DNA of 64,000 nt, taken from positions 800,001-864,000 of the forward strand of contig CAVVHS010000006.1 in the NCBI GenBank assembly GCA_963748215.1. The letters are read 5' to 3'. The notes beneath the pieces were generated by a model. That model was given only the letters and a program-made list of their open reading frames with translations. It was not told where the DNA came from and made no database searches. Source of the DNA: an uncultured Gammaproteobacteria bacterium (GTDB lineage Bacteria; Pseudomonadota; Gammaproteobacteria; UBA9214). Below, one piece after another: positions 1 through 64,000 of the stretch; positions within the stretch are counted from its first letter, which is position 1; each line of letters opens with the position of its first letter. A program made the position numbers and the translations under genes.

Positions 1-2660
1 TCATCGGGCGACTCGACGGGCTCACGCTGGGCTCCGCCCGGGCGCTGCTGGACCGGACCCTGGCGGCGGAACGCGGCGGCCTGTCCGGCCGCCTGTTCGG
101 CTCCACGCGCTTCAATCGCTGGGTGGATAACAGTACCGGGCGACTGATTTACCCATCCACCGGGATCACCGGCTGGCCCTATCAGCTCGGGTTGTTTGAC
201 GAGGCCCGTCCGGAGTGTGTCGATTACCTGAATGTTTCCGGGCTGTCGCCGGCAGGCAAGACGCCGGCGCACTGCACGGTGCAACTCAACGAGGACAGCG
301 ACCCGGTCACCAGCGCCAGCTACCCGGCCCCGGGCAATGCCGCGAGCCGCCAGCCGCAGGCGGTGAATGCGCTGCTGTATCAGGGCTGGGTGGACGGGCA
401 GGCGGCGGTTGGCAGTTTCGATGCCCTGCTCAACTGGCGCAAGAACGACCAGTGCACGGTCACCGAGTGCCGCGATGCGGCCGATCCCGCGGCCTGCCAG
501 GCGGCATCCACGGATGTGTTCGGGGAACTCAACACGGACTGTGTCGGCATGGCCGACGGGTTCATGGGCTACAACCACCAGTCCTGGCCGGTGTCGTACC
601 TGGCGGTGTGGCCGACGGGCTGGTTCCAGAGCACCGGCAACAGCAGCTGGAACGATGGCGGTCACGGTGATGTCAACCAGCTGGCCTTGCCCGAGGTGCG
701 TACTGACACCGGCTTCGATGACAGCTTCAGCCTGTGGTTCCGCAACACCGACCAGGTGGCCGCGCCGCGCTGTTTCCCGGCCAGTGACTTCTCGGCGCCG
801 CCAGGCCTGCCCTGTGCCGACCAGCGCCGGATAGTGCTGGCCCAGCGTATACCGCTGGCCGCGCAGACCCTGGACACCGGCAACCCCCAGACCTACCGGA
901 TCGGCCTGCACTACCAGGCGGCCGATCTTGTGGTTGATCCGGCCACACCCGTCACCCTGCAGGTGCGCTTCTTCGTGCGCGAGGCGGGCGGCGCCCAGGT
1001 CGACTACGGCACCCGCGAGCTCGCCACGCTGGCCCCGGGCAATACCGGCTGGACACCGGTCGAGGTTGCGTTCCCGCTCGACCCGGCGCTGCATGCCGCC
1101 GCCAGTTACGACGGCATCAAGTTCCGCATCGAAACCACCGGGGTGTTTGCCGGGGCGCTGGGTATCGACGCGGTCAGCGTGCAGCAGGTGGGCGCGGGCG
1201 CGGAGCTGGCGCTCAACGGTTCCTTCAGCGAGGGTCACCGCCAGGTGGCAGCCGGCGATCATGCGGCGACGTTTCTGGACCGGCTGGGCGGCGTGGCCTT
1301 CTGGGGCAGCGTGAGCCATCACCAGTCGGCTGGCTGTGCGTTCTGCCTGAGCGGCATGGCGCCGCTGGTGTATTTCACGCGCGGCCTGCCGCTGGGGGAT
1401 GCGGTATGGTTCGCCGCCGCCAACAACAGCGGCATTCTGTATGGCGATCCGCTGTACTCGCCGGTGGCGGTACGGCTCAATCCGGTCAATGCCACGGACA
1501 CCCTGAGCGGGGTGGTGGCGCTGTCGGGCAGCACCGTGAACGGCCGGGATCCGGCCCGGGTATCGACCGGCTATCGCATCGACGTCTGTCCGGGCGAGGA
1601 TTTCCTGGTCTGTGACCGGCAGGGCAGCTGGCAGCCGACCGGCCTCAGCGGCGTGGGCGGCGCGGAGAATATGCTGCTCGGCGATTGGGACAGCACCAGT
1701 GTCGCGCCGGGTAGCTACACGCTGCGCCTGGCGGTGACCAGCCAGAATACGCTGACAGGCCGCAGTCAGACGCTGCATGACTTTTATCCCGTCCGTGTCG
1801 GGGATGCTGTACCGCCGCCGGGGCCGGGCAGTGTGCAGTTCAGCGCCGCCGGTTACAGCGTGGCGGAGAATGGCGCGAGTGTGCTGGTGATGGTGCTCCG
1901 CACCGGCGGCAGCACGGGTGCCATCACCGTCGACTATGCAAGTAGCGACGGCACGGCCACCGCGGGCAGTGACTATGGCGCGGTGGGCGGGCGGCTGCTT
2001 TTCACCGATGGCGTGATCAGCCAGTCGTTCAGCGTACCGATCGTGGATTACAGCGTGCCCGAAGCAGACGAGAGCTTTACGCTCACGCTGTCGAATGCCA
2101 CCGCTGGCGCCAGCCTGGGTGCCGTGAGCACGGCCACGGTGACTATCATCGACAACGACACTGTGGCACCTGTGCCCGACCCTGCCCCTGTCACCGATCC
2201 TGCGCCGGTGGTTGATCCGGCACCCGTAACCGATCCTGCGCCGGTGGTTGATCCGGCACCGGTGACTGATCCGGCACCGGTGACCGATCCGGCACCGGTG
2301 ACTGATCCTGCCCCGGTGGTTGACCCGGCACCGGTGGTTGATCCTGCGCCGGTGGTTGATCCTGCGCCGGTGACCGATCCGGCACCCGTAACCGATCCTG
2401 CGCCGGCGGTTGATCCTGCCCCGGTGACTGATCCTGCCCCGGTGGTTGACCCGGCACCGGTGGTTGATCCGGTACCCGTGACCGATCCGGCACCGGTGAC
2501 CGATCCGGCACCCGTAACCGATCCTGCCCCGGTGACTGATCCGGCACCGGTGGTTGATCCGGCACCCGTGACTGATCCTGCGCCGGCAACTGATCCGGTA
2601 CCGGTGGTTGATCCGGCGCCGGTGACCGATCCGGCACCGGTGACCGATCCGGCCCCGTGA
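1..2660 (+). CDS. Large surface/periplasmic protein, N-terminal part (5' end outside window): TIGR03790-like domain, Calx-beta domain, start of PAPVTD repeat
   Basis: Frame is open from the window edge (IGRLDGLTLGSARALLDRTLAAE, TIGR03790-like RLDG motif). GILYGDPLYSP motif. Calx-beta signature VQFSAAGYSVAENG...ATAGSDY...E.DESFTLTLS...ATVTIIDND. Ends at a 1-bp shift inside the repeat (~2652). Confidence 0.7.
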   Translation, partial: IGRLDGLTLGSARALLDRTLAAERGGLSGRLFGSTRFNRWVDNSTGRLIYPSTGITGWPYQLGLFDEARPECVDYLNVSGLSPAGKTPAHCTVQLNEDSDPVTSASYPAPGNAASRQPQAVNALLYQGWVDGQAAVGSFDALLNWRKNDQCTVTECRDAADPAACQAASTDVFGELNTDCVGMADGFMGYNHQSWPVSYLAVWPTGWFQSTGNSSWNDGGHGDVNQLALPEVRTDTGFDDSFSLWFRNTDQVAAPRCFPASDFSAPPGLPCADQRRIVLAQRIPLAAQTLDTGNPQTYRIGLHYQAADLVVDPATPVTLQVRFFVREAGGAQVDYGTRELATLAPGNTGWTPVEVAFPLDPALHAAASYDGIKFRIETTGVFAGALGIDAVSVQQVGAGAELALNGSFSEGHRQVAAGDHAATFLDRLGGVAFWGSVSHHQSAGCAFCLSGMAPLVYFTRGLPLGDAVWFAAANNSGILYGDPLYSPVAVRLNPVNATDTLSGVVALSGSTVNGRDPARVSTGYRIDVCPGEDFLVCDRQGSWQPTGLSGVGGAENMLLGDWDSTSVAPGSYTLRLAVTSQNTLTGRSQTLHDFYPVRVGDAVPPPGPGSVQFSAAGYSVAENGASVLVMVLRTGGSTGAITVDYASSDGTATAGSDYGAVGGRLLFTDGVISQSFSVPIVDYSVPEADESFTLTLSNATAGASLGAVSTATVTIIDNDTVAPVPDPAPVTDPAPVVDPAPVTDPAPVVDPAPVTDPAPVTDPAPVTDPAPVVDPAPVVDPAPVVDPAPVTDPAPVTDPAPAVDPAPVTDPAPVVDPAPVVDPVPVTDPAPVTDPAPVTDPAPVTDPAPVVDPAPVTDPAPATDPVPVVDPAPVTDPAPVTDPAP

Positions 2661-3460
2661 CCGATCCGGCACCGGTGACTGATCCGGCACCCGTGACCGA
2701 TCCGGCACCGGTGACTGATCCGGCACCGGTGGTTGATCCTGCCCCGGTGGTTGATCCGGCACCGGTGACCGATCCGGCGCCGGTGACTGATCCGGCACCG
2801 GTGGTCGATCCGGCACCGGTGACCGATCCGGCACCCGTGACTGATCCGGCACCGGTGACTGATCCGGCACCGGTGACTGATCCTGCACCGGTGACTGATC
2901 CGGTACCGGTGACTGATCCTGCCCCGGTGGTTGATCCGGCACCGGTGACTGATCCGGCACCGGTGACTGATCCGGTACCGGTGACTGATCCTGCCCCGGT
3001 GACTGATCCGGCGCCGGTGACCGATCCGGCACCCGTGACTGATCCGGTACCGGTGACTGAGCCGGTACCGGTGACTGAGCCGGTACCGGTGGTTGATCCG
3101 GTACCGGTGACCGATCCGGCACCCGTGACCGATCCTGCACCGGTGGTTGATCCGGCACCGGTGACTGATCCGGCACCGGTGACTGATCCGGCACCGGTGA
3201 CTGATCCTGCCCCGGTGACTGATCCGGCACCGGTGATTGATCCTGCCCCGGTGAGCGATCCGGCACCCGTGACTGATCCTGCCCCGGTGACCGATCCGGC
3301 ACCCGTAACCGATCCGGCACCGGTGGTTGATCCGGCACCGGTGACCGATCCGGCACCCGTAACCGATCCTGCACCGGTGGTTGATCCTGCACCGGTGACC
3401 GATCCTGCGCCGGTGACTGATCCGGTACCGGTGGTTGATCCGGTGCCCGTGACTGATCCA
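2164..3460 (+). repeat. 18-bp coding tandem repeat (PAPV[T/V]D), about 70 copies
   Basis: Variants of ccggcaccggtgactgat repeated over ~1.3 kb. Confidence 0.95.
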
Positions 3461-4063
3461 GGCGTAGCTGTAAACACGCAGTGTTCAGAAACCTCTAACA
3501 GTCAAGATACCCGCTGGGGACGATACCGCTGGAGAAATTCCACCTGGACCATCAACCTGCTCTCCTCCACTGACAGGGCAGATGTTGATGCGCTTGCTGC
3601 CAGGGCGGATAGCCTGAATATTTTGACCGTAATCCAGGAAACCGATATCAATGGAACGCATTACTGGCGCTTGCAGGTCACCGGCTTCAACAGCCAGTCG
3701 GATGCCGAAAAGAGCTCGGCAATCATCAAGGACAAACTTGACATCGATAACGTCTGGATCTTCCGCCAGAGGCAATCTGACAACAATGCCACCAGCGACT
3801 GCCGTACGAGCTCCAGTCAAGGCACCTGGGTGATCAACCTGATGTCCTCAACCGAGCAGGCCGGTGTCGAGCAGCTCGCCGCCAGTGCCGCCAGTCTTGA
3901 CCTGGAGACTTCAACTGAAACAGCCGTGGTCAACGGCACGACATTCTGGCGCCTGCAGATTACCGGATTTGACAGCGAGTCAGACGCTGACGAATACGCG
4001 AAATATGTCAAGCAGCTACTCGGTATCAATGATATCTGGGTCTTCAGAAGAGCGAACTGGTGA
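2657..4063 (+). CDS. C-terminal continuation of the same gene after the frameshift: PAPVTD repeats followed by two SPOR-like domains
   Basis: Same 18-bp repeat continues in a shifted frame. Two ~75-aa domains of the form W.INL.SS...NGT..WRLQ.TGF.S.SDA...K..L.I..(V/I)W(I/V) resemble SPOR. Confidence 0.65.
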   Translation: MTDPAPVTDPAPVTDPAPVTDPAPVVDPAPVVDPAPVTDPAPVTDPAPVVDPAPVTDPAPVTDPAPVTDPAPVTDPAPVTDPVPVTDPAPVVDPAPVTDPAPVTDPVPVTDPAPVTDPAPVTDPAPVTDPVPVTEPVPVTEPVPVVDPVPVTDPAPVTDPAPVVDPAPVTDPAPVTDPAPVTDPAPVTDPAPVIDPAPVSDPAPVTDPAPVTDPAPVTDPAPVVDPAPVTDPAPVTDPAPVVDPAPVTDPAPVTDPVPVVDPVPVTDPGVAVNTQCSETSNSQDTRWGRYRWRNSTWTINLLSSTDRADVDALAARADSLNILTVIQETDINGTHYWRLQVTGFNSQSDAEKSSAIIKDKLDIDNVWIFRQRQSDNNATSDCRTSSSQGTWVINLMSSTEQAGVEQLAASAASLDLETSTETAVVNGTTFWRLQITGFDSESDADEYAKYVKQLLGINDIWVFRRANW

Positions 4064-4715
4064 GACATCTGAAATAGTGGTCCGCACATTGACTACCGAG
4101 ATCGACCTGTTCTTCGTGACCCGCCCGAACAGGCAAAGTGCGCACTCGATATTTACCCTTCAATACCACCCGACACCGGATACGGAGTAATGCGTCCACG
4201 CAGAGGTAATCGTGAGACGGAAGGTTTACCACAAAATAGTGGGCAACAAGGTCCATAATTAGAGAACGGCCGTTACGGCATGGTATTTTAAACAAGGCTC
4301 TTCCCCAAATCGAGTGGGTAGATTACCGTTGCAGGGCCTAATTCACTTGTGCCCGGCGCTTTATCGGGTATTCGGCCACCGCCTGTTGCCATTGGAGACA
4401 AGGAGTCACCCTGTCCTGTGACGCATTGCGCAGGTGAGCATCATTCCCTGCACCATCAGGTCTATTGCATCACCACGGTTACCCGCGGTCGTCATTCTTT
4501 TGTTCACGGATATCAGCGCAGCACGCCTGCTGGTTCGTGAATGGTCGAATGAATTCGACCCTGCAGACGATGAGACACCGCTGGCCGAATTCATTCGGCC
4601 AACAACCTTGCCATCAGAAGGAATGCGTCTCGTCTAACTTGATGTGTTACCCACTCAATCAGGGAAAGGTCCTTAAACAAAATAGCCTGATCCCTGCGTT
4701 CAATACAATAAGAAA

Positions 4716-4738
4716 GAGGCCTCGCATTGCGAGGCCTC
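4716..4738 (-). terminator. Rho-independent terminator of the PEP-CTERM-type gene
   Basis: GAGGCCTCGC-ATT-GCGAGGCCTC perfect hairpin followed by TTTCTT on the minus strand, just after the stop at 4760. Confidence 0.8.
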
Positions 4739-4759
4739 CCTGTAAATGGTTGATGCCTG

Positions 4760-5350
4760 TCAGGCTGATCTGCGTCTGGCAACCCCGACCAAACCAATCA
4801 AGCCCGAGCCGAACAGCCACGCAGCGGCCGGCACCGGCACGGAGGTCACCGCCACCTGACCGGCGACGTAGTCGACAGGAACAGTAACACCACCAAGGGA
4901 CCATCCGCCGAAGACATCCGCGAAGATGATGTCCGTGGCGGATCCTGCAGCACCGATGACATTGAAACTCAAATCAACGATGTTAAAGTCCGACCCGAAG
5001 AAACCTGCGCTGCGCCCAAGGAAGACGAAATCCACTGTACCGGCGGCCGCGGAGGTGTCATCAATAAAGGGGGAATCCCAGTTCGGATCACTCACCACAA
5101 TACCGGTGTACTGCAGTACGGTGGAGTTCCAGCTAATCGTGAAGGCGGCACCATCCACTGACTGAATGCCTGGCAGTGAAGGATCCCCATCCGTAAAGGA
5201 CGTCCCCACAAGGTTCAGATTCAGTGTCGTGGCCCCGTCGGTTGTAATCGGATTGGACTGAGTCAGCTGCACAGTACCGGCCATGGCCTGTCCTGCAGCC
5301 AGCCCCAACAGCACCAGTGTACAAATGGACGTTAAAATCTTCTTGTACAT
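4760..5350 (-). CDS. PEP-CTERM/VPLPA-CTERM sorted surface protein with cohesin-like beta-sandwich
   Basis: Signal peptide; C-terminus VPVPAAAWLFGSGLIGLVGVARRR (exosortase sorting signal). Confidence 0.88.
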   Translation of the reverse strand: MYKKILTSICTLVLLGLAAGQAMAGTVQLTQSNPITTDGATTLNLNLVGTSFTDGDPSLPGIQSVDGAAFTISWNSTVLQYTGIVVSDPNWDSPFIDDTSAAAGTVDFVFLGRSAGFFGSDFNIVDLSFNVIGAAGSATDIIFADVFGGWSLGGVTVPVDYVAGQVAVTSVPVPAAAWLFGSGLIGLVGVARRRSA

Positions 5351-5796
5351 TTTCGTAGCCCTCTGCGTAAATTAAACATTCATTTTTCGAAATTCTGCTT
5401 TTGCCCTTAACACCTCTACCGGCTGACGATCTGCAACTCGTTTATAATCGCTTCATGCCACTATTCGGTTCTGGTTGAAGCTCGCGTCGCAGTGGATGCC
5501 AACATTTCTCACAATGAGTAGCCGGATCGTTCTCCCCGGATTTAGTGATTCAGTCATGCGTGACTTGTATTCAACATAGCGCTCTGAACGCAACCTGCCT
5601 ATTGTCCTTAGGTACGATCCAGGCAATACATTTTCAATTCCCGTGTCGACCCCTGGTCCCATGGGATACAGTACGAATGCAAACATGAAGGTCGGCAATC
5701 CCGAACAGGATGGACCGAAATCCGGGGATACCTCAAACATGAAATGACGATTATTCCAGCTGCAATAGCTGGAGGGGAATGTCACAGGCACAAAGA

Positions 5797-5830
5797 ATCA
5801 CGCCTCGTACATCCGTGTGCGAGGCGTGAT
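5797..5830 (-). terminator. Hairpin, probable terminator
   Basis: ATCACGCCTCG...CGAGGCGTGAT followed by TCTTT on the minus strand. Confidence 0.5.
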
Positions 5831-5944
5831 GGTGACATATAGGAAGGAGAATATTGCATGTCACTGGCTTATAAATTAGCGACAGCTATACACTCTGTCT
5901 ATTGTACTTTGGTACGAGCTGAACGATTCCCGCAGCAACCTGTT

Positions 5945-6012
5945 AATACGCCACCGGCTAAAGCCGGTGGCTTCGGGTTACGGCTGAAAGCCGAATCGAT
6001 CGGCCATTCGGC
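5945..6012. mobile_element. Orphan IS200/IS605-like end hairpins
   Basis: CCACCGGC-TAAA-GCCGGTGG and CGGCT-GAA-AGCCG hairpins resemble IS200/IS605 termini; no tnpA nearby. Confidence 0.45.
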
Positions 6013-6144
6013 CACTTAACCCCCCTCTCCCACCGGGACGACTGCATGGCCGCTACCGGGCTGGCCCGGGCCCTGCCAGAGCCGAGAGTGCTGGATAGCG
6101 CGGTTAAAAATATAGAGACTGTAAATAATTCTGTAAGCAGCGCT

Positions 6145-6777
6145 TCAGCTTCCCTTCTTAACCCCCTCGACAAGCAGATAAACATCATCTTTCAAGAAAC
6201 GTTGGCTGATGATGTCAAGTTCAGCGGATTCTTCAATGTATTGAATTGTTTTTCTGTCAAATCTGGCGCCGTAGACTTTTTCAACAAAAGAAGCAAAAAA
6301 GTCCTGGCGTCGTCTTATTTTCTCGTTATTTGAATAAATCATTTCAAGCAATCTGAATTTCCCACCCGGCTTCAGAACGCGGCTGAACTGCTCCAGCGCC
6401 ATAGGCTGGAATTCATCCGGCATGACACAGCAAAGGAAGGTGGATATTATCCAGTCATATTGGTTCGATTCGACCAGGCGCATAACACTGGCATCGTCAT
6501 GTAGAAGTTCTATTTTACATTTGGCTTTCTTTGCCTTCCTGGTGGCTTTTCTTAACATGACATCACTTAGATCGACGCCTGTTAATTCAACGCTCTCATG
6601 ATAGTGCTGGAAATTCCTTCCTGTTCCCACACCTGCTTCCAGTACCTTGCCACGTAAATCACCCAGTAACAGTGGTCGCCATTCCCTGTAAATCCGCTCC
6701 CATGGATAATCCAATATGTCATAAAACATCGCTGTGATATTGTATTTGGCGCGCAAGGACAGGTTTTCTTCTCTCAC
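6145..6777 (-). CDS. Class I SAM-dependent methyltransferase
   Basis: VLEAGVGTG, GVDLS and RVLKPGG motifs. Confidence 0.9.
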   Translation of the reverse strand: MREENLSLRAKYNITAMFYDILDYPWERIYREWRPLLLGDLRGKVLEAGVGTGRNFQHYHESVELTGVDLSDVMLRKATRKAKKAKCKIELLHDDASVMRLVESNQYDWIISTFLCCVMPDEFQPMALEQFSRVLKPGGKFRLLEMIYSNNEKIRRRQDFFASFVEKVYGARFDRKTIQYIEESAELDIISQRFLKDDVYLLVEGVKKGS

Positions 6778-6879
6778 GAAAACACCCCTTTATATATTGC
6801 ACATATTTGGAATTATCTGCTGAAACGTGTTGTATTCACACGGCCAGAAGACCAGGACTTTTTCTGAATCGACCGTCCA

Positions 6880-7005
6880 CTGCGCCAAGTTTGCCAGCGA
6901 CTCCGATCGTCTGATTGAGGCCTCGGAACGTCTTGGACAGGCCGGCACTGCCATCACCCAGCATGTCTTTCGACTGAAGCTCGTACGGATTCAGCCCTTA
7001 AAAAG
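6880..7005 (+). pseudogene. C-terminal remnant of a phage-type tyrosine integrase
   Basis: AKFASDSDRLIEASERLGQAGTAITQHVFRLK resembles integrase box II (LGH...T...Y); duplicated at ~47773-47890; abuts the tRNA fragment. Confidence 0.55.
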
Positions 7006-7086
7006 GCAGGGGAACCTGATTCTACTGGACAATCGTGTATCTATCGGACAGTCACTCATCTAAGGCAGCGGCAAGTCCTTGAAAAA

Positions 7087-7261
7087 TGGCGCGCCCGGAG
7101 AGATTACTCACCCCTGCTGGGCTCGCCCTGCGGGCCACCGCTGCTGCGCGGCGACGTTCCCGGCTATTGCTCCCTGCATTGCTCTCGGCTCTGGCATGCT
7201 CCCTGCAATCGTGCGCTCCCTGCGGCCGCTTGACGAACTCCCGACCGCCTGGTTCGCAACC
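7087..7261 (-). other. att-like site: 3' half of tRNA-Arg(ACG) interrupted in the T-loop by a 128-bp insert
   Basis: TGGCGCGCCCGGAGAGATT | insert 7106-7233 | CGAACTCCCGACCGCCTGGTTCG is the reverse complement of a tRNA-Arg 3' half with CCA. IHF-consensus sites at 7289 and 7334. Confidence 0.8.
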
Positions 7262-7922
7262 TGATTGAAGCATATGATTTACATATTCAATCAGTCACTT
7301 GCGGTACCTGCCCAGCCAATACCATATTTGAGTTATCAGTCACTTGCAGTTCACTGCCATTGGAAGTGAGCACAAAACCAGCATAGTCCAATCTGCCTTC
7401 TGAAAGGTCCTTTTAGTTATGTGAATTCGAATGCGGCATGCACAGGGCCTTGAGTAACCTGGCGTATAATCTGCGCCGCTGGTGCTGGCTGGAGGCGACA
7501 GCAATGTGAGAACCACGACGATTTGTCGGACCCTAAGGGATGCGATACATTCACGGCTGACAGGGACCCGGCAGGTGCGAATTTCCGTAAAGCCCTGCTA
7601 ACATGCACGTCGGTGGAGTTATGTCATGCCTGAAAACCCTTTCTCAAAGGCGCACGAAACGCAGTGCTTGACGAAACACACTAAAGACCCTGTGCCAACC
7701 TGCTTCTGTTTGGCCTGCCCCCCCGCTAAGATACGATTTCATAAGCCGGTGAGCCTTACATTGCGCAAAATTGATTCTGATCTCTGGGTTATAGGTGCGC
7801 GCAGGCAAAGTTCTTTTCGCCGTGCCTATTTCTTTACGCCATCCGCTGGGGAACGCATCGTTGATTCAAGACGTAGCGCGAACATGCTTTCATCGTCTAC
7901 CGGGTAATTGGACGGGAGTGAC

Positions 7923-8915
7923 ATGCAAGCCAATTTCCTGATAACCGGAGCCACTGGTTTTGTCGGGCATCGTTTGGCCGAGGTCCTGGTCGATAAGGGC
8001 GCGCGCGTCAGGCTACTCGTGAGACAGCCTGAGAATCTTCCCAATCGCGTGAAGTCATCATGCGAGGTCGTCGTGGGATCTCTTGGCGATATTACGGCCT
8101 TAGCAACTGCAGTTTCCGACGTCGATGTGGTATTCCATTGCGCCGCTAACGTAAGTACCTGGGACAGGACTGAAGCCTACTACGAGGCAAATGTCGCCGG
8201 CGTTGGAAATTTGTTGAACGCAATATGCACACACAACCCAGGACTCAGACGCTTCATACATCTCTCCACGGTCGACGTGTACGGTTTCCCCAGGCACCCC
8301 TGCGACGAAACCGACAAGACTCCCGATGTCGGCTTCGATTATGGTGACACCAAGCGGATGGGAGAATCGATAGTCAGGCAGTTTTGCGATCGTGTGCCTT
8401 ACACAATTATCCGGCCAGCCAATATCATTGGCCCTTGCAGTCAGCTCATTGAAAGGATTGGACATGCAGTCAGCTCCGGTGTAATGATCACCATAGATGG
8501 TGGACGTGCCAATGCCGGATTGGTGTTTGTCGACAATCTAATCACGTACATGATTTGGGCGGCACAATCAGAAGCAGCCACCAACGAGATCTTCAATGTC
8601 CGCGACAATTACGATGTAACCTGGATGGAATTCGTAAGTACCTTCAGAAAAGCGATCGCCGGCAAGGGTATCGTCATTAACCTTCCTTTTGTTGTCGCCG
8701 AAACGATTGCGAGAGCATTGGAAACCTTTCATGTAGCGATCCTTCCTGGAAAAGAGCCGACTCTGCATCGCCTGCTTGTGCGAATATTGGGAAGGACCTG
8801 CGGACATAGTGCACGAAAGATCAGAAACGTCAGCGGCATTGACACGGAAATCGGATTTGATGAGGCAATCAGACAATCCGCTCATTGGTTCTTGTCCGAG
8901 GTTAATACAGACTAA
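7923..8915 (+). CDS. NAD-dependent epimerase/dehydratase (extended SDR, 3-beta-HSD-like)
   Basis: ITGATGFVG, FHCAA and YGDTK (YxxxK) motifs. Confidence 0.9.
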   Translation: MQANFLITGATGFVGHRLAEVLVDKGARVRLLVRQPENLPNRVKSSCEVVVGSLGDITALATAVSDVDVVFHCAANVSTWDRTEAYYEANVAGVGNLLNAICTHNPGLRRFIHLSTVDVYGFPRHPCDETDKTPDVGFDYGDTKRMGESIVRQFCDRVPYTIIRPANIIGPCSQLIERIGHAVSSGVMITIDGGRANAGLVFVDNLITYMIWAAQSEAATNEIFNVRDNYDVTWMEFVSTFRKAIAGKGIVINLPFVVAETIARALETFHVAILPGKEPTLHRLLVRILGRTCGHSARKIRNVSGIDTEIGFDEAIRQSAHWFLSEVNTD

Positions 8916-9099
8916 TTGCCACGCCGTCTCGGAAAATATGACGTAGAATACGAGCGACCCTTTACCAGATAACCATGACACCCAAGGACAACCACGAAAT
9001 TCCCTGTGTCCGCATCAACAATACCGGCCTATATAATCGACACAGGACCCTCTCGATATATGAATGTTTTGATATGTTAGCGATCTGATTTTACGTTAT

Positions 9100-10434
9100 A
9101 TGCCATTCCCCCTACCTGAAAAGAAGGTCTTCTTATTTCTGCAAGGTGCGCCCAACTCTTTTGCCAGACACCTTGCCGACGAACTGGAACGGCGCGGTCA
9201 CCGTGCCCTGCGTATCAATTTATGCGCTGGAGATTTCTTGTATTGGCTTGGACGACCCGCAGTAAACTATCGGGGCCGCTTACAAGATTGGGAGACTTTT
9301 CTGCGAAATTTTATCGCGCGTGAAGGTATTACTCATCTACTCTATTACGCAGACCGGCTTCCCTACCATAAGGTGGCGATGCGAGTGGCACTGGATCTCA
9401 ATCTGATCGGTATCAGTTACGAGTTTGGATATCTTCGTCCCGATTGGATCACCTTGGAACGCGGAGGGATGTCTGCGCAATCGCATTTTCCTGAAGATCC
9501 CGATTTAATCCGCCGTATTGCCCTACAAACACCTGCTCCAGATCTGACTGCGCGCTACCGATACACATTTTTCATGGAGGCGTTTAATGACGTGGTTTTC
9601 AATCTTTCTAATTTTTTCGGATTTTTTTTGTACCCCCGTTATGTGCCCGACAAGATATACAATCGGGTTGTCGAATACCTGAGTTATATTCCACGTTTGC
9701 TCAAGAGGCCTCGCCTTGCTCGACAAGCTGACGAGACCATCCATCGCCTTGTCGATTCTCAAAACGACGTCTTCGTTTTTCCATTACAGATGCAAAACGA
9801 CTATCAAGTTCGCGCGAATTCTCATTACCGACACCTCAGCGAGGTAATCCGAGAGACGCTTGATTCATTTTCAGTCCATGCGACCCCTCACGCACAACTG
9901 GTATTCAAGGTACACCCACTGGATAACGGTTTGGAGAACTGGTCAAATATCGTCGCCAAGGTCGCGCAAGACATCGGTGTATCGGACCGCGTAGCTGTAA
10001 TAGACGGCGGTGATTTAATGACACTTATACACCGTGCGCGTGGCGTTATTCTCGTTAATAGCACGGTGGGGCTGCACGCACTCCAGGCCCATTGCCCGGT
10101 CAAGGTAATGGGAATCGCTGTCTACGACATCGCAGGACTGACACATCAAGGACCACTCGATACCTTTTGGCAGAACCCGACTCAACCGGACACAGAGCTA
10201 TGCGACGATTTGGTGCGTGCCATCGCAGCAACTATTCAGGTCAAGGGAAACTTCTACACGACAGAGGGCCAGGCAAGGGCGATACCCGAAGTCGCCGATC
10301 GTCTCTTAGGGGGACGCATAAACGAGCCTGGGGCATTTGTCGATCCACCACCCCGCCTGGCGCGTGCGAACGAGTTAGGCGTTCCAGATGTCTTTAACGA
10401 CACGCCAATTGCGGCACAGCAAACATCCCGGTGA
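9100..10434 (+). CDS. kpsS: KpsS/WcbO-family capsule biosynthesis protein (beta-Kdo transferase, GT107-like)
   Basis: FLFLQG, E.GYLRPDWITLERGG, PLQMQND, KVHPLD and NSTVG motifs. Confidence 0.85.
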   Translation: MPFPLPEKKVFLFLQGAPNSFARHLADELERRGHRALRINLCAGDFLYWLGRPAVNYRGRLQDWETFLRNFIAREGITHLLYYADRLPYHKVAMRVALDLNLIGISYEFGYLRPDWITLERGGMSAQSHFPEDPDLIRRIALQTPAPDLTARYRYTFFMEAFNDVVFNLSNFFGFFLYPRYVPDKIYNRVVEYLSYIPRLLKRPRLARQADETIHRLVDSQNDVFVFPLQMQNDYQVRANSHYRHLSEVIRETLDSFSVHATPHAQLVFKVHPLDNGLENWSNIVAKVAQDIGVSDRVAVIDGGDLMTLIHRARGVILVNSTVGLHALQAHCPVKVMGIAVYDIAGLTHQGPLDTFWQNPTQPDTELCDDLVRAIAATIQVKGNFYTTEGQARAIPEVADRLLGGRINEPGAFVDPPPRLARANELGVPDVFNDTPIAAQQTSR

Positions 10435-10448
10435 TGTTCCACAACCTT

Positions 10449-11184
10449 TGACCGTACCCCCGTAATCCGAGCCATGCGGGTCGAGGGAACTGGTGACGGC
10501 CGCGCAACGGCTACGGGCCATGGATCACCTCAAGAACCGCGGTGTCAGCGAACGCCGGGGCTGCCGGCTGACGGGCTTCAGCCGATCGGCCGCCTGGTAC
10601 CCGGTGAAGGGACGCGATGTTGCCGATCCCAGGGCGCGCCACAAGGCGCTGGCAGAGTGTTATCCCCACTACGGCTATCCGACGCTGCACGACATGCTTC
10701 GGCGTGAGTGTCTGGTGCAGATCCCCAAATGCACCAACCGGATCTACCGGGAGGAATGGCTGCAGGTAGTCGACTTCTCGATCTCCGGTCAGCGCCTGGC
10801 GCGTGAGCTGGACCGGCTGGTCTAGCGTCGACCGTTACCCAAGGCCATCGTCTGCGACAACGGGCCGGAACTGACCAGCAAGGCGATGTTCTTCCGGTCG
10901 GGCAAGTCCGGCGTGAAGCTGTATTTCATTCAGCCGGGCAAGCCGACCCAGAACGCCTTTGTCGAGAGCTTCAATGGCAAGTTTCGGGAGTACTGCCTGG
11001 GTCTGCACTGGTTTGCCAGCCTGGAAGTTGCCCGGTCAACGAGCGAGGACTGGCGTGACCACAACAACCACGTCAGGCCGCACCGGGCACTGGGCAGGAA
11101 ACCGCCTGCGGTGTTCGCCAAAGAGGCTGCCTGATACGATCAGTCTCCCACATACCACCATGCTCGCATTCAGGGGTGCGGTCA
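10449..11184 (+). mobile_element. Internally deleted IS3-family element with both terminal IRs
   Basis: TGACCGTACCCC...GGGGTGCGGTCA IRs; broken orfB with CDNGPEL and PGKPTQNAFVESFNG. Confidence 0.85.
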
Positions 11185-11351
11185 CACCACCGCCAGATCA
11201 GGCCGAACGCAGCCCGCGATGCTTTTAGCCGATCTCCTCCAGGTTTGGAAATCACCGAAAAGGTGGGTTATCTACCCTGTACGCCACTTCTACCAAGTAA
11301 GCCGAGGCACACGCAAACCACGAGTTAGCCGGTTTCGTTTTGCACGCTACT

Positions 11352-12176
11352 TTATCTAAGCCACTGCCACAGCCGATTGAATCGATTGACCATCTTCTCA
11401 ACGGTACCCGCCTGAGGAATGTCAAACAACGGCCGGGATAACTCACCGACGAGATTCAAAAACAGCCTGGGATGGGGTGTTACCGAGCGAGCCGTGACTC
11501 CATGCAACGAGTGGATCGAGTTGATCAGGAACACGGCCACGTTTCTTTCATACTCGACCGTGCTGACCACTTCCAGATTCTGGCGGCCAGTAAACTGGTG
11601 TTCAAACTTCATTGGTTGGCCGTCGCGCGATGCATACAACTCGAGCGCGCCGCCGGACGAATCATCTTGATCACTGCGCAAGTAGAAGAGACCAGCAAAC
11701 AACTTGTTGGGCAAATCAACATGCGGTCCGCGCACGGTGCTTGTGCGACGCCTGATAGGCGTGTTAACGCAGATTTGCGCATCGAGCAAGATGTCTGCAT
11801 CCGAGAAGGTGTCAACATTGCGCACACCGGCAGCAAGTTGGTCCAGTTGACCATAGCAGTCTTCCAGCCAGGGATACAGCGAGCGGATATTGCCGCCAAA
11901 GACACGCATCACATCGCCGAGGAATCTTTGACTTACGTGTTCTTCCACCAGATCGTGCCAACACTGGGCAATCTGCGAGTTAGCGCGCACACTGCGGCAC
12001 GAATAGCTAAACCGCCAGTTGTTACCGTAGTTTCGACCCTGGGTAATCGTATCTATCGGTGGGAATTGTTGGATCAACTGCTGGCAAAGTTCGTCATCCA
12101 GGGCGTCCCTAATGACCAGATGCGGGAATGGGTGCTCTATAACCTGCTGATCGGAGATGTTTGATAAGAGCGTCAT
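11352..12176 (-). CDS. 2OG-Fe(II) oxygenase superfamily protein
   Basis: HPFPHLVI, PHVD (HxD), GGALELY and SLHGVT..R motifs. Likely start at ATG 12176; the longer ORF runs through IS91 sequence. Confidence 0.8.
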   Translation of the reverse strand: MTLLSNISDQQVIEHPFPHLVIRDALDDELCQQLIQQFPPIDTITQGRNYGNNWRFSYSCRSVRANSQIAQCWHDLVEEHVSQRFLGDVMRVFGGNIRSLYPWLEDCYGQLDQLAAGVRNVDTFSDADILLDAQICVNTPIRRRTSTVRGPHVDLPNKLFAGLFYLRSDQDDSSGGALELYASRDGQPMKFEHQFTGRQNLEVVSTVEYERNVAVFLINSIHSLHGVTARSVTPHPRLFLNLVGELSRPLFDIPQAGTVEKMVNRFNRLWQWLR

Positions 12177-12192
12177 TAGCTGTACCAGAAGA

Positions 12193-12375
12193 GGGTAGAA
12201 AGTATAAACCACGCATTTTGAAGGAATCCACACCGGAGCAGAGCACCACCACAGATAATATGCCAGGTTTTCCAGATGATCACCGGGTGTTCGATACTGG
12301 CGTTCACCTTGACCGTACCTCCGCAGGTCTGGCAGGTCTCGATGTCGATCCAGAACGCGCTTGAGGCGCTGTCCG
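12193..12375 (-). mobile_element. IS91/ISCR remnant A (transposase C-terminus plus oriIS-like end)
   Basis: IDIETCQTCGGTVKVNASIE; degenerate copy of the terminal block shared by all five remnants. Confidence 0.75.
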
Positions 12376-12444
12376 CTGTACGGCCAAGTCGATACACCCG
12401 GTGCTTGCCACCGACCTAACCCATCTCGCGCAGATCCCGGCACA

Positions 12445-12925
12445 CCGTGTGATTACCGTATGCTCCACCACTCTCCAACCAGAACTGCTTGATTAAACCA
12501 GCAGCTGCTAGAGAGCGGGCCTGTTCGGCTTCGGTTACCGTAACCGTGCGTAATAGCCGTTTGGGTGCACCTCAAGCAGGCGACATGAGCGTCGCACAGG
12601 CCGTGCAGCGCTGAATACCTTGAAGAAGTGTTCTCCACTTGGATTGGTTGGCGAAGTACACCGCAGTTTATTTAGGATGTCGCGTCCTCTTTCGTGCGCC
12701 GCAGCTGGGCGCGGAGTCCGAGTATCTCGCTCTCGGCTTCAACCGGTTCAGCTACTTGCTGCTCTGTTTTATCAGCCTGAACCGCTTTTGACCACTCGTA
12801 TGAGCTATGACTGGACGCACTCAGGCGACCCGAGACTTCGGACACTGAGAAACCACGATCAATGACCTGACGAACGGATTCATCTTTAAATTCGGGTGAG
12901 TTACGCTGACTGCCCAGTGGAACCT
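12445..12925 (-). mobile_element. IS3-family remnant; orfA fused in frame to the upstream glycosyltransferase
   Basis: GSQRNSPEFKDESVRQVIDRGFSVSEVS is an IS3 orfA-type HTH; degraded orfB start follows. Confidence 0.65.
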
Positions 12926-13583
12926 GCATTGCTCGGTATTCTTTCCACCAGACCTCAGAAAAATCACAATCACTGTAATCATTAAAGTATGGCCCACCAA
13001 GTGTAAAGTGGATAAGTGCAGGTAATTCCTCTGGCCTGTCATATTCATCAACCAGGAAATTCCACTCCAGTGGCAATTCACCAATTAATGAAACATTTTG
13101 AAGCCATTTGAATTGATGCAAGTATAAGCCGCTCTCATTATTCACGACTTCAGGGGTCAATGCCTTACATTTCCTGTTATTGAACAGCATTACCGATGAC
13201 CAATTCTTTTTTTCATACTTGCTTTGTGTCTGATTTAGAAATTTAGTAGATGTTTTTGGGGTGTAATCGTGCTTGACAACCTGAACGGCATACTGATCGT
13301 CAAACATGTCGACCAATTCCTTGATATCACGCGTCACGATCATATCGCAGTCCATAAATAACGATACCCCCTGATAATCGGACAAATAGGGGACCAGGAA
13401 TCTAGAGTAAGAAAACTCCGTTGAAGACAATTCTCCTTTATCGCGCTGATAAACCGGCTTAAGTGTATCTCTCGCAAGCGGGGTTATCGAAACGGGCACA
13501 CTGGATCGCATCAAAATAGAATGGCAAAGTGTATGGAATGCAATAATCTCCTGGCTATCATAGCCAACAAAAATTCTTATCAT
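12672..13583 (-). CDS. GT-A (GT8-like) glycosyltransferase with IS-derived C-terminal extension
   Basis: IFVGYD, STEFSYSRFLVP, FMDCDM, KKNWSSVMLFN and IHFTLGGP motifs. Confidence 0.85.
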   Translation of the reverse strand: MIRIFVGYDSQEIIAFHTLCHSILMRSSVPVSITPLARDTLKPVYQRDKGELSSTEFSYSRFLVPYLSDYQGVSLFMDCDMIVTRDIKELVDMFDDQYAVQVVKHDYTPKTSTKFLNQTQSKYEKKNWSSVMLFNNRKCKALTPEVVNNESGLYLHQFKWLQNVSLIGELPLEWNFLVDEYDRPEELPALIHFTLGGPYFNDYSDCDFSEVWWKEYRAMQVPLGSQRNSPEFKDESVRQVIDRGFSVSEVSGRLSASSHSSYEWSKAVQADKTEQQVAEPVEAESEILGLRAQLRRTKEDATS

Positions 13584-13894
13584 TGGTATTTAGCCCCGCG
13601 ATTCGCTATAGCTTGATAATCAAGGAACGCTTGCGCTGCATATTCATGTTGTGAAACTGTAATAAGTAATTTAGCGGAACAGAACCATATGGTGAACAAA
13701 CGATAATATTTAACAGTTACACCAGAAACAGATGAAATGGCTGAGTGAGATCGCAAGCAAAGTGCAACAAACCGTTCCAGATTCAATTTTTTGACCCTCG
13801 GTAACCAAAAGTTAAAAAATATGAATGAAAATATTCCACGCGTAGTTGTTATGCGCCAATTGATTGGCAAACATATCCATGTCGTTGAATGAGA

Positions 13895-14632
13895 ATTGGA
13901 AGGATAACCCACGTAGTTCAAAAGAATCCACCCCGGAGCAGAGCACCGCACCGGTATCCTGGCCGCTGAATCTTTGTGATCCGGGCACCAACAGGCAGAT
14001 TGCGCCCGCCTGCCATCCGCTTTTACCGGCCATTTGCTCACACCACGGTGGGGGACCGGCCAACCGGCCGCGGCCACCCCTGCCCGCCCATCTGTCGGGC
14101 TGGCATCCTTGCCGGTTAATGTGAATTCACAGATTCCCGTATGCCAGACGTCAACTCCAACCGCTGGACGGCACACGCAGCTCCGGTAGCCGCAATACTT
14201 ATCTGCCCGGGTCCGTTTCCCCCGGATGTGCCAGAATTTTGCTGATCTCACCAGGTCTTGGATACTGGTAACCATCTTGAGCGCGCCGCCGCAGGCCTGG
14301 CAGGTCTCGATGTCGATGCGGAACACGCGCTTGCGGTGCCGTGCCCAGCTCATCGCTACCCTTGCACTGGACTCTTCGTAGCTGCCTGTGCAGGTTAGGG
14401 TCTGCAGGCTGCAGGCCTTACGGCCTTGATGTGGGCCTACCACAATGCGGTAGGTGATGGAACTTCCCAGCACCCTCGCCAGGCCGGTCTCATCCGCCGG
14501 CTCAAGGGCCAGGCAGCTGTTCTCCAGATCGCGCAGCAGCAACACCTGACGCTCCAGGTATCACCCCGTCCACTCGCAGACGGTATAGAAGAGGTGCTCC
14601 AGTTCTGCACGGTCGGGCCCCTTTACCCGCTG
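13895..14632 (-). mobile_element. IS91/ISCR remnant B
   Basis: SITYRIVVGPHQGRKACSLQTL and RVFRIDIETCQACGGA, internally deleted; oriIS-like end near 13895. Confidence 0.8.
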
Positions 14633-14784
14633 AGCAGAAATATTTCTGAAGTGCTTGACGAGCATGAGAAGTATGCGCACCTACGAATAAGCGACAGGAA
14701 ACAATTCGAAATAAATATTATTTCAGGACTATTTACCCGCCCAAGCAACTCTCTCTGCTTACAGGACACATAGGAACATAAAGT

Positions 14785-17334
14785 TTAGCAATTTCTTAAT
14801 TGTATGTTAGTTCGCTGTTTCACAATTTCTTTTATGTATTTTTCTTCAAAAGATGGGTTATGGGGGAAACGCTCGATTTGCTTTTTTTTGCGGCCGATAT
14901 GTCCTGAAGTAAAAAAATCGAATCCATAAAGATCCAATGACTGTATGGGCAAATCCTTGATCATTTCAAACAGGATTATTCCAGTGGAAGGGTCTATTTT
15001 GAATCGTTTACGAAGTCGCTTCTGGTATTTGAAATCAGTCCTGATTGTAGTATTCCAGAGCTTCGGGCATAAATTCCAGAGTGAAGGGTGCGGCCATAAC
15101 TGGATGGCACCATGGAACAAGCGGCTGAAAGTTTTTTGTCTGCGCCTGTCTGTCGTGGCGAACGACCAGATGTCAGTTCTCTTGCCGATATGCAGTATGT
15201 TGGTGTATTGACGGAGTATATCTTCAGGCGCTTCAGGGGAGACAATGATATGTTTCTCTGATGGTCTTGTCTTTCTGTCAATGAATACCTCGTTAATCCA
15301 TTCTTCAGGTATCAATGCTTGGCCTTGTTTATTTTTTTTCGACAGGTATGGGTATCCCAGGTTCATTCGGATCACGATATCATGACTGTCAATTTCCGAT
15401 CCCCATTCACGGTTCAATAAACACCGACCATTGCCGACCAAGGCGATGGATTTGCCTTCGAACAAATCAAGATTCAACTGATCGGGTAAGGCTTTATTCA
15501 TCAGCTTCATGATGCTGTTGAAGCGTTTCACTTTGGAGATAGATGGTATATCTATTAGTTCCGTGGCTTTTGTCTCGGCCATCAGTCCAATGTCACTCAG
15601 ATACTGATTTTTGTATTCAACCTGCATGTTGTTATGAAGGTTCATCTTGAATTGTTCTGTATTCAGCAGACAGCCTTTGTTAAACAGGTAATTCTGGATG
15701 AAAAAGAGATATTCGAGAGCAGGTTGCTTACGCATAATAGCCGCTTCGTAGGCATTTTGTATGTCATGGTTATTGGGTTTTGACTTAATGCATATCAGAT
15801 CGTAAATAGCACGCCCAAAGGTTATTACTGGTTTTTCGTGCAATATAGCTTCAAAGCCAACACCTGAGTTTATGACGAAGACAGCTTTGGATGCCTTGAT
15901 ATAGGCATGTATGTGGCCTTTGGTGACAAACTTGTAATACCTGGATTTCCTTGCGAAAAGCCGGGCCATGAGACCGGGACTTGATAACGGATGAAGCTTG
16001 AGTAATACCCGGGTTTTTGATGTTTCCGCCCAGTTAAGAACGGCATTCAAAACCTCATCAAAGCTGTATTCAGAATGGTATCTAATAGTTTCATCGTGTG
16101 GTATCTGAAGTGGGAAAAACACCTCGAAAGGCCATGATGTAATTTCTGCTGCTTTTTGCGAGATTTTGGTGATTCCTTGCGACTTGATGTCTTCTATAAG
16201 CATCTCAGCTTGACCGGTATCACATCTTTCGATCAGCGACTTTTCTCCATAGTAGCTGGCGCTTGCCGCCCACCCTCTACTGTCTAGCGTGAAAAAGAAG
16301 GGATAAAGTTCCTGCATGTAAAAATGGCACCGTTTGTCCGGTATTTGCCCAGCACTCTTATGCGGGACGTAGATACAGTCATGCGGCAGTGACTTGATAA
16401 ATTCAAGATTGATTTTAAAGAGTGGAAGGCAGATGAGTTCAGCTGTATACCCAGATGACTGTAAAGCATCCCTGACCATTTTCGGGAAGAACTGCCAATA
16501 GATCCTGACCGGGTCATGGAGGCGTTTCCGCATTACATTAATTCTGGTTGAGGTTTTTTGCTTAAAGCCAAGATCGACTCGTGGCGCCAGAATGGCAATG
16601 GTTTTCCTGCTCCTAAACTGACTGAGTATCTCCTGTTCCTTATGGTTTAATAGTTCATTGCTGTCTTTACGATCACCCTTGGCGCTCCATATGCTGCTTG
16701 CAGGCTCGAAATCCCAGTCAACATAGCGTTTATCCAGGTGAGCCAGTTTTAGGGATGGCATTTGGATGATGCTTCGGTAAAGCAGCGCCTGATCCTGGTA
16801 CCAGGCATATTTGTTCAATGAGTGAGTGAAACCTCTCAACAGGCGTCCTGTGCATTTGTTATGGCGAAACCAGATCAAGGCGCCAAGGACTTTTCTGCTT
16901 TCCAGTTTACGTTTGAAACGGGTGTGTATGGCAATATCGGCATGTCGATACTGATTTGACAGGATATGGAGGTCTTTCAGAACCAGGTTGTCTATATCGG
17001 TGAATATGGCATCGATTCCGTAATGCTCGAACACCTTTTGAAACTCGATGAATCGTTGGACGACATAATAGCCACGCCGGCTTTTCTTGTTTAACGAATC
17101 AGGGCATTCATCTGCTTCGTACAGAATGATTTCTGTAGATTTGGCGAGCCGCCGGATATCATCAAGCTGCTGCGTGATAGCGTCATTCGTGCCGAACACA
17201 CATAGTATTAATAGTTGTCCTGGTGAGTGGATATCGATGGATGCGATGAAGGCTTCTGCATGCCGCTCGAAATAATGCCGATCACAGGCGGTGAATATCA
17301 GTTGGGTGTAGGGGTATTTCGGGCTTGTGATCAC
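14785..17334 (-). CDS. Multidomain capsule glycosyltransferase: GT-A domain + KpsS-like (GT107) domain + GT29 sialyltransferase-like domain
   Basis: FTDIDN and WYQDQ (GT-A). PLQIPHD, KLHP, INSGVGFEA (Capsule_synth). IALVGNG..EIDSHDIVIRMN, PSTG, LYGFDF, H....E (sialylmotif-like). Confidence 0.78.
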   Translation of the reverse strand: MITSPKYPYTQLIFTACDRHYFERHAEAFIASIDIHSPGQLLILCVFGTNDAITQQLDDIRRLAKSTEIILYEADECPDSLNKKSRRGYYVVQRFIEFQKVFEHYGIDAIFTDIDNLVLKDLHILSNQYRHADIAIHTRFKRKLESRKVLGALIWFRHNKCTGRLLRGFTHSLNKYAWYQDQALLYRSIIQMPSLKLAHLDKRYVDWDFEPASSIWSAKGDRKDSNELLNHKEQEILSQFRSRKTIAILAPRVDLGFKQKTSTRINVMRKRLHDPVRIYWQFFPKMVRDALQSSGYTAELICLPLFKINLEFIKSLPHDCIYVPHKSAGQIPDKRCHFYMQELYPFFFTLDSRGWAASASYYGEKSLIERCDTGQAEMLIEDIKSQGITKISQKAAEITSWPFEVFFPLQIPHDETIRYHSEYSFDEVLNAVLNWAETSKTRVLLKLHPLSSPGLMARLFARKSRYYKFVTKGHIHAYIKASKAVFVINSGVGFEAILHEKPVITFGRAIYDLICIKSKPNNHDIQNAYEAAIMRKQPALEYLFFIQNYLFNKGCLLNTEQFKMNLHNNMQVEYKNQYLSDIGLMAETKATELIDIPSISKVKRFNSIMKLMNKALPDQLNLDLFEGKSIALVGNGRCLLNREWGSEIDSHDIVIRMNLGYPYLSKKNKQGQALIPEEWINEVFIDRKTRPSEKHIIVSPEAPEDILRQYTNILHIGKRTDIWSFATTDRRRQKTFSRLFHGAIQLWPHPSLWNLCPKLWNTTIRTDFKYQKRLRKRFKIDPSTGIILFEMIKDLPIQSLDLYGFDFFTSGHIGRKKKQIERFPHNPSFEEKYIKEIVKQRTNIQLRNC

Positions 17335-17374
17335 AGAAACAGGAAACGGTTAAATGAAGCGTTAATTCGGGAAA

Positions 17375-17620
17375 CAGGAAGCATAACCCACGTATTTCGA
17401 AAGAATCCACCCCGGAACAGAGCACCACACCGGCATCCTTGCCGCTGAATCTTTGTGATCCCGCCACCAACAGGCCAATCGCGACCGCCTGCCACCGGCT
17501 TTCACCGGCCCTTTGCTCACACCACGGTTGGTGGGACTGGCCAACCGGCTGCAGCCGATCCAGATCATCCTGCAGCGGGCAGATGCACTCGATATCGACC
17601 TGGTCGCCAGGGTGAGCGAA
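17375..17620 (-). mobile_element. IS91/ISCR remnant C
   Basis: GGAAGCATAACCCACGTATTTCGAAAGAATCCACCCCGG end block; VDIECIC fragment. Confidence 0.7.
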
Positions 17621-17892
17621 TGCAGGCCGCTGGATGAATCCGTGACTATGTGTGTATTGGTTCCCAATCACATATCAGGATGATGCGATCGTATCCAACT
17701 TCATGTGTGTTTATCGTGTTTATTCCCTTCAGGCATAATCACGCGTTTATGCCAGGCAGATAATCAGAAAACCGACCAGGGCAAGAAGCGTACCGAAACC
17801 CTACGGTCTTCCCGAGCATACCGTTGAACTACCGCATTGTTCGATGGCAATTCGGGAGAAACAAGACTGCGGGACAAATAATGCAAGAACGA

Positions 17893-18891
17893 TTAACCGC
17901 GTACTGCCCCGCTGCCCAAATCGTAAATTTGCAAAATACCAACGACTTTTCCGGCATCTCCCGTCACGATCAGTGAGTTGACTTTCGCCTCCTGCATGAT
18001 CTCCTCGGCCACTGAAAAACGCTCATTCACGTCGATGGTAATCGGATTAACGGTCATTAACTGGCTGGCGGCCAACCCTCTTGGATCATCCTCACTATCG
18101 AGAGCACGCCGGATGTCCCCGTCGGTAATAATCCCCTGCAAGCGATCCCCATCCATCACCATCGCCAGCCCGAGTCGGCCACGCGTAATGCTGTGTACGA
18201 CATCGCGGAAATTTTCATTGGCTGAGCATTTAGGAAGGTTCAGCCGATGCATTACATCAGAAACACGGGTGAGCAACTTACGACCCAAACTGCCGCCTGG
18301 ATGAAAGCGCGCGAAATCTTCTGGTTGGAATCCACGCATGGTTGACAGCACAACTGCCAATGCGTCTCCCATGACCAAGGTAGCCGTGGTGGAGCTGGTC
18401 GGCGCAAGGTTGTTGTTACAGGCTTCTCTCGGAACCGAGATGTCGAGCACGACGTCTGCATGCTTCGCCAAGGTTGAGTCTTTATTCCCTGTCATGGCAA
18501 TGACTGGATTCTTTTGGTACTCCATGAAAGGAAGCAGGCGGATCAGTTCCTCCGTCTCCCCACTGTTTGAAATCATCAGGGCAACGTCGGACGGGCGAAT
18601 CATTCCCAAGTCACCATGAAAGGCCTCCCCGGGATGCACAAAAAAGGATGGTGTCCCTGTGGAGGCCAATGTCGCGGCTATTTTTTTGCCGATGATACCG
18701 GACTTTCCCATCCCTACCACGACCACCATGCCCCGCGCATTCAATGCCAACTCGAGCGCTTTTTCAAACCTGTCATCCAGGCGAGTGGCCATCCCATCGA
18801 GAGCTGCCATTTCGGTGGCAATCACGCTTCTTCCCAAATCGATCAGATTTGTCTCTGCACTGCGGGCTGATACGCCAACCTGATTACTCAT
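17893..18891 (-). CDS. kpsF: Arabinose-5-phosphate isomerase KpsF/KdsD (SIS + 2 CBS)
   Basis: GMGKSG, HPGEAFHGDLG, APTSSTT and FHPGGSLG motifs. Confidence 0.95.
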   Translation of the reverse strand: MSNQVGVSARSAETNLIDLGRSVIATEMAALDGMATRLDDRFEKALELALNARGMVVVVGMGKSGIIGKKIAATLASTGTPSFFVHPGEAFHGDLGMIRPSDVALMISNSGETEELIRLLPFMEYQKNPVIAMTGNKDSTLAKHADVVLDISVPREACNNNLAPTSSTTATLVMGDALAVVLSTMRGFQPEDFARFHPGGSLGRKLLTRVSDVMHRLNLPKCSANENFRDVVHSITRGRLGLAMVMDGDRLQGIITDGDIRRALDSEDDPRGLAASQLMTVNPITIDVNERFSVAEEIMQEAKVNSLIVTGDAGKVVGILQIYDLGSGAVRG

Positions 18892-19266
18892 TGAGCCACC
18901 TCACTCGTGATCGAAGAATATCCTTCTACAGCCCCTGAACATGCGCCTTCACCCGAGCCGGATGTATAGCATCAGCCAACTCACGTAATTCGCTCACCCG
19001 GCCAGACGTTTGTGACGTCGCCATTGCTTATTCCTTTACGCAGGACGGTGATTCTGCTACCGCATATGACATGCCTCAAACAGTTCGCACGATGACTTCG
19101 CTTATCCCTGGCACCAATAGCGCCTTCCCATAGAGATGCTGGATCATCTGTTTACCATGAATATACGCGAGCGGATTACCGGGCTATCGCAACGAATAGT
19201 AGCGAGGATGTCATTGAGCTCACGTTCAAACCAGTAAAATCAGGTCCGGTTTGATGATTCAATCTA

Positions 19267-21447
19267 TTAGTTTATTATTTTTTTTCGCTCTAAATACTCA
19301 TACAGTGGAACAAACACATCTACCACCTGCTCCATGATTGGCACACTTCTACTCCCACGATATATTCTGATCGCTAAATTATCCTTCTTTACCGGGCGCG
19401 GCGAAACAGCACTGTCGGACTTCTTAGAAGCACTCGAAGAATCAATCCCCGCGCCAGATATTTGCATAAGATAGGATTTCAGTGGAACCTGATTTGGTTG
19501 TTCACCAATTTCCACCGGCTCAGGAAGTACATTTCTAATGTAAGAAAATTCAATCTTTGAAACAATCTTTATAGCTTTCCCATCAGAATCTTTTGCAGTT
19601 TCATATCCCGACTTACCAAAACTATAAAAATTAAAAACTAAATAATATAGGTATTTATAAAGAGCTGCTTCATCGACATCTAATTTAGCCCCTGAAAGAT
19701 CTAGCAACTCATCAAAAGAATTTGCTTGATATGCTAGCCCCGGATGCGCGTAAAATGCGTTCCCACATACGATGACAGGCTTGCCGAAAGCCAAAGCCAA
19801 CAACCCCACTCCTGAGTTAATCACCACCACCCTATCGGCGAGTTCGATAAGATCGTGAACATGAGTATCATCTGGAACAAATAGCACACCTTCAATATCC
19901 GGTTGCTCAGATTCCAATGGGTGCCGCTTCACTAGTATCACAACCTCTGCTGGGTTTATATGTTTAGCCAAACCTCCAATCCACTGGTTAAACTGCTCTG
20001 TGGATTCCACGGGACCGGCAAAAATTCTTGTAGCGGTATCATTCGGTCTTTGAAGAGCTACAATTATTACTTCCCTTTCACCTAAACTAAAACAGCTTCG
20101 CCAATACTCACTAGAACGACGGATCCCATTGTGTTCCAAAGTATTATCAGAATCACGAAAATTATCGAGCCAAACCTTAATCTTTGATTCCTTTGTAGAA
20201 TCGAGAGGCTTATTCCATAAAGATTCACTATAGCTGTCGCTATCTCCTAAAAACCCCCCTCTATCAAAGAACCAACTATCAGGAAGCGCCCCCCTATCAA
20301 AAACTATGAAAGGTATCTTATTCTTTTTGACAGCCGCATAAAGTTCCTGGCGATGCGGATTTCCGTATGGATTCAAAAAGAATACTTGAGTAAATCCCCT
20401 TTTCTGGATCACAGAGAGCAAATCTTCAGCTGTTTCAAACCATCTCTCTGGAAACCAGTCATACACCCCAAGTGCTGGCAATACTTGACGGATCGCCTTT
20501 GCTGGCTTTGAATGTGGATCAACCATAACTAGAGTTTTATGACTAGATCGTGGGTCACTCAATGGTGCCAATTGGCAACCACCTGCATCCGTTTCCTTCA
20601 TCCTCCGCTGTAATAGTTTAAAATTATTCTGTGAACGCCTATAGGATTTATCCGTCGCCTCCCTACGGGGATGTTCCAAGTGGACCATCGAAATCCCACG
20701 CATAAATACATCCGCGCCATACAAGGCAAAAAAGGACCTAAAACCCTCATACCTGCCATCAAACTGAGTAATATTCTCGTAATATTTCTTCGGCCGGCCG
20801 GAACGAGGGGTTTCGCGTGCAACACGGTGATAGAACTCAAAGTCCTCAGCACCATGGCCTACAAAACTTGGATCATGACCCCCAGTCGTAAGATAATAAT
20901 ACCTATTCATCACGGTTGCGGAACTACCCAAGGCTACATGTTTAACGTACTGCCTACGCCCCTTAAGCGCATAATCATGTATAGATTGATCTACGTGATA
21001 GCCATTACCACTCTCATACCCATCCAAATATAATTCTGTGCCATGTATAGTTAGGAAAATAGTTGGCACACACAGAAAATCATATCCCCTTTTATCGAAT
21101 TTTCTCCTTTCGACCTCTTCAAAGAGACGATGATATGTTTTTTTGCTGCAAAGAAAATCAATATCATGGAACATGATAATATCTGTAGTCGACTGCTGCG
21201 CACCTATATCCCGCGCACGACCTATACTAAACGGAAGACCCTCAGAATCTACTCGATAAATGTCGACATGATCGAAATTTTCCGCGATATCTGATAATTC
21301 ATAGCTACGCTCCGATACGGTACCATAATCAATTATTAACACCTTGAAATAATCTTTTGGTATAGATTGAACTATACGGGTAATCCGTCTTGTTTCATCA
21401 TACAATCTCTCAACAGATAATCGGACCGGAATCACTGCAGTTATCAT
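19267..21447 (-). CDS. Bifunctional capsule polymerase-like protein: GT2 + Capsule_synth (GT107-like)
   Basis: FHDIDF and GGHD..F.GHGAEDFE (GT2). LQRPNDT, KRHPLE, INSGVG (GT107-like). AT-rich. Confidence 0.8.
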   Translation of the reverse strand: MITAVIPVRLSVERLYDETRRITRIVQSIPKDYFKVLIIDYGTVSERSYELSDIAENFDHVDIYRVDSEGLPFSIGRARDIGAQQSTTDIIMFHDIDFLCSKKTYHRLFEEVERRKFDKRGYDFLCVPTIFLTIHGTELYLDGYESGNGYHVDQSIHDYALKGRRQYVKHVALGSSATVMNRYYYLTTGGHDPSFVGHGAEDFEFYHRVARETPRSGRPKKYYENITQFDGRYEGFRSFFALYGADVFMRGISMVHLEHPRREATDKSYRRSQNNFKLLQRRMKETDAGGCQLAPLSDPRSSHKTLVMVDPHSKPAKAIRQVLPALGVYDWFPERWFETAEDLLSVIQKRGFTQVFFLNPYGNPHRQELYAAVKKNKIPFIVFDRGALPDSWFFDRGGFLGDSDSYSESLWNKPLDSTKESKIKVWLDNFRDSDNTLEHNGIRRSSEYWRSCFSLGEREVIIVALQRPNDTATRIFAGPVESTEQFNQWIGGLAKHINPAEVVILVKRHPLESEQPDIEGVLFVPDDTHVHDLIELADRVVVINSGVGLLALAFGKPVIVCGNAFYAHPGLAYQANSFDELLDLSGAKLDVDEAALYKYLYYLVFNFYSFGKSGYETAKDSDGKAIKIVSKIEFSYIRNVLPEPVEIGEQPNQVPLKSYLMQISGAGIDSSSASKKSDSAVSPRPVKKDNLAIRIYRGSRSVPIMEQVVDVFVPLYEYLERKKIIN

Positions 21448-21456
21448 ACATACATC

Positions 21457-22155
21457 CTATTCGCTTCTTGAATATACAACGACTGCACCAACAGAATAAT
21501 CAGGGTCATAGTAAAGTCCTTCTCCACGAAGATCCATCGCCATCGTATCTATACCCCTCAACCCTATTGACCCCTTATGCACCTCTAGCAATACTGTCCT
21601 CACGCAGCTCAAATCAACACGGTTAAAAAGATCGACTTCGCCACCCTCAATATCGCAAATAATTATCGTTGGCTTGAAATCATCAATTAATTCTTGAACA
21701 TCAAGAATAGGAACACTTATGCAAGAAATATAACCTGCCTTAGGCTCCAAAGAAGCCCCCCAAAAGTTTTCCGTAATATAAAAAGACACCACATTATCCT
21801 TTACCTCACCTAGTTTGCGACGCCCTATTCGTGATAGCGCAACTCCATTTATAACTTTAGATTTTACCCTATTCAGCACATGTGTAGACCTAATAACTTC
21901 TATAAGCTTAGGATTCGCTTCAACAGCAACACATTCTTCGAGTTTGCAGTGAGCAGCTGCAAGCGCTGAAAGATATCCCACACCAGCACCGAACTCCAAA
22001 AGCCGATCACCATCTCGAAATATACGTGGAATTTGCCTGGCCTCTAAATGTTCATATTTACCTGAGTCAAAGGCTTTCTTTATCGTCGACGTTAACATTT
22101 CATTCGGAATGTCAAGCTTCACCCCCTGAATGTTATACGTTGCTATATCATTCAT
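21457..22155 (-). CDS. FkbM-family methyltransferase
   Basis: LEFGAGVG, VEANP and CDIEGGE motifs. Confidence 0.85.
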   Translation of the reverse strand: MNDIATYNIQGVKLDIPNEMLTSTIKKAFDSGKYEHLEARQIPRIFRDGDRLLEFGAGVGYLSALAAAHCKLEECVAVEANPKLIEVIRSTHVLNRVKSKVINGVALSRIGRRKLGEVKDNVVSFYITENFWGASLEPKAGYISCISVPILDVQELIDDFKPTIIICDIEGGEVDLFNRVDLSCVRTVLLEVHKGSIGLRGIDTMAMDLRGEGLYYDPDYSVGAVVVYSRSE

Positions 22156-22229
22156 TCCTAGCTCCCCTATCTACCAAGTTCTACATGACTGTAAAGGAGC
22201 CTCTTAATATGCTCCCGCGTTCTTTGATC

Positions 22230-22500
22230 AACCCATACCAGTGCTTACATCAGGTGGATACGCAACGTCACCGACAATGGGTAAGGCGGCTAACTGCCTG
22301 TCTTGCGATAGAATGATTTGATCCGGTTTCCCAGGCATTTCCACGGAATGAGCTGATCTATCACGGCAAGGAATTTTTCCCGGCGTGGTTGCTTGCACTT
22401 GGTGCGGTATTCTGCATCCAAAAAGCTCATCTGACCCATGGCTGCCCGCTGTCGAAAAAGATGCGTATTGTCGTTCATGCAAGGACTTTCTCAGAGCCTC
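22230..22500 (-). mobile_element. IS5-family remnant (5' end)
   Basis: GAGGCTCTGAGAAAGTCC IR; MGQMSFLDAEY...RREKFLA...IPW transposase N-terminus. Confidence 0.8.
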
Positions 22501-22501
22501 A

Positions 22502-23616
22502 CTAGTCCTGATGGTCCTTTACGATAAGAACTATCATATGAGTAATTAGCGCCAAAAATATGGCTATTATTGTAAAAACTGTTGAATTGTAGGCCCGTCG
22601 TGGCTCTAGAGGATATTCGGGCAAGGTAGGGGTCTGCAAAACCGACACTTGTTTCAATTGCCGCGCAGCATCAATTCTAGTGTTCTGTAGTGCAGCCAAG
22701 GCACCTGAATAACTTTCCTGCGCGAAACTGCAGCTTGAGTTCCAAAGTCTGGTAATCGGCTGACTTTACGTTCAAAGCATTCCCAGACTGTTCAGCCATT
22801 CGGCTCTGCTCATGCGCAATCTGAGTTTCCAAGGCCTTAATTTCGCTATCCACACGCTTAACTTCCGGCGAGTCTGCGCTTTGAAAACTGACAAGCACTG
22901 ACTTTCTTGCCTTGAGAATTGCACACTGTCCTTCGAGTTCTGCGACCAAAACGCCAATCGCTTCAACAGTACCGACCGGGGAAACGAGCCCATACTGGTT
23001 TTGGTAGTCAATAAGGGCTTTCTTGGCTGACTGATAATTTTTTACTCAGTTCATCGACCTGTTTCTCCAAAAAACGGACCTGCTCATCAGCGAGGCGATA
23101 ACCAAGTTCGTTCATGTAGGACTCCCCGGTTGTAATGAGAAGCTTGTTAATCCGCTGAGCTACATCAGGAGAAAATGCCTGTATCTTGATTCGCAACACC
23201 TGCGAATAGTCATCCAGTTCTACGGAGATCACTGATTGGTAGTATTCGTGCAGTTCTTCCAGGGGAACTTGATCGGATGACAATCTGGAGAACCAGTCGA
23301 TTTTACTGTTCGAGTAATGCTCTCTAAAACCCACAGCGTCGTTGACGTTCTGCATCATATCGACGGATAACAGATAGTCGCGCAACAACAGCATATCACC
23401 AGACTTGTTGGTGCCCGCTCCACCGAACAGTGATCCGAAACCCATCTCCGGTGGAGCAATCTGAGGGCTCTCAAGCACAACGTTGCTCTCAGACACATAC
23501 CGATCACTTGCTATAAAGACCCAGTAAGAGACAACGATAATGATCGAAACGAAGCAAATCGCCCAATGAGGATAACGTCTCGCAAACGCGAGTAATTGTG
23601 CACTACTTCTTGCCAT
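22502..23616 (-). pseudogene. kpsE: KpsE/WcbD capsule export copolymerase, split by two frameshifts (~23030 and ~22725)
   Basis: ASDRYVSES, YLLSVDM and PTLPEYPLEPRR lie in three different ORFs; frameshifts may be real or sequencing errors. Confidence 0.85.
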
Positions 23617-24289
23617 TCGTCTTCGCTTGATCCGTTAACTCGTGGTACGCATTGATGGCATTTTTAATGTCGTTGTACCAGGTCGAGCTTCCTTGTGTAA
23701 GCAGTACGCCGGCTTGGCACAAGTCTTTCAATATGCCTTCCTGGTGGGAGACGATGATCAGGCTGGATCGGCCGACCCGATCACGAAAGGCCTTTTCCGC
23801 TTTGCGCTTGAAGACTCGATCGCCCACAGCCGTAGCCTCGTCAGATAGATAAACCTCAAAATCGAAGGCCAGCGACAAACCAAAGTTGAGGCGACTACGC
23901 ATGCCGCTCGAATAAGTTCGTACTGGCTTGTCGAAGGCATCGCCGATTTCGGAAAAATCCTCGACATACTCAATGAGGTGGGCTATTTCTTCCTCATCCG
24001 CACCATGCACCCTGGCAACGAATTTGACATTCTGGCGACCGGTCATTTTCCCCTGCAAACCGCCACCCAAACCGATCGGCCAGGAAACGCTACAGTTTCG
24101 TGTGATTTTACCCTTGTCGGGCGAATCCATTCCTGCGATCAGACGAAGTAGCGTAGACTTTCCAGCGCCATTGCCACCCAGAATGCCCACGCTCACGTTC
24201 GTGGGAAAATCGATATTGATATCTTTTAGCACCCAATTATGGCTAAAGTGATCTCGGTACCGCTTGTAAAGATTTCTGACGCGAATCAC
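23603..24289 (-). CDS. kpsT: Capsule ABC transporter ATP-binding protein KpsT
   Basis: GGNGAGKST, YSSGM and DEATAVGD motifs. Confidence 0.95.
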   Translation of the reverse strand: MIRVRNLYKRYRDHFSHNWVLKDINIDFPTNVSVGILGGNGAGKSTLLRLIAGMDSPDKGKITRNCSVSWPIGLGGGLQGKMTGRQNVKFVARVHGADEEEIAHLIEYVEDFSEIGDAFDKPVRTYSSGMRSRLNFGLSLAFDFEVYLSDEATAVGDRVFKRKAEKAFRDRVGRSSLIIVSHQEGILKDLCQAGVLLTQGSSTWYNDIKNAINAYHELTDQAKTNGKK

Positions 24290-25071
24290 GATGCTGCCAA
24301 CCTATATTTGTAACGAATGTGCAGCATCAACCCCATCAACACCCACCCCAGTATCCAGAACCACATATAAACGACATCGGCTTCCGGTATCACACGATAA
24401 CTGTCGAAAAATGCCCCTCGCAGCAACTCTAGGCCATGGGCAATGGGATTTATCATAAGCAACTGTCGGAAATTGTCGGGCAGGTGGCTGATCGGGAAGA
24501 TCGCACCGGAGATCAGTAACAATGGAAATGACAAAATTCTAGTAATCCAGCCAATTTCCTGAATTATCGTGGACAAAGCGGATACAACAAGCCCGGCGCC
24601 TACCCCAAGCATCCACAATGAAAACCAGAGAAACATGGCCAGCATGGGTTTATCAGGGAGCAGATCCAATCCCTGTAAAAGACTCCCCAAAATAAAGAGC
24701 AATAATACGAATGTCTTCAGAACCCCTTCGACATAGAAACGCACCAGTACCGGGTCTATGGGTTTAACCTGCCGATAGGCAAACAACGCCCTGTTGCTGT
24801 CTATCGCACCAAGCGAGCGCATCAAGTTCTCACGGAACAGGAAGAATCCCAACAACCCGACCACCAACCATGGCACCTGCTCGACGCCGTTAAAGCTGAT
24901 ATGCGCACCCACAATGGCCCGAACACCGACCATTATGATAATCAGCGCAACCGGTTCGAACAACATCCAGAACCATGACAAACGTTCGCCTGCTACTCGA
25001 ACAATCGTTTCGCGCATGAAGATAGCGTGCCAAACTGCCAGTGTTACCTGCCACGAATTTCGCGCTTTCAT
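24286..25071 (-). CDS. kpsM: Capsule ABC transporter permease KpsM
   Basis: W.LFEP, LFAYRQVKPID and INPIAHGLELLR motifs. Confidence 0.93.
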   Translation of the reverse strand: MKARNSWQVTLAVWHAIFMRETIVRVAGERLSWFWMLFEPVALIIIMVGVRAIVGAHISFNGVEQVPWLVVGLLGFFLFRENLMRSLGAIDSNRALFAYRQVKPIDPVLVRFYVEGVLKTFVLLLFILGSLLQGLDLLPDKPMLAMFLWFSLWMLGVGAGLVVSALSTIIQEIGWITRILSFPLLLISGAIFPISHLPDNFRQLLMINPIAHGLELLRGAFFDSYRVIPEADVVYMWFWILGWVLMGLMLHIRYKYRLAAS

Positions 25072-25098
25072 AGTTCAGCGAATCTCAACCCCAAAAGA

Positions 25099-26820
25099 TT
25101 ACAGGTTCAAAGCGACACTAGTCGCAATCGCAATCTGGTAAAGTATCTGGGTTATGCTCGTTGCAAGCGACAGATTCTTGGTTGGCGCCTTGGGGAGCAC
25201 CAGGATCTCATCACCCGGTCGCAAGGCCACAGCATTTTCCTCACGCACCTCGCCGTTGCGGCGTACAATGAGAATCTTGTCATCGTCGGCTTGTTTAGTG
25301 AATCCACCGGAACCATCGATGTAATCACGTACCGACATGCCTTGCTGGAACACTGCGGCTTGGGGAACCAGCACTTCCCCACTGATCAGAATCGAATCAT
25401 TGATTTCGGGCAGAGTGATCACATCGCCATCCTGCAGACGAATATCGGCAATCCCCGAATCCTTGGCTACTACCAGACGGCCATTGGGTTCGATACGGGA
25501 AGCTTTGGCCACAAACTCCCGAATCAGTTGCGCTTCCTTTACTCGAATCGCAGACTCTTCCGGGGTCGCCGAGCTCGCTCCCAAGTAGCTGCTCTCGAGG
25601 CGCTGCAAGCTGTCGGTCAAGGCCTTCTTCTGGCGCTCAGCAACACTGACCCGGCGGATCGATACGCTTGCCGTATCAGTGAGCTCCTCCGGAACTGAAA
25701 CAACAGACAACAATTCTGTCAGCCGTACATCCTTGGGCAGGGTGTAGCGCGAGGGCCCATAGAAGCTTCCCTCCAACTGCACGACGATCGTCTGCTCATA
25801 CCAATCGGCACTGAAAAAGACATCGTCGCCATCACGCAGGCGTTGCTCGGCAAATTCGGACATTGTCCGGTAGGTCGAAAAGGGTCCCTCGTCACGACCA
25901 CCGCGCAGCAACACGTACGATACATTGGGCTGCAGCCGCGCCATCTTCAATAACGCCGCACCGTAGAGTTCATTGGACAGAAGCTCGTAACTATAGGCAC
26001 GCAAGACATCACCGGCAACCTGAACAGCAGCGCCGCGCGGACCAACCACGATCGTATCGCCATCGCGAAACTGCAGTTCTTTCAAGGTACCTTTGGTTAG
26101 AAAGTCGTAAAGATCAACCTGGGCTATCTCGCTACCAGAGCGCTTGATACTGATCTTTCGATAGCTGCCCAACGCATTATCAATGCCACCGGCCTGAGCC
26201 AGGAAATACAGCACCGAACCATCAGGTGTTCCCGCGTAATGACCGGGTTTATTGACATAACCGGAGACAAATACGGCTACGGGCTGAACGCCCTGGAGAT
26301 TTGTGTACACGCTGACGTTTTCAGGATACACGGTACGCACGGCCTCACGCACACGGCCACTCAGTTCTGCATTGGTCAGTCCCTGCACTTTTACCGGTCC
26401 AATGGCGGGAATAAAGATATTGCCCTTAGCGTCAACTGGCTGGATGCGTTCCAGTTCCACCGCGCCCCAGATCCGCAGGGTAATCTGATCACCCGGTACC
26501 ACACGGTAATCGGGGCTCAACCCGTCTGCCCTGACCCCGGCAAAACCTTTGCCACTGAACAACTCGCTACCGAAGGGCTGGATAATGTTGTCCTGACTCT
26601 CAGAGTCGGCACCTGGCGGTATCTCTCCGTATCCTCCGGTTCGCCAATCGGTACGTCCCGGCTCTTCGTTAACCGGCTGTTGCAACTGCTCGGCCTGTTG
26701 ATCGATCGTCAGATCACCTGCGCTCTCCAGGCCCGCCAATGCAGCTACAACCTGCGTAGCCGAAACAAGGCCGAGTGCGAGAACAACACACTGTATTGTA
26801 AGTCTGAAGAGAAAGCTCAT
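25099..26820 (-). CDS. kpsD: Polysaccharide export protein KpsD (Poly_export + SLBB)
   Basis: PFGSELF, Y..PGDQITLRIWG, GNIFIP.IGPV; C-terminal TQILYQIAIA. Confidence 0.9.
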   Translation of the reverse strand: MSFLFRLTIQCVVLALGLVSATQVVAALAGLESAGDLTIDQQAEQLQQPVNEEPGRTDWRTGGYGEIPPGADSESQDNIIQPFGSELFSGKGFAGVRADGLSPDYRVVPGDQITLRIWGAVELERIQPVDAKGNIFIPAIGPVKVQGLTNAELSGRVREAVRTVYPENVSVYTNLQGVQPVAVFVSGYVNKPGHYAGTPDGSVLYFLAQAGGIDNALGSYRKISIKRSGSEIAQVDLYDFLTKGTLKELQFRDGDTIVVGPRGAAVQVAGDVLRAYSYELLSNELYGAALLKMARLQPNVSYVLLRGGRDEGPFSTYRTMSEFAEQRLRDGDDVFFSADWYEQTIVVQLEGSFYGPSRYTLPKDVRLTELLSVVSVPEELTDTASVSIRRVSVAERQKKALTDSLQRLESSYLGASSATPEESAIRVKEAQLIREFVAKASRIEPNGRLVVAKDSGIADIRLQDGDVITLPEINDSILISGEVLVPQAAVFQQGMSVRDYIDGSGGFTKQADDDKILIVRRNGEVREENAVALRPGDEILVLPKAPTKNLSLATSITQILYQIAIATSVALNL

Positions 26821-26854
26821 CGAATCATTCTATCCTGATCACTCATTATTTGCC

Positions 26855-27229
26855 TTAATAGAGCGGCACAACAAGACGCCGTGTATACCACTGCCCACCG
26901 GACTCCTGACAGGCCAACAAGGCCTGTTCGCCCTGAGCACCGCTCACGAAAATTCTACGGCAATACTCACCGATCGCAGAAAAATAGACCGGTTCAGCCT
27001 TTATCAGCACCCCGCCACCCCATGGACTCGCGGCAAATTCACGAGTTGCCGCTTCTCGATGGTCATTCAGAAATCGGGACAAATCCTCAGGCATGGCAGA
27101 AGCATCCCCTTGATCACTATGATCCTGGCTAACCGGCAGATACGCACATCCGTAGACGAGCATAAGACTCAGAATGACCGTAAAACGTACCAGCACTCGA
27201 TTCAGCATCTGATCTGAAAGAAAACCCAT
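26855..27229 (-). CDS. Small lipoprotein (DVU3141-like)
   Basis: Lipobox VYGC; YFSAIGEYCRR motif. Confidence 0.65.
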   Translation of the reverse strand: MGFLSDQMLNRVLVRFTVILSLMLVYGCAYLPVSQDHSDQGDASAMPEDLSRFLNDHREAATREFAASPWGGGVLIKAEPVYFSAIGEYCRRIFVSGAQGEQALLACQESGGQWYTRRLVVPLY

Positions 27230-27324
27230 CTGAAATTCTCGATAAACGAAAGTTGGGGCTGATTATACATGCGGCCCCTCCCGGAAACACTGCGGCCGGG
27301 CATCCCGAGCCGCGCGAAGAAGTT

Positions 27325-28653
27325 TCAACTGTCGGCCAAAGTCAATGCCTCGATAGTAGCGCGTGCCTGCTCCTCCTTATGCTGAGTGCTCAAGAAAAAA
27401 CGCAATCGTGCCTCCTTTTCCTCAACGGCGGGATATATGATCGGCTGCACATTGATTCCACGTTCGAACATTCGGTTGGAAAGCTTCGTCGCTTTCAGCG
27501 AACTACCAGTGATAACCGGCACGATGGCATACCCCAGCGAGTGACCTGTATCGAGACCTGCCTCTCTGGCTTTTTGCAGAAAGTCCTGCGATTGCTCACG
27601 AAGACGTTGTACCCGGCCGGGTTCCTTTTGCATCAGGCGTAATGCCTCCAAAGAAGCCGCTGCCAGCACGGGAGAGATTCCAACACTGTATACGAAACCC
27701 GGGGCTGCGTACTTAAGGTGCTCGACCAGGGCCCGCTCGCCTGCTATGTAGCCGCCGCTCCCGGCCAGCGTCTTGCTCAGCGTCCCCATCCAGATATCGA
27801 CATCTTTACCATGCACATCAAAATGCTCATGGATACCCCGGCCATTATTGCCCAGGACACCAAGCGAGTGCGCTTCATCGACCATCAGGAATACCTTGTG
27901 ACGACGCTTTATATCGATCAACGCAGGCAGATCAGGTATATCGCCATCCATGCTGTAATGGCCTTCGACCACGACCAGAACACGTTCGAACTGGCCGCGT
28001 ATATCGGCGAGAATCTGATCCAGCATCCGATGGTTGTTGTGCGGAAATGAACGGCGCGCACTGCCGGAAAGCTTGATTCCCTCGATCACGCTGTTGTGTA
28101 TCAGACTGTCATGGATGATCAGGTCCTTGGGACCGAACAGGTACCCGATCGTACTGACGTTGGTCGCATGACCGCTGACAAATACGATGCAGTCTTCCAC
28201 ACCATAGTTGTCAGCCAAGGTCTCTTCCAGTTCGCGCTGCACACCGCGCTCACCGGCGACCAGGCGACTGGCCGAAGCGGATGTCCCGTAACGGTCTATA
28301 GCCTCTTTCGCTGCCTTGTTGACTGCAGGGTGTCCAGCCAGGCCCAGGTAGTTGTAACTGGAGAAGTTGATGTACTCGCGACCGCCAATGCGAGTGGTGG
28401 CTCCGGCAACCCCATCATGAGTTATGAAAAAGGGGTTGGCCAGCTTAATGCGGTCCGCCGCCATCTTCGAGACCAGAATTTTTTCATAGCCCGGATGACG
28501 GTCAAAACGACAGAAGGCATCCGGCACCGAGGCATGCCTGGACGTGCGAGAAGCCGGCAATGAATCACCCGATTCGACACCCTTGCCTTTCTTCCCGAGA
28601 AAATGCTCGATCAATTGCGCTTTGGCGGCATGACCCAAACTCAGTTTACTCAT
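27325..28653 (-). CDS. PLP-dependent alpha-oxoamine synthase (AONS/SPT family; WcbT/RkpG-like)
   Basis: SYNYLGL, GHATN, SMDGD, VDEAHS and GTLSK motifs; start overlaps the PKS stop. Confidence 0.9.
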   Translation of the reverse strand: MSKLSLGHAAKAQLIEHFLGKKGKGVESGDSLPASRTSRHASVPDAFCRFDRHPGYEKILVSKMAADRIKLANPFFITHDGVAGATTRIGGREYINFSSYNYLGLAGHPAVNKAAKEAIDRYGTSASASRLVAGERGVQRELEETLADNYGVEDCIVFVSGHATNVSTIGYLFGPKDLIIHDSLIHNSVIEGIKLSGSARRSFPHNNHRMLDQILADIRGQFERVLVVVEGHYSMDGDIPDLPALIDIKRRHKVFLMVDEAHSLGVLGNNGRGIHEHFDVHGKDVDIWMGTLSKTLAGSGGYIAGERALVEHLKYAAPGFVYSVGISPVLAAASLEALRLMQKEPGRVQRLREQSQDFLQKAREAGLDTGHSLGYAIVPVITGSSLKATKLSNRMFERGINVQPIIYPAVEEKEARLRFFLSTQHKEEQARATIEALTLADS

Positions 28654-31600
28654 ATGATCAGGCTGGCACCCTTCCGTGCAAGCGCCTCTGCATCCTCGAC
28701 GAGACTCTCGACCTCCTCTTGGCTCATTGCGGCCTCTCCGTGTTGCCGCAACATCCCCTCAACCATATCGGCGGCATTGACAACGTCCTGTGCAATCTTC
28801 TCTGCACCGAGCAACTTCTCCACAATGCGCGTGGTAACGCGCGCGGCACTGGGTGAATCGTTGAGCATCATAGCCGGCAATTGTATGCCAAAACGCTGCT
28901 CCAGCCCAAGCGCAAGCTCTACAGCCATCAGGGAATCCATACCGAAGTCGTGGAGGGATCGATTGACATCCACGCGGTCTGCACCGATACACAGGGTTTG
29001 TGCAATCTCCTGCACAACCAGATCACTTACCAGCCCGGTGACTTCCTCCACCGACTTGCCGGCGATCAGTGCCTTGAAATCGATACTGTCCTCAATTTGC
29101 CCTTTGCCCTTGAGGGTTCGATTAAGCATCGCAAAACGTGCACTGGATGACGAAGGCAGCAACCGGGAAAGCGTGTTCCAGTCAAAATTGGCAAGCGACA
29201 CCACCCCCTCATTACGGGCCAATACGGATCCAAGCTCCGCCAGGGCCTCATCCGCTGCCAGCGGCGCCTTACCCAAACGCTGTTCCAGGCTGCCCATGAC
29301 CGCGGCATTGCGCGTCAGGTAGCCCGTGTCACCAATCGGTCCCCAACCGATACTTACCGCCGGCAAGCCCATATGGCGACGAAGTTTCGCAAGCCCCTCC
29401 AACCCGGCATTCGCCGCAACGTAATTCCCCTGCCCGGGGTTGCCGATGCTGGTGGTGATCGATGAGTACATGACGAAATAATCAAGCGGTATATCCAGCG
29501 TCAGTTTGTGCAGGTTCCAGGCACCAACCAGCTTCGGTTGCAACACCGCCACCATGCTGTCTGCATCCAGGTTGGCGATCAGTCGATCGTCGATCACCAT
29601 CGCGGCATGCAGCACTCCCGTGAGCGGCGGCATGGAATCACGCACGTGCTTGATTACAACCTTAAGCTCCTTGGCATCGGTGATGTCACAAGCCATCGCC
29701 TCTACCCTGACACCCTGGGCCTCGAGTTCCTCGATTGCCTCGCCCGCACCAGGAGTGTAGATACCGCGCCGTCCCAACAACACCAGATTTCCAACACCCT
29801 GAGCAGCCAGCCACCTGGCCGACTGGAGGCCAAATCCGGCCAGCCCGCCGCTGATCAGCCAGGTACTGTCCTTCTCGAACGAGGTCTCGGCCGCCTCGAT
29901 TAGCGATTCCTGCAAGGCAGGACGCGCGTCCGCCAGCGACACCACCACCTTACCAATATGCCGCGCCTGTTGCATGAAGCGGAAGGCGTCGACCACCCTT
30001 TCGGCGCTGAATACCCGGTAAGGCAGGGGCGCAAGGGCACCTTCACGGAACAACGCCATGACCTCACGGAACAAACGTGCCGCTAGTTGCGGACGCCCGG
30101 TCAAGAGTTGATCAGCATCGATGCCAAAGTAGCTGATGTTGTCCTTGAATGGCCGCAGGCCAATGGGCGTATTCTCGATAAAATCACGTTTCCCCAGCTC
30201 GAGAAAACGTCCGAACGGCTTGAGCACCCGCAGGTTGCGACGGATGGCCTCGCCCGCCAGGGAATTAAGGACCACATCCACACCTTCGTCATCGGTGATG
30301 GCCAGGATGTCGTCGGCAAACGCCAGGCTGCGCGAATCAAGAACATGATCTGCGCCCAACAGGTGGACGAAATCACGTTTCTCGTCATTACCGGCCGTGG
30401 CAAAGACCTCCGCACCCAAATGACGCGCCAACTGAATCGCGGCAATACCGACGCCACCGGCCGCACCGTGAATCAGCACCCGTTCACCCGGCTGCAAATC
30501 CGCCAGATGCTTGAGCGCGTAGAAAACGGTAAAGAAAACCGTCGGCACAGTAGCCGCCGCCTCGAATTCCCATTCAGCAGGCATCGATGCCAGGGCATCG
30601 GCGCGTGTAACCACATGACTTGAAAAACACGAGGCACCGAATCCCATCACCGGGTCACCGGGTTGAAACTCCTGTACCCGCGCTCCGATACGGCTAACCA
30701 CCCCGGCAAATTCCAGACCCAGATTGGCTCCTGCAAATCCGTTTTCCACCGCCTCGTCCGGGAGCAGCCCCATCAGATACATCACGTCACGGAAGTTGAG
30801 CCCGGTCGCCATGGCACGCACCTCGACCTCATACTCATCCAGCGCTCGCTCCTGCGAGGGCAACCAGAGCAGGTTGCGTAATTGGCCGGGAACCTTGAAG
30901 TCGAGACGGAAGCGCGTTTTATCCTCGGCTGTCTGCCCGGCAGGTACGGCGGACTCGTGCAAACTCAGGCTGTAGCGGGCATGCTTTCCCAGAACTACCT
31001 CATTCACCCCATCCGGCCGCAACAACTCGTTCTGAATGCGCCTCGGCACGTCTGCCGCGTTCGGATCACAAGCGAGGTCGATGAGGGTGCATTCCAGTGC
31101 AGGGTACTCGTTCATCACCACCCTGCCAAAGCCCCACAATGCGGATTGCACGGGATTGCCGGCCTGCTCCGCGGGCAGCCCGGTTCCCAGAGCGCCACCA
31201 TGGGTCACAACCCAAAGCCGCGGCAGATTGTCGGGTTCAGTGAGCAGGCGCTGCACGATGGCCAGCGTATCAGACAGGATCGTCGGGGCCGCCTCGGCGC
31301 CACGTCCCCAGCCGATCATCAGCACCACATGGTCGATATCCTCGACCGGCACAGCCTGCCCAGTGTCGGTGACGATGACCTCCTGTCCTTGGGACTCGAG
31401 CTGGATACCTACATGTTCGGCCATACGCGATGCGGCCTCGTCGGTAAGCAAAACCCATTTCGCCATATCCGTGTCCGGAAGTGCCGTCACTTCGTCCTCC
31501 GGACATCGTGCGAGCAGCAGGTAGGCGCCCTCGGCCAGCCCTTCGGAGGCCGGTTCGGAAAAATTGCCGATGTCTTCAAAACCCTCTTCTTGCAGCGCCT

Positions 31601-34600
31601 GTTTCCAGGCAGCCGGAGAATGCAGAGAGGAAACCGGCAGCCCGAATTCGGCAACATCGGCGGCAGCATCGCCATGCCACCAGCCGGGATCAATACCTTC
31701 CACAAATTGAGCGCTCCAATCCTGGTAGCGCTCAGCGGCCAGCAACAGGCCTCCACCGGCGAGCAAGCGACGCACCCTCGTCAAAACCGCGTGTGGCTTA
31801 TCTGCGCGATGCAGGACATGTCGCAGGATCACCACGTCGTAGCACTTCGGCAACTGTTCATCACACTCCAGCTGCCACTCGACCATATCCAGCGTGGCAA
31901 CGTGAATATTGGTGTCATCCTGATACTCGGTCCGCTGCCGCTGGTACTGCGCCTCGTCGGCGGTCGCCAGCACATAGTCAAGCCGGTCACGCGGCAGCAT
32001 ATGTACCACCTCGCGGGGCAATTCGCTTGAGCCAAGGACGATTTCGAGTATCCGTAGGCGCCGATGCGCTGGCCAGTCAGCAGCCAGGTAACGGAGCGTT
32101 TTCTTGATGGCCTGCCGAATCCCGCTGTAGGCGGGATCGTCCTCGTACAGCATCTCCGCGGCCGGCGATTGTTGTAAAGTCCGAGAGAACTGCTCGTCGT
32201 CGATTTCCCCAAGTAGCAGATCCGGCAGGTGCCGACCCACTCGCCCGATCAGGGTCAACTGCGGCAGACAATCCGGCGCGTCACACAGCAAGGCCTGCCA
32301 GATCTCCTCAGCCCCAGGCAATTCGGTCTCGCCCGTCAGGCGTGGTGAGCCATTGTCGTCCACCAACCTCCCTTCCTTCTCCATCACGCCGCACAGCCAG
32401 CGTTTATAAGGCGAGCGCGATTGCGTGAAATCCTGCAGCACTCCTGAACCCCTGCGCTGCACCAAAGTCTCGAACGCCTCGTATATGAAGGAAAGCGTAA
32501 GCGCTTCAAACAAGGGGAGCGTTTCCTTAAACCAGCGCTCTCTGCGGGCGTCATCTTCCGCCGACGTTGCTCGCAGCATTTCCAGCAATGCCTGCTGGGA
32601 CGGCAGCTGAATTTGCTGAGTATCCGCTGCATGCGGCTCCAGCCAGGGGGATACCTGCCAGGACGCAACCTTGTTGTGCGCCTGTTGTTGTAAGGGTGCA
32701 GCACGGAACCGGCAGGCCGAGACTACGGCAACCAGTTCCCCTTCTGCATCAAACAGTTCGAAATCTGCGAGTACCGAGCGTGCACCGAACCGATTCACCC
32801 GAAGTCTAAATCCAACCACGTCGGCCTGTTGCAGCAACTCCAGACGTCCAGCCTTGACCGGCAACAGGGCAATTCCCTGCCCCCCTTCTATCTCCGGCTG
32901 GAAAAAATCGACCAACGATTGGTAACACACATCCAGCACTGCCGGGTGAAGCAGGTACCCCCCAGTCCCTTCGTGGCCAGATACAAAGGAAACCTCCGCC
33001 TCGAGGTTGCGGTCAGCCACCCGTGCCGATACCAGCCCCCTGAATGCATCGCCATAATCCAGCCCCAGGGTGGCTGCCAGACGATAGTGTGTATCGCCCT
33101 GGACGAGTCGTGCTGTGGCGGGAGGGGCTGATATGCGAGCGGTAGGCAGGCGATCACTCGTCTCGATTATCCGACCGGCGGCATGCAATCTCCAGGCGTC
33201 GTCGGACAAGCGCTGGCGGCTGGTGATCTGAAAACTCCCGTCGCGCTCGTTGACAATGAGGCGTAAAGTGCGCGCGTGATCCCCATCGAACACCATCGGT
33301 GCAACAATATCGAGTTCTTCAATTGCCAAATGTTGGCCACCCAGCCATTCACGCGCCGCAGCCAAGGCCATTTCGGCATAAGCTGCCCCGGGGAAAACGA
33401 TTGCACCACCAACCTTGTGATCGGCCAACCAGGGAAGAATTTCGGGGTCGAGCGTGTTTTCCCAACCCAGCGTCACACCATGCAGGCGCCATCCCAGCAG
33501 TGGATGCACGCGACGCCGCTGAATGACACCGACGCTCTCGGTTGTCGTGGGATGCCAAAAACGCTCCTTCTGCCATGGGTAATTCGGCAGGCGTACACGA
33601 CGCCCCCGAAAGGGAAAAAACACGTCGTAGTTTGGCTGATCACTGAGCAGCTGGATACGTAGAGCCGCCTCTCGAATCCGATCAGGTCCATCGTCATCAC
33701 GCCGCAGCGTGGCCAGTATACGTGCCTCGGATCCTGCATCAGCAACGCACTCGGACATGTAACGCTGAAGAATCGCGTGTGGCCCGATTTCCACAAATGT
33801 ACGGCAGCCAAGTTGCTGGAGACGCGCCATTGCATCGGCGAAAAGGACCGGCTGGCGCACATTGTCCCACCAATATTCCGCGCCCAGTGATTCGCCCTCT
33901 ATAACATCCCCGTTGACTGTCGATACAAAGTACACCGACTTCGTCGGTCCGGGCGCCAGGCCCTGCAGACTCTCTATCAGGCGAGGCTGGATTACATCCA
34001 TCTGCCGGCTGTGGAATGCGTAGTCAAGATCCAACAGAGTGAAGAATACGTCCTCCGGCGCCAGATGCCGCTCGATCCGCTGCAGACACTCCAGACTGCC
34101 AGCCACAGTAATGTTATTTGGGCTGTTGACTCCTGCAATCTCTACATCCAGGTCGTCACCCAGCTGCGAAATCAGTTCGCGCATTGCAGCCTCAGACATA
34201 CCGACCGCCGCCATGCGTCCGGCACCACGGGTCTCACCTTGGGCCTTGCTGCGCGCACAGATTACGCGAATCGCTTGTGTGAGATCGAAGACGCCTGCAG
34301 CCCAGGCCGCCGTCACCTCGCCGACACTATGCCCGACGACCGCTACCGGTTCACAACCCTGGTCTTTGAGCAGCAGCGTAACCGCCACCTGGACGGCGAA
34401 CAACAGCGGTTGCGCCACCATCGTGTCATTCAGGCGCGCTTCGTCCGCTACAGCCTGAAGTTCCGCAATCACCGAGAAGCCGGCGATCGAGGCGACCGCT
34501 TCATCGATCCCGTTAATGATCTCGCCGAAACGCGGACTCTCCGCCAACAATACGCGTCCCATGCCAAGCCACTGGGAACCATTACCCGAATACACGAATG

Positions 34601-36290
34601 CAGTACCGCCCTGCTGCGCAAGGCGGTCTTCGGTTACCACGCCGCCCGGCATGTTGCCATTGGCAAAATCTTCAAGCAGTTGCGTAACCTCGGCGGGGGT
34701 TGGCGCCACAAGTGCCAGGCGATTCTCCAGGCGCTCGCGGTGAAATACGGCGGCATAAGCGATATCATAAAACTCTCTTGCAGATGCCTCACGCAACAAA
34801 CCAGCATACTGGCCAGCCATAGCTCTCAGCGCGCTACCGGAGCGTGCCGACAAGAACAGCGGCGGTGGGGACAGTTTCTCCGGCACAACTTCATCCCCGA
34901 CATCCACTGCCGGCTGGGCTTGAACCAGGATGTGTGCGTTGGCACCGCCGAAGCCAAAGGAGTTGACCCCCCCCACCAACGGCCTCGCATCGTCTCTCTC
35001 GAGCGAGTGGTAGCTGGTAACCAATTCGAGATTCAGCCCCTTGAAATCGATATGTGGATTTGGATCTTTCAGGTGCAGGGAAGGTGGCAGGGCACGGTTT
35101 TTCAACACCAACAAGGTCTTAACCAAACCGGCCATACCTGACGCCGGCTCCAGATGCCCAAGGTTGGCCTTGACCGAGCTGATCGGCAGTGGCTTGTTCC
35201 GCTCGGTACCATAGACCTCGCCGATTGCCGCAGTCTCGATTGGATCTCCCACCGCAGTACCGGTACCATGCGCTTCGACAAAATCGATGTCAGCGGCATC
35301 CAGACCACTGCGCGCGAGCACCTTGCTCATCAACTCCGCCTGGCCTTCGGAGCTGGGGATGGTAATGCTGGTTTTCCGCCCACCGTCCGTATTGACACCA
35401 CTGGCAAGTATCAAACCCTGCACCGCATCCCCGTCCTCCAGCGCCTTGCTCAAAGGTTTGAGCAATAGCACGGCACCACCCTCGGCTCGAACATAACCAT
35501 CACCAGAGGCATCGAAGGCCTTGCAGCGTCCGTCAGCCGATAACATCGATGCCTTGGTGAATCCGACAAAGGGATAAGGGTTCAACAATAAATTTACGCC
35601 CCCGGCGATCGCCATCGCGGACTCCCCGCTGCGCAGGCAATTGCAGGCGTGATGCAATGCCACCAAAGACGATGAGCAAGCCGTATCGACGGCCAGTGAG
35701 GGCCCTCTCAGGTCGTATACATAGGAAAGTCGGTTTGCCGCAATGCTCAGGGTATTACCGGTCATCAGGTGCGACGAAAAACCGGCGAAGTCATCAAGCC
35801 CCCGAGTGCCGTAATCGAGCCCGGAAATACCAATATAGACCGCGCAGTCCGAGCCTGCCAGGGAGGAAGGTGGTCTTCCCGCGTTTTCCATCGCCTCCCA
35901 GGACAACTCGAGCAACAGCCTTTGTTGGGGGTCCAGCCAAGCAGCCTCACGAGGGGATATGCTGAAAAAGGCTGCATCAAATTCATCGATTCGCGAAAGC
36001 ACTCCGGCAGAGAAGGTAATGCTGCATCCAGGTTCGCTCCGCTTTGGATGTTCGAACTCATCTACCGCCCAGCGATCATCAGGGATACGCTTGACCAGGT
36101 CTTCGCCATCCACCAGCGCCTGCCAAAACTGGTCTTCATCGCTGATGTCACCCGGAAAACGGAAGGCCAGCCCAACAATAGCTATTGGATCGCTGGATAA
36201 AAAAGGAGTGTTGGCTTCGACTTGACTGTCTGAACGTTCCTGAGTCTGCTTATCCGCAGCTACCTGTCTGCCATGCAATCGATCTCGCAT
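28650..36290 (-). CDS. Type I polyketide synthase KS-AT-DH-(pseudo MT)-ER-KR-ACP, WcbR/RkpA-like
   Basis: DTACSS (KS), GHSVG/YAFHS (AT), HKVGGAIVFP (DH), degenerate LEIVLGSS (MT), HGAAGGVG (ER), GGLAGFG/YVAAN (KR), GMDSL (ACP). Start at 36290 or 36311. Confidence 0.93.
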   Translation of the reverse strand: MRDRLHGRQVAADKQTQERSDSQVEANTPFLSSDPIAIVGLAFRFPGDISDEDQFWQALVDGEDLVKRIPDDRWAVDEFEHPKRSEPGCSITFSAGVLSRIDEFDAAFFSISPREAAWLDPQQRLLLELSWEAMENAGRPPSSLAGSDCAVYIGISGLDYGTRGLDDFAGFSSHLMTGNTLSIAANRLSYVYDLRGPSLAVDTACSSSLVALHHACNCLRSGESAMAIAGGVNLLLNPYPFVGFTKASMLSADGRCKAFDASGDGYVRAEGGAVLLLKPLSKALEDGDAVQGLILASGVNTDGGRKTSITIPSSEGQAELMSKVLARSGLDAADIDFVEAHGTGTAVGDPIETAAIGEVYGTERNKPLPISSVKANLGHLEPASGMAGLVKTLLVLKNRALPPSLHLKDPNPHIDFKGLNLELVTSYHSLERDDARPLVGGVNSFGFGGANAHILVQAQPAVDVGDEVVPEKLSPPPLFLSARSGSALRAMAGQYAGLLREASAREFYDIAYAAVFHRERLENRLALVAPTPAEVTQLLEDFANGNMPGGVVTEDRLAQQGGTAFVYSGNGSQWLGMGRVLLAESPRFGEIINGIDEAVASIAGFSVIAELQAVADEARLNDTMVAQPLLFAVQVAVTLLLKDQGCEPVAVVGHSVGEVTAAWAAGVFDLTQAIRVICARSKAQGETRGAGRMAAVGMSEAAMRELISQLGDDLDVEIAGVNSPNNITVAGSLECLQRIERHLAPEDVFFTLLDLDYAFHSRQMDVIQPRLIESLQGLAPGPTKSVYFVSTVNGDVIEGESLGAEYWWDNVRQPVLFADAMARLQQLGCRTFVEIGPHAILQRYMSECVADAGSEARILATLRRDDDGPDRIREAALRIQLLSDQPNYDVFFPFRGRRVRLPNYPWQKERFWHPTTTESVGVIQRRRVHPLLGWRLHGVTLGWENTLDPEILPWLADHKVGGAIVFPGAAYAEMALAAAREWLGGQHLAIEELDIVAPMVFDGDHARTLRLIVNERDGSFQITSRQRLSDDAWRLHAAGRIIETSDRLPTARISAPPATARLVQGDTHYRLAATLGLDYGDAFRGLVSARVADRNLEAEVSFVSGHEGTGGYLLHPAVLDVCYQSLVDFFQPEIEGGQGIALLPVKAGRLELLQQADVVGFRLRVNRFGARSVLADFELFDAEGELVAVVSACRFRAAPLQQQAHNKVASWQVSPWLEPHAADTQQIQLPSQQALLEMLRATSAEDDARRERWFKETLPLFEALTLSFIYEAFETLVQRRGSGVLQDFTQSRSPYKRWLCGVMEKEGRLVDDNGSPRLTGETELPGAEEIWQALLCDAPDCLPQLTLIGRVGRHLPDLLLGEIDDEQFSRTLQQSPAAEMLYEDDPAYSGIRQAIKKTLRYLAADWPAHRRLRILEIVLGSSELPREVVHMLPRDRLDYVLATADEAQYQRQRTEYQDDTNIHVATLDMVEWQLECDEQLPKCYDVVILRHVLHRADKPHAVLTRVRRLLAGGGLLLAAERYQDWSAQFVEGIDPGWWHGDAAADVAEFGLPVSSLHSPAAWKQALQEEGFEDIGNFSEPASEGLAEGAYLLLARCPEDEVTALPDTDMAKWVLLTDEAASRMAEHVGIQLESQGQEVIVTDTGQAVPVEDIDHVVLMIGWGRGAEAAPTILSDTLAIVQRLLTEPDNLPRLWVVTHGGALGTGLPAEQAGNPVQSALWGFGRVVMNEYPALECTLIDLACDPNAADVPRRIQNELLRPDGVNEVVLGKHARYSLSLHESAVPAGQTAEDKTRFRLDFKVPGQLRNLLWLPSQERALDEYEVEVRAMATGLNFRDVMYLMGLLPDEAVENGFAGANLGLEFAGVVSRIGARVQEFQPGDPVMGFGASCFSSHVVTRADALASMPAEWEFEAAATVPTVFFTVFYALKHLADLQPGERVLIHGAAGGVGIAAIQLARHLGAEVFATAGNDEKRDFVHLLGADHVLDSRSLAFADDILAITDDEGVDVVLNSLAGEAIRRNLRVLKPFGRFLELGKRDFIENTPIGLRPFKDNISYFGIDADQLLTGRPQLAARLFREVMALFREGALAPLPYRVFSAERVVDAFRFMQQARHIGKVVVSLADARPALQESLIEAAETSFEKDSTWLISGGLAGFGLQSARWLAAQGVGNLVLLGRRGIYTPGAGEAIEELEAQGVRVEAMACDITDAKELKVVIKHVRDSMPPLTGVLHAAMVIDDRLIANLDADSMVAVLQPKLVGAWNLHKLTLDIPLDYFVMYSSITTSIGNPGQGNYVAANAGLEGLAKLRRHMGLPAVSIGWGPIGDTGYLTRNAAVMGSLEQRLGKAPLAADEALAELGSVLARNEGVVSLANFDWNTLSRLLPSSSSARFAMLNRTLKGKGQIEDSIDFKALIAGKSVEEVTGLVSDLVVQEIAQTLCIGADRVDVNRSLHDFGMDSLMAVELALGLEQRFGIQLPAMMLNDSPSAARVTTRIVEKLLGAEKIAQDVVNAADMVEGMLRQHGEAAMSQEEVESLVEDAEALARKGASLII

Positions 36291-36609
36291 CCCTGCCCCT
36301 TTCAACAGCAACTCTCGTAAAGTTTCATGAAGGATGTATTAACGAAGTCTAAAGTTCAACAACGTATACAGGAAAAAGACGGCCAGTAACATGGAATTAC
36401 ACTCAGCAAATTCGGATTAATAGATTTGTACTATTTTTGGCTTTAAACGAAGAAAAGTCGGTATAGGTTGGAACCCTTGTATCTGACTATCCAGGATTTG
36501 TCGATCCCAGACAGCCAAGAATAGGAATTCAAGAGAGTGGTCGTCTATGGGACTGTTGAGACTTCATGGGGTAAGGGGCCCATTAGCGCCCCTGTAACAT
36601 ATTGATATT

Positions 36610-36725
36610 TGGCGCGCCCGAAGAGATTACTCGGGGCTGCGCCCCTCGCCCCTGCGGAGCGCCGGCAGAGCCGGCGTTCTTCGCCGCTGCGCGGCTTGTC
36701 GAACGCCCGACCGCCTGGTTCGTAG
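36610..36725 (-). other. att-like site: tRNA-Arg(ACG) 3' half with 71-bp T-loop insert
   Basis: TGGCGCGCCCGAAGAGATT | 36629-36699 | CGAACGCCCGACCGCCTGGTTCGTAG (anticodon loop CTACGAA on minus). IHF-like TAACATATTGATA immediately to the left. Confidence 0.8.
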
Positions 36726-36846
36726 TTATCGCCAGGGGGCGTAACCATTTGTATTTTAAGCAACTCAGGCGTGGTCGCCCGTTGCATTCTGTACTACCAC
36801 GCACCACTGCGCTGGACTGATCCCGGCAAAAGTCCGGCAGGGTATG

Positions 36847-37852
36847 GGTATAGGAAGCATAACCCACGTATCTCGCGAGAATCCACCCGGGAACCGGCCG
36901 CAGCCCACCTTGCCCGCCTCCCTCCCGGGCCGGCAGCCTGGCCATGTGAATCCATGAATACCTGCTTGCGCCTCGTCACACCCATCCGTCCGGCAGCGCA
37001 CGCGGTGCCGGTAGCCGCAAACCCTCACGGACCGGCGCCGCTTGCTCCAGATGCGCCAGAATCTTGCCGATCACCGCCGGGTCCTCGATGCTGGCGATGA
37101 TCTTCACCGCACCGCCGCAGGCCTGACAGGTCTCAACATCGACAAGGTGAATGATGCGCAGCATCAAGAGAGGGTGCCCTGGGGCATCCGGAATACGCGC
37201 TTGAAGCCCTGTGCCCAGGTCATCGCAGACCGGCGGGCCGCCGGCGTGTCCTCCTCTACCTCATCCGATGCCTTGCGGTTGGCACCCCGGCCCCGACCCG
37301 CCTTCGTGACCCAGGCCCGGTGTGGACTGTTCGGTGCGAACACCCCGTGGTAGCGGGTCAGATTCACCCGTGGCCGCGGCACCAGCGCCGCCAGGCGGGC
37401 CATGAAATCCAGCGGCTCGACAAAATCGCCGGGAGCGATTTTGAACAGCCGAAGGCTGGCCCGAAGGGCGGAGGGCAGGATGCCCGGAGTAACATGACGT
37501 GCGTGGTGCCGTCCCGGTAAGGCGTCTTGAGCTGGTAGCGCACAGTTCCCGAAGGCGTCAGTGACAGGCGCGGTTCGGCAATCGCCGGCCGGGTTACATA
37601 GCGGCACAAACGCTCCAGCTTCTGCCGCTCGCCGCGGGCGGTGGCCACCCCGGCATACAGCGAGAAACCGGCCACTTTCGCTACCCGGGCACTGGACTCT
37701 TCCAGGCTGCCCGCCGCCGGCAGGCTCTGCAGGCAGAAGGCCTTGCGCCCCTGCTGTGGCCCCACGGCAATACGGTAGGTAATCGAACTGCCCAGCACAC
37801 CTTCCAGGCCGGTCTCGCCCGCCGGCTCCAGCGCAAGATAACTGGAATTTTC
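36847..37852 (-). mobile_element. IS91/ISCR remnant D with two small internal insertions
   Basis: GFSLYAGV..KLERLCRYVTRPAIA..LKTPYRDGTTHV..EPLDFMARLAALVPRPRVNLTRYHGVFAPN; oriIS-like GGGTTATGCTTCCTATACCC. Confidence 0.9.
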
Positions 37853-37979
37853 ACCAGCAAGCTGGGCCCGATAGTTGAGCCATCTGCGCCAGTCGCTCCG
37901 CCATTCATTACAAATTTGTTATTCAGAAACCTGGGGAAATCATATTTAGTCTTTCCTGCGGACAAGTCCTATGCGCAGC

Positions 37980-39554
37980 TCAGCGCCCACGCGCCCTTCG
38001 TAGGGCAGTCGCAAGCCTCCAAGGGAACGACGAGAGAATTTCTGCGAGCTGATTATTTACCAACGTTAATTCTTCGTCTCGCTCGCTCACCACTTTCTCT
38101 AATGCTCCGCATCTTTCTTTCCATTGTGTGACTTCAATCTGGAGTCGCATCATTTCTTTTTTAGCCGCTCGGGACTCGTGCGTTAGAATTTCTTCTTCGG
38201 CTTTCGCATCTGCGGATTTGATGGAGAACCTATCCCTGATGAGCCGCTCTTTTTCGCTTAACACTTTTTGTAAAAGTTTCGCATTCTCACGCTCGCCTGC
38301 TAACCAGTCTGCCAACGCTCTGTCCAACGACGCCTCTGCTTTTGTTCGCTGTCCCCGCCGCCGCAATACTTTTGCATACTCTAATCGTGCCAGAATGTGA
38401 GTCGGATGCAGTCCTACTATTTGGCCTAACAACTCTTGGGCCCGCTTCAACTCCCCTTCCCGAGCATAAACCCCTGCGAGCTTCAACACCGCGGACTCAT
38501 CATCTGGTGCCCGCTGCACTACAAACTTCAGCATTTGTTTCAGTCGTTTGTTATCATGCCATTGATCTGTCTGCATTTCCGTGCTCAGGAACTCGATAGC
38601 ATCCTCATTCCTGTTCGTGAGGATGAGGCTGATTAAATAAATGAATGCCGCCGGGATTGTGGGATTCCACGGCGTGTTAACTGGCCTAACGGCTTCTCGA
38701 AACTCGGCAAAGATCATCTTGTATTGAGAGCTATCGAGAGCTTCCGTTCCTCTCAACCAGAACTGCGTAATATCGTACCTCCACCAATTGCGGATTATCC
38801 ATTCTGCTGCCTCTTCCAAACCTTCAGCACGGAGCAGATCAATTACTCGCTTCTTCGCTCTTATAGAGTCAATCGCTATTTTCGCTGACACCTGTCGCCG
38901 CGTCATCGAACCAGTCGACTGCCGATAATGATAAACTACGTCAGGAATAAGAGTTACACGGCTAGCACAAACCAGGCATTGCGCCAGCATCACGAGATCC
39001 CCGCCCATAACCAGGTCTGCCGGGTATCGGATCCCTTGTTTATCTAGAAAGCACCGCTTATATAGATAAGAGCAGTGACTTCCAGGGATGCGCCTCAGCA
39101 AATCCGACTCATATATGTTTGTATTACGAATCGGCATATTGACGCACAAGCCCGAAGTCTTTCTGACTTTGCCGTCCTCCTGCATCATGGCGACACACCC
39201 TTTCACCATCTCGCTGCCATTATTGGAGGCCTCTGCATAAAGAACCGCTAAGGCATATTCCGGTATTGCGTCATCTGCATCTAGATAAAACAAGTACTCT
39301 CCCCGTGCCGCTTCAATACCTCCATTTCTAGCCACACCCTCGCCATGATTAACATCATTTTCAAGGATACGTATCCTGTCATCCGCTCTTGCATGCTTTC
39401 GGAGCACTTGAGAAGTCCCATCCGTCGAACCATCGTCAACGCAAATGATCTCGATCTCGCTCAGCGTCTGCTGCCTCGCCGACTTCAAACATGCACCCAC
39501 ATACCGCTCTACATTAAATGCCGGTATGATTATAGAAATCTTTGGAGTTAACAT
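37980..39554 (-). CDS. GT2 glycosyltransferase with TPR-like and C-terminal coiled-coil regions
   Basis: ISIIIPAFNVE, CVDDGSTD, YLDADD; C-terminal ILSSFPWRLATALR. Confidence 0.88.
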   Translation of the reverse strand: MLTPKISIIIPAFNVERYVGACLKSARQQTLSEIEIICVDDGSTDGTSQVLRKHARADDRIRILENDVNHGEGVARNGGIEAARGEYLFYLDADDAIPEYALAVLYAEASNNGSEMVKGCVAMMQEDGKVRKTSGLCVNMPIRNTNIYESDLLRRIPGSHCSYLYKRCFLDKQGIRYPADLVMGGDLVMLAQCLVCASRVTLIPDVVYHYRQSTGSMTRRQVSAKIAIDSIRAKKRVIDLLRAEGLEEAAEWIIRNWWRYDITQFWLRGTEALDSSQYKMIFAEFREAVRPVNTPWNPTIPAAFIYLISLILTNRNEDAIEFLSTEMQTDQWHDNKRLKQMLKFVVQRAPDDESAVLKLAGVYAREGELKRAQELLGQIVGLHPTHILARLEYAKVLRRRGQRTKAEASLDRALADWLAGERENAKLLQKVLSEKERLIRDRFSIKSADAKAEEEILTHESRAAKKEMMRLQIEVTQWKERCGALEKVVSERDEELTLVNNQLAEILSSFPWRLATALRRARGR

Positions 39555-39761
39555 TTTTTTCCTCTTAATCCTGTACCGGTTTTCCAGCCATGCCATTTGC
39601 ACTACTGCTGAACATCGAACGCCAAGGCGTACTGATCATAGAGAGGATATTGCTACTGCGGCAGACACTACACGCAGCATAATCTACCCTTGGGCAACTA
39701 TGACTCGCAGGGCGCGCCGCCTTCCCAGCACCAGAGCGGCACAATTCGCACTACAAATTAT

Positions 39762-41056
39762 TGAACCGTAAAAGTTATTTCGAAAACTCTTCAGTTTGAG
39801 TCAAGCTACGACGGCCGACTCTTACCGTTACTGATAACAAGCCTGTTCTTTCTTTGCCGGCGGGACGTCGCAGATCGGCTCCAGCAGCCGGCGGTGATTG
39901 AACCAGTCCACCCATTTCAGAGTAGCGTACTCGACCCCATCGATGTTGCGCCAAGCCCCCCACCGGCGGATATCCCCGGTTTTGAACAGGCTGATAATTG
40001 TCTCTACCTGGGCACTATCATACAAATCGCCGACACTGCGGACCGACGACTCGACACCGGCTCCGGCGAAGTGCTCGGTATAGTGGATCGACAGATAGTG
40101 AGCACCCCGGTCGCTGTGATGCACCATGCCCCCCGTCCATGTCCTTGACCACAGCGCCTGTTCAAGTGCATCCAGCACCAGGTCCGTACACATTGAACTC
40201 GCCACCCCCTAACCGACAATGCGACGGGCGAAGACATCGATGACGAAGACTACGCCCACCCAGGTGGCAACGTAGGCAAAGTCCGCCACCCACAACGAGT
40301 TGGGATACGTCGCCGTGATCCACCGCTGCACGAGATCAGCCGGTCGATCGGCCGCATTGTCGGCTTGTATCGTCCGCCATGCCTTACCATGTACCGCGCC
40401 ATGCAGACACAACTTGCTTATCAGGCACTCCACCGTGCAGGAGGTCACCGGTATCTATTCACGGCTCAACAGCCGCCAGACCTCAGGCACCGTAGACCTA
40501 GAAGTTATCAGCCCATACGCGCCGAATCTCGGGCTTAAGCGTCATATCGGGCTGTGCACGCGGTGGCAGCCGTTCAGGATTGGACTCGCGGTGATTGCAC
40601 TCGTAATACGTCGAGGAGGCAATCGGCAACTACGCGCAAATCAACTTGACCCCATACTCGGATCAGTGCACATCGATAAACGACTTCATCACATCAGTCG
40701 CCGACCGAGATCCGCCCGGGCGAAAAAGCCGACGCCTTCGCAGATTCTCGTTGGCACGATTCAGCTCACTGTTCTCCCGCTCCAGCGCCTCGAGCCGCTC
40801 GCGATCAGACGTGGTCAGACCTTCACGCTTCCCTGATCCCGCCCGGCTTACCGCACCCTAATACGCAACGTCTCGGCCGTGCAACCCGCTTATCCGGCAA
40901 TCGAGTTCAACGCCGCTTACTGCGAGTCGTATTCAGCCCGGTGCCCGAAAACCAGCCATACCGCCAGTTCCCGTACTTACGACGAATAACTTGCTGACTT
41001 GCTCACGACTCCATCCTTTCAAGAAATTAAGCCTCCGGTAAAGCCGGGGCGATTCA
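39762..41056 (-). mobile_element. Degenerate IS3-family element (IS51/IS629-like)
   Basis: TGAATCGCCCCGG end; LWVADFAYV, IDVFARRIVG and HHSDRG in broken frames. Confidence 0.85.
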
Positions 41057-41288
41057 CCTCGCACTCTGGAGTTAAGTCTTTGCGGACATTTTGCTTCACC
41101 GCCGCAGTGTGAGCTGACTGAAAACCAGCGGCGACTGTTCAATGACCGGCCTTTGACATAGACAACTAACCAGTCCGGATTTTACTTATGCTTTATAGAC
41201 CAAGCATTTGTAATACGAGCCCAATGCAATAGGACGAACAGGAACAATTGCATATACTTCTCACACTTGGCTAACCGTTCTGCATTGG

Positions 41289-43964
41289 TTAGCGTTTTCG
41301 AAGCAAGAGTCGCAGCGGTCGTAATGCGGTATGCAACAAGTCACGAAGGTACGTGCGGGGATACCATTTTGACTTTCGCTGCACTGCCGCCCGATGCTCC
41401 TTGGGAGTCTTTTCAGATAGGGGCTTTTGTTCGGCTTGTGGCGGACCGGAGGGAACAGACCCCTTGGCAGTCTTCTTGGGGAGGGACTTTTGCTCGGCCT
41501 CTGGCGGGCCGGAGGGAACAGACCCCTTGGCAGTCTTATTGGGGTGGGACTTTTGCTCGGCCTCTGGCGGGCCGGAGGGAACAGACCCCTTGGCAGTCTT
41601 CTTGGGGAGGGACTTTTGCTCGGCCTCTGGCGGGCCGGAGGGAACAGACCCCTTGGCAGTCTTATTGGGGTGGGACTTTTGCTCGGCCTCTGGCGGGCCG
41701 GAGGGAACAGACCCCTTGGCAGTCTTATTGGGGTGGGACTTTTGCTCGGCCTCTGACGGGCCGGAGGGAACAGACCCCTTGGCAGTCTTCTTGGGGAGGG
41801 ACTTTTGCTCGGCCTCTGGCGGGCCGGAGGGAACAGCCCCCTTGGCAGTCTTATTGGGGTGGGACTTTTGCTTGCCTTCAGGCGCACTCGAAGAAGATGG
41901 GAGTGTCTTGTTTGATTCAATATCCAGGTGAAACCGCTCGAAAAGCGGAGCAGAAAGAGGAATCGCCGGTCGATCCTTGCCCGTATAGGTTAAGACCGCT
42001 CTACGAGGAATCCTGATCTCATAGAAATCGATAGCGACGGTAATGCTCCCATCAGACCCATCCGCGTCACGACGCTTTGTTGTATCTGCTTTACCATAGG
42101 AATAGAATCTATTTTTCAGAAAATAGATAAACATGTAAACATCATCCATGTTGACATCGGATTGTTTGTCAACCTCTTCACAAAAGCCATCCAGGTCATA
42201 GACCGAACTTCTCTTATTAATACCATCGAAGTGATAAAAAGCCTCCCCAAAGACAAAGCATGGCTTTCCCATCATCATGGCATAAATCCCGACTCGCGAA
42301 TTAATTAGTGCAACGCCGTCTGCCAATTCAAGCAAGTCGATAAAATGCGTGTCGTCCGGAACGTAGCAGGCGTACTCGAGTGGAATAGATTCAGCTTCAA
42401 GTGGATCCTTTTTACACAAAACGACCCAGCCGCATGTTCTTAATTTTTCGGCAGCCTCGTCGATGAAACGAAGAAAACTCTCGTAAGACTCCATTTCTCC
42501 GGCAAAATAGCGGATTTCAGTATCACTGGGCCGCTGCAGCGGCACAAATAGCACCTTTTTCCCACCAATCCGCAGCCTCGATGCCAAGGCATCACGCCCT
42601 ATCCTACCGCCCTCAGACTCCAGCGCGTTTACTCCCCAAAGGAGCCGCTTAATATACGTCTCGACCTCATTGCGTTGCACATCGGACAGTTCTAACTTCC
42701 AGTTATCGAGCGCATAGCTGGACGAATCAGCGCTGAATCCGTTGGGATCCAGAAACCAGCTATCAGCCAGGGCACCGCGCTCGAAACATAGATAGGGGAA
42801 CTTTGTCCGGCGGCACCAATTATAAATCTTCAAGCGAGCAGCGTTGGCATAGGGATTCGGAAAAAGAACCGCTTCAACGCCATGCTTCCCAAGCAGTGAT
42901 TCAAAAGCACGTTCATCCAGTTGATCGTCTTCGTCAATAAAATCTTGTTCGCTGACAAACAAGCGCTCCCCGAGTAGCGGGAATATATCACGCAAACGCC
43001 GGGCGGCATCCGTAAAAGGCTTACCAAAAAAGAGTATCTTGCGATACATGGCGTCAGCGTCAACCAAGGGCTCAGGATGCTCGCGTGTCTCGTCGAACTC
43101 TTTGAAGAACCTCTTCCAGATGGCCCGATTGACATCCATATTGCCGTAAAAGACGCTCGTCTTTGGCCTTTGGTGCCAGAGATGGACCACGAAAAGATTT
43201 GCCATTAATGCGTGGCGCCCAAGTAAGGAAAACTCTGAACGAAAGCCGCGGTAGTTCGTCGATTTCCATGATTTTGAGTCAGTATAGTAGTCGCGCGCAC
43301 GAGGCAGCACGCCTTCTTCACTAATCAAGCGATGGTAGAGTTCAAAGTCCTCGTATCCGTGCCCGCGAAATTCCGGTCGGTGCCCCCCAACAGACAGATA
43401 GTGCAGTCTGTCTACAACCATGACTGACGAGCATGGCGCCATGGTTTGTACCAACTGGCCATTCCCATTCAACCAGTGCAGATAGAAATCCATGAACCGG
43501 TGTGCCGGCTCCGCGGCAAGAAACTCTTCCGTCCCGGCTTCAGTTAGATACATGCAGGGGACAACAAAGAACCGCTTTTTACTCTTCGAGATCCCGAACC
43601 GGGACATGAATGTCAGCAACCGACCCCAATAGTCATCAGCGACGCGCAAATCCACATCGAGGAAAGTGACCGCAAGCCCCCGCGCCCGGCAGACACCAAA
43701 ATCCCGCGCAGCACCAATCGAAAAAGGCGCCCCCTCCGTTTCGTGATACAGGTAGCGAATCCCGTGTTGAACACAAAGTTGCTCGCTGTGAAGTCGGGTC
43801 TCCAAAGGGGACCCAGAGTCAACCACAATGAATTCGATCTGTTCGTTTTGCGGCAATGCAGCACACTGCTGTACTAGCCTTGCTGACAAATGCGGCAAAC
43901 CTGGATCCGCACGAAATGGAATGATTACGCTCAGGTTATGATTATTGAACTGCGCACCTGCCAT
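41289..43964 (-). CDS. Second GT2 + Capsule_synth fusion (paralog of 19267-21447) with C-terminal 21-aa repeats
   Basis: FLDVDL, GGHRPEFRGHGYEDFE, LQRPSDT; repeat KTAKGSVPSGPPEAEQKS. Confidence 0.82.
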   Translation of the reverse strand: MAGAQFNNHNLSVIIPFRADPGLPHLSARLVQQCAALPQNEQIEFIVVDSGSPLETRLHSEQLCVQHGIRYLYHETEGAPFSIGAARDFGVCRARGLAVTFLDVDLRVADDYWGRLLTFMSRFGISKSKKRFFVVPCMYLTEAGTEEFLAAEPAHRFMDFYLHWLNGNGQLVQTMAPCSSVMVVDRLHYLSVGGHRPEFRGHGYEDFELYHRLISEEGVLPRARDYYTDSKSWKSTNYRGFRSEFSLLGRHALMANLFVVHLWHQRPKTSVFYGNMDVNRAIWKRFFKEFDETREHPEPLVDADAMYRKILFFGKPFTDAARRLRDIFPLLGERLFVSEQDFIDEDDQLDERAFESLLGKHGVEAVLFPNPYANAARLKIYNWCRRTKFPYLCFERGALADSWFLDPNGFSADSSSYALDNWKLELSDVQRNEVETYIKRLLWGVNALESEGGRIGRDALASRLRIGGKKVLFVPLQRPSDTEIRYFAGEMESYESFLRFIDEAAEKLRTCGWVVLCKKDPLEAESIPLEYACYVPDDTHFIDLLELADGVALINSRVGIYAMMMGKPCFVFGEAFYHFDGINKRSSVYDLDGFCEEVDKQSDVNMDDVYMFIYFLKNRFYSYGKADTTKRRDADGSDGSITVAIDFYEIRIPRRAVLTYTGKDRPAIPLSAPLFERFHLDIESNKTLPSSSSAPEGKQKSHPNKTAKGAVPSGPPEAEQKSLPKKTAKGSVPSGPSEAEQKSHPNKTAKGSVPSGPPEAEQKSHPNKTAKGSVPSGPPEAEQKSLPKKTAKGSVPSGPPEAEQKSHPNKTAKGSVPSGPPEAEQKSLPKKTAKGSVPSGPPQAEQKPLSEKTPKEHRAAVQRKSKWYPRTYLRDLLHTALRPLRLLLRKR
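41424..41870 (-). repeat. 63-bp coding tandem repeat, about 7 copies, two alternating variants (SHPN/SLPK)
   Basis: ggagggaacagaccccttggcagtctt recurs every 63 bp. Confidence 0.92.
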
Positions 43965-44436
43965 ACCTTATACCTTACCACTACACATGCATCATCGCAC
44001 CCACGACCAAAGCCAGTGGATACGCAACCTCAACGAGTTCACTGGTTTAACGGCCGGGCATTATCTCCGCTTCGTCATCAATACAACGCTCATATTACCT
44101 TTAGAGGATGCTCGTAGTTCGTCTGGAAGCCGTTGTCAAGCATCCAGCCGCATTCATCTCTAGCGACGCCCGGTCCCGTCTTACGCGCAAAGCCCTGACC
44201 CCGATAATTCGACAATACAATTGGCACCGCTGCTTCAGTCTTATGCCGCTAAGCGGGTATTACCGGCAGGAAATATTCGTTACTGGCGTAATTGGAGTTT
44301 GCGCGCAGGGTGTTCGCCGCGATCCACAGGCGTCTTTCGATGGCTTAATTGTGTTCAAGTTGCGGCATGTTCCTTATGTTGTCCTTTTATGATTCTGGCC
44401 ATGCATACCAGTGCCTTCAACAGCGTTCGGCTAGTA

Positions 44437-45236
44437 GGGTATAGGAAGCATAACCCACGTATCTCGCGAGAATCCACCCGGGAACCGGCCGTCTCACCGG
44501 CATCCCTGCCCCTGAATCCCCGCACCCCGGCCGCCTGCAGGCCGCTCCCGGCCCTCTGCCACCGGCTTCCGCTGGCCTCTTCCTTTTTGTAACAGCCATG
44601 GCCCGGCCCACCGGCCGCAGCCCACCTTGCCCGCCTCCCTCCCGGGCCGGCAGCCTGGCCATGTGAATCCATGAATACCTGCTTGCGCCTCGTCACACCC
44701 ATCCGTCCGGCAGCGCACGCGGTGCCGGTAGCCGCAAACCCTCACGGACCGGCGCCGCTTGCTCCAGATGCGCCAGAATCTTGCCGATCACCGCCGGGTC
44801 CTCGATGCTGGCGATGATCTTCACCGCACCGCCGCAGGCCTGACAGGTCTCAACATCGACAAGGTGAATGATGCGCAGCATCAAGAGAGGGTGCCCTGGG
44901 GCATCCGGAATACGCGCTTGAAGCCCTGTGCCCAGGTCATCGCAGACCGGCGGGCCGCCGGCGTGTCCTCCTCTACCTCATCCGATGCCTTGCGGTTGGC
45001 ACCCCGGCCCCGACCCGCCTTCGTGACCCAGGCCCGGTGTGGACTGTTCGGTGCGAACACCCCGTGGTAGCGGGTCAGATTCACCCGTGGCCGCGGCACC
45101 AGCGCCGCCAGGCGGGCCATGAAATCCAGCGGTTCGAAAATGACGTGCGTGGTGCCGTCCCGGTAAGGCGTCTTGAGCTGGTAGCGCACAGTTCCCGAAG
45201 GCGTCAGCGACAGGCGCGGTTCGGCAATCGCCGGGC
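44437..45236 (-). mobile_element. IS91/ISCR remnant E, near-identical to D
   Basis: Same transposase C-terminus and oriIS-like end; lacks the 71-bp insert found in D. Confidence 0.9.
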
Positions 45237-45511
45237 CGCCGGGGTTCATTGAAAGGTAAAACACCGAAATTGTTTCTGGAACAACGTTACCAGCATGCGA
45301 TTGGTGAGCTGGATGAATCGAGGAAATATCAGCGCCAGTTTGAAGCCTATTACCATCGCAAGTGAAAAAAGGAACCCGGATGGTGGCAACAGAATAATTC
45401 AGCCAAGCCAGGCCTACAGTGTTGGCTTGTGGAGTAAGATATATCCGTCAGATAACTAATGCGTGTTTTATAAAGCAAGTTGAGGCAACAATCCTGCATT
45501 CCGCACGTTCT

Positions 45512-46456
45512 TTATACGGCGCTGTTAGCAGGCAATATTACTTGCTTGACCCTGTTTCTCAACTTCTTAAAATAACCTTCCTGATATAATATGCACTCGG
45601 GATAATAACCATACCCTTGGATTCTCCGCTCATCATTTGGATAAAGGCCTGGCCGTCCAATAAGCACAACAGGTAATTTAGGATTGAAAAGCTTACTCCA
45701 GGCTGACAATAAAGATGGCGTTTTTATAAGTAAGTCACACTTTGACAGCAATATGCTATCAACCAATGCGTTTAGTCCTTTTTGATAATTATTCGAATTA
45801 TCTTCAAAATGAACTTTTCCACTCGGACTGCTGTAGATAAATATCTTTTTACCTGAAATATTTTGTGATATATATTTTATAAATTCTGGCTCATCACTTG
45901 CTATGAATATTGAGTCGAACCTACTTTTATATTTCTCTATTATTGATAACACAAAAGAATTCTCAAATATATACGCTTCTCTATGTTTATCCAAACCGCG
46001 ATAGTGAATGCCTAAGACTTTTTTATTTAAAAATGTTTTTAAATAAAAATCTTCTGCAGCTTTCAGAACATAATCCTGAATCTTAATATAGTGATTAAAA
46101 AGTAATTTACCTGCACGTAATGTTGTAAACTCATTTTGTATTTCATTGTCTTTATTACCACGCGTTAATTCATTAATGGAATACCGATTATGAATCTCAC
46201 AATAATCCCCATTCGCATATTTTTTTAATGCCTGCCTGCGGCCTTCTTGTGATAATTGCTTATGCGTAAAATAATAATCAAACCAATTTTCACCATGACG
46301 GTGATCAATATTCCCCTTTCCGGCAAGAACGAAATATGGAATTAGATTATTTTCTGCGCAATATTTTGATAAAAATAAACAATAATTTAATTGTGCAAAT
46401 GTACCAATATTATGTTGAGATAATTTAAAAATCACTATAGCTTCAGAAAGCTTCAT
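45512..46456 (-). CDS. NodZ/FUT-like fucosyltransferase-fold glycosyltransferase (very AT-rich)
   Basis: LGIHYRGLDK, IFIASD and ALVDSILLSKCD..IKT.S.LS motifs; ATG 2 bp from the IS3 end. Confidence 0.75.
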   Translation of the reverse strand: MKLSEAIVIFKLSQHNIGTFAQLNYCLFLSKYCAENNLIPYFVLAGKGNIDHRHGENWFDYYFTHKQLSQEGRRQALKKYANGDYCEIHNRYSINELTRGNKDNEIQNEFTTLRAGKLLFNHYIKIQDYVLKAAEDFYLKTFLNKKVLGIHYRGLDKHREAYIFENSFVLSIIEKYKSRFDSIFIASDEPEFIKYISQNISGKKIFIYSSPSGKVHFEDNSNNYQKGLNALVDSILLSKCDLLIKTPSLLSAWSKLFNPKLPVVLIGRPGLYPNDERRIQGYGYYPECILYQEGYFKKLRNRVKQVILPANSAV

Positions 46457-46505
46457 AAAGAAGTGGACCCCGAAAATTGGACAGCCCGATAAGTGCTGCC
46501 TCGGG

Positions 46506-47330
46506 TCATGCTGCCATCCTGGCGGCGTCTTGGTAATACACACTGTCCGGCGTCTGCCTGTCAAGCGACTGATGCCGACGTTTGGCATTGTAGAACGCAA
46601 AATACCTGCCTAACGAAGCACGGGCGTCGCCAATGCTGTCGTAGGCCCTGAGGTAGACCTCCTCGTACTTCACACTGCGCCACAGGCGCTCGACGAAGAC
46701 GTTATCGACCCAACGGCCCTTGCCGTCCATGCTGATGCGAATGTCCTGTTGCTTGAGCACACCGGTAAAATCTTCGCTCGTGAACTGGCTGCCCTGGTCA
46801 GTGTTGAAGATCGCCGGTGCGCCGTAGGTCTCGATCGCTTCGTTCAGCGCCTCGATACAAAAACTCGTGTCCAGCGTGTTGGACACCCGCCAGGCAAGCA
46901 CCCGTCGCGAATACCAGTCCATGATGGCGACCAGATACACAAAACCCCTGGCCATCGGGATATACGTCACGTCGGTCGCCCATACCTGATTCGGGCGATC
47001 GATCACAAGATTCCTCAGCAGGTACGGATACACCCTGTGCGCCTGGTTGGCCAGGCTCAAGTTGCGCTTCGGATACAGCGCCGCCAGACCCATGGTGCGC
47101 ATCAGGCGCTGTACCCGCTTACGGTTGACCCAACGACCCTCATCCTCAAGCCAGTCCCGGATGCGCCGGCTGCCGTAGTAGGGATGCTCCAGATGGCAGC
47201 GGTCGATCAGCGCCATCAGTTCAAGCTCCTCCTCGGTGACCGGCTGGGGCACGTGATAAAACGTCGAGCGTGGCAGATCCAGAAGCGCGCATTGGCGGCT
47301 CACTGGCAACGGGTCCATCCGATCTACCAT
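46506..47330 (-). CDS. IS3 transposase OrfB (DDE)
   Basis: [15 protein letters not shown] and [15 protein letters not shown] motifs. Confidence 0.93.
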
Positions 47331-47632
47331 TTCTTTCCTCTGGGCCCGTGAATCCGTTCGAGCCCGCGTTCTAAAAAATCGTTCTCCATCGTCAGCTGAC
47401 CGATCTTCGCGTGCAAGGCCTGGACGCTTTCTTCGGTATCCTCGGCTTTCCTGGCACCTTTACCAAACACGTCCGGTGCACCGCTGAGTAGCTGTTTCTT
47501 CCACTCAGTGATCTGGTTGGCATGCACATCAAACTTCTTGACCAGCTCCGCCATCGTCAGATCCCCCTTGATCGCTGCCAGGGCTACCTTGGACTTGAAC
47601 TCAGGTGAATGGGTACGTCTCTTTCGTTTCAT
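47324..47632 (-). CDS. IS3 transposase OrfA
   Basis: MKRKRRTHSPEFKSKVAL HTH; LHAKIGQLTMENDFL. Confidence 0.9.
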   Translation of the reverse strand: MKRKRRTHSPEFKSKVALAAIKGDLTMAELVKKFDVHANQITEWKKQLLSGAPDVFGKGARKAEDTEESVQALHAKIGQLTMENDFLERGLERIHGPRGKKW

Positions 47633-47733
47633 TGCTTCTCTCCAGAGCTTGTTGCTCATGATGGAGGAAAGCACTTATCATCGTCCAGTCACTGTCCAAC
47701 CGGTGGGGTCCACTTCTCTCTGATGTACCGATA

Positions 47734-47767
47734 AACCAAAAGACCCGCGCAAGGCGGGTCTTTTGGT
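47734..47767. terminator. Bidirectional-type terminator hairpin
   Basis: ACCAAAAGACCCGC-GCAAG-GCGGGTCTTTTGGT. Confidence 0.75.
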
Positions 47768-47772
47768 AAGGT

Positions 47773-47968
47773 AGCCAGCGACTACGATCGTCTGATTGAG
47801 GCCTCGGAACGTCCTGGACATGCCGACACTGCCATCACCCAGCGTGTCTTTCGACTGAAGCCCGTACGGATTCAGCCCTTAAAAAAGGCAGGGGAACCTG
47901 ATTCTACTGGACAATCGTGTATCTATTGGACAATCACTCATTCAAGGCAGCAGTAAGTCCTTGAAAAA
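47773..47968 (+). pseudogene. Second integrase C-terminal remnant plus arm region (direct repeat of ~6893-7086)
   Basis: ASDYDRLIEASERPGHADTAITQRVFRLKPVRIQPLK; TGGACA repeats. Confidence 0.6.
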
Positions 47969-48213
47969 TGGCGCGCCCGAAGAGATTACTCGGCCAAATT
48001 CTACTCGGGGCATTACTGACCCTCGCGCCCTGCGGGCCGCCGCCGCTGCGCGGCGACGTTCTCGGCACTTGCTCCCTGCATTACTCTCGGCTCTGGCATC
48101 CTGCTTCGCTCTACCGAGTCCATCCATGGACTCGTACCTCCTGAATGGCCCAGGCCAGCTGCTCGACCCGGACTATGCCCGTAATATGGCTAACCTTTCC
48201 CTGCAGTCGTGCA
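47969..48213 (-). other. att-like site: tRNA-Arg 3' end plus truncated T-loop insert
   Basis: TGGCGCGCCCGAAGAGATT-ACTC...; insert is homologous to the 58852 copy, then runs into a MITE fragment. Confidence 0.75.
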
Positions 48214-48346
48214 CCGGCGGGACAGCGACCCATTTTCCGGATCCTCCCCGTCAAATAGCTACGGCTACTCTCCTTGAATTATACAAAAAATGACCTCACT
48301 CTCCCACCCGGCTCGCTACGATCGCCCAGATCCGACAGACTCCTGG
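48214..48346. mobile_element. Partial MITE (right part of the 54543-54703 element)
   Basis: Aligns with 54574-54707, including the right TIR. Confidence 0.75.
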
Positions 48347-48373
48347 ATTCGATTATTCCTGAATTTATAGCTA

Positions 48374-48416
48374 TGTACGTTATCGTACAGACTGCGTTTT
48401 CTCATACGACTACTGT
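48374..48416 (+). promoter_or_regulatory. Putative Crp-family site with class II promoter
   Basis: TGTACG-TTAT-CGTACA; -10 TACTGT at 48411. Confidence 0.7.
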
Positions 48417-48596
48417 TTCACCAGCATCCGGACTGCCCGTGTAATTTGTCCTGACTATGTCACCTTTTCCTTTCCGCAGGCTGTTGCTGCGCAAGACGCG
48501 AGAGTAACGGAGTAGAGGGATGCGGCATGGATGCTCGATCTACTGTCCCGCCAGTCGGGACCCGAACAACACCTCTACGCTGGAAGGAGTATCAAG

Positions 48597-49158
48597 ATGT
48601 ACAACATACGCAATCATCCCCTCACACTCATGTTCGCGGCGGCAGCCATCGTCTCGATGAGCGTGATGAATCTGGCAAGTGCCGCAACCGCTGAGGATCT
48701 GGACAAGGATTCCCGACAGGCCTTGCAGACACTTTATAAAGCCGAACCTGTTGCCAAGACCCTTTCGCACACCGCCAAGGCTATCCTCGTTTTTCCGAAT
48801 ATCGTAAAGGCTGGCCTGGTATTCGGCGGCAGCTATGGCGAAGGTGAGCTGATCAAGGGCTCGAAGAGTGGTCGATTATTACAACTCCGTAACCGGATCC
48901 TGGGGTCTGCAAATCGGCGCCCAGTCCTACGGATATGCCGTGTTTCTGATGACAGACAAGGCCGTCAAGTACATCGAAGAGACGAAGGGCTGGGAAATTG
49001 GCGTGGGTCCGACCGTCGTGGTGGTTGACGAAGGGGTCGCGAAGAATCTTTCGACATCCACGCTAAAGGATGATGCCTATGCGTTTATCTTCAGTCAGCA
49101 GGGATTGATGGCTGGAGTCAGCATCGAGGGTACGAAAATTTCCCGAATCGAACGGTAA
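48597..49158 (+). pseudogene. SYLF/Ysc84 lipid-binding protein, frameshifted near 48865
   Basis: AKAILVFPNIVKAG..FGGSYGEG / GSWGLQIGAQ...GLMAGVSIEGTKI split between two frames. Confidence 0.8.
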
Positions 49159-49316
49159 ACCGGCACGGGGCGGACGCGATTTGCGTCCGTCCCGACTTGT
49201 CTGTCTCCCTCAAATACAGAGGGCGAAATTACAGCAGCGGTGATGAAGCATCAGGCCGCACCGAAACGATTCAGTCGCTGCCTCTGGAACACATATGAAC
49301 TCACAGGAGAATATCC

Positions 49317-49508
49317 GTGCCTTTGATTAACCTGGTCATCATCTTGCTCGTGGTTGGCGTACTGCTCTGGGTCGTCAATACCTACATACCCATGGACCGC
49401 AAGATCAGAAACATCCTGAACATAGTCGTGGTCATTGTGGTCGTGATATGGTTACTGCAGGTGTTCGGCGTGATGGGATCGCTGGATAGCATACGTATCG
49501 GCCGATGA
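49317..49508 (+). CDS. Small two-TM membrane protein (Thivi_2564-like)
   Basis: VGVLLWVVNTYIPMD..I..ILN.VVVI; AGGAG RBS. Confidence 0.8.
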   Translation: MPLINLVIILLVVGVLLWVVNTYIPMDRKIRNILNIVVVIVVVIWLLQVFGVMGSLDSIRIGR

Positions 49509-49684
49509 TGGCCTGAAAGGGTCATGAGACACAGTCAGTCTCCAATAAAAGTAGATCGATAGTGCGTTGGAAGTGGAGCCTGACACCTCGCATTCGCGAA
49601 GACTATTCCGATCCCCGTAACATCCATTACAATACCCGAAGCTGAAATAACCCGATTCGATGTGCGAATCGGGTTCTCATATGA

Positions 49685-50326
49685 GTGTTTGATCAGGACC
49701 TATCCGTCATGATCAAGAGTGAACGCTTCAACAGCATTTCACATCTGGTCGGTGCTGTGCTGGCGCTGGCAGGTGCCGTGGTGCTGGTTGTGGTGGCGTC
49801 GCGGGGTGACGATACACGCCGCATCGTGTCGTTCAGCATTTATGGCGCGACGCTGTTTCTGCTTTACCTCATTTCCACACTTTATCACGGCCTGCCGACG
49901 GGCCGTGCGAAGCACGTGTTCCGCGTTCTCGATCATCAGGCGATATATCTGCTGATAGCCGGAAGCTACACGCCGTTCACGCTGGTCGTGCTCGACGGTA
50001 TTGTGGGTTGGTGGCTGTTCGGTGCGATCTGGGGCATGGCGGTGCTGGGTCTGGTGCTCGATGCGCTGCCCCGGCGCGGCGCGCGGGTGCTGCCGTTTAT
50101 TATTTACTTCGTAATGGGCTGGTTGATAGTGCTGGCCATTGATCCACTGCTCGCGGCGCTGCCTCGCACGGGCTTCATCTGGCTGTTGACCGGCGGCATA
50201 CTCTATTCCTCCGGTATCGTGTTTTTTGCCCTCGATCGCCGTTACCCGTGGATGCACGGGGTATGGCATCTGTTCGTACTGGCCGGCAGCATCAGCCACT
50301 ATGTGGCGATTCTGGTCTATGTGTGA
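49685..50326 (+). CDS. Hemolysin III / PAQR family membrane protein
   Basis: E.FNSISH, STLYH, DH.AIYLLIAGSYTP and HGVWHLFV motifs. Confidence 0.92.
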   Translation: MFDQDLSVMIKSERFNSISHLVGAVLALAGAVVLVVVASRGDDTRRIVSFSIYGATLFLLYLISTLYHGLPTGRAKHVFRVLDHQAIYLLIAGSYTPFTLVVLDGIVGWWLFGAIWGMAVLGLVLDALPRRGARVLPFIIYFVMGWLIVLAIDPLLAALPRTGFIWLLTGGILYSSGIVFFALDRRYPWMHGVWHLFVLAGSISHYVAILVYV

Positions 50327-50475
50327 TAGCCAATAACGGTTCCGTAAGCAGTCGTATCGCAGGTGTCCTGAATGGCGATGGGCAAACTCCACGCACCTCG
50401 AGTCCGTAACCCGCTCGTTTGGATGGTGCAGCACCAGATCCTGTGGCCGAGTACCAGGGCATGGCAGGCGTGTTA

Positions 50476-50518
50476 TGTACGCTACCGTCCAGACAACCGC
50501 CAGGTCTCATTCCATACT
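50476..50518 (+). promoter_or_regulatory. Putative Crp-family site with class II promoter
   Basis: TGTACG-CTAC-CGTCCA; -10 CATACT at 50513. Confidence 0.65.
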
Positions 50519-50595
50519 AGTATTATTCATCTTCGTGAAAAACACTTACCCTTGGATGCGTATTCGACACAGGGATTGCACAGCCAGCTCTCAAT

Positions 50596-51378
50596 GTGCC
50601 GTTTCCCGGGTTTTCCGACACCAGGAGAGATCATTTGCCGCTCACCAGACCTGCCCCGGTTGCCAATCGTCTGCTTGGTGCCCTGCCGCGCAAGGACCGT
50701 CAGCGATTTCTGGCAGGCTGCGAGCCGGTCGAACTGGCATTTGCCGATGTCCTGACCGAACCTGGCGAGCGCATTCGCCACGTTTACTTCCCCACGGAAA
50801 GCTTCATTTCGCTGGTAACGCCGATCGATAGCCGCGCTCGCCTGGAGGTGGGACTGGTCGGTGACGAAGGCATGCTCGGAATCTCCCTCATACTCGGAGT
50901 GGATGTAGCGCCGCTGCACGCCGTGGTACAGGGAAAAGGTACGACGCTGCGCATGAACGTCGCGCCGTTTCGCCGCGAACTCGCACTGAGCCCCGCACTG
51001 CAACGGGGACTGAAGCGTTACCTCTATGTAATGATGGGTCAAATCGCGCAAACAGCCGCCTGTACCCGCTTTCATGTGGTGGAGGCGCGTCTTGCCCGCT
51101 GGCTACTGATGACACAGGACCGGGCGCACTCAAACGCGTTCCATGTCACGCATGAATTTCTCGCTTACATGCTGGGCGTGCGTCGTGTCGGTGTCACCAG
51201 GGCCGCCACTGCGCTGCAAAATCGCAAACTGATCCGCTATAGCCGCGGGAATATCACGATTCTTGACCGCGGCGGCCTGGAGGCCGCTTCCTGCGTGTGT
51301 TACGCGGCCGATAAGGCAATCTACGCCAGGATATTGGGCCAGAACGCCTGTCGGACTCAGGAAATCGTAGCGCGCTGA
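50596..51378 (+). CDS. Crp/Fnr family regulator
   Basis: [29 protein letters not shown]; [19 protein letters not shown]. Confidence 0.9.
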
Positions 51379-51434
51379 ATACGCCTGTCAGGCAACAATA
51401 TGAGGATCAGTGCGACAACACGCGGCCAACCGGA

Positions 51435-52154
51435 TTAATGAACGTTGATCACCGGGAGCAGGCGATCGAACTCCTTCTTGACCACCTGGTAGCATTCGCA
51501 GACGCGTGCCTCCAGGCCGGGCCGGTCCAGCACGGTGATCTTGCCGCGGCTGTAGTGAATCAACCCGGCGCGCTGCAGTTTCCCGGCCGCCTCGGTGACG
51601 CCTTCGCGGCGCACGCCGAGCATGTTGGCGATCAGCTCCTGCGTCATGATCAACTCGTTCGAGGGCAGGCGGTCCAGGCTCAGCAGCAGCCAGCGGCACA
51701 GTTGCTGGTCCACCGAATGATGCCGGTTGCACACCGCCGTCTGCGCCATCTGGGTCAGCAGCGCCTGGGTGTAGCGCAGCAACAGACGCTGCATCGGCCC
51801 GGCGCGAAAGAACGCGTCCTTCAGCAGCTGCCCCTTCAGCCGGTAGGCGTGACCGGCGCTTTGCACCACGGCCCGGCTGGTCGTGGTTTCGCCGCCCATG
51901 AACAGGGAGACGCCGACGATGCCCTCGTTGCCGACCACGGCGATTTCGGCCGATGCGCCATCCTCCATGACGTAGAGCAGGGACACGATGGAGGTGGTGG
52001 GGAAATAGACGTGGCGCATCGTCATGCCGGGCTCGTAAACCGCATCGCCGAGCGGCATCGGGACCAGTTCCAGATGGGGAAAGAGGCGCGCGCGTTCCTC
52101 CGCCGGCAGGGCGGCGAGCAGGTGGTTCTGACGGGGGTCATGAGGGACGGGCAT
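51435..52154 (-). CDS. Crp/Fnr family regulator (convergent paralog)
   Basis: NHLLAALP, EIAVVGNEG, QQLCRWLL; HTH QELIANMLGVRREGVTEAA. Confidence 0.93.
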   Translation of the reverse strand: MPVPHDPRQNHLLAALPAEERARLFPHLELVPMPLGDAVYEPGMTMRHVYFPTTSIVSLLYVMEDGASAEIAVVGNEGIVGVSLFMGGETTTSRAVVQSAGHAYRLKGQLLKDAFFRAGPMQRLLLRYTQALLTQMAQTAVCNRHHSVDQQLCRWLLLSLDRLPSNELIMTQELIANMLGVRREGVTEAAGKLQRAGLIHYSRGKITVLDRPGLEARVCECYQVVKKEFDRLLPVINVH

Positions 52155-52252
52155 GTGCCGCCGCCCAAGTATCTGTCAAAACTGTAATAATCATCGATGT
52201 GGCTGTATCTGCTGCTGGAAACGCCGGTTAATTATCTCCCCTCCCCCGCCAA

Positions 52253-52344
52253 TGTACAACAGCGTACAGACGGAGCACGGGTACCCTTCGATTGCCGGCT
52301 ATGTACGCCAGCAGACAGACGGCGAATGAGGTCCTCCGTAAGCT
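52253..52344 (+). promoter_or_regulatory. Two Crp-family sites 49 bp apart plus -10 element
   Basis: TGTACA-ACAG-CGTACA (52253) and TGTACG-CCAG-CAGACA (52302); TAAGCT at 52339. Confidence 0.65.
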
Positions 52345-52467
52345 CGAATCATCGGAACCAGCATAAAAACCTGCAATGTCTGCAGCGCTATCCTGGCGAA
52401 GAGCAGTGTATGCCCGGCATGACTTGCCGATGCATCACTCCCGGACTCACCACATTAAGGAACGTTA

Positions 52468-52707
52468 ATGACCAACTTCAACACCATTGATACCATGCAG
52501 AAATACGCACTCATTGCAGTTGCCGCAGCCTTGCTGCTCGGCCTGAGTGGTTGTTCCGGGATGTCGACGCAGGACAAAAACACCGCTATCGGCGCGGGTG
52601 TCGGTGCCGTCGGCGGCGCAGTTCTTACCGGCGGCAGCACGATCGGAACCGTCGGCGGTGCAGCCGTTGGCGGCATCATCGGCCACGAGATCGACCCGGA
52701 CAATTGA
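52468..52707 (+). CDS. Glycine-zipper 2TM lipoprotein (OsmB-like)
   Basis: Lipobox LSGC; TAIGAGVGAVGGA...GGIIGHE. Confidence 0.88.
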   Translation: MTNFNTIDTMQKYALIAVAAALLLGLSGCSGMSTQDKNTAIGAGVGAVGGAVLTGGSTIGTVGGAAVGGIIGHEIDPDN

Positions 52708-52840
52708 TGATCGGTCCGCGACGTGCCTGGCCCACCCGGCCGGTGCGTCGCGGACTCTGATAACCCTGGATACCGGCAATCGGTGTGACCCACACGGTGA
52801 CTCCCCCTACCAGACACAACATCATCAGGAGATATACATC

Positions 52841-53035
52841 ATGAAATCAGTCAAGATCCTCAGCACAGCCTTGCTTACAAGTGCGTTGCTTATTGCACTA
52901 ACCGGCTGCGAGAAACAGGAAGGCCCGATGGAGAAAGCCGGCAAGAGTGTCGACAACGCGACCGAGTCACTTGGAGAACATATGGAAGATGCCGGTGAAG
53001 CCATCCAGGACGCGGCAAAGGACGCCAAGAAGTAG
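52841..53035 (+). CDS. Small lipoprotein
   Basis: AGGAG RBS; lipobox LTGC; EGPMEKAGKSVD. Confidence 0.8.
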   Translation: MKSVKILSTALLTSALLIALTGCEKQEGPMEKAGKSVDNATESLGEHMEDAGEAIQDAAKDAKK

Positions 53036-53260
53036 AGAGCGCTGTATATGGGCAACAACCAGAGTTAATCGTGTGTCGTTCTGCACTATCAAGGGCCCTG
53101 CCGACCGCTTGTGGGGCGCGCAGTCACAGCGCAAGTTCCTCACGCAGATGGGGCTCGACCAATGGACGCAGTCCGGGGAGCTGGTTCGCCCGGAAGTGAA
53201 GCGATTCACTCCGGATTAAGTGGCTCCGCGACAGGACATGACAGATCAGGAGTAACATCC

Positions 53261-53407
53261 ATGCTTGAAACTATTGCGATTATCTTGCTCATCCTATGGG
53301 TGCTTGGCCTGGTTTCATCGTACACTATGGGTGGGTTGATCCATCTTTTCCTGGTCATCGCGCTCGTTGTGATCGTGATACGCGTCATTCAAGGTCGACG
53401 CGTGTAA
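53261..53407 (+). CDS. lmo0937-like small membrane protein
   Basis: MLETIAIILLILWVLGLVSSYTMGGLIHL; AGGAG RBS. Confidence 0.85.
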   Translation: MLETIAIILLILWVLGLVSSYTMGGLIHLFLVIALVVIVIRVIQGRRV

Positions 53408-53514
53408 CGGCCCGGGAAGTGCTCTCTGTCGCAGGGGGGCTAGGTGAATCGATCCGGTGATTTCCGGTTTACCGGGCGCCTGCCTGTAACGAAAGCATCA
53501 GAGAGGACGTGATC

Positions 53515-53829
53515 ATGCTGGTAACCTTTTCCTGCCCGGCCTATGCGAGCATAACGATGTTCGGCGCGGATGCAGTCCGACTGCTCAAACTGATGGGGCA
53601 CAGCGGTACGGTGCCCGGCGCTCTGCTGGCAGTAGATGTCCAGGCGGCGCTGGAACACCTGGAAGCTGCGGTCGAGGCAGACCAGCAGTCGCCGGAACCG
53701 GAAGTGCCTGCGGAAGGAGAGGACGGCGAACCTGCCGTCAGTCTCACGCACCGCGCCTTGCCGGTAATCGAATTACTCAAGGCGGCGGCAAAGGCAAAAT
53801 GCGACGTGATGTGGGACAAGAGCAACTAA
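53515..53829 (+). CDS. DUF1840-like protein
   Basis: MLVTF...ITMFG..A..LLKLMGHSGTVPGAL...RALP.IELLKAA...VMW. Confidence 0.85.
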   Translation: MLVTFSCPAYASITMFGADAVRLLKLMGHSGTVPGALLAVDVQAALEHLEAAVEADQQSPEPEVPAEGEDGEPAVSLTHRALPVIELLKAAAKAKCDVMWDKSN

Positions 53830-53883
53830 TCCAGCAGTCGTATGTGACAGTTATTCCAATACCAGGCCGCCAACTATAGTCAG

Positions 53884-53980
53884 GTGGTTGTGCCGGAATG
53901 TCGGCACAAGACAGAAGTTTCACTATCGACGCTGGAGTCGGGTCCGTAGACGGTACAGTCGTCGGCGGCAGCATCGATAG
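53884..53980 (+). pseudogene. Degenerate second copy of the OsmB-like gene
   Basis: GGCAGMSAQDRSFTIDAGVGSVDG aligns with SGCSGMSTQDKNTAIGAGVGAVGG. Confidence 0.55.
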
Positions 53981-54156
53981 TCGATCAATCCGGCGTCTGT
54001 ACTTACCGCATACCGACCCCGGTTTCTGCTCACCGCTGTGTAGGTGCACTCCCCCGCCCCGCTCCTCCAGGCACTGCAATGGTGCTGCGAACTCCCTGAT
54101 AGCCCCGCCCGGGGATGTACACACCATGATCAGCTATGCAGGCAATTGTGACCTTA

Positions 54157-54199
54157 GGTACGCCAGCGTACCGACTGCACCTGATCCTGCGAGTAATCT
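54157..54199 (+). promoter_or_regulatory. Putative Crp-family site with class II promoter
   Basis: GGTACG-CCAG-CGTACC; -10 TAATCT at 54194. Confidence 0.65.
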
Positions 54200-54338
54200 T
54201 GTATTTGTATCCGGAGTTTCCGTGAAATGATCCCGTCTTCTACCCACGCGAAGTTACCAGGTGACGAAAGATGACTGCGACGAAGGATGCTCGATTGGCA
54301 ATACCGCCAGTCGGAACACTGACAAAAGGACTTTACAT

Positions 54339-54542
54339 ATGGACTGGAATATCGTTGAAGGCAACTGGAAGCAGTTCAAGGGCAAGGTGAAAGCACAGTG
54401 GGGCAAACTCACCGACGATCACCTCGACGTGATTGCCGGCAATCGCGATCAGCTGGCGGGCAAGATCCAGGAGACCTATGGCATTACGAAGGACGAAACC
54501 GAACAGCAAATCAAGGATTTCGAAGAGCTTGACAAGCACTAG
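54339..54542 (+). CDS. CsbD/YjbJ family stress protein
   Basis: MDWNIVEGNWKQFKGKVKAQWGKLTDD...GKIQETYG. Confidence 0.92.
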   Translation: MDWNIVEGNWKQFKGKVKAQWGKLTDDHLDVIAGNRDQLAGKIQETYGITKDETEQQIKDFEELDKH

Positions 54543-54703
54543 GAGCCTGTCGGACTTGGGACTGATCTACTGCGCCGGCGGGACAGCAGCCCATTTTTCC
54601 GATCCTCCTCGTCAAATAGCTACGGCTATTCTCCTCGAACGATCGGAAAAATGACCTCGCTCTCCCACCCGGCTCGCTACGATCGCCCAAATCCGACAGG
54701 CCC
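54543..54703. mobile_element. ~160-bp MITE with 18-bp TIRs, flanked by CTAG/CTGG
   Basis: GAGCCTGTCGGACTTGGG ... CCCAAATCCGACAGGCCC. Confidence 0.75.
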
Positions 54704-54810
54704 CTGGCAGCCGACGCATTTCTCCTGACCTGAACGACGCCGTACACGGCGATACGCCGCATGAAGCGAGGGTCGCACAGGGCAGGCACTTTACTGAAAG
54801 GATACTACTC

Positions 54811-55284
54811 ATGACAAGCTCTGAACGCTTCACTCCGCCACATGTTCCGACCGGGGGCGCCACGCATAGGGTTGAGCGCCTTCACAACACAGAACAATGG
54901 CGATGGAAGGCTCAGTCGGACGACTGGGATATTGAAGGTGGACGCGTGGCTGCAACTCACGCTGCCGAGCAAGAACCGTTCTCGATCGACACAGAAACCG
55001 TGGCGTCAATGCCGCTCCATCGTCATGAAGCAGACGAGGTCATGAACGCGCCCTCTGCAGCCGGCAGTGTTAGCCCTGACGTCCCTGGCCATTCCCCTCG
55101 CGGACGCTCATGTCCCCAATGCAATGGCCCCGTGGAACGTATACGACGCCGCATTCTCGATCGAATCGTGAGCTGGATTATGCCGGTGTACCGCTATCGC
55201 TGCCGTATGAAGGGTTGGGGTTGCGATTGGGAAGGGAATCTACGCACCAAGCGACATTCCCTGCCGATGCATGGGCTGCGGTGA
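54811..55284 (+). CDS. Hypothetical protein with C-terminal Zn-ribbon-like motif
   Basis: CPQC...YRYRC....GCDWEG; AAGGA RBS. Confidence 0.5.
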   Translation: MTSSERFTPPHVPTGGATHRVERLHNTEQWRWKAQSDDWDIEGGRVAATHAAEQEPFSIDTETVASMPLHRHEADEVMNAPSAAGSVSPDVPGHSPRGRSCPQCNGPVERIRRRILDRIVSWIMPVYRYRCRMKGWGCDWEGNLRTKRHSLPMHGLR

Positions 55285-55431
55285 GTTGTACGACGGAAGA
55301 CACGGCGCACTCGATCCATCACGACGGGGCGTCGCCTCGCCATACCGTCCAGGAACGCAGCCGATGAGCAGTCGAGTGATCGGAATCATACCGGCGATAC
55401 AGTGACGATCCACCTGCTTCGATCGAGGATA

Positions 55432-55474
55432 TGTACGACAGCGTACAGACTTGATAATGGAGTTCACGTAGTCT
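55432..55474 (+). promoter_or_regulatory. Putative Crp-family site with class II promoter
   Basis: TGTACG-ACAG-CGTACA; -10 TAGTCT at 55469. Confidence 0.7.
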
Positions 55475-55691
55475 AAACATCAGAGGTGAGATGCCGTAAT
55501 CGGGCATTCCGCCAGAATGAAGTGCGCAAGACGCATGCGGCGAAATGATGGGAAGCCTAGCTACGGGCGGGATAAGCTGGATGTGGCTTCTATCCTGGCT
55601 TGTCTCCGTACTGGACGTGGTGCATTTCACCGTCACTAGCCGACAGTAACGGACACATGAATTTATTCAGCTCAATTAAGGAAATATCACT

Positions 55692-56630
55692 ATGAAAACT
55701 TCAAAACTGGCTGCCGCGATCATCGCCAGCGCCCTGTCTGCGTCTATCGTATCAGCGCAGGAAATGACCGCGCCCGCCGGGTCGGCGAAGTGCATAGACG
55801 CGGACAAGCAACTGTCCCAGATGCAGGAGAAAATGCAAGAATTACAGCAGCAGATGGAAAAACTCCGGCAACAGTCCAGGTTGCAGGAGAACATGAACGA
55901 AATGCAGCAGCAGATGGGGAAACTCCAGGCGACGACTGACCCGAAGGAACGCCGGAAGCTGTTGCAGGAACACATGCAGACCATGCAGGCACATATGGAG
56001 ATGATGCGTAGCATGAGCGGATCCGAAGGCGGCCCGGGCATGATGGGTGGTCCGCAGCGCGGTCCCGGTAGTCCGGGCGGCATGATGCATGGGCCCCAAG
56101 GCGGTCCGGGTGGCATGATGCGTGGTCCGGGTAGTCCAGGCGGCATGATGTACGGTCCCGGTGGTCCAGGCGGCATGATGTACGGTCCCGGTGGTCCGGG
56201 CGGCATGATGTACGGTCCCGGTGGTCCGGGTGGTCCCGAAGATGGCCCAGGTGGAATGGGCGGTTACCAGGGTGGCCCCGGTAGCATGGGCGGTCCCGGT
56301 GGTCCGGGCGGCATGATGCGTGGGCCCCAAGGCGGCCCGGGTAGCATGATGGGTGGTCCGGGTGGAATGGGCGGTCCCGGTGGTCCGGGTGGCATGATGC
56401 GTGGGCCCCAAGGCGGTCCGGGTGTAATGATGCGTCGGCCTCAAAGCGGTCCGGGTAGCATGATGGGTGGTCCGGGTGGAATGGGGGGTCCGGGCGGTCC
56501 AGGCGGTATGATGTACGGTCCCGGCGGTCCGGGTGGCCCCGGTAGCATGGGCGGTCCCGATGGTCCGGACGGCATGATGTATGGTCCCGATGGTCCCGAA
56601 GGTGGTCCGAATGAACCGAGGTCTGAGTAA
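55692..56630 (+). CDS. Secreted Met/Gln-rich coiled-coil protein with long GPGGMM low-complexity tail
   Basis: AAGGA RBS; signal peptide; TTDPKERRKLLQEHMQTM; ~200 aa of G/P/M repeats. Confidence 0.8.
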   Translation: MKTSKLAAAIIASALSASIVSAQEMTAPAGSAKCIDADKQLSQMQEKMQELQQQMEKLRQQSRLQENMNEMQQQMGKLQATTDPKERRKLLQEHMQTMQAHMEMMRSMSGSEGGPGMMGGPQRGPGSPGGMMHGPQGGPGGMMRGPGSPGGMMYGPGGPGGMMYGPGGPGGMMYGPGGPGGPEDGPGGMGGYQGGPGSMGGPGGPGGMMRGPQGGPGSMMGGPGGMGGPGGPGGMMRGPQGGPGVMMRRPQSGPGSMMGGPGGMGGPGGPGGMMYGPGGPGGPGSMGGPDGPDGMMYGPDGPEGGPNEPRSE

Positions 56631-56954
56631 TCATATAACCCACCTTCCAGCGCGCCGAGAAGCTGTTCACAAACGAACAGCGTCAAGCCCCGCAGGGGCT
56701 CCCATGTCATGATGCCGCAGCAGACACGGTAACGATGGGTATTCCAGAATACTCAGGGAGTCACGTTCTGTACAACAGGCTGACTCCCTGCTTCTTTCTG
56801 ATCGCAGGACGTTCCGGGCAGGCCCGCGGTTAACCTGTGCGTAGCCAATTGTTGCTCAGACTGCTGCGTTCAACCGGTATAGCTCTCGAAAATACTGATA
56901 AGCAGCTAAAACGTGCGTGTTCAGAAATGTGAAAGAACATCAAGAGTCGGACAT

Positions 56955-57090
56955 GACCTTCATTGAGAAGCATACCAAGGCCCCGGCGCCTTACATATGG
57001 ACCAGGTCAGCAACTGATATCCTGGAGAAACTGAAACAGGAAAGAAAAACGCTCAATAAGTTACAAACTGTTTGAAGACTCACAATAGCG
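56955..57090 (+). mobile_element. IS630-family 3' remnant
   Basis: FIEKHTKAPAPYIWTRSATDILEKLKQERKTLNKLQTV* resembles an IS630 transposase C-terminus. Confidence 0.6.
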
Positions 57091-57224
57091 GATTCGGATA
57101 AACTCTATAGAGGCGAAATAAGTTTATCCAGGCCCTCTCGCGTTGCGCGATTCACGATGGGTTACGCGTGATCGTACTGATTGAGCCGGGTGTCGGAAGT
57201 GTTCCGCGAGACTGGATCAGGTCA

Positions 57225-58652
57225 ATGTCAAAATCTTTTAAAATCATCTTCCTTGCTGCCGGCGGATTCGTTGCCCTCCTCGTCTTCATCGCGGTCGCCC
57301 TGGTTGTCTTTGTGGATGCCAATGCCTACAAGTCCGACCTGGAATCGACCGCCACGGGAGCTTTGGGGATGGAAGTCAAAATCGACGGCCGGCTGGGGAT
57401 CGGCTTTTTTCCAGGCCTGCTGCTCACGCTGCGGGACGTGCACATCCTCAACGGGGGGACGGATATCATCACGGTCAAGGAGGCAAGGATCGGGGTTGAT
57501 CTAATCTCTCTGTTGCGTAAGAAAGTCCAGATCAGGAATGTCGCACTTATACAACCCAGGATCGCCATCGAACGGGACAGCGACGGCACGTTCAACTTCG
57601 AGAGAGCGGATGCGGCCGGAACAACCGCCCATGCCCTGGACCTGGCGAAACTTTCCCTTACAGATGCAAGTATTGTCTACGCGGACAAACTAACCGGATC
57701 AGGGTTCGAGGTCGCGGATTGCAGCCTGGCTCTGCTCCGTCTGCATTTTGCACGTGGGCAGAGCCCGGGCATACTGAAGAACCTTAGCTTCACGGGGGAA
57801 CTGGCCTGCGGAGAAATGATGGCAGGTCGCTTCGCTGCATCGGACCTGAAGGTTGCAGCCGAGGGAGGAGACGGGGTGTTCGACCTCAAGCCGGTCACGA
57901 TGCGTGTCTACGGCGCGCAAGGATCGGGGAACATACACGCGGACTTTTCGGGCGCAACACCGGCTTACGATGTCAGCTACGCATTGCCAGGGTTCCAGAT
58001 CAGGGAGGCATTCAAAATACTGTCACCAAAGCAGGCCGCGGAAGGGACAATGGATTTCTCCGCGACCCTGTCGATGCGGGGCAAGACCGCGTACTCGATG
58101 AAACGGACTCTCGCAGGACAGGTCTCTCTGCAGGGCGAAAATCTCACGCTCATCGGCACGGATCTCGATGAGGCATTCTCCCGGTTTGAGTCCAGCCAGA
58201 ACTTCAACCTGGTGGATTTGGCCGCCTTTTTCTATGCCGGGCCGCTCGCCCTGGTGGTTACGAAGGGTTACAACTTTGCGAGTATCTTCCAGGGGTCGGG
58301 GGGGCGCAGCAGCATTCGCAAACTGGTTTCCAACTGGAAGCTCAGGCGCGGCCAGGCGCAGGCCCGGGACGTGGCCATGGTGACGGACGAGAACCGCATC
58401 GCCCTCCAGGGAAGGCTCGATTTCGTCAACGAGCGCTACGATGATGTGACCGTGGCACTGATCGACGCCAAGGGCTGCGTCCTGGTCGAGCAGGAAATGC
58501 GCGGCAGCTTCCATAACCCTGAGGTGGAGAAGCCGAGCATGCTCCAGTCCCTGGCCGGGCCGGCGCTCAAGCTGCTCAAGCAGGGAAAGAATGCCTTGAC
58601 TGGCGCAAAGTGCGACGTGTTCTACACCGGTTCAGTGACACCGCCAAAATGA
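57225..58652 (+). CDS. AsmA family protein
   Basis: N-terminal TM, DANAYK..LE..A...LG..V.IDG, P.I.IERD.DGTFNF; beta-groove-like C-terminus. Confidence 0.85.
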   Translation: MSKSFKIIFLAAGGFVALLVFIAVALVVFVDANAYKSDLESTATGALGMEVKIDGRLGIGFFPGLLLTLRDVHILNGGTDIITVKEARIGVDLISLLRKKVQIRNVALIQPRIAIERDSDGTFNFERADAAGTTAHALDLAKLSLTDASIVYADKLTGSGFEVADCSLALLRLHFARGQSPGILKNLSFTGELACGEMMAGRFAASDLKVAAEGGDGVFDLKPVTMRVYGAQGSGNIHADFSGATPAYDVSYALPGFQIREAFKILSPKQAAEGTMDFSATLSMRGKTAYSMKRTLAGQVSLQGENLTLIGTDLDEAFSRFESSQNFNLVDLAAFFYAGPLALVVTKGYNFASIFQGSGGRSSIRKLVSNWKLRRGQAQARDVAMVTDENRIALQGRLDFVNERYDDVTVALIDAKGCVLVEQEMRGSFHNPEVEKPSMLQSLAGPALKLLKQGKNALTGAKCDVFYTGSVTPPK

Positions 58653-58832
58653 ATGGCTTGCAACGATACCGGCGTACTGGCGCCACGGCCGGCTGGTCAT
58701 ATGAACGCAGGCGAGGAAACGACTGAACAGGAAATACATTGAGGTGGTCGCTGGTGCAGGTGCTGCCAACACGGTTTCGGTAATCATAGATGAAGCCCGA
58801 AGGGATTCCAGGGGAAACGCCGCGGGCGGTTC

Positions 58833-59102
58833 TGGAGTGCCCGGGGAGATTACTCGGCCAAATTCTGCTCGGGGCATTACTGACCCTCGCGCCCTACGGG
58901 CCGCCGCCGCTGCGCGGCGACGTTCTCGGCAATTGCTCCCTGCATCGCCCAAGGGCGCCTACTTTTGGTGCCCCACCTCCTGCATGGCCCAGGCCAGCTT
59001 ATCGACCCGGGCTATACCCGTAATAATGGCTCACCTTCTCCCTGCAGTCGTGCGCCGCCTTCGGCGGCTTGTCGAACTCCCGACCGCCTGGTTCGCAGCC
59101 AG
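58833..59102 (-). other. att-like site: tRNA-Arg 3' half with 221-bp T-loop insert
   Basis: TGGAGTGCCCGGGGAGATT | 58852-59072 | CGAACTCCCGACCGCCTGGTTCGCAGCCAG; 59103-59243 is a diverged direct repeat of 7262-7405. Confidence 0.8.
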
Positions 59103-59426
59103 ATTGAAGCATATGTTTACTCTATTAATCAGCCACTTGCGATACCTGCCCAGCCAATGCCGTTGTTGAGCTATCAAACACTCGCGCTTCACCGTCACTG
59201 GAACTTAACACAAAACCAGCACAGCCCAATTGCCCCCTGAAAGATCCCTATAAGCCACGCGAACAGGAACTCGCCACCCACAGGTTATTTGGTGCATTCT
59301 AATGGACAATCGGGACAGTCGATTCTTCACGTCAACAATCAGATAATTACATGGCAATGCCGCATCTGCATTATGTCTTTCAGGGGTTATTCACACCGTT
59401 GATCGAATCGTGATTAATAATTCGCC

Positions 59427-61460
59427 ATGCACAGGACGATACAACCGCATATGAGCACATTAAAGAAATACCTGGAATCCATTCGGCAATACTCGCTCCC
59501 GAAAACGCGGGCTTTGCAACATGAACTGGAAGCGACTCGCGAGGCGCATGCCGCCATCACTGCTGAGCATGAAAAAGCGCGAGAAAACCTGCAGCTTGCC
59601 ATTGTAACTGATGCACAACTGCTTGCCGACTTGCGGCAGCAGGTAAAACAGATCGAATCAGAACGCAGCAATGCAGTTGAGCGGGTCGAGAATCTGCAAC
59701 GCTCACTCGTCGATGCAGAACAAAACCTGAAGTCCACCGAGGAACAAAAGGCGGCTCTGGAGGCGAAGCTCGAACAGGAACGCGACAACGCACTTAAGCA
59801 GGTAGAGTCTCTGCAACACTCACTCGCCGATGCAGAACAAAACCGGAAGTCCACCGAGGAACACAAGGCGGCACTGGAGGCGAAGCTCGAAGAGGAACGT
59901 GACAACGCACGTAAGCAGGTAGAGTCTCTACAACACTCACTCGCCGATGCAGAACAAAACCGGAAGTCCACCGAGGAACACATGGCGGCACTGAAGGCGA
60001 AGCTCGAACAGGAACGCGACAACGCACGTAAGCAGGTAGAGTCTCTGCAGCACTCACTCGCCGATGCAGAACAAAACCGGAAGTCCACCGAGGAACACAA
60101 GGCGGCACTGGAGGCTAAACTCGAAGCGGAACGTAGCCGGCATGAAGAAAGCATCCGCGCAACGGAATCCCGTCAGCTGCAACTACAGGCCGAACAGCAA
60201 TCCCGGTTAAAGCAGCAAACAGAACTGGCCAACAGCTTGCACGATGTGAACACACGCCTGTTAGAGTCGTTACAGGAAAGGAACAAGAAACAACGCTACT
60301 CACTGTTGCTACTTATCATCATAGCAGCTGCATTGTTTGCATCAGGCACCCTGATCGGGATGCTATTCCTGCAGCCCACGCAGGACAGCAACCAGGAGCT
60401 TGCCCTGGTAGAGCGGAATATCGATGATATGCGCAGCTTCACGAAACAGCATATCGATAACCAGGATGCGCTGCTGAAGGAGCTTGCGCTGAATCTCAAC
60501 AAGCAAGCTTCCGCTGAACAGGTATTGCTCGGGGAAAAACTGCAGCAGCTTGAGGAGATAACGCAAGCGACAGACACACCTCAGCCGGAGGCCGTAATAA
60601 CCTTCACACCGGATATCCGCGAGCTGCAGGCCAACCTGATGGCACTGGGCTTTGATTTGGGCATGTCGCAGCCGAACGGTGAGCCGGGCATCAAGACGCG
60701 GCAGGCGTTGCAGGAGTTCAGGCAGTTTTACCTGCCGCAGAGTGATGCACAGGATGACCTCATCAGTGAAGCGCTGGCGGCCCTGATCCTGAACTCGGCC
60801 GACCGTACCAGGGCCGATGCGGCGCGTTTCAGGATTGGCAGTGATGTGCTTGCCGCGATTCGGCTCGGCAGTATTCGCACTGGCGTGGACTTTTCATTCC
60901 TGATGGAGCTGGCCAGGGTCGAGAGTTACTTCAATCCGGCAGCGCGCGCACCGAAGTCTTCGGCAACCGGTTTGTTTCAGTTCAAGTCCCGTGACTGGCT
61001 GCAGGCGATGCGGACGTTTGGTGCCAGTTATGGCCTGCAGGACTACGCCACACAGGTCGCACTGATCGACGATGAGGACAACGTGCAGCAGCCGATTATG
61101 TACGACCCGCTGCAACAGGAAGCATTGGCGCTGCGTCTCAATCCGCGCTTGTCCACCCTGTTTGCCGCGGAGAACATCAAGCACAATTTGCAGGCGCTGT
61201 CAGAGATGATCGGGCGTGAACCCGGACGGACCGATCTCTACCTGTCCCATTTTCTCGGCACGGCCGATGCGGCAATGTTTCTCAAGGCGCTTGCTGAGGA
61301 ACCGACCGCAATTGCCGCTGAATTATTCCCGGAAGCAGCTGCAAAAAACCCGGGAGTCTTTCAGAACCGGCAGAACCAGCCACGCACCGTGGCCGGTGTA
61401 TACCAGTGGTTTGACCGCAAGTTCAATACCGCACGCTACGACGATCGCAATCCGGGCTGA
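59427..61460 (+). CDS. Coiled-coil + TM + peptidoglycan-binding + SLT-like lytic transglycosylase protein
   Basis: 39-aa repeats; TM YSLLLLIIIAAALF; IRELQANLMALGF...G.KTRQALQEF (PG-binding); LARVESYFNP.A.A..SSATGLFQF (SLT). Confidence 0.82.
   Translation: MHRTIQPHMSTLKKYLESIRQYSLPKTRALQHELEATREAHAAITAEHEKARENLQLAIVTDAQLLADLRQQVKQIESERSNAVERVENLQRSLVDAEQNLKSTEEQKAALEAKLEQERDNALKQVESLQHSLADAEQNRKSTEEHKAALEAKLEEERDNARKQVESLQHSLADAEQNRKSTEEHMAALKAKLEQERDNARKQVESLQHSLADAEQNRKSTEEHKAALEAKLEAERSRHEESIRATESRQLQLQAEQQSRLKQQTELANSLHDVNTRLLESLQERNKKQRYSLLLLIIIAAALFASGTLIGMLFLQPTQDSNQELALVERNIDDMRSFTKQHIDNQDALLKELALNLNKQASAEQVLLGEKLQQLEEITQATDTPQPEAVITFTPDIRELQANLMALGFDLGMSQPNGEPGIKTRQALQEFRQFYLPQSDAQDDLISEALAALILNSADRTRADAARFRIGSDVLAAIRLGSIRTGVDFSFLMELARVESYFNPAARAPKSSATGLFQFKSRDWLQAMRTFGASYGLQDYATQVALIDDEDNVQQPIMYDPLQQEALALRLNPRLSTLFAAENIKHNLQALSEMIGREPGRTDLYLSHFLGTADAAMFLKALAEEPTAIAAELFPEAAAKNPGVFQNRQNQPRTVAGVYQWFDRKFNTARYDDRNPG
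59685..60130 (+). repeat. 117-bp coding tandem repeat, about 4 copies
   Basis: gtagagtctct at 59802, 59919 and 60036. Confidence 0.9.
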
Positions 61461-61822
61461 CCCCGCGCCTGGCAATTAAGGGTTGCGACGGAGAACAACA
61501 AGCGCAAATTGCCGGCGCTATCAGAGATGATCTGATGTGAATACGGACGAATCGTATCCCAGATCATCTTGGGGTGGTGACCCTCCCTGTACCGGCTGAA
61601 TTACATCATGAATACGGCCTGTTGCCGAAGACGGTATGAGTATATGCTGACCACAACGGGCACCCACTCTTTCCTGACACATCAGCAGCACCACCGCCGG
61701 GTCCTGTAATGCATTTTCGGCACCATTCCTCCCGTTCTCACTAGCTGCGCGAGTAAAAAGTTTCCATAAATTATGGTGCAGGCTAAAACTGCATATAGCC
61801 ACCATTCGTATCACGGCCTTAA

Positions 61823-64000
<2,178 letters not shown>

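Follow-up and report, generated by a model that had tools for sequence, protein, structure and literature searches.

Evidence for mobility of the RtT/tRNA-linked repeat core, with a T-loop-like insertion target, from the genome of an uncultured gammaproteobacterium

Why should several fragments of one tRNA gene be broken at exactly the same point by short hairpin-rich inserts, and how might such inserts have reached their sites? The question is raised by a 64,000-nt stretch of DNA (hereafter the window; CAVVHS010000006.1, positions 800,001–864,000) from GCA_963748215.1, the draft genome, in nine contigs, of an uncultured Gammaproteobacteria bacterium (UBA9214). Four 3′ fragments of tRNA-Arg(ACG) lie on the minus strand of the window, and each of them, read against the real tRNA-Arg(ACG) gene (contig C5:2666-2742), is cut between G57 and A58 (sense GGTTCG^AAT), the common split point that an earlier note on this DNA had described. 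No intact tRNA was found in the window, nor was any match to the uninterrupted motif GATTCGAAC. A search of the window placed the 3′ part of the split tRNA at 7093, 36616, 47975, and 58839, and its 25-nt 5′ flank, with up to three mismatches allowed, at three sites (7234, 36700, and 59073) versus zero expected. Further copies of the element were sought using a covariance model, R1, trained on 20 element copies that all come from this genome; the element's sense strand is defined here as the strand that carries the tRNA sense.

Three of the four inserts, all on the minus strand, are complete. Copy e1 (128 nt, 7106–7233; R1 39.4 bits) consists of core hairpins 2–4 with nested GCAGGGAGC-type modules and lies between a mismatch-free copy of tRNA-Arg(ACG) positions 58–76, from A58 to CCA (7087–7105), and 23 identical nucleotides of the part up to G57 (7234–7256). 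Copy e2 (71 nt, 36629–36699; R1 62.7 bits) has the simple four-hairpin form and is flanked by a 58–76 copy (36610–36628) and by the part from the anticodon to G57 (36700–36725), with one mismatch in each. Copy e4 (221 nt, 58852–59072; R1 38.8 bits) combines the core with a nested 57-nt repeat and other modules, between a 58–76 copy with three mismatches (58833–58851) and a part from the anticodon stem to G57 with one mismatch in 30 nt (59073–59102). The fourth insert, e3 (47988–48212; R1 39.1 bits), follows a 58–76 copy with one mismatch (47969–47987) and is a truncated mosaic that lacks the 5′ tRNA part. The lengths of 128, 71, and 221 nt given in the earlier note are correct, with the qualification that the 128-nt and 221-nt inserts are mosaics with other nested repeats. 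The four inserts are not independent, because e3 and e4 have their first 94 nt in common at 97% identity, and the tRNA-Arg copies of the window represent two lineages at most.

Judged by sequence and predicted folding, the element is the core of the RtT or tRNA-linked repeat (TLR) family, Rfam RF00391, and not a new family; the suspicion that similar tRNA-linked repeats were already on record was well founded. The Rfam consensus aligns as GGUUCGA, core, and CGAGUAAUCC plus the tRNA 3′ end, and its core sequence and hairpins are common to the alignment from this genome. RF00391 gave 25 matches in the genome at E ≤ 1 and reached its gathering score (45 bits) at seven tRNA-linked units outside the window (45.9–61.2 bits). 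The window copies score below gathering, the best being e2 (28.8 bits over 36610–36745, E 0.002), and a search of the window with Rfam at the gathering threshold found only ALIL. R1 matched 47 copies in this genome, including the five of the window. In E. coli K-12 it matched 16, every one beside a tRNA or 5S gene (0/16 outside stable-RNA operons); at E. coli rrnA, the core interrupts a 3′ fragment of 5S directly 5′ of AACTGCCAGGCAT. TLR units occur downstream of nine tRNA genes elsewhere in this genome, and the canonical TLR layout runs from an intact tRNA through a terminator and an inverted T-arm copy to GGTTCG-E-R. The 18–19-nt identity to the 3′ end of an RNA gene is present at e1–e4 as their 58–76 copies and is not applicable to the fifth copy, e5. 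Knowledge of TLRs in E. coli dates back to 1978 (Egan and Landy 1978; Rudd 1999; both as cited in PMC8144298), and they have been characterized as repeats or as small RNAs without a known function. No literature account of TLRs as insertions was found, and what is new relative to earlier knowledge is the evidence of mobility.

That evidence includes a copy outside any tRNA. Copy e5 (71 nt, 37420–37490, plus strand; R1 52.4 bits) lies within the IS91-family transposase remnant D, in the F-E-P codons of a Y2_Tnp gene fragment (37326–37684, minus strand) whose Pfam match is split by e5 exactly at model position 149; the element is antisense to the gene that it interrupts. The paralogous remnant E retains the empty site (45131–45145, plus strand; GGTTCG^AAAATGACG, junction 45136/45137), which reads GGTTCG^AAAATG across the junction. 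The remnants are 99.6% identical over 531 nt on one side of the element (D 36893–37423, E 44610–45140) and 98.0% identical over 98 nt on the other (D 37491–37588, E 45137–45234), which confirms the filled and empty pair reported previously and adds that the junction in D carries two substitutions (−4 T>C, +3 A>C). Six more empty homologs occur in five relatives, and a filled copy in the relative G008 carries an element with 70/71 identity in an aligned stretch that is 86% identical as a whole. IS91-family genes of several diverged lineages have two element hot spots, the second of which is empty in D (37654–37675, plus strand; CAGCGAG^AAACC, junction 37664/37665) and filled on six metagenome contigs. 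A near-identical empty partner is available for one site family only.

Metagenome contigs, whose copies were ascertained by an exact 24-mer and hence with a bias to young ones, broaden the picture, with 83 motif copies on 80 contigs and 96 R1 matches, 91 of them full length and distributed over 54 distinct flank pairs. Copies at two other flank contexts are identical to e5 (71/71), and copies at 14/54 differ from it at seven or fewer positions. The earlier case for mobility had been made from a single filled and empty pair; it is now carried by near-identical copies at 54 distinct flank contexts. In 28/54 flank pairs the site is neither a T-loop nor a D-loop, and there G is found at −1 (24/28) and −5 (21/28) and A at +1 (27/28) and +2 (25/28). 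The element target is G-N-N-Y-G^A-A in a single orientation, with the A-A of the right flank conserved as strongly as the left flank; the T-loop motif originally proposed as the target is one part of a broader range that takes in T-loops, tRNA-Ser D-loops, and ordinary coding sequence. The T-loop, G53-T-T-C-G57^A58-A-T, is its best and commonest instance. Among tRNA genes, 3′ fragments with the element derive from tRNA-Arg, Lys, and Pro, with one element shared by all Lys copies; a tRNA-Gln(TTG) copy keeps its whole 5′ part intact; and in tRNA-Ser 5′ fragments the element sits in the D-loop with tRNA sequence continuing on both sides.

The +3 position is changed to C at three kinds of non-T-loop site, and together with −4 T>C in D these junction substitutions look like co-converted donor flank, so that short-homology copying would fit better than clean cut-and-paste. 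The same substitutions favor an account with no transposition, in which the element spread by recombination between shared T-loop halves (by gene conversion, by template switching, or by a deletion that joins a tRNA fragment to the pseudo-T-loop of an adjacent TLR) and was afterwards passed on together with island att sites and IS copies. Just beyond the window, at C6:876200-876700 and 884379, att fragments stand beside canonical TLR units with the same element type, and deletion between the two GAGTTCGA repeats could therefore yield the split form; the window's tRNA-Arg copies could have arisen in this way, and the logic holds for tRNA-Pro too. The one element common to all Lys copies points in the same direction, and IS-to-IS conversion could account for the same element in D and G008. 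However, the 28 distinct non-tRNA flank contexts share just G-N-N-Y-G^A-A with donors, and the homology is therefore too small for repeated conversion. In the empty form of the D-loop and IS91 sites the two native flanks adjoin each other, and near-identical copies are found at unrelated sites. We regard recombination and inheritance as an unlikely explanation.

The anatomy of the element bears on how else it might have moved. It is ~65–85 nt long, with four GC-rich hairpins joined by conserved linkers in the order 5′-AC/AG, hairpin 1, GAAC, hairpin 2, GGCCC(C)GNAGGG(G)CGAG, hairpin 4, GAGT-3′, and just 2 nt and 5 nt separate the outer hairpins from the ends of the element. The two 71-nt copies, e2 and e5, both fold into the four hairpins attributed to them (z −4.85 and −1.94, sense strand), and 9 of the 12 predicted pairs in hairpins 2–4 show compensatory changes. 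As had been stated, there are no terminal inverted repeats, the ends AC... and ...GAGT not being inverted repeats of each other, and duplication is at most 1 nt: no target duplication is seen wherever comparison with an empty site or with native tRNA sequence is possible, and removal of the element restores the tRNA sequence exactly. A core (overlap) sequence common to both junctions is likewise absent (left GGTTCG/AC, right GAGT/AAT, with one ambiguous A at most).

This last result weighs against regarding the element as an arm or core remnant of tyrosine or serine site-specific recombination at the T-loop, whether as the leftover of tiny integrative elements or as the arm-type binding region of an island attP. 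Many integrases cross over in the tRNA T-loop, that of phage Ms6 being an instance, and such an origin would agree with two observations: three tRNAs have island att fragments that contain the element, and TLR units are delimited by direct repeats of the tRNA 3′ end. Besides the missing core duplication, however, the 19-nt repeat differs between all tRNAs, the copies in coding DNA have no att-like repeat, and none of the four PF00589 matches (E ≤ 1e-5) lies in the window; a recombination remnant therefore seems quite improbable. For the suggestion in the earlier note that the element might lock islands in place, the same PF00589 result applies. A programmable recombinase, such as one of the bridge-RNA-guided IS110 type with a target loop matching the T-loop, would suit the lack of both duplication and terminal inverted repeats and the target of ~7–10 nt to which both flanks contribute, and the IS110-type family prefers repeated hairpins. 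The element is nonetheless too short for a bridge RNA, and the two junctions have no core dinucleotide in common, which leaves this proposal with hardly any likelihood.

The hairpin loops are strand-asymmetric: C-GNA-G triloops make up 56/99 of those on the sense strand in 27 own-genome copies and 132/208 in 83 metagenome copies, and complementary TNC-type triloops are found in neither set. In DNA, d(C-GNA-G) loops form unusually stable mini-hairpins. An orientation that always follows the tRNA sense strand would also be expected of a functional RNA module, that is, RtT or RrA/B/F small RNAs from processed tRNA and rRNA transcripts that entered T-loop-like RNA at the RNA level, followed by reverse transcription and recombination. 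PMC8144298 reports transcription and processing of the E. coli TLRs, as well as in vitro binding of RrA/B/F to Hfq and CsrA. Against an RNA module, e5 is antisense to a transposase gene, and insertions that break genes look selfish and not functional. The GNA triloops, moreover, indicate stability as DNA and not as RNA, and we consider an origin as an RNA module very unlikely.

We lean, by a modest degree of confidence, towards a non-autonomous element that travels in single-stranded form, has the T-loop as its optimal target, and depends on an enzyme supplied in trans; the earlier characterization as non-autonomous, structure-defined, and sequence-targeted is supported. The element would move as a folded single strand, namely the tRNA-sense strand, into the proposed insertion target GGTTCGAATCC, and among mobilizing enzymes acting in trans an HUH-type single-strand nuclease/ligase would best fit the anatomy. 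A hit in an essential tRNA gene would be lethal, and the element would therefore persist only in dispensable target copies, which may be island att duplicates, redundant tandem tRNA or 5S copies that later decay into TLR units, D-loop look-alikes, or chance coding mimics, with the F-E-P codons of IS91-family transposases as an example. On this view the defining feature of TLRs, 19 nt identical to the tRNA 3′ end, would be whatever sits 3′ of the insertion point. The proposed association with RAYT or other Y1 genes was tested and not found: none of the genome's five PF01797 (Y1_Tnp) genes is a Y1 enzyme with element-like ends, all five are RAYTs flanked by their own GTAG-type REPs, and the two R1 matches near them are both tRNA-Lys att copies 1.3 kb away. 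Y2_Tnp is represented in the genome by three fragments only and, as a control, has no match in E. coli, although TLRs are present there. Single-strand insertion is also opposed by the canonical TLR layout, which simple insertion leaves unexplained, and by the E. coli K-12 copies, which are confined to stable-RNA operons. More tentatively, and with rather less than even confidence, we suggest that RtT and RrA/B/F of Gammaproteobacteria may all be fixed or decaying insertions of one T-loop-homing (G53-T-T-C-G57^A58-A) single-strand family that retains its activity in bacteria of marine sediments and is moved by a dedicated or host enzyme so far unlinked to mobile DNA, with the 19-nt identity as the 3′ remainder of the redundant copy that was hit.

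The TLRs of E. coli tRNA and rRNA operons have lacked an explanation since 1978. Should their core be a mobile element aimed at T-loop-like targets, one could test where they came from, why they carry the 19-nt identity, and why they are restricted to stable-RNA operons; a new target-specific, duplication-free mobilization mechanism may also await discovery. In genome annotation, tRNA fragments found split at island borders, and IS91-family genes frameshifted at F-E-P codons, become readable as element insertions. One TLR sits between T1 and T2 of rrnB, and the rrnB T1-T2 terminator cassette is present in many cloning vectors.

Among known systems, the IS200/IS605-derived non-autonomous elements (PATEs) and HUH transposons resemble the element in lacking terminal inverted repeats and target duplication, in their seamless empty sites, subterminal hairpins, and strand asymmetry, and in a fixed orientation to a short target, but the genome has no cognate Y1 transposase with matching ends. 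IS200/IS605 elements insert 3′ of a fixed tetra- or pentanucleotide; here the left flank is G-N-N-Y-G, and A-A on the right is equally conserved. The contribution of both flanks and the 2-nt and 5-nt hairpin spacing differ from IS608-type ends. IS91-family element ends adjoin a GTTC/CTTG target; GTTC occurs one base before the junction in the T-loop and is absent at non-tRNA sites. REPs and REPINs with RAYTs are likewise short, GC-rich, abundant, extragenic hairpin repeats with mosaic, BIME-like nesting, but the element starts with AC/AG and ends with GAGT, has a defined insertion target, and shares its genome with RAYT genes that have different REPs of their own; membership was rejected for want of a GTAG head, inverted REP doublets, or a flanking RAYT. 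A classical MITE (DDE transposase) was rejected because the element has neither terminal inverted repeats nor a target-site duplication. Rickettsia palindromic elements and Correia-type MITEs are also tiny non-coding insertions that land inside genes, including RNA genes, but have terminal inverted repeats and/or target duplications. RrA, RrB, and RrF, between T1 and T2 of E. coli rrnA, rrnB, and rrnD, share the e5 subtype (ACAAATCCGCCGGGAGCGGATTTGAAC ... GGGCAGGACGCCC) and score 36.7 bits with R1 at all three operons, but the core there splits a 5S rRNA 3′ fragment, and the function proposed for these RNAs is CsrA/Hfq titration. The window copies differ from E. coli RtT/TLRs in that they lack the RtT model's 5′ portion and in occupying island att fragments and a transposase gene, not positions behind a tRNA gene, whereas core, hairpins, junctions (GGTTCG/core/AATCC plus the tRNA 3′ end), identity to an upstream RNA gene over 18–19 nt, and tandem units of ~170–180 nt are features that the two have in common.

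ARAGORN found no tRNA genes in the window, and four 3'-half fragments of tRNA-Arg(ACG), whose gene occupies positions 2666-2742 of contig C5 of the same genome, all lie on its minus strand. Each fragment is cut at the T-loop position G57/A58 (sense strand GGGAGTTCG^AATCTCTCC, ^ marking the insertion point) by inserts at 7106-7233 (128 nt), 36629-36699 (71 nt) and 58852-59072 (221 nt) and by one starting at 47988 that is truncated and lacks the 5' tRNA part; a motif search of the window recovered no uninterrupted form of the T-loop motif. A fifth copy, here e5 (37420-37490, plus strand, 71 nt), interrupts a fragment of an IS91-family (Y2_Tnp) gene and breaks the Pfam Y2_Tnp match exactly, at model position 149. 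Its site consists of the F-E-P codons TTC GAA CC, reading GGTTCG^AA on the other strand, and is empty in a paralogous remnant that is 99.6% identical to the interrupted one over 531 nt and 98% over 98 nt; the filled junction carries two substitutions, T>C at -4 and A>C at +3 relative to the insertion point. Folding gives four hairpins in each 71-nt copy, and the insert modules recur throughout the 3.5-Mb genome. The split tRNA-Arg fragments and the filled and empty IS91 pair that the earlier note described are thus real, as judged from the sequence itself, ARAGORN, the Pfam split, the paralog and the folds. The four tRNA-Arg copies do not represent four events, as e3 and e4, two of the five window copies (e1-e5), have 94 nt in common at 97% identity. 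Their type is also present at C6:874-884 kb, in canonical tRNA-linked repeat (TLR) units preceded by att fragments, and the split form would be obtainable by deletion between two GAGTTCGA repeats. Just beyond the end of the window, the tRNA-Arg(ACG) locus has its native downstream flank at C6:868250-884520, where two canonical TLR units come after an uninterrupted att fragment and at least six further att/TLR units belong to the one island array.

Judged by their junctions and model matches, the inserts belong to the RtT, or tRNA-linked repeat, family. When both halves of all 43 tRNAs were scanned against the genome, many tRNA genes proved to have their last 19 nt repeated about 150-180 nt downstream, and the nine such loci that were inspected had a single recurring architecture. 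Each has one to three tandem units, in which the tRNA (often with a terminator) is followed by an inverted T-arm copy or GGATGAGAAC, a short spacer, GGTTCG, the hairpin core, AATCC and the remaining tRNA 3' end. The consensus of Rfam RF00391 has the same junctions, and its model matched seven units of the genome at the gathering score and 25 places at E <= 1; the element is therefore an already catalogued family, a possibility that the earlier note had raised. Since none of the window copies has the 5' part of that model, e2 scored 28.8 bits. Only one Rfam hit in the window reached its gathering score, an ALIL pseudoknot (RF01497; 40615-40731, minus strand, 53.3 bits), which is the signal for frameshifting in an IS3-family element. 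In the units of tRNA-Arg(ACG), tRNA-Ser(GCT) and tRNA-Ser(GGA), an inverted T-arm copy of the unit's own tRNA lies just 5' of GGTTCG and the element, which we call E; AGAGGTTCGAACTCCCGAC, for instance, agrees with reverse-complemented tRNA-Arg 46-65 in 19 of 20 nt. The lysQ unit of E. coli (contig L250:1330-1500) likewise has the inverted T arm of its own tRNA at this place.

In accord with the structure-defined element that had been claimed, a covariance model of the core (R1), trained on 20 copies from this genome only, showed compensatory changes in 9 of the 12 pairs of hairpins 2-4. R1 found 47 copies in the genome, five of them in the window. Within the order, 35 of 38 genomes gave an R1 match at E <= 1e-5, which leaves presence/absence profiling powerless at that level. 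An automatic classification of the 47 copies gave 26 with only a 3' tRNA copy, four with at least 15 nt of 5' tRNA identity and 17 with no 3' copy within 40 nt; it is crude, since one mismatch or a nested repeat is enough to upset it, and the individually read loci are preferred. Two other repeats were observed alongside E. One, of about 57 nt (AGAAGGTGAGACC ... GGCCTGGGCCAT), is found genome-wide (63 short-blast hits, 31 aligned over at least 36 nt) and in the window at about 48145-48184 and at 58984-59039; it is nested either within E, in hairpin 4, or between motifs resembling GCAGGGAG, and is flanked by sequences such as CAGGG and GTGCGGG. The other, with five copies (C2:7025, C2:32334, C3:751, C5:41481 and C6:1038789), contains a four-hairpin module resembling E (CCAATTCGCCGGGAGCGAATTGG ... 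GGCCCGCAGGGCGAAGTCCAGGGATGGACTTCGCA) between flanks TTTCGCCC...GGGCGAGGTAC.

Across the genome, the core was found in att-type 3' fragments of tRNA-Arg, tRNA-Lys (seven copies, with one core common to all) and tRNA-Pro, whose T-loop is TTCAAAT and whose junction comes after it. A near-complete copy of tRNA-Gln(TTG) directly upstream of the intact gene keeps every 5' position to G57; this pseudogene (C8:225176-225282, minus strand), in which E and 10 nt of the 3' part follow, is likely an intermediate between a tandem copy hit by E and a TLR. Cores also lie in the D-loop of 5' fragments of tRNA-Ser(GGA) and tRNA-Ser(TGA), at GGTTG^AAG and GGTCG^AAAG, with tRNA sequence resuming beyond both ends. 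Upstream of tRNA-Ser(TGA), C6:477214-477661 (minus strand) holds a tandem array of three units, each about 172 nt long, that mirror the layout of the usual tRNA-linked repeat; every unit has the first 22 nt of the tRNA, the core in the D-loop and a D-arm remnant.

Among relatives, the IS91 site was empty at six places in five genomes and filled in one, where the core was identical at 70 of 71 positions and the whole aligned stretch at 86%. A scan of 542 relatives with the transposase fragment kept 80 loci, each one unbroken segment across the site, a result of little weight given a ranking that prefers unbroken copies and the exclusion of the own genus. Contigs from three sequencing runs joined 37420 to 37494 with AA between them, which is the empty form; they are no evidence of excision, since they may derive from the 99.6% identical paralog, and contigs are unable to reveal rare forms.

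We regard a metagenome scan as the decisive data on insertion. Its query was an exact 24-mer of hairpin 1, which biases ascertainment to young copies, and it returned 83 motif copies on 80 contigs and 96 model matches, of which the 91 full-length ones reduced to 54 distinct flank pairs. Twenty-eight pairs were neither T-loop nor D-loop, and these non-tRNA sites had G at -5 (21/28), Y at -2 (22/28), G at -1 (24/28), A at +1 (27/28) and A at +2 (25/28). A target in the form of a hairpin loop was ruled out: left and right flanks gave 1.68 pairs at these 28 sites against 1.84 in shuffled combinations, so the target is a sequence and not a stem-loop. The core occupies the F-E-P site in IS91-family genes of several diverged lineages, and a second IS91 site, CAGGGAG^AATCC, is filled on six contigs and empty in the window remnant that holds e5 (37664/37665). 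Copies at two other flank contexts are identical to e5 at 71 of 71 positions, and copies at 14 of the 54 contexts differ from it at seven positions or fewer. An e5-type E also occupies the spacer that separates rplI-dnaB-radA from a membrane-protein gene, at AAATTCCG^AATCCTGG (contig L191:1333-1424); this spacer copy is fixed, with ten more metagenome contigs similar, and is common to many sediment populations.

The co-occurrence with RAYT/TnpA that had been raised was not borne out. The genome has five PF01797 (Y1) genes, whose inverted repeats are their own GTAG-type REPs, identifying them as RAYTs with no E-like ends; blast of e1-e5 against the five loci gave only chance matches of 10-20 nt, and R1 with filters off picked up nothing there except tRNA-Lys att copies at a distance of 1.3 kb from two of the genes. 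A RAYT/Y1 partner was rejected on these grounds. The two genes, identical and RAYT-like, lie inside duplicated islands (C9:316317-316643 and 333650-333976), and their distance of about 1.3 kb from tRNA-Lys att fragments carrying E is probably a coincidence, since the repeats flanking them differ from E. A Y2/IS91 transposase is unlikely to be required; the genome has three Y2_Tnp fragments only, and none of 14 control genomes, E. coli among them, had a hit. Four PF00589 integrase matches were found at E <= 1e-5, none in the window, in a loose first look that weaker integrases may escape. A search of PLSDB plasmids with e5 gave no match at E <= 1e-3.

E has a single orientation and a target of the form G-N-N-Y-G^A-A, with the T-loop as the optimum, it leaves no target duplication wherever comparison is possible, near-identical copies occupy unrelated sites, and both ends carry hairpins. 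The strands are asymmetric: C-GNA-G accounts for 56 of 99 sense-strand triloops in the genome's own copies and 132 of 208 in the metagenome copies, and the complementary type never occurs on the sense strand in either. The d(C-GNA-G) mini-hairpin is exceptionally stable in DNA. From these features we infer that E is probably non-autonomous and mobile as a folded single strand. Insertion into a needed tRNA gene would be lethal, so E would persist only in dispensable targets, namely att duplicates, redundant tandem gene copies, D-loop look-alikes and chance mimics, and TLRs would be redundant gene copies that were hit by E and decayed later. Simple insertion does not explain the inverted T-arm copy of canonical TLRs, here or in E. 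coli. Filled non-T-loop sites have C at +3 where the native base is A or G, which suggests that a few donor-flank bases may travel with E, as in copying by short homology.

The RtT/TLR family is already known; that it behaves as an insertion element whose target resembles the T-loop is, as far as our searches reach, undescribed. TLR mobility was not found in the literature searched, which mostly excluded older and subscription-journal papers; the accessible portion of PMC3531124 has nothing about TLRs, and the latest version of PMC10542128 does not mention RtT. The preprint bioRxiv 10.1101/2024.07.17.603846 reports raised mobilome coverage in the tyrT-rttR region and no circles there, and PMC8144298 gives 22 TLRs at ten loci of E. 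coli K-12. R1 found 16 copies in K-12, all adjoining tRNA or 5S genes; ten belong to operons in which identical tRNA genes stand in tandem (tyrTV, the lys-val operon, valUXY-lysV and argQZYV), and three more lie behind 5S genes of multicopy rrn operons, among them the rrnA core, which has the same subtype as e5 and splits a 5S 3' fragment right before AACTGCCAGGCAT. These positions in tandem-tRNA and multicopy rrn operons fit with TLRs as decayed redundant copies.

What the first reader, a model, noticed from the sequence alone, without database searches (positions are those of the whole stretch)
48374..55474. Self-contained Crp/Fnr regulon with a non-canonical palindrome at exact class II spacing
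Seen: TGTACG-N4-CGTACA(GA) variants at 48374, 50476, 52302, 54157 and 55432, upstream of the SYLF, crp-1, osmB-like, csbD and GPGGMM transcription units. Each is followed by a (T/C)AnnnT hexamer starting exactly 37 nt after the site start (48411, 50513, 52339, 54194, 55469). Known: this geometry centres the site at -41.5, the class II position for CRP/FNR activators. The motif differs from CRP (TGTGA-N6-TCACA) and FNR, and the local regulators have [16 protein letters not shown] helices instead of SRETVGR. Inference: the two convergent Crp proteins drive a general-stress regulon (CsbD, OsmB-like and small membrane proteins usually associated with RpoS/ECF control) that includes positive control of crp-1. 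I know of no characterised operator or ligand for this clade.
Basis: partly seen in the sequence, partly recalled or inferred. Interest (0 to 1): 0.8.

Follow-up and report, generated by a model that had tools for sequence, protein, structure and literature searches.

The report
Crp-family stress regulon operator boxes
Six copies of a 16-20 bp palindrome around two neighbouring Crp-type regulator genes are very probably the docking sites from which these unstudied regulators switch on small stress-protein genes, and the same regulator-and-box pair recurs in many other Proteobacteria and on plasmids.

Summary
A sixth site (52253) was missed, and a seventh class II site lies on another contig.

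The motif is almost confined to this cluster in the 3.5-Mb genome. Around 80 orthologues of Crp-2 in other Beta- and Gammaproteobacteria it occurs about 30 times more densely than in the rest of this genome.

In those loci TAnnnT starts exactly 37 nt after the core in 96 of 604 oriented half-sites, against about 3 at other offsets. That puts the site centre at -41.5.

A strict site-plus-hexamer pattern gave 15 matches in 23 sampled genomes that carry the clade. It gave 1 match in 178 genomes without it.

Downstream genes form a general-stress and envelope set: BON, CsbD, OsmB-like, DUF883, DUF3309 and others.

Crp-1-type genes are themselves class II targets (32 of 44). Crp-2-type genes carry sites mostly at other positions, which suggests autorepression.

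Both paralogue clades keep an invariant Cys3-His set and lack the usual cAMP contacts. The genome also encodes RpoS, a canonical CRP and an FNR-type protein.

I found no published description. This scan has met the pair before in other genomes. Binding, transcription starts and the signal remain untested.

The parts
48374..48389 (+). Operator box 1 (TGTACGTTATCGTACA, then GAC). Predicted class II site for the SYLF promoter.
   Evidence: Exact match. 25.8 bits on the family matrix.
48411..48416 (+). -10-like hexamer TACTGT, 37 nt after the start of box 1.
48597..49158 (+). SYLF/BPSL1445-family lipoprotein gene, split by a frameshift (48597..49028 and 48868..49158). A strong terminator-like hairpin follows at 49166-49194.
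50476..50491 (+). Operator box 2 (TGTACGCTACCGTCCA, then GAC). Predicted class II site for crp-1.
   Evidence: 22.7 bits. 32 of 44 Crp-1-type genes elsewhere carry a class II site.
50513..50518 (+). -10-like hexamer CATACT, 37 nt after the start of box 2.
50635..51378 (+). crp-1, a Crp/Fnr-family regulator with recognition helix RRVGVTR. The start codon is uncertain (TTG at 50635 or GTG at 50596).
   Evidence: HTH_Crp_2 at 60.3 bits. 44% identical to Crp-2. Falls in a separate clade with 100 SH-aLRT support.
51435..52154 (-). crp-2, a Crp/Fnr-family regulator with recognition helix RREGVTE. It is 76-93% identical to the 80 best loci kept from other Beta- and Gammaproteobacteria.
   Evidence: HTH_Crp_2 at 58.3 bits and cNMP_binding at 35 bits..
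52253..52268 (.). Its half-site doubles as the -35 of a sigma-70-like crp-2 promoter, so the site centre is at about -36.5. It also lies 49 bp upstream of box 4.
   Evidence: (17.0 bits).
52231..52236 (-). -10 hexamer GATAAT of the predicted crp-2 promoter.
   Evidence: -35 TGTACA, 16-nt spacer, GATAAT. The closest relative, L029, has the same layout.
52302..52317 (+). Operator box 4 (TGTACGCCAGCAGACA, then GAC). Predicted class II site for the osmB-like unit.
   Evidence: 22.5 bits.
52339..52344 (+). -10-like hexamer TAAGCT, 37 nt after the start of box 4.
52468..53829 (+). Four genes: OsmB-like glycine-zipper lipoprotein (52468..52707), 64-aa lipoprotein (52841..53035), lmo0937/DUF5670 membrane protein (53261..53407) and DUF1840 protein (53515..53829). 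Co-transcription is not shown.
   Evidence: No box lies in the gaps and no + strand terminator-like site was listed there.
54157..54172 (+). Operator box 5 (GGTACGCCAGCGTACC, then GAC). Predicted class II site for csbD.
   Evidence: 21.2 bits.
54194..54199 (+). -10-like hexamer TAATCT, 37 nt after the start of box 5.
54339..54542 (+). csbD-family gene.
   Evidence: PF05532 at 74.3 bits.
55432..55447 (+). Operator box 6 (TGTACGACAGCGTACA, then GAC). Predicted class II site for the GPGGMM-repeat gene.
   Evidence: Exact match. 26.0 bits.
55469..55474 (+). -10-like hexamer TAGTCT, 37 nt after the start of box 6.
55692..56630 (+). Gene for a secreted Gln/Met-rich protein with GPGGMM repeats. It matches no family.

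Best explanation
The palindromes are operators of an uncharacterised clade of Crp/Fnr-family regulators, represented here by Crp-1 and Crp-2. The family consensus is T-M-TGTRCG-CYRG-CGYACA-K-A; in this genome it is TGTACG-N4-CGTACA.

**Activation at five promoters here.** These are the SYLF, crp-1, osmB-like, csbD and GPGGMM promoters. A sixth lies on contig C8. At each, a regulator dimer sits centred 41.5 bp upstream of the predicted transcription start. It overlaps a weak -35 of which only GAC is kept, 17 nt from a TAnnCT -10. It activates RNA polymerase in the class II manner.

**The crp-2 site.** Here the box overlaps the -35 of a near-consensus sigma-70-type promoter, with its centre at about -36.5. 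It most likely damps crp-2 expression (autorepression).

**Suggested circuit.** Crp-2 is the highly conserved paralogue with the RE-type helix and is held at a steady level. Once active, it, or Crp-1, switches on crp-1 and the stress genes, so crp-1 acts as an amplifier.

**What is shown and what is inferred.**
- Shown computationally: the sites, their exact phasing, their conservation, their co-occurrence with the clade, and the gene content.
- Inferred: binding by these proteins, activation rather than repression, the division of labour between the paralogues, and the signal.

The signal is probably not cAMP. It possibly acts through the invariant Cys3-His set.
For: **1. Local enrichment.**
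- The window has 8 matches against 1.65 expected.
- Both exact matches in the genome are in the cluster.
- Six of the 8 matrix hits of at least 17 bits in 3.52 Mb are in the cluster.

**2. Conservation.**
- The simple pattern at up to 1 mismatch occurs 57 times in 862,579 bp around 80 Crp-2 orthologues.
- It occurs 7 times in the 3.5 Mb of this genome outside the cluster.
- 77 of 80 loci hold at least one site of 15 bits or more; the median is 3 and the maximum 11.

**3. Phasing.**
- TAnnnT starts at offset 37 in 96 of 604 oriented half-sites, 19 at offset 38 and 10 at offset 36.
- Every other offset from 17 to 79 holds 8 or fewer.
- All five window promoters have (T/C)AnnnT at exactly 37.

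**4. Orientation.** In 94 oriented sites only the promoter-proximal flank is G (84%), A (92%), C (60%). That is the GAC of a -35 hexamer at a 17-nt spacer.

**5. Weak -35 elements.** The generic sigma-70 scan finds none of the five class II promoters but does find the crp-2 promoter. Promoters that need an activator are expected to look like this.

**6. Co-occurrence with the clade.**
- The strict pattern of site, KA, N19 and TAnnnT gave 16 matches in 10 of 201 sampled genomes.
- 15 of these lie in 9 of the 23 genomes that carry the clade.
- 1 lies in the 178 genomes without it.
- The reversed-pattern control gave 0 in all 201 genomes.

**7. Regulator genes as targets.**
- A site lies 40-300 nt upstream of 37 of 44 Crp-1-type genes, and 32 of these are in class II geometry.
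- A site lies upstream of 62 of 93 Crp-2-type genes, but only 13 are in class II geometry.
- Crp-2 promoters have strong -10 boxes at offsets 23-24 or 34.

**8. Recognition helices.**
- The Crp-1 type is RRVGVT(K/R), close to the TRVTVTR of NtcA, which uses GTA-N8-TAC sites (the NtcA site is recalled).
- The Crp-2 type is RREGVTE.

**9. Other Crp-family proteins in the genome.** There are two. One has a canonical CRP helix (SREMAGR) and the other an FNR-type helix (E--SR). Neither fits a TGTACG box.
Against: - There is no binding, expression or transcription-start evidence. No RNA run was available, so the -41.5 position rests on predicted -10 hexamers alone.
- A protein bound at -41.5 also covers the -35, so repression cannot be excluded from sequence.
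- The matrix used for the site densities was trained on the same loci. Only the simple-pattern counts and the composite-pattern survey are free of that circularity.
- The 80 loci are related to one another and are not independent samples.
- 14 of the 23 clade-positive sampled genomes had no match to the strict composite pattern.
- The pattern A versus G at half-site position 4 did not differ between loci with and without a Crp-1-type gene. So nothing yet says which paralogue binds which site.
- Box 3 is weaker (17 bits) and has no -10 at +37 on either strand.
Confidence: 0.75

Rival explanations
1. The boxes are repressor operators. The Crp-type proteins, or one of them, sit on the -35 region and keep the stress genes off until a signal releases them.
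For: - The box overlaps the -35 region at every promoter.
- At crp-2-type genes the box sits at positions more typical of repression, with -10 boxes at offsets 23-24 and 34.
Against: - The offset is rigid, with 96 sites at 37 against 19 at 38 and 10 at 36. Operators for steric repression are not expected to show this. It is the hallmark of a protein contact with RNA polymerase.
- The target promoters keep only GAC of the -35 and are missed by the sigma-70 consensus scan. They are therefore expected to be weak without help.
Confidence: 0.12
2. The boxes are bound by another regulator and lie near the Crp genes by coincidence. Candidates are the genome's canonical CRP/Vfr-like protein, its FNR-type protein, or an unrelated factor.
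For: - The genome encodes two more Crp-family proteins and one class III nucleotide cyclase.
- The box shares TGT-N10-ACA with the CRP site.
Against: - The composite pattern follows this clade across 201 sampled genomes: 15 matches in 23 carriers against 1 in 178 non-carriers.
- Sites sit upstream of the clade's own genes in most loci.
- Every box in this genome has A where CRP needs G (TGTACG against TGTGA). The FNR-type helix predicts a TTGAT-N4-ATCAA site (recalled).
Confidence: 0.06
3. Only one paralogue binds, or the two act as a heterodimer, so 'both proteins drive the regulon' is wrong in detail.
For: - The two clades differ consistently at the two base-contacting helix positions: E/E against V/(K,R).
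- Half-sites vary between TGTA and TGTG.
- 37 of the 80 loci have no Crp-1-type gene within 6 kb yet still have sites.
Against: - A and G usage at the half-site is the same with and without a nearby Crp-1-type gene: 26% and 54% against 30% and 50%.
- Mixed A/G sites occur at about the frequency expected if the two half-sites vary independently: 100 of 304 observed, about 88 expected.
- A Crp-1 gene may also lie elsewhere in those genomes.
Confidence: 0.35

Closest known systems
E. coli CRP (CAP) at class II promoters such as galP1 (recalled)
   Same: - A dimeric Crp-family HTH protein
- A 16-bp core palindrome in the TGT-N10-ACA frame
- A site centred at -41.5 that overlaps a poor -35
- Crp-2 keeps the R-E pair at the start of the recognition helix
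   Different: - The inner half-site is (A/G)CG, not GA(N).
- Glu (Crp-2) or Arg/Lys (Crp-1) stands at the position aligned with CRP Arg185.
- In the alignment with GlxR, the Glu of GlxR's Gly-Glu pair falls at a gap and its Arg-Thr-Ser stretch aligns with Thr-Thr-Thr.
- A separate canonical CRP is encoded elsewhere in this genome.
- An invariant Cys3-His set is present.
NtcA, the cyanobacterial global nitrogen regulator (its site GTA-N8-TAC and its -10 TAN3T are recalled)
   Same: - The box fits GTA-N8-TAC, sits at -41.5 and is followed by a TAnnnT -10.
- The Crp-1 helix RRVGVTR matches NtcA's TRVTVTR at 5 of 7 positions, including Val in place of the CRP Glu.
- NtcA is the best named NCBIfam match.
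   Different: - The scores are 19.3 and 28.7 bits against a family cut-off of 245.
- The hosts are Proteobacteria.
- The regulon is stress and envelope genes, not nitrogen assimilation.
- The extra CG in each half-site and the Cys3-His set are not NtcA features.
SdrP of Thermus thermophilus, a stationary-phase Crp-family activator (recalled; PDB 2zcw matched Crp-2 at E 0.0034 under the title 'Transcriptional regulator, FNR/CRP family')
   Same: A Crp-family activator of stress and stationary-phase genes acting from class II positions, apparently without a cyclic nucleotide.
   Different: - It is a distant sequence relative with a different operator and phylum.
- No paralogue pair or Cys3-His set is known to me for SdrP.
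RpoS general stress regulon of E. coli (its membership is recalled)
   Same: The gene families are of the same kind: OsmB-like, BON (OsmY), CsbD (YjbJ), DUF883 (ElaB/YqjD), DUF1328 (YtjA) and Transgly_assoc (YmgE/YeaQ).
   Different: - Control here is by an activator box and not by sigma-factor selectivity.
- There is no enrichment of C at -13.
- This genome has a true RpoS as well.
BerA (Bcam1349) of Burkholderia cenocepacia, a c-di-GMP-responsive CRP/FNR-family activator
   Same: - It is a Crp-family activator in Betaproteobacteria that does not use cAMP.
- PAS-GGDEF genes are among the box-preceded genes in at least 4 loci.
   Different: - The relationship was not tested, because I had no BerA sequence.
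- No operator motif turned up when I searched PMC5552954 and PMC3584217 for passages.
- berA is described there as RpoN-dependent (PMC5552954, passage).

Membership tests
Crp/Fnr superfamily (the proteins) | C-terminal Crp-type helix-turn-helix domain | tested here: met
   PF13545 scores 60.3 bits (Crp-1) and 58.3 bits (Crp-2) against a cut-off of 27.
Crp/Fnr superfamily (the proteins) | N-terminal cNMP-binding-type beta-barrel | tested here: inconclusive
   Crp-2 scores 35 bits on PF00027 against a cut-off of 27.5. Crp-1 has no match at E 0.01 or better, although it aligns with Crp-2 over 227 residues at 44% identity.
Class II CRP/FNR-type activated promoter | Palindromic site centred near -41.5 and overlapping the -35 | tested here: met
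   This is relative to predicted -10 hexamers only. The offset is 37 at 5 of 5 window promoters and at 96 of 604 oriented half-sites in 80 loci, against a background of about 3. The proximal GAC lies at a 17-nt spacer.
Class II CRP/FNR-type activated promoter | Mapped transcription start, and activation that depends on the regulator | not testable with these tools
   No RNA run was listed. No experiments were possible.
NtcA | Equivalog-level sequence similarity (TIGR03697) | tested here: not met
   19.3 and 28.7 bits against a cut-off of 244.95.
NtcA | GTA-N8-TAC operator and an R-V-x-V-T-R recognition helix | tested here: met
   The operator geometry is met by all six boxes. The helix is matched by the Crp-1 type only: V in 36 of 43 and K or R in 32 of 43. 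The Crp-2 type has E in 94 of 95.
E. coli-type CRP | TGTGA-N6-TCACA operator and cAMP-contact residues | tested here: not met
   The boxes read TGTACG. In the HMMER alignment with GlxR, the Glu of GlxR's Gly-Glu pair falls at a gap and its Arg-Thr-Ser stretch aligns with Thr-Thr-Thr. Which residues contact cAMP is recalled. A canonical CRP-like protein is encoded at C3:213163-213864.
FNR | E--SR recognition helix, TTGAT-N4-ATCAA box and an N-terminal Cys cluster | tested here: not met
   The helices are RREGVTE and RRVGVTR. The invariant Cys residues are at 142, 219 and 221, not N-terminal. An E--SR protein is encoded elsewhere.
RpoS-dependent promoters | C at -13, and dependence on RpoS | tested here: inconclusive
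   C at -13 is 28%, which is background level. The -10 tends to TAnnCT. RpoS is present in the genome. Dependence cannot be tested here.

The most novel reading that the evidence does not exclude
A horizontally mobile general-stress module runs beside RpoS in hundreds of Beta- and Gammaproteobacteria. It is also carried on plasmids and islands such as pKLC102 of P. aeruginosa.

In this reading it is a two-tier cascade of Crp-family paralogues:
- Crp-2 is an autorepressed sensor.
- It reads its signal through an invariant Cys3-His metal or redox centre in the DNA-binding domain, and not through a cyclic nucleotide.
- Crp-1 is an NtcA-like amplifier that Crp-2 switches on.
- Both act from one new operator at class II promoters of small envelope-protecting proteins.
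Probability: 0.3. Interest if true: 0.8.

Novelty: new member of a known kind. Interest (0 to 1): 0.6.

Why it matters
Small stress proteins such as CsbD, OsmB, BON, DUF883 and DUF3309 are usually ascribed to sigma-factor control. Here, and in many other Proteobacteria, they carry the box of an unstudied Crp-family activator pair.

- **Spread.** The clade was found in 23 of 201 genomes sampled across the class, and on 59 plasmid records. These include conjugative elements of opportunistic pathogens.
- **What is now in hand.** A defined operator, predicted transcription starts and a conserved Cys3-His candidate sensor site make the regulator directly testable.
- **Open question.** What signal triggers this sigma-independent stress programme, and why does it travel as a mobile cassette?

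Tried and rejected
**RNA evidence.** No RNA holder was listed for 48300-56700.

**Paralogue-specific half-sites.** A versus G at half-site position 4 is the same in loci with a Crp-1-type gene (26% A, 54% G; 41 loci) and without one (30% A, 50% G; 36 loci).

**Heterodimer signature.** Mixed A/G sites number 100 of 304, against about 88 expected if the half-sites vary independently. That gives no support.

**Sigma-S signature.** There is no C enrichment at -13 and no TAA after the hexamer.

**Rfam.** No match in 47500-57200 at E 0.1 or better.

**First attempt at the regulon.** Taking the longest ORF downstream of each site gave many spurious high-GC ORFs. I replaced it with Pfam scans of up to two ORFs per oriented site.
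- One search gave 318 candidates.
- 297 were scanned, 18 were not sent and 3 were duplicates.
- 48 Crp-like ORFs had been removed beforehand by a helix pattern.

**Literature.** Eight searches found nothing on this clade or box.
- The lxa motif of B. cenocepacia is TGA-N6-TCA, an Anr/Fnr type (PMC3721108, passages).
- My passage searches of PMC5552954 and PMC3584217 turned up no BerA operator motif.
- PMC7662524 reports a Thermus CRP-family protein, TTHB099. I saw only its search listing, and it was not pursued.

**BerA relationship.** Not testable. The B. cenocepacia record that I fetched carries no annotation.

**Tree.** The careful search did not finish, so the quick tree was used.

**Pattern matches judged to be chance.** Those at 50915 and 54731.

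Full report
**Observation.**

Their mismatches to TGTACG-N4-CGTACA are 0, 1, 2, 2 and 0. The window holds 8 matches at up to 2 mismatches against 1.65 expected, and none of 100 shuffles reached 8.

In the whole 3.52-Mb assembly (9 contigs; the window is C6:800001-864000) the pattern at up to 2 mismatches occurs 131 times. The only two exact copies are in this cluster, as are 3 of the 10 one-mismatch copies.

Each of the five boxes is followed by a (T/C)AnnnT hexamer that starts exactly 37 nt after the box start: TACTGT, CATACT, TAAGCT, TAATCT and TAGTCT.

Matches at 50915 (inside crp-1) and 54731 look like chance.

**Genes.**

- SYLF/BPSL1445-family lipoprotein, split by a frameshift into 48597..49028 and 48868..49158. 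A strong terminator-like hairpin follows.
- Thivi_2564-family membrane protein and TrhA/HlyIII, neither with a box.
- Crp-1 (50635..51378, +) and Crp-2 (51435..52154, -). They are convergent and 44% identical.
- OsmB-like glycine-zipper lipoprotein, a 64-aa lipoprotein, an lmo0937/DUF5670 protein and a DUF1840 protein.
- CsbD.
- A 157-aa protein with a Cys4 ribbon-like tail.
- A secreted GPGGMM-repeat protein.

**Conservation of the box.**

Crp-2 has very close relatives: 76-93% identity in the 80 best loci kept. They come from Halomonas, Variovorax, Paraburkholderia, Noviherbaspirillum, Aromatoleum, Dyella, Marinobacterium, Accumulibacter, Hydrogenophilales and many metagenome-assembled genomes. 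More than 8000 database proteins score at E 1e-20 or better.

In the 862,579 bp around those 80 genes the simple pattern at up to 1 mismatch occurs 57 times. In this genome outside the cluster it occurs 7 times in 3.5 Mb. That is roughly a 30-fold difference.

A symmetrised 20-bp matrix built from these hits converged on T-M-TGTRCG-CYRG-CGYACA-K-A. At 17 bits or more it finds 275 sites in the loci and 8 in this genome, 6 of them in the cluster. The matrix was trained on the loci, so only its result on this genome is independent. 77 of the 80 loci have at least one site of 15 bits or more; the median is 3 and the maximum 11.

**Class II geometry.**

Across the 304 sites in the loci, read in both directions, TAnnnT starts at offset 37 in 96 of 604 oriented halves. 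It starts at 38 in 19 and at 36 in 10. Every other offset from 17 to 79 holds 8 or fewer.

The 94 sites that have a TAnnnT on one side only were oriented and stacked. Only the promoter-proximal flank reads G (84%), A (92%), C (60%). The -10 tends to TAnnCT. C at -13 is not enriched.

With the -10 spanning -12 to -7, the box centre falls at -41.5. The generic sigma-70 scan finds none of the five window promoters, which fits promoters that depend on an activator.

**Does the box go with the clade?**

One genome per family was sampled across the class, 201 genomes including this one.
- 23 carry a Crp-2 relative at E 1e-40 or better.
- A strict composite pattern (box, KA, 19 N, TAnnnT) matches 16 times in 10 genomes.
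- 15 of those matches lie in 9 clade-positive genomes.
- 1 lies in the 178 clade-negative genomes.
- The reversed-pattern control gave 0 in all 201.

The single exception is G039. It is flagged unpublished, has about 400 contigs, and the match lies 472 nt from a contig end. It has no close relative of Crp-2; the best match is E 6e-6. However, 14 of the 23 carriers had no strict match.

**What the boxes precede.**

There are 213 oriented sites with a hexamer at 36-38. From each I took up to two ORFs starting after the predicted transcription start, which gave 318 candidates after 48 Crp-like ORFs were removed. 297 were scanned against Pfam.

| Pfam family | Count |
|---|---|
| BON | 7 |
| CsbD | 6 |
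| DUF3309 | 5 |
| Glycine-zipper 2TM (OsmB-like) | 5 |
| PRC-barrel | 5 |
| PAS-GGDEF | 4 |
| DUF5670 | 3 |
| DUF883 | 3 |
| Ysc84/SYLF | 3 |
| AI-2E transporter | 3 |
| Fatty-acid desaturase | 3 |
| PG_binding_1 with Sel1 | 3 |
| PLD | 2-3 |
| DUF1328 | 2 |
| Transgly_assoc | 2 |
| DUF3096 | 2 |
| Phasin_2 | 2 |
| OmpA | 2 |
| DUF4398 | 2 |
| Collagen-like repeat | 2 |
| GAF histidine kinase | 2 |

Single cases include HlyIII, DUF1840, LemA and EncFtn-like. This is the kind of set that E. coli places under RpoS (recalled).

In this genome a seventh class II site lies at C8:73213 on the minus strand, with GATAAT at +37. It precedes a secreted Gly-rich repeat protein. The regulon is therefore nearly self-contained, but not fully.

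**The two regulators.**

The usual arrangement is Crp-2, then a gap of about 230 nt holding a box, then Crp-1 on the same strand. Thirty-six loci hold one gene of each type. The window's convergent pair is a rearrangement.

The two types form separate clades. One branch with 100 SH-aLRT support sets off 43 rows, 41 of them without Glu at the first helix position (quick tree).

Their helices differ consistently:
- Crp-2 type: RREGVTE (E in 94 of 95 and E in 85 of 95).
- Crp-1 type: RRVGVT(K/R) (V in 36 of 43; K or R in 32 of 43).

NtcA reads TRVTVTR at these positions, and its site, GTA-N8-TAC, is recalled. The box here has that geometry. NtcA is also the best named NCBIfam match, but far under its cut-off (19 and 29 bits against 245). 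This is a resemblance and not membership.

The regulator genes are themselves targets, in different ways:
- 37 of 44 Crp-1-type genes have a box 40-300 nt upstream, and 32 of these are in class II geometry.
- 62 of 93 Crp-2-type genes have a box, but only 13 are in class II geometry.

Crp-2 promoters instead show near-consensus -10 boxes (TATACT, TATAAT, TAGACT) at offsets 23-24 or 34. In the window the scan finds a crp-2 promoter whose -35 is the TGTACA half-site of box 3, with a 16-nt spacer and GATAAT. That puts the box centre near -36.5.

I read this as autorepression of crp-2 and activation of crp-1. It is an inference from position only.

Box 3 also lies 49 bp upstream of box 4, at about -90.5 of the osmB-like promoter. 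It may serve both divergent promoters.

**Signal.**

- In the HMMER alignment with GlxR, the Glu of GlxR's Gly-Glu pair falls at a gap in Crp-2, and its Arg-Thr-Ser stretch aligns with Thr-Thr-Thr. Which residues contact cAMP is recalled.
- Four residues are invariant in all 95 Crp-2-type and 43 Crp-1-type sequences: Cys142, His146, Cys219 and Cys221 in Crp-2 numbering. They flank the helix-turn-helix.
I confirmed the conservation but could not test whether the residues meet in space.
- PAS-GGDEF genes in the regulon hint at a link to c-di-GMP. That was not tested.
- No close solved structure exists. The best match is 3dv8 at E 1.5e-7, over the DNA-binding domain only.

**Context in this genome.**

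- A true RpoS is present (444.6 bits against a cut-off of 378.7).
- One class III nucleotide cyclase is present.
- Two other Crp-family proteins are present. One has a canonical CRP-type helix and Gly-Glu and Arg-Ser-Ala motifs. The other has an E--SR helix of FNR type.

The pair is therefore an additional layer and not a replacement.

**Mobility.**

- An IS3-like transposase pair lies just upstream of the cluster (judged by eye).
- Local G+C is 53-62% against about 60% for the genome.
- Crp-2 relatives are found on 59 plasmid records, 4 of them conjugative. One is pKLC102 of P. aeruginosa at 76.6% identity. Boxes are present there too, one with TAGACT at +37.

**What is known.**

Eight full-text searches found no description of this clade, box or regulon.
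- The lxa motif of B. cenocepacia is an Anr/Fnr-type TGA-N6-TCA (PMC3721108, passages).
- My passage searches of PMC5552954 and PMC3584217 turned up no BerA operator motif.

Subscription journals and unsearched supplements may hold more. This scan has noted the same regulator-and-box pair in at least eight other genomes. Those notes are unchecked leads and not independent evidence.

**Verdict.**

The mechanism is of a familiar type, class II activation by a Crp-family dimer. The clade, its operator, its paired-paralogue circuit and its probable non-nucleotide sensing are undescribed as far as I could find. Binding, transcription starts, the direction of regulation and the signal remain to be shown.

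Noticed in passing
48597-49158: The SYLF/BPSL1445-family gene, first in the regulon, is split by a frameshift near 48865-48870 into two overlapping frames. It is either a pseudogene or an assembly error.
   Followed up: partly
48216-48345 and 54577-54706: A dispersed repeat of about 130 nt. The two window copies are 88% identical. Four more full copies lie on contigs C6, C8, C7 and C5 and one partial copy on C6. There is no Rfam match. One copy lies just upstream of box 1 and the other just downstream of csbD.
   Followed up: partly
48529-48558 and 54285-54314: The predicted SYLF and csbD leaders share GGATGCTCGAT-N8-CCGCCAGTCGG, 25-39 nt before the start codons. None is expected by chance. 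The element is absent from the other three leaders and from all other fetched loci. It may be an RNA element or a short upstream reading frame.
   Followed up: partly
46506-47674 (-): Two overlapping ORFs that look like an IS3-family transposase (orfA/orfB) lie directly upstream of the cluster. Local G+C dips to 45% at 45000-47000. Neither ORF was run through Pfam.
   Followed up: no
48423-48596, 50525-50634, 52351-52467, 54206-54338, 55481-55691: All five class II units have long predicted 5' leaders, of about 110-210 nt.
   Followed up: no
G000 C8:72575-73045 (-), box at C8:73213: A secreted Gly-rich (GGPGYG-type) repeat protein outside the window carries a 25-bit box with GATAAT at exactly +37. 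It is a second repeat-protein target beside the GPGGMM protein.
   Followed up: partly
54811-55284: A 157-aa protein with a C-terminal Cys4 ribbon-like motif has relatives in 10 of the 80 loci. Its function is unknown, and it has no convincing box of its own here.
   Followed up: partly
L087 (pKLC102) 8109-14363: The P. aeruginosa island/plasmid pKLC102 carries a Crp-2 relative, with boxes near a GH94 glucan-synthase-like gene, a fatty-acid desaturase gene and hypothetical genes.
   Followed up: partly
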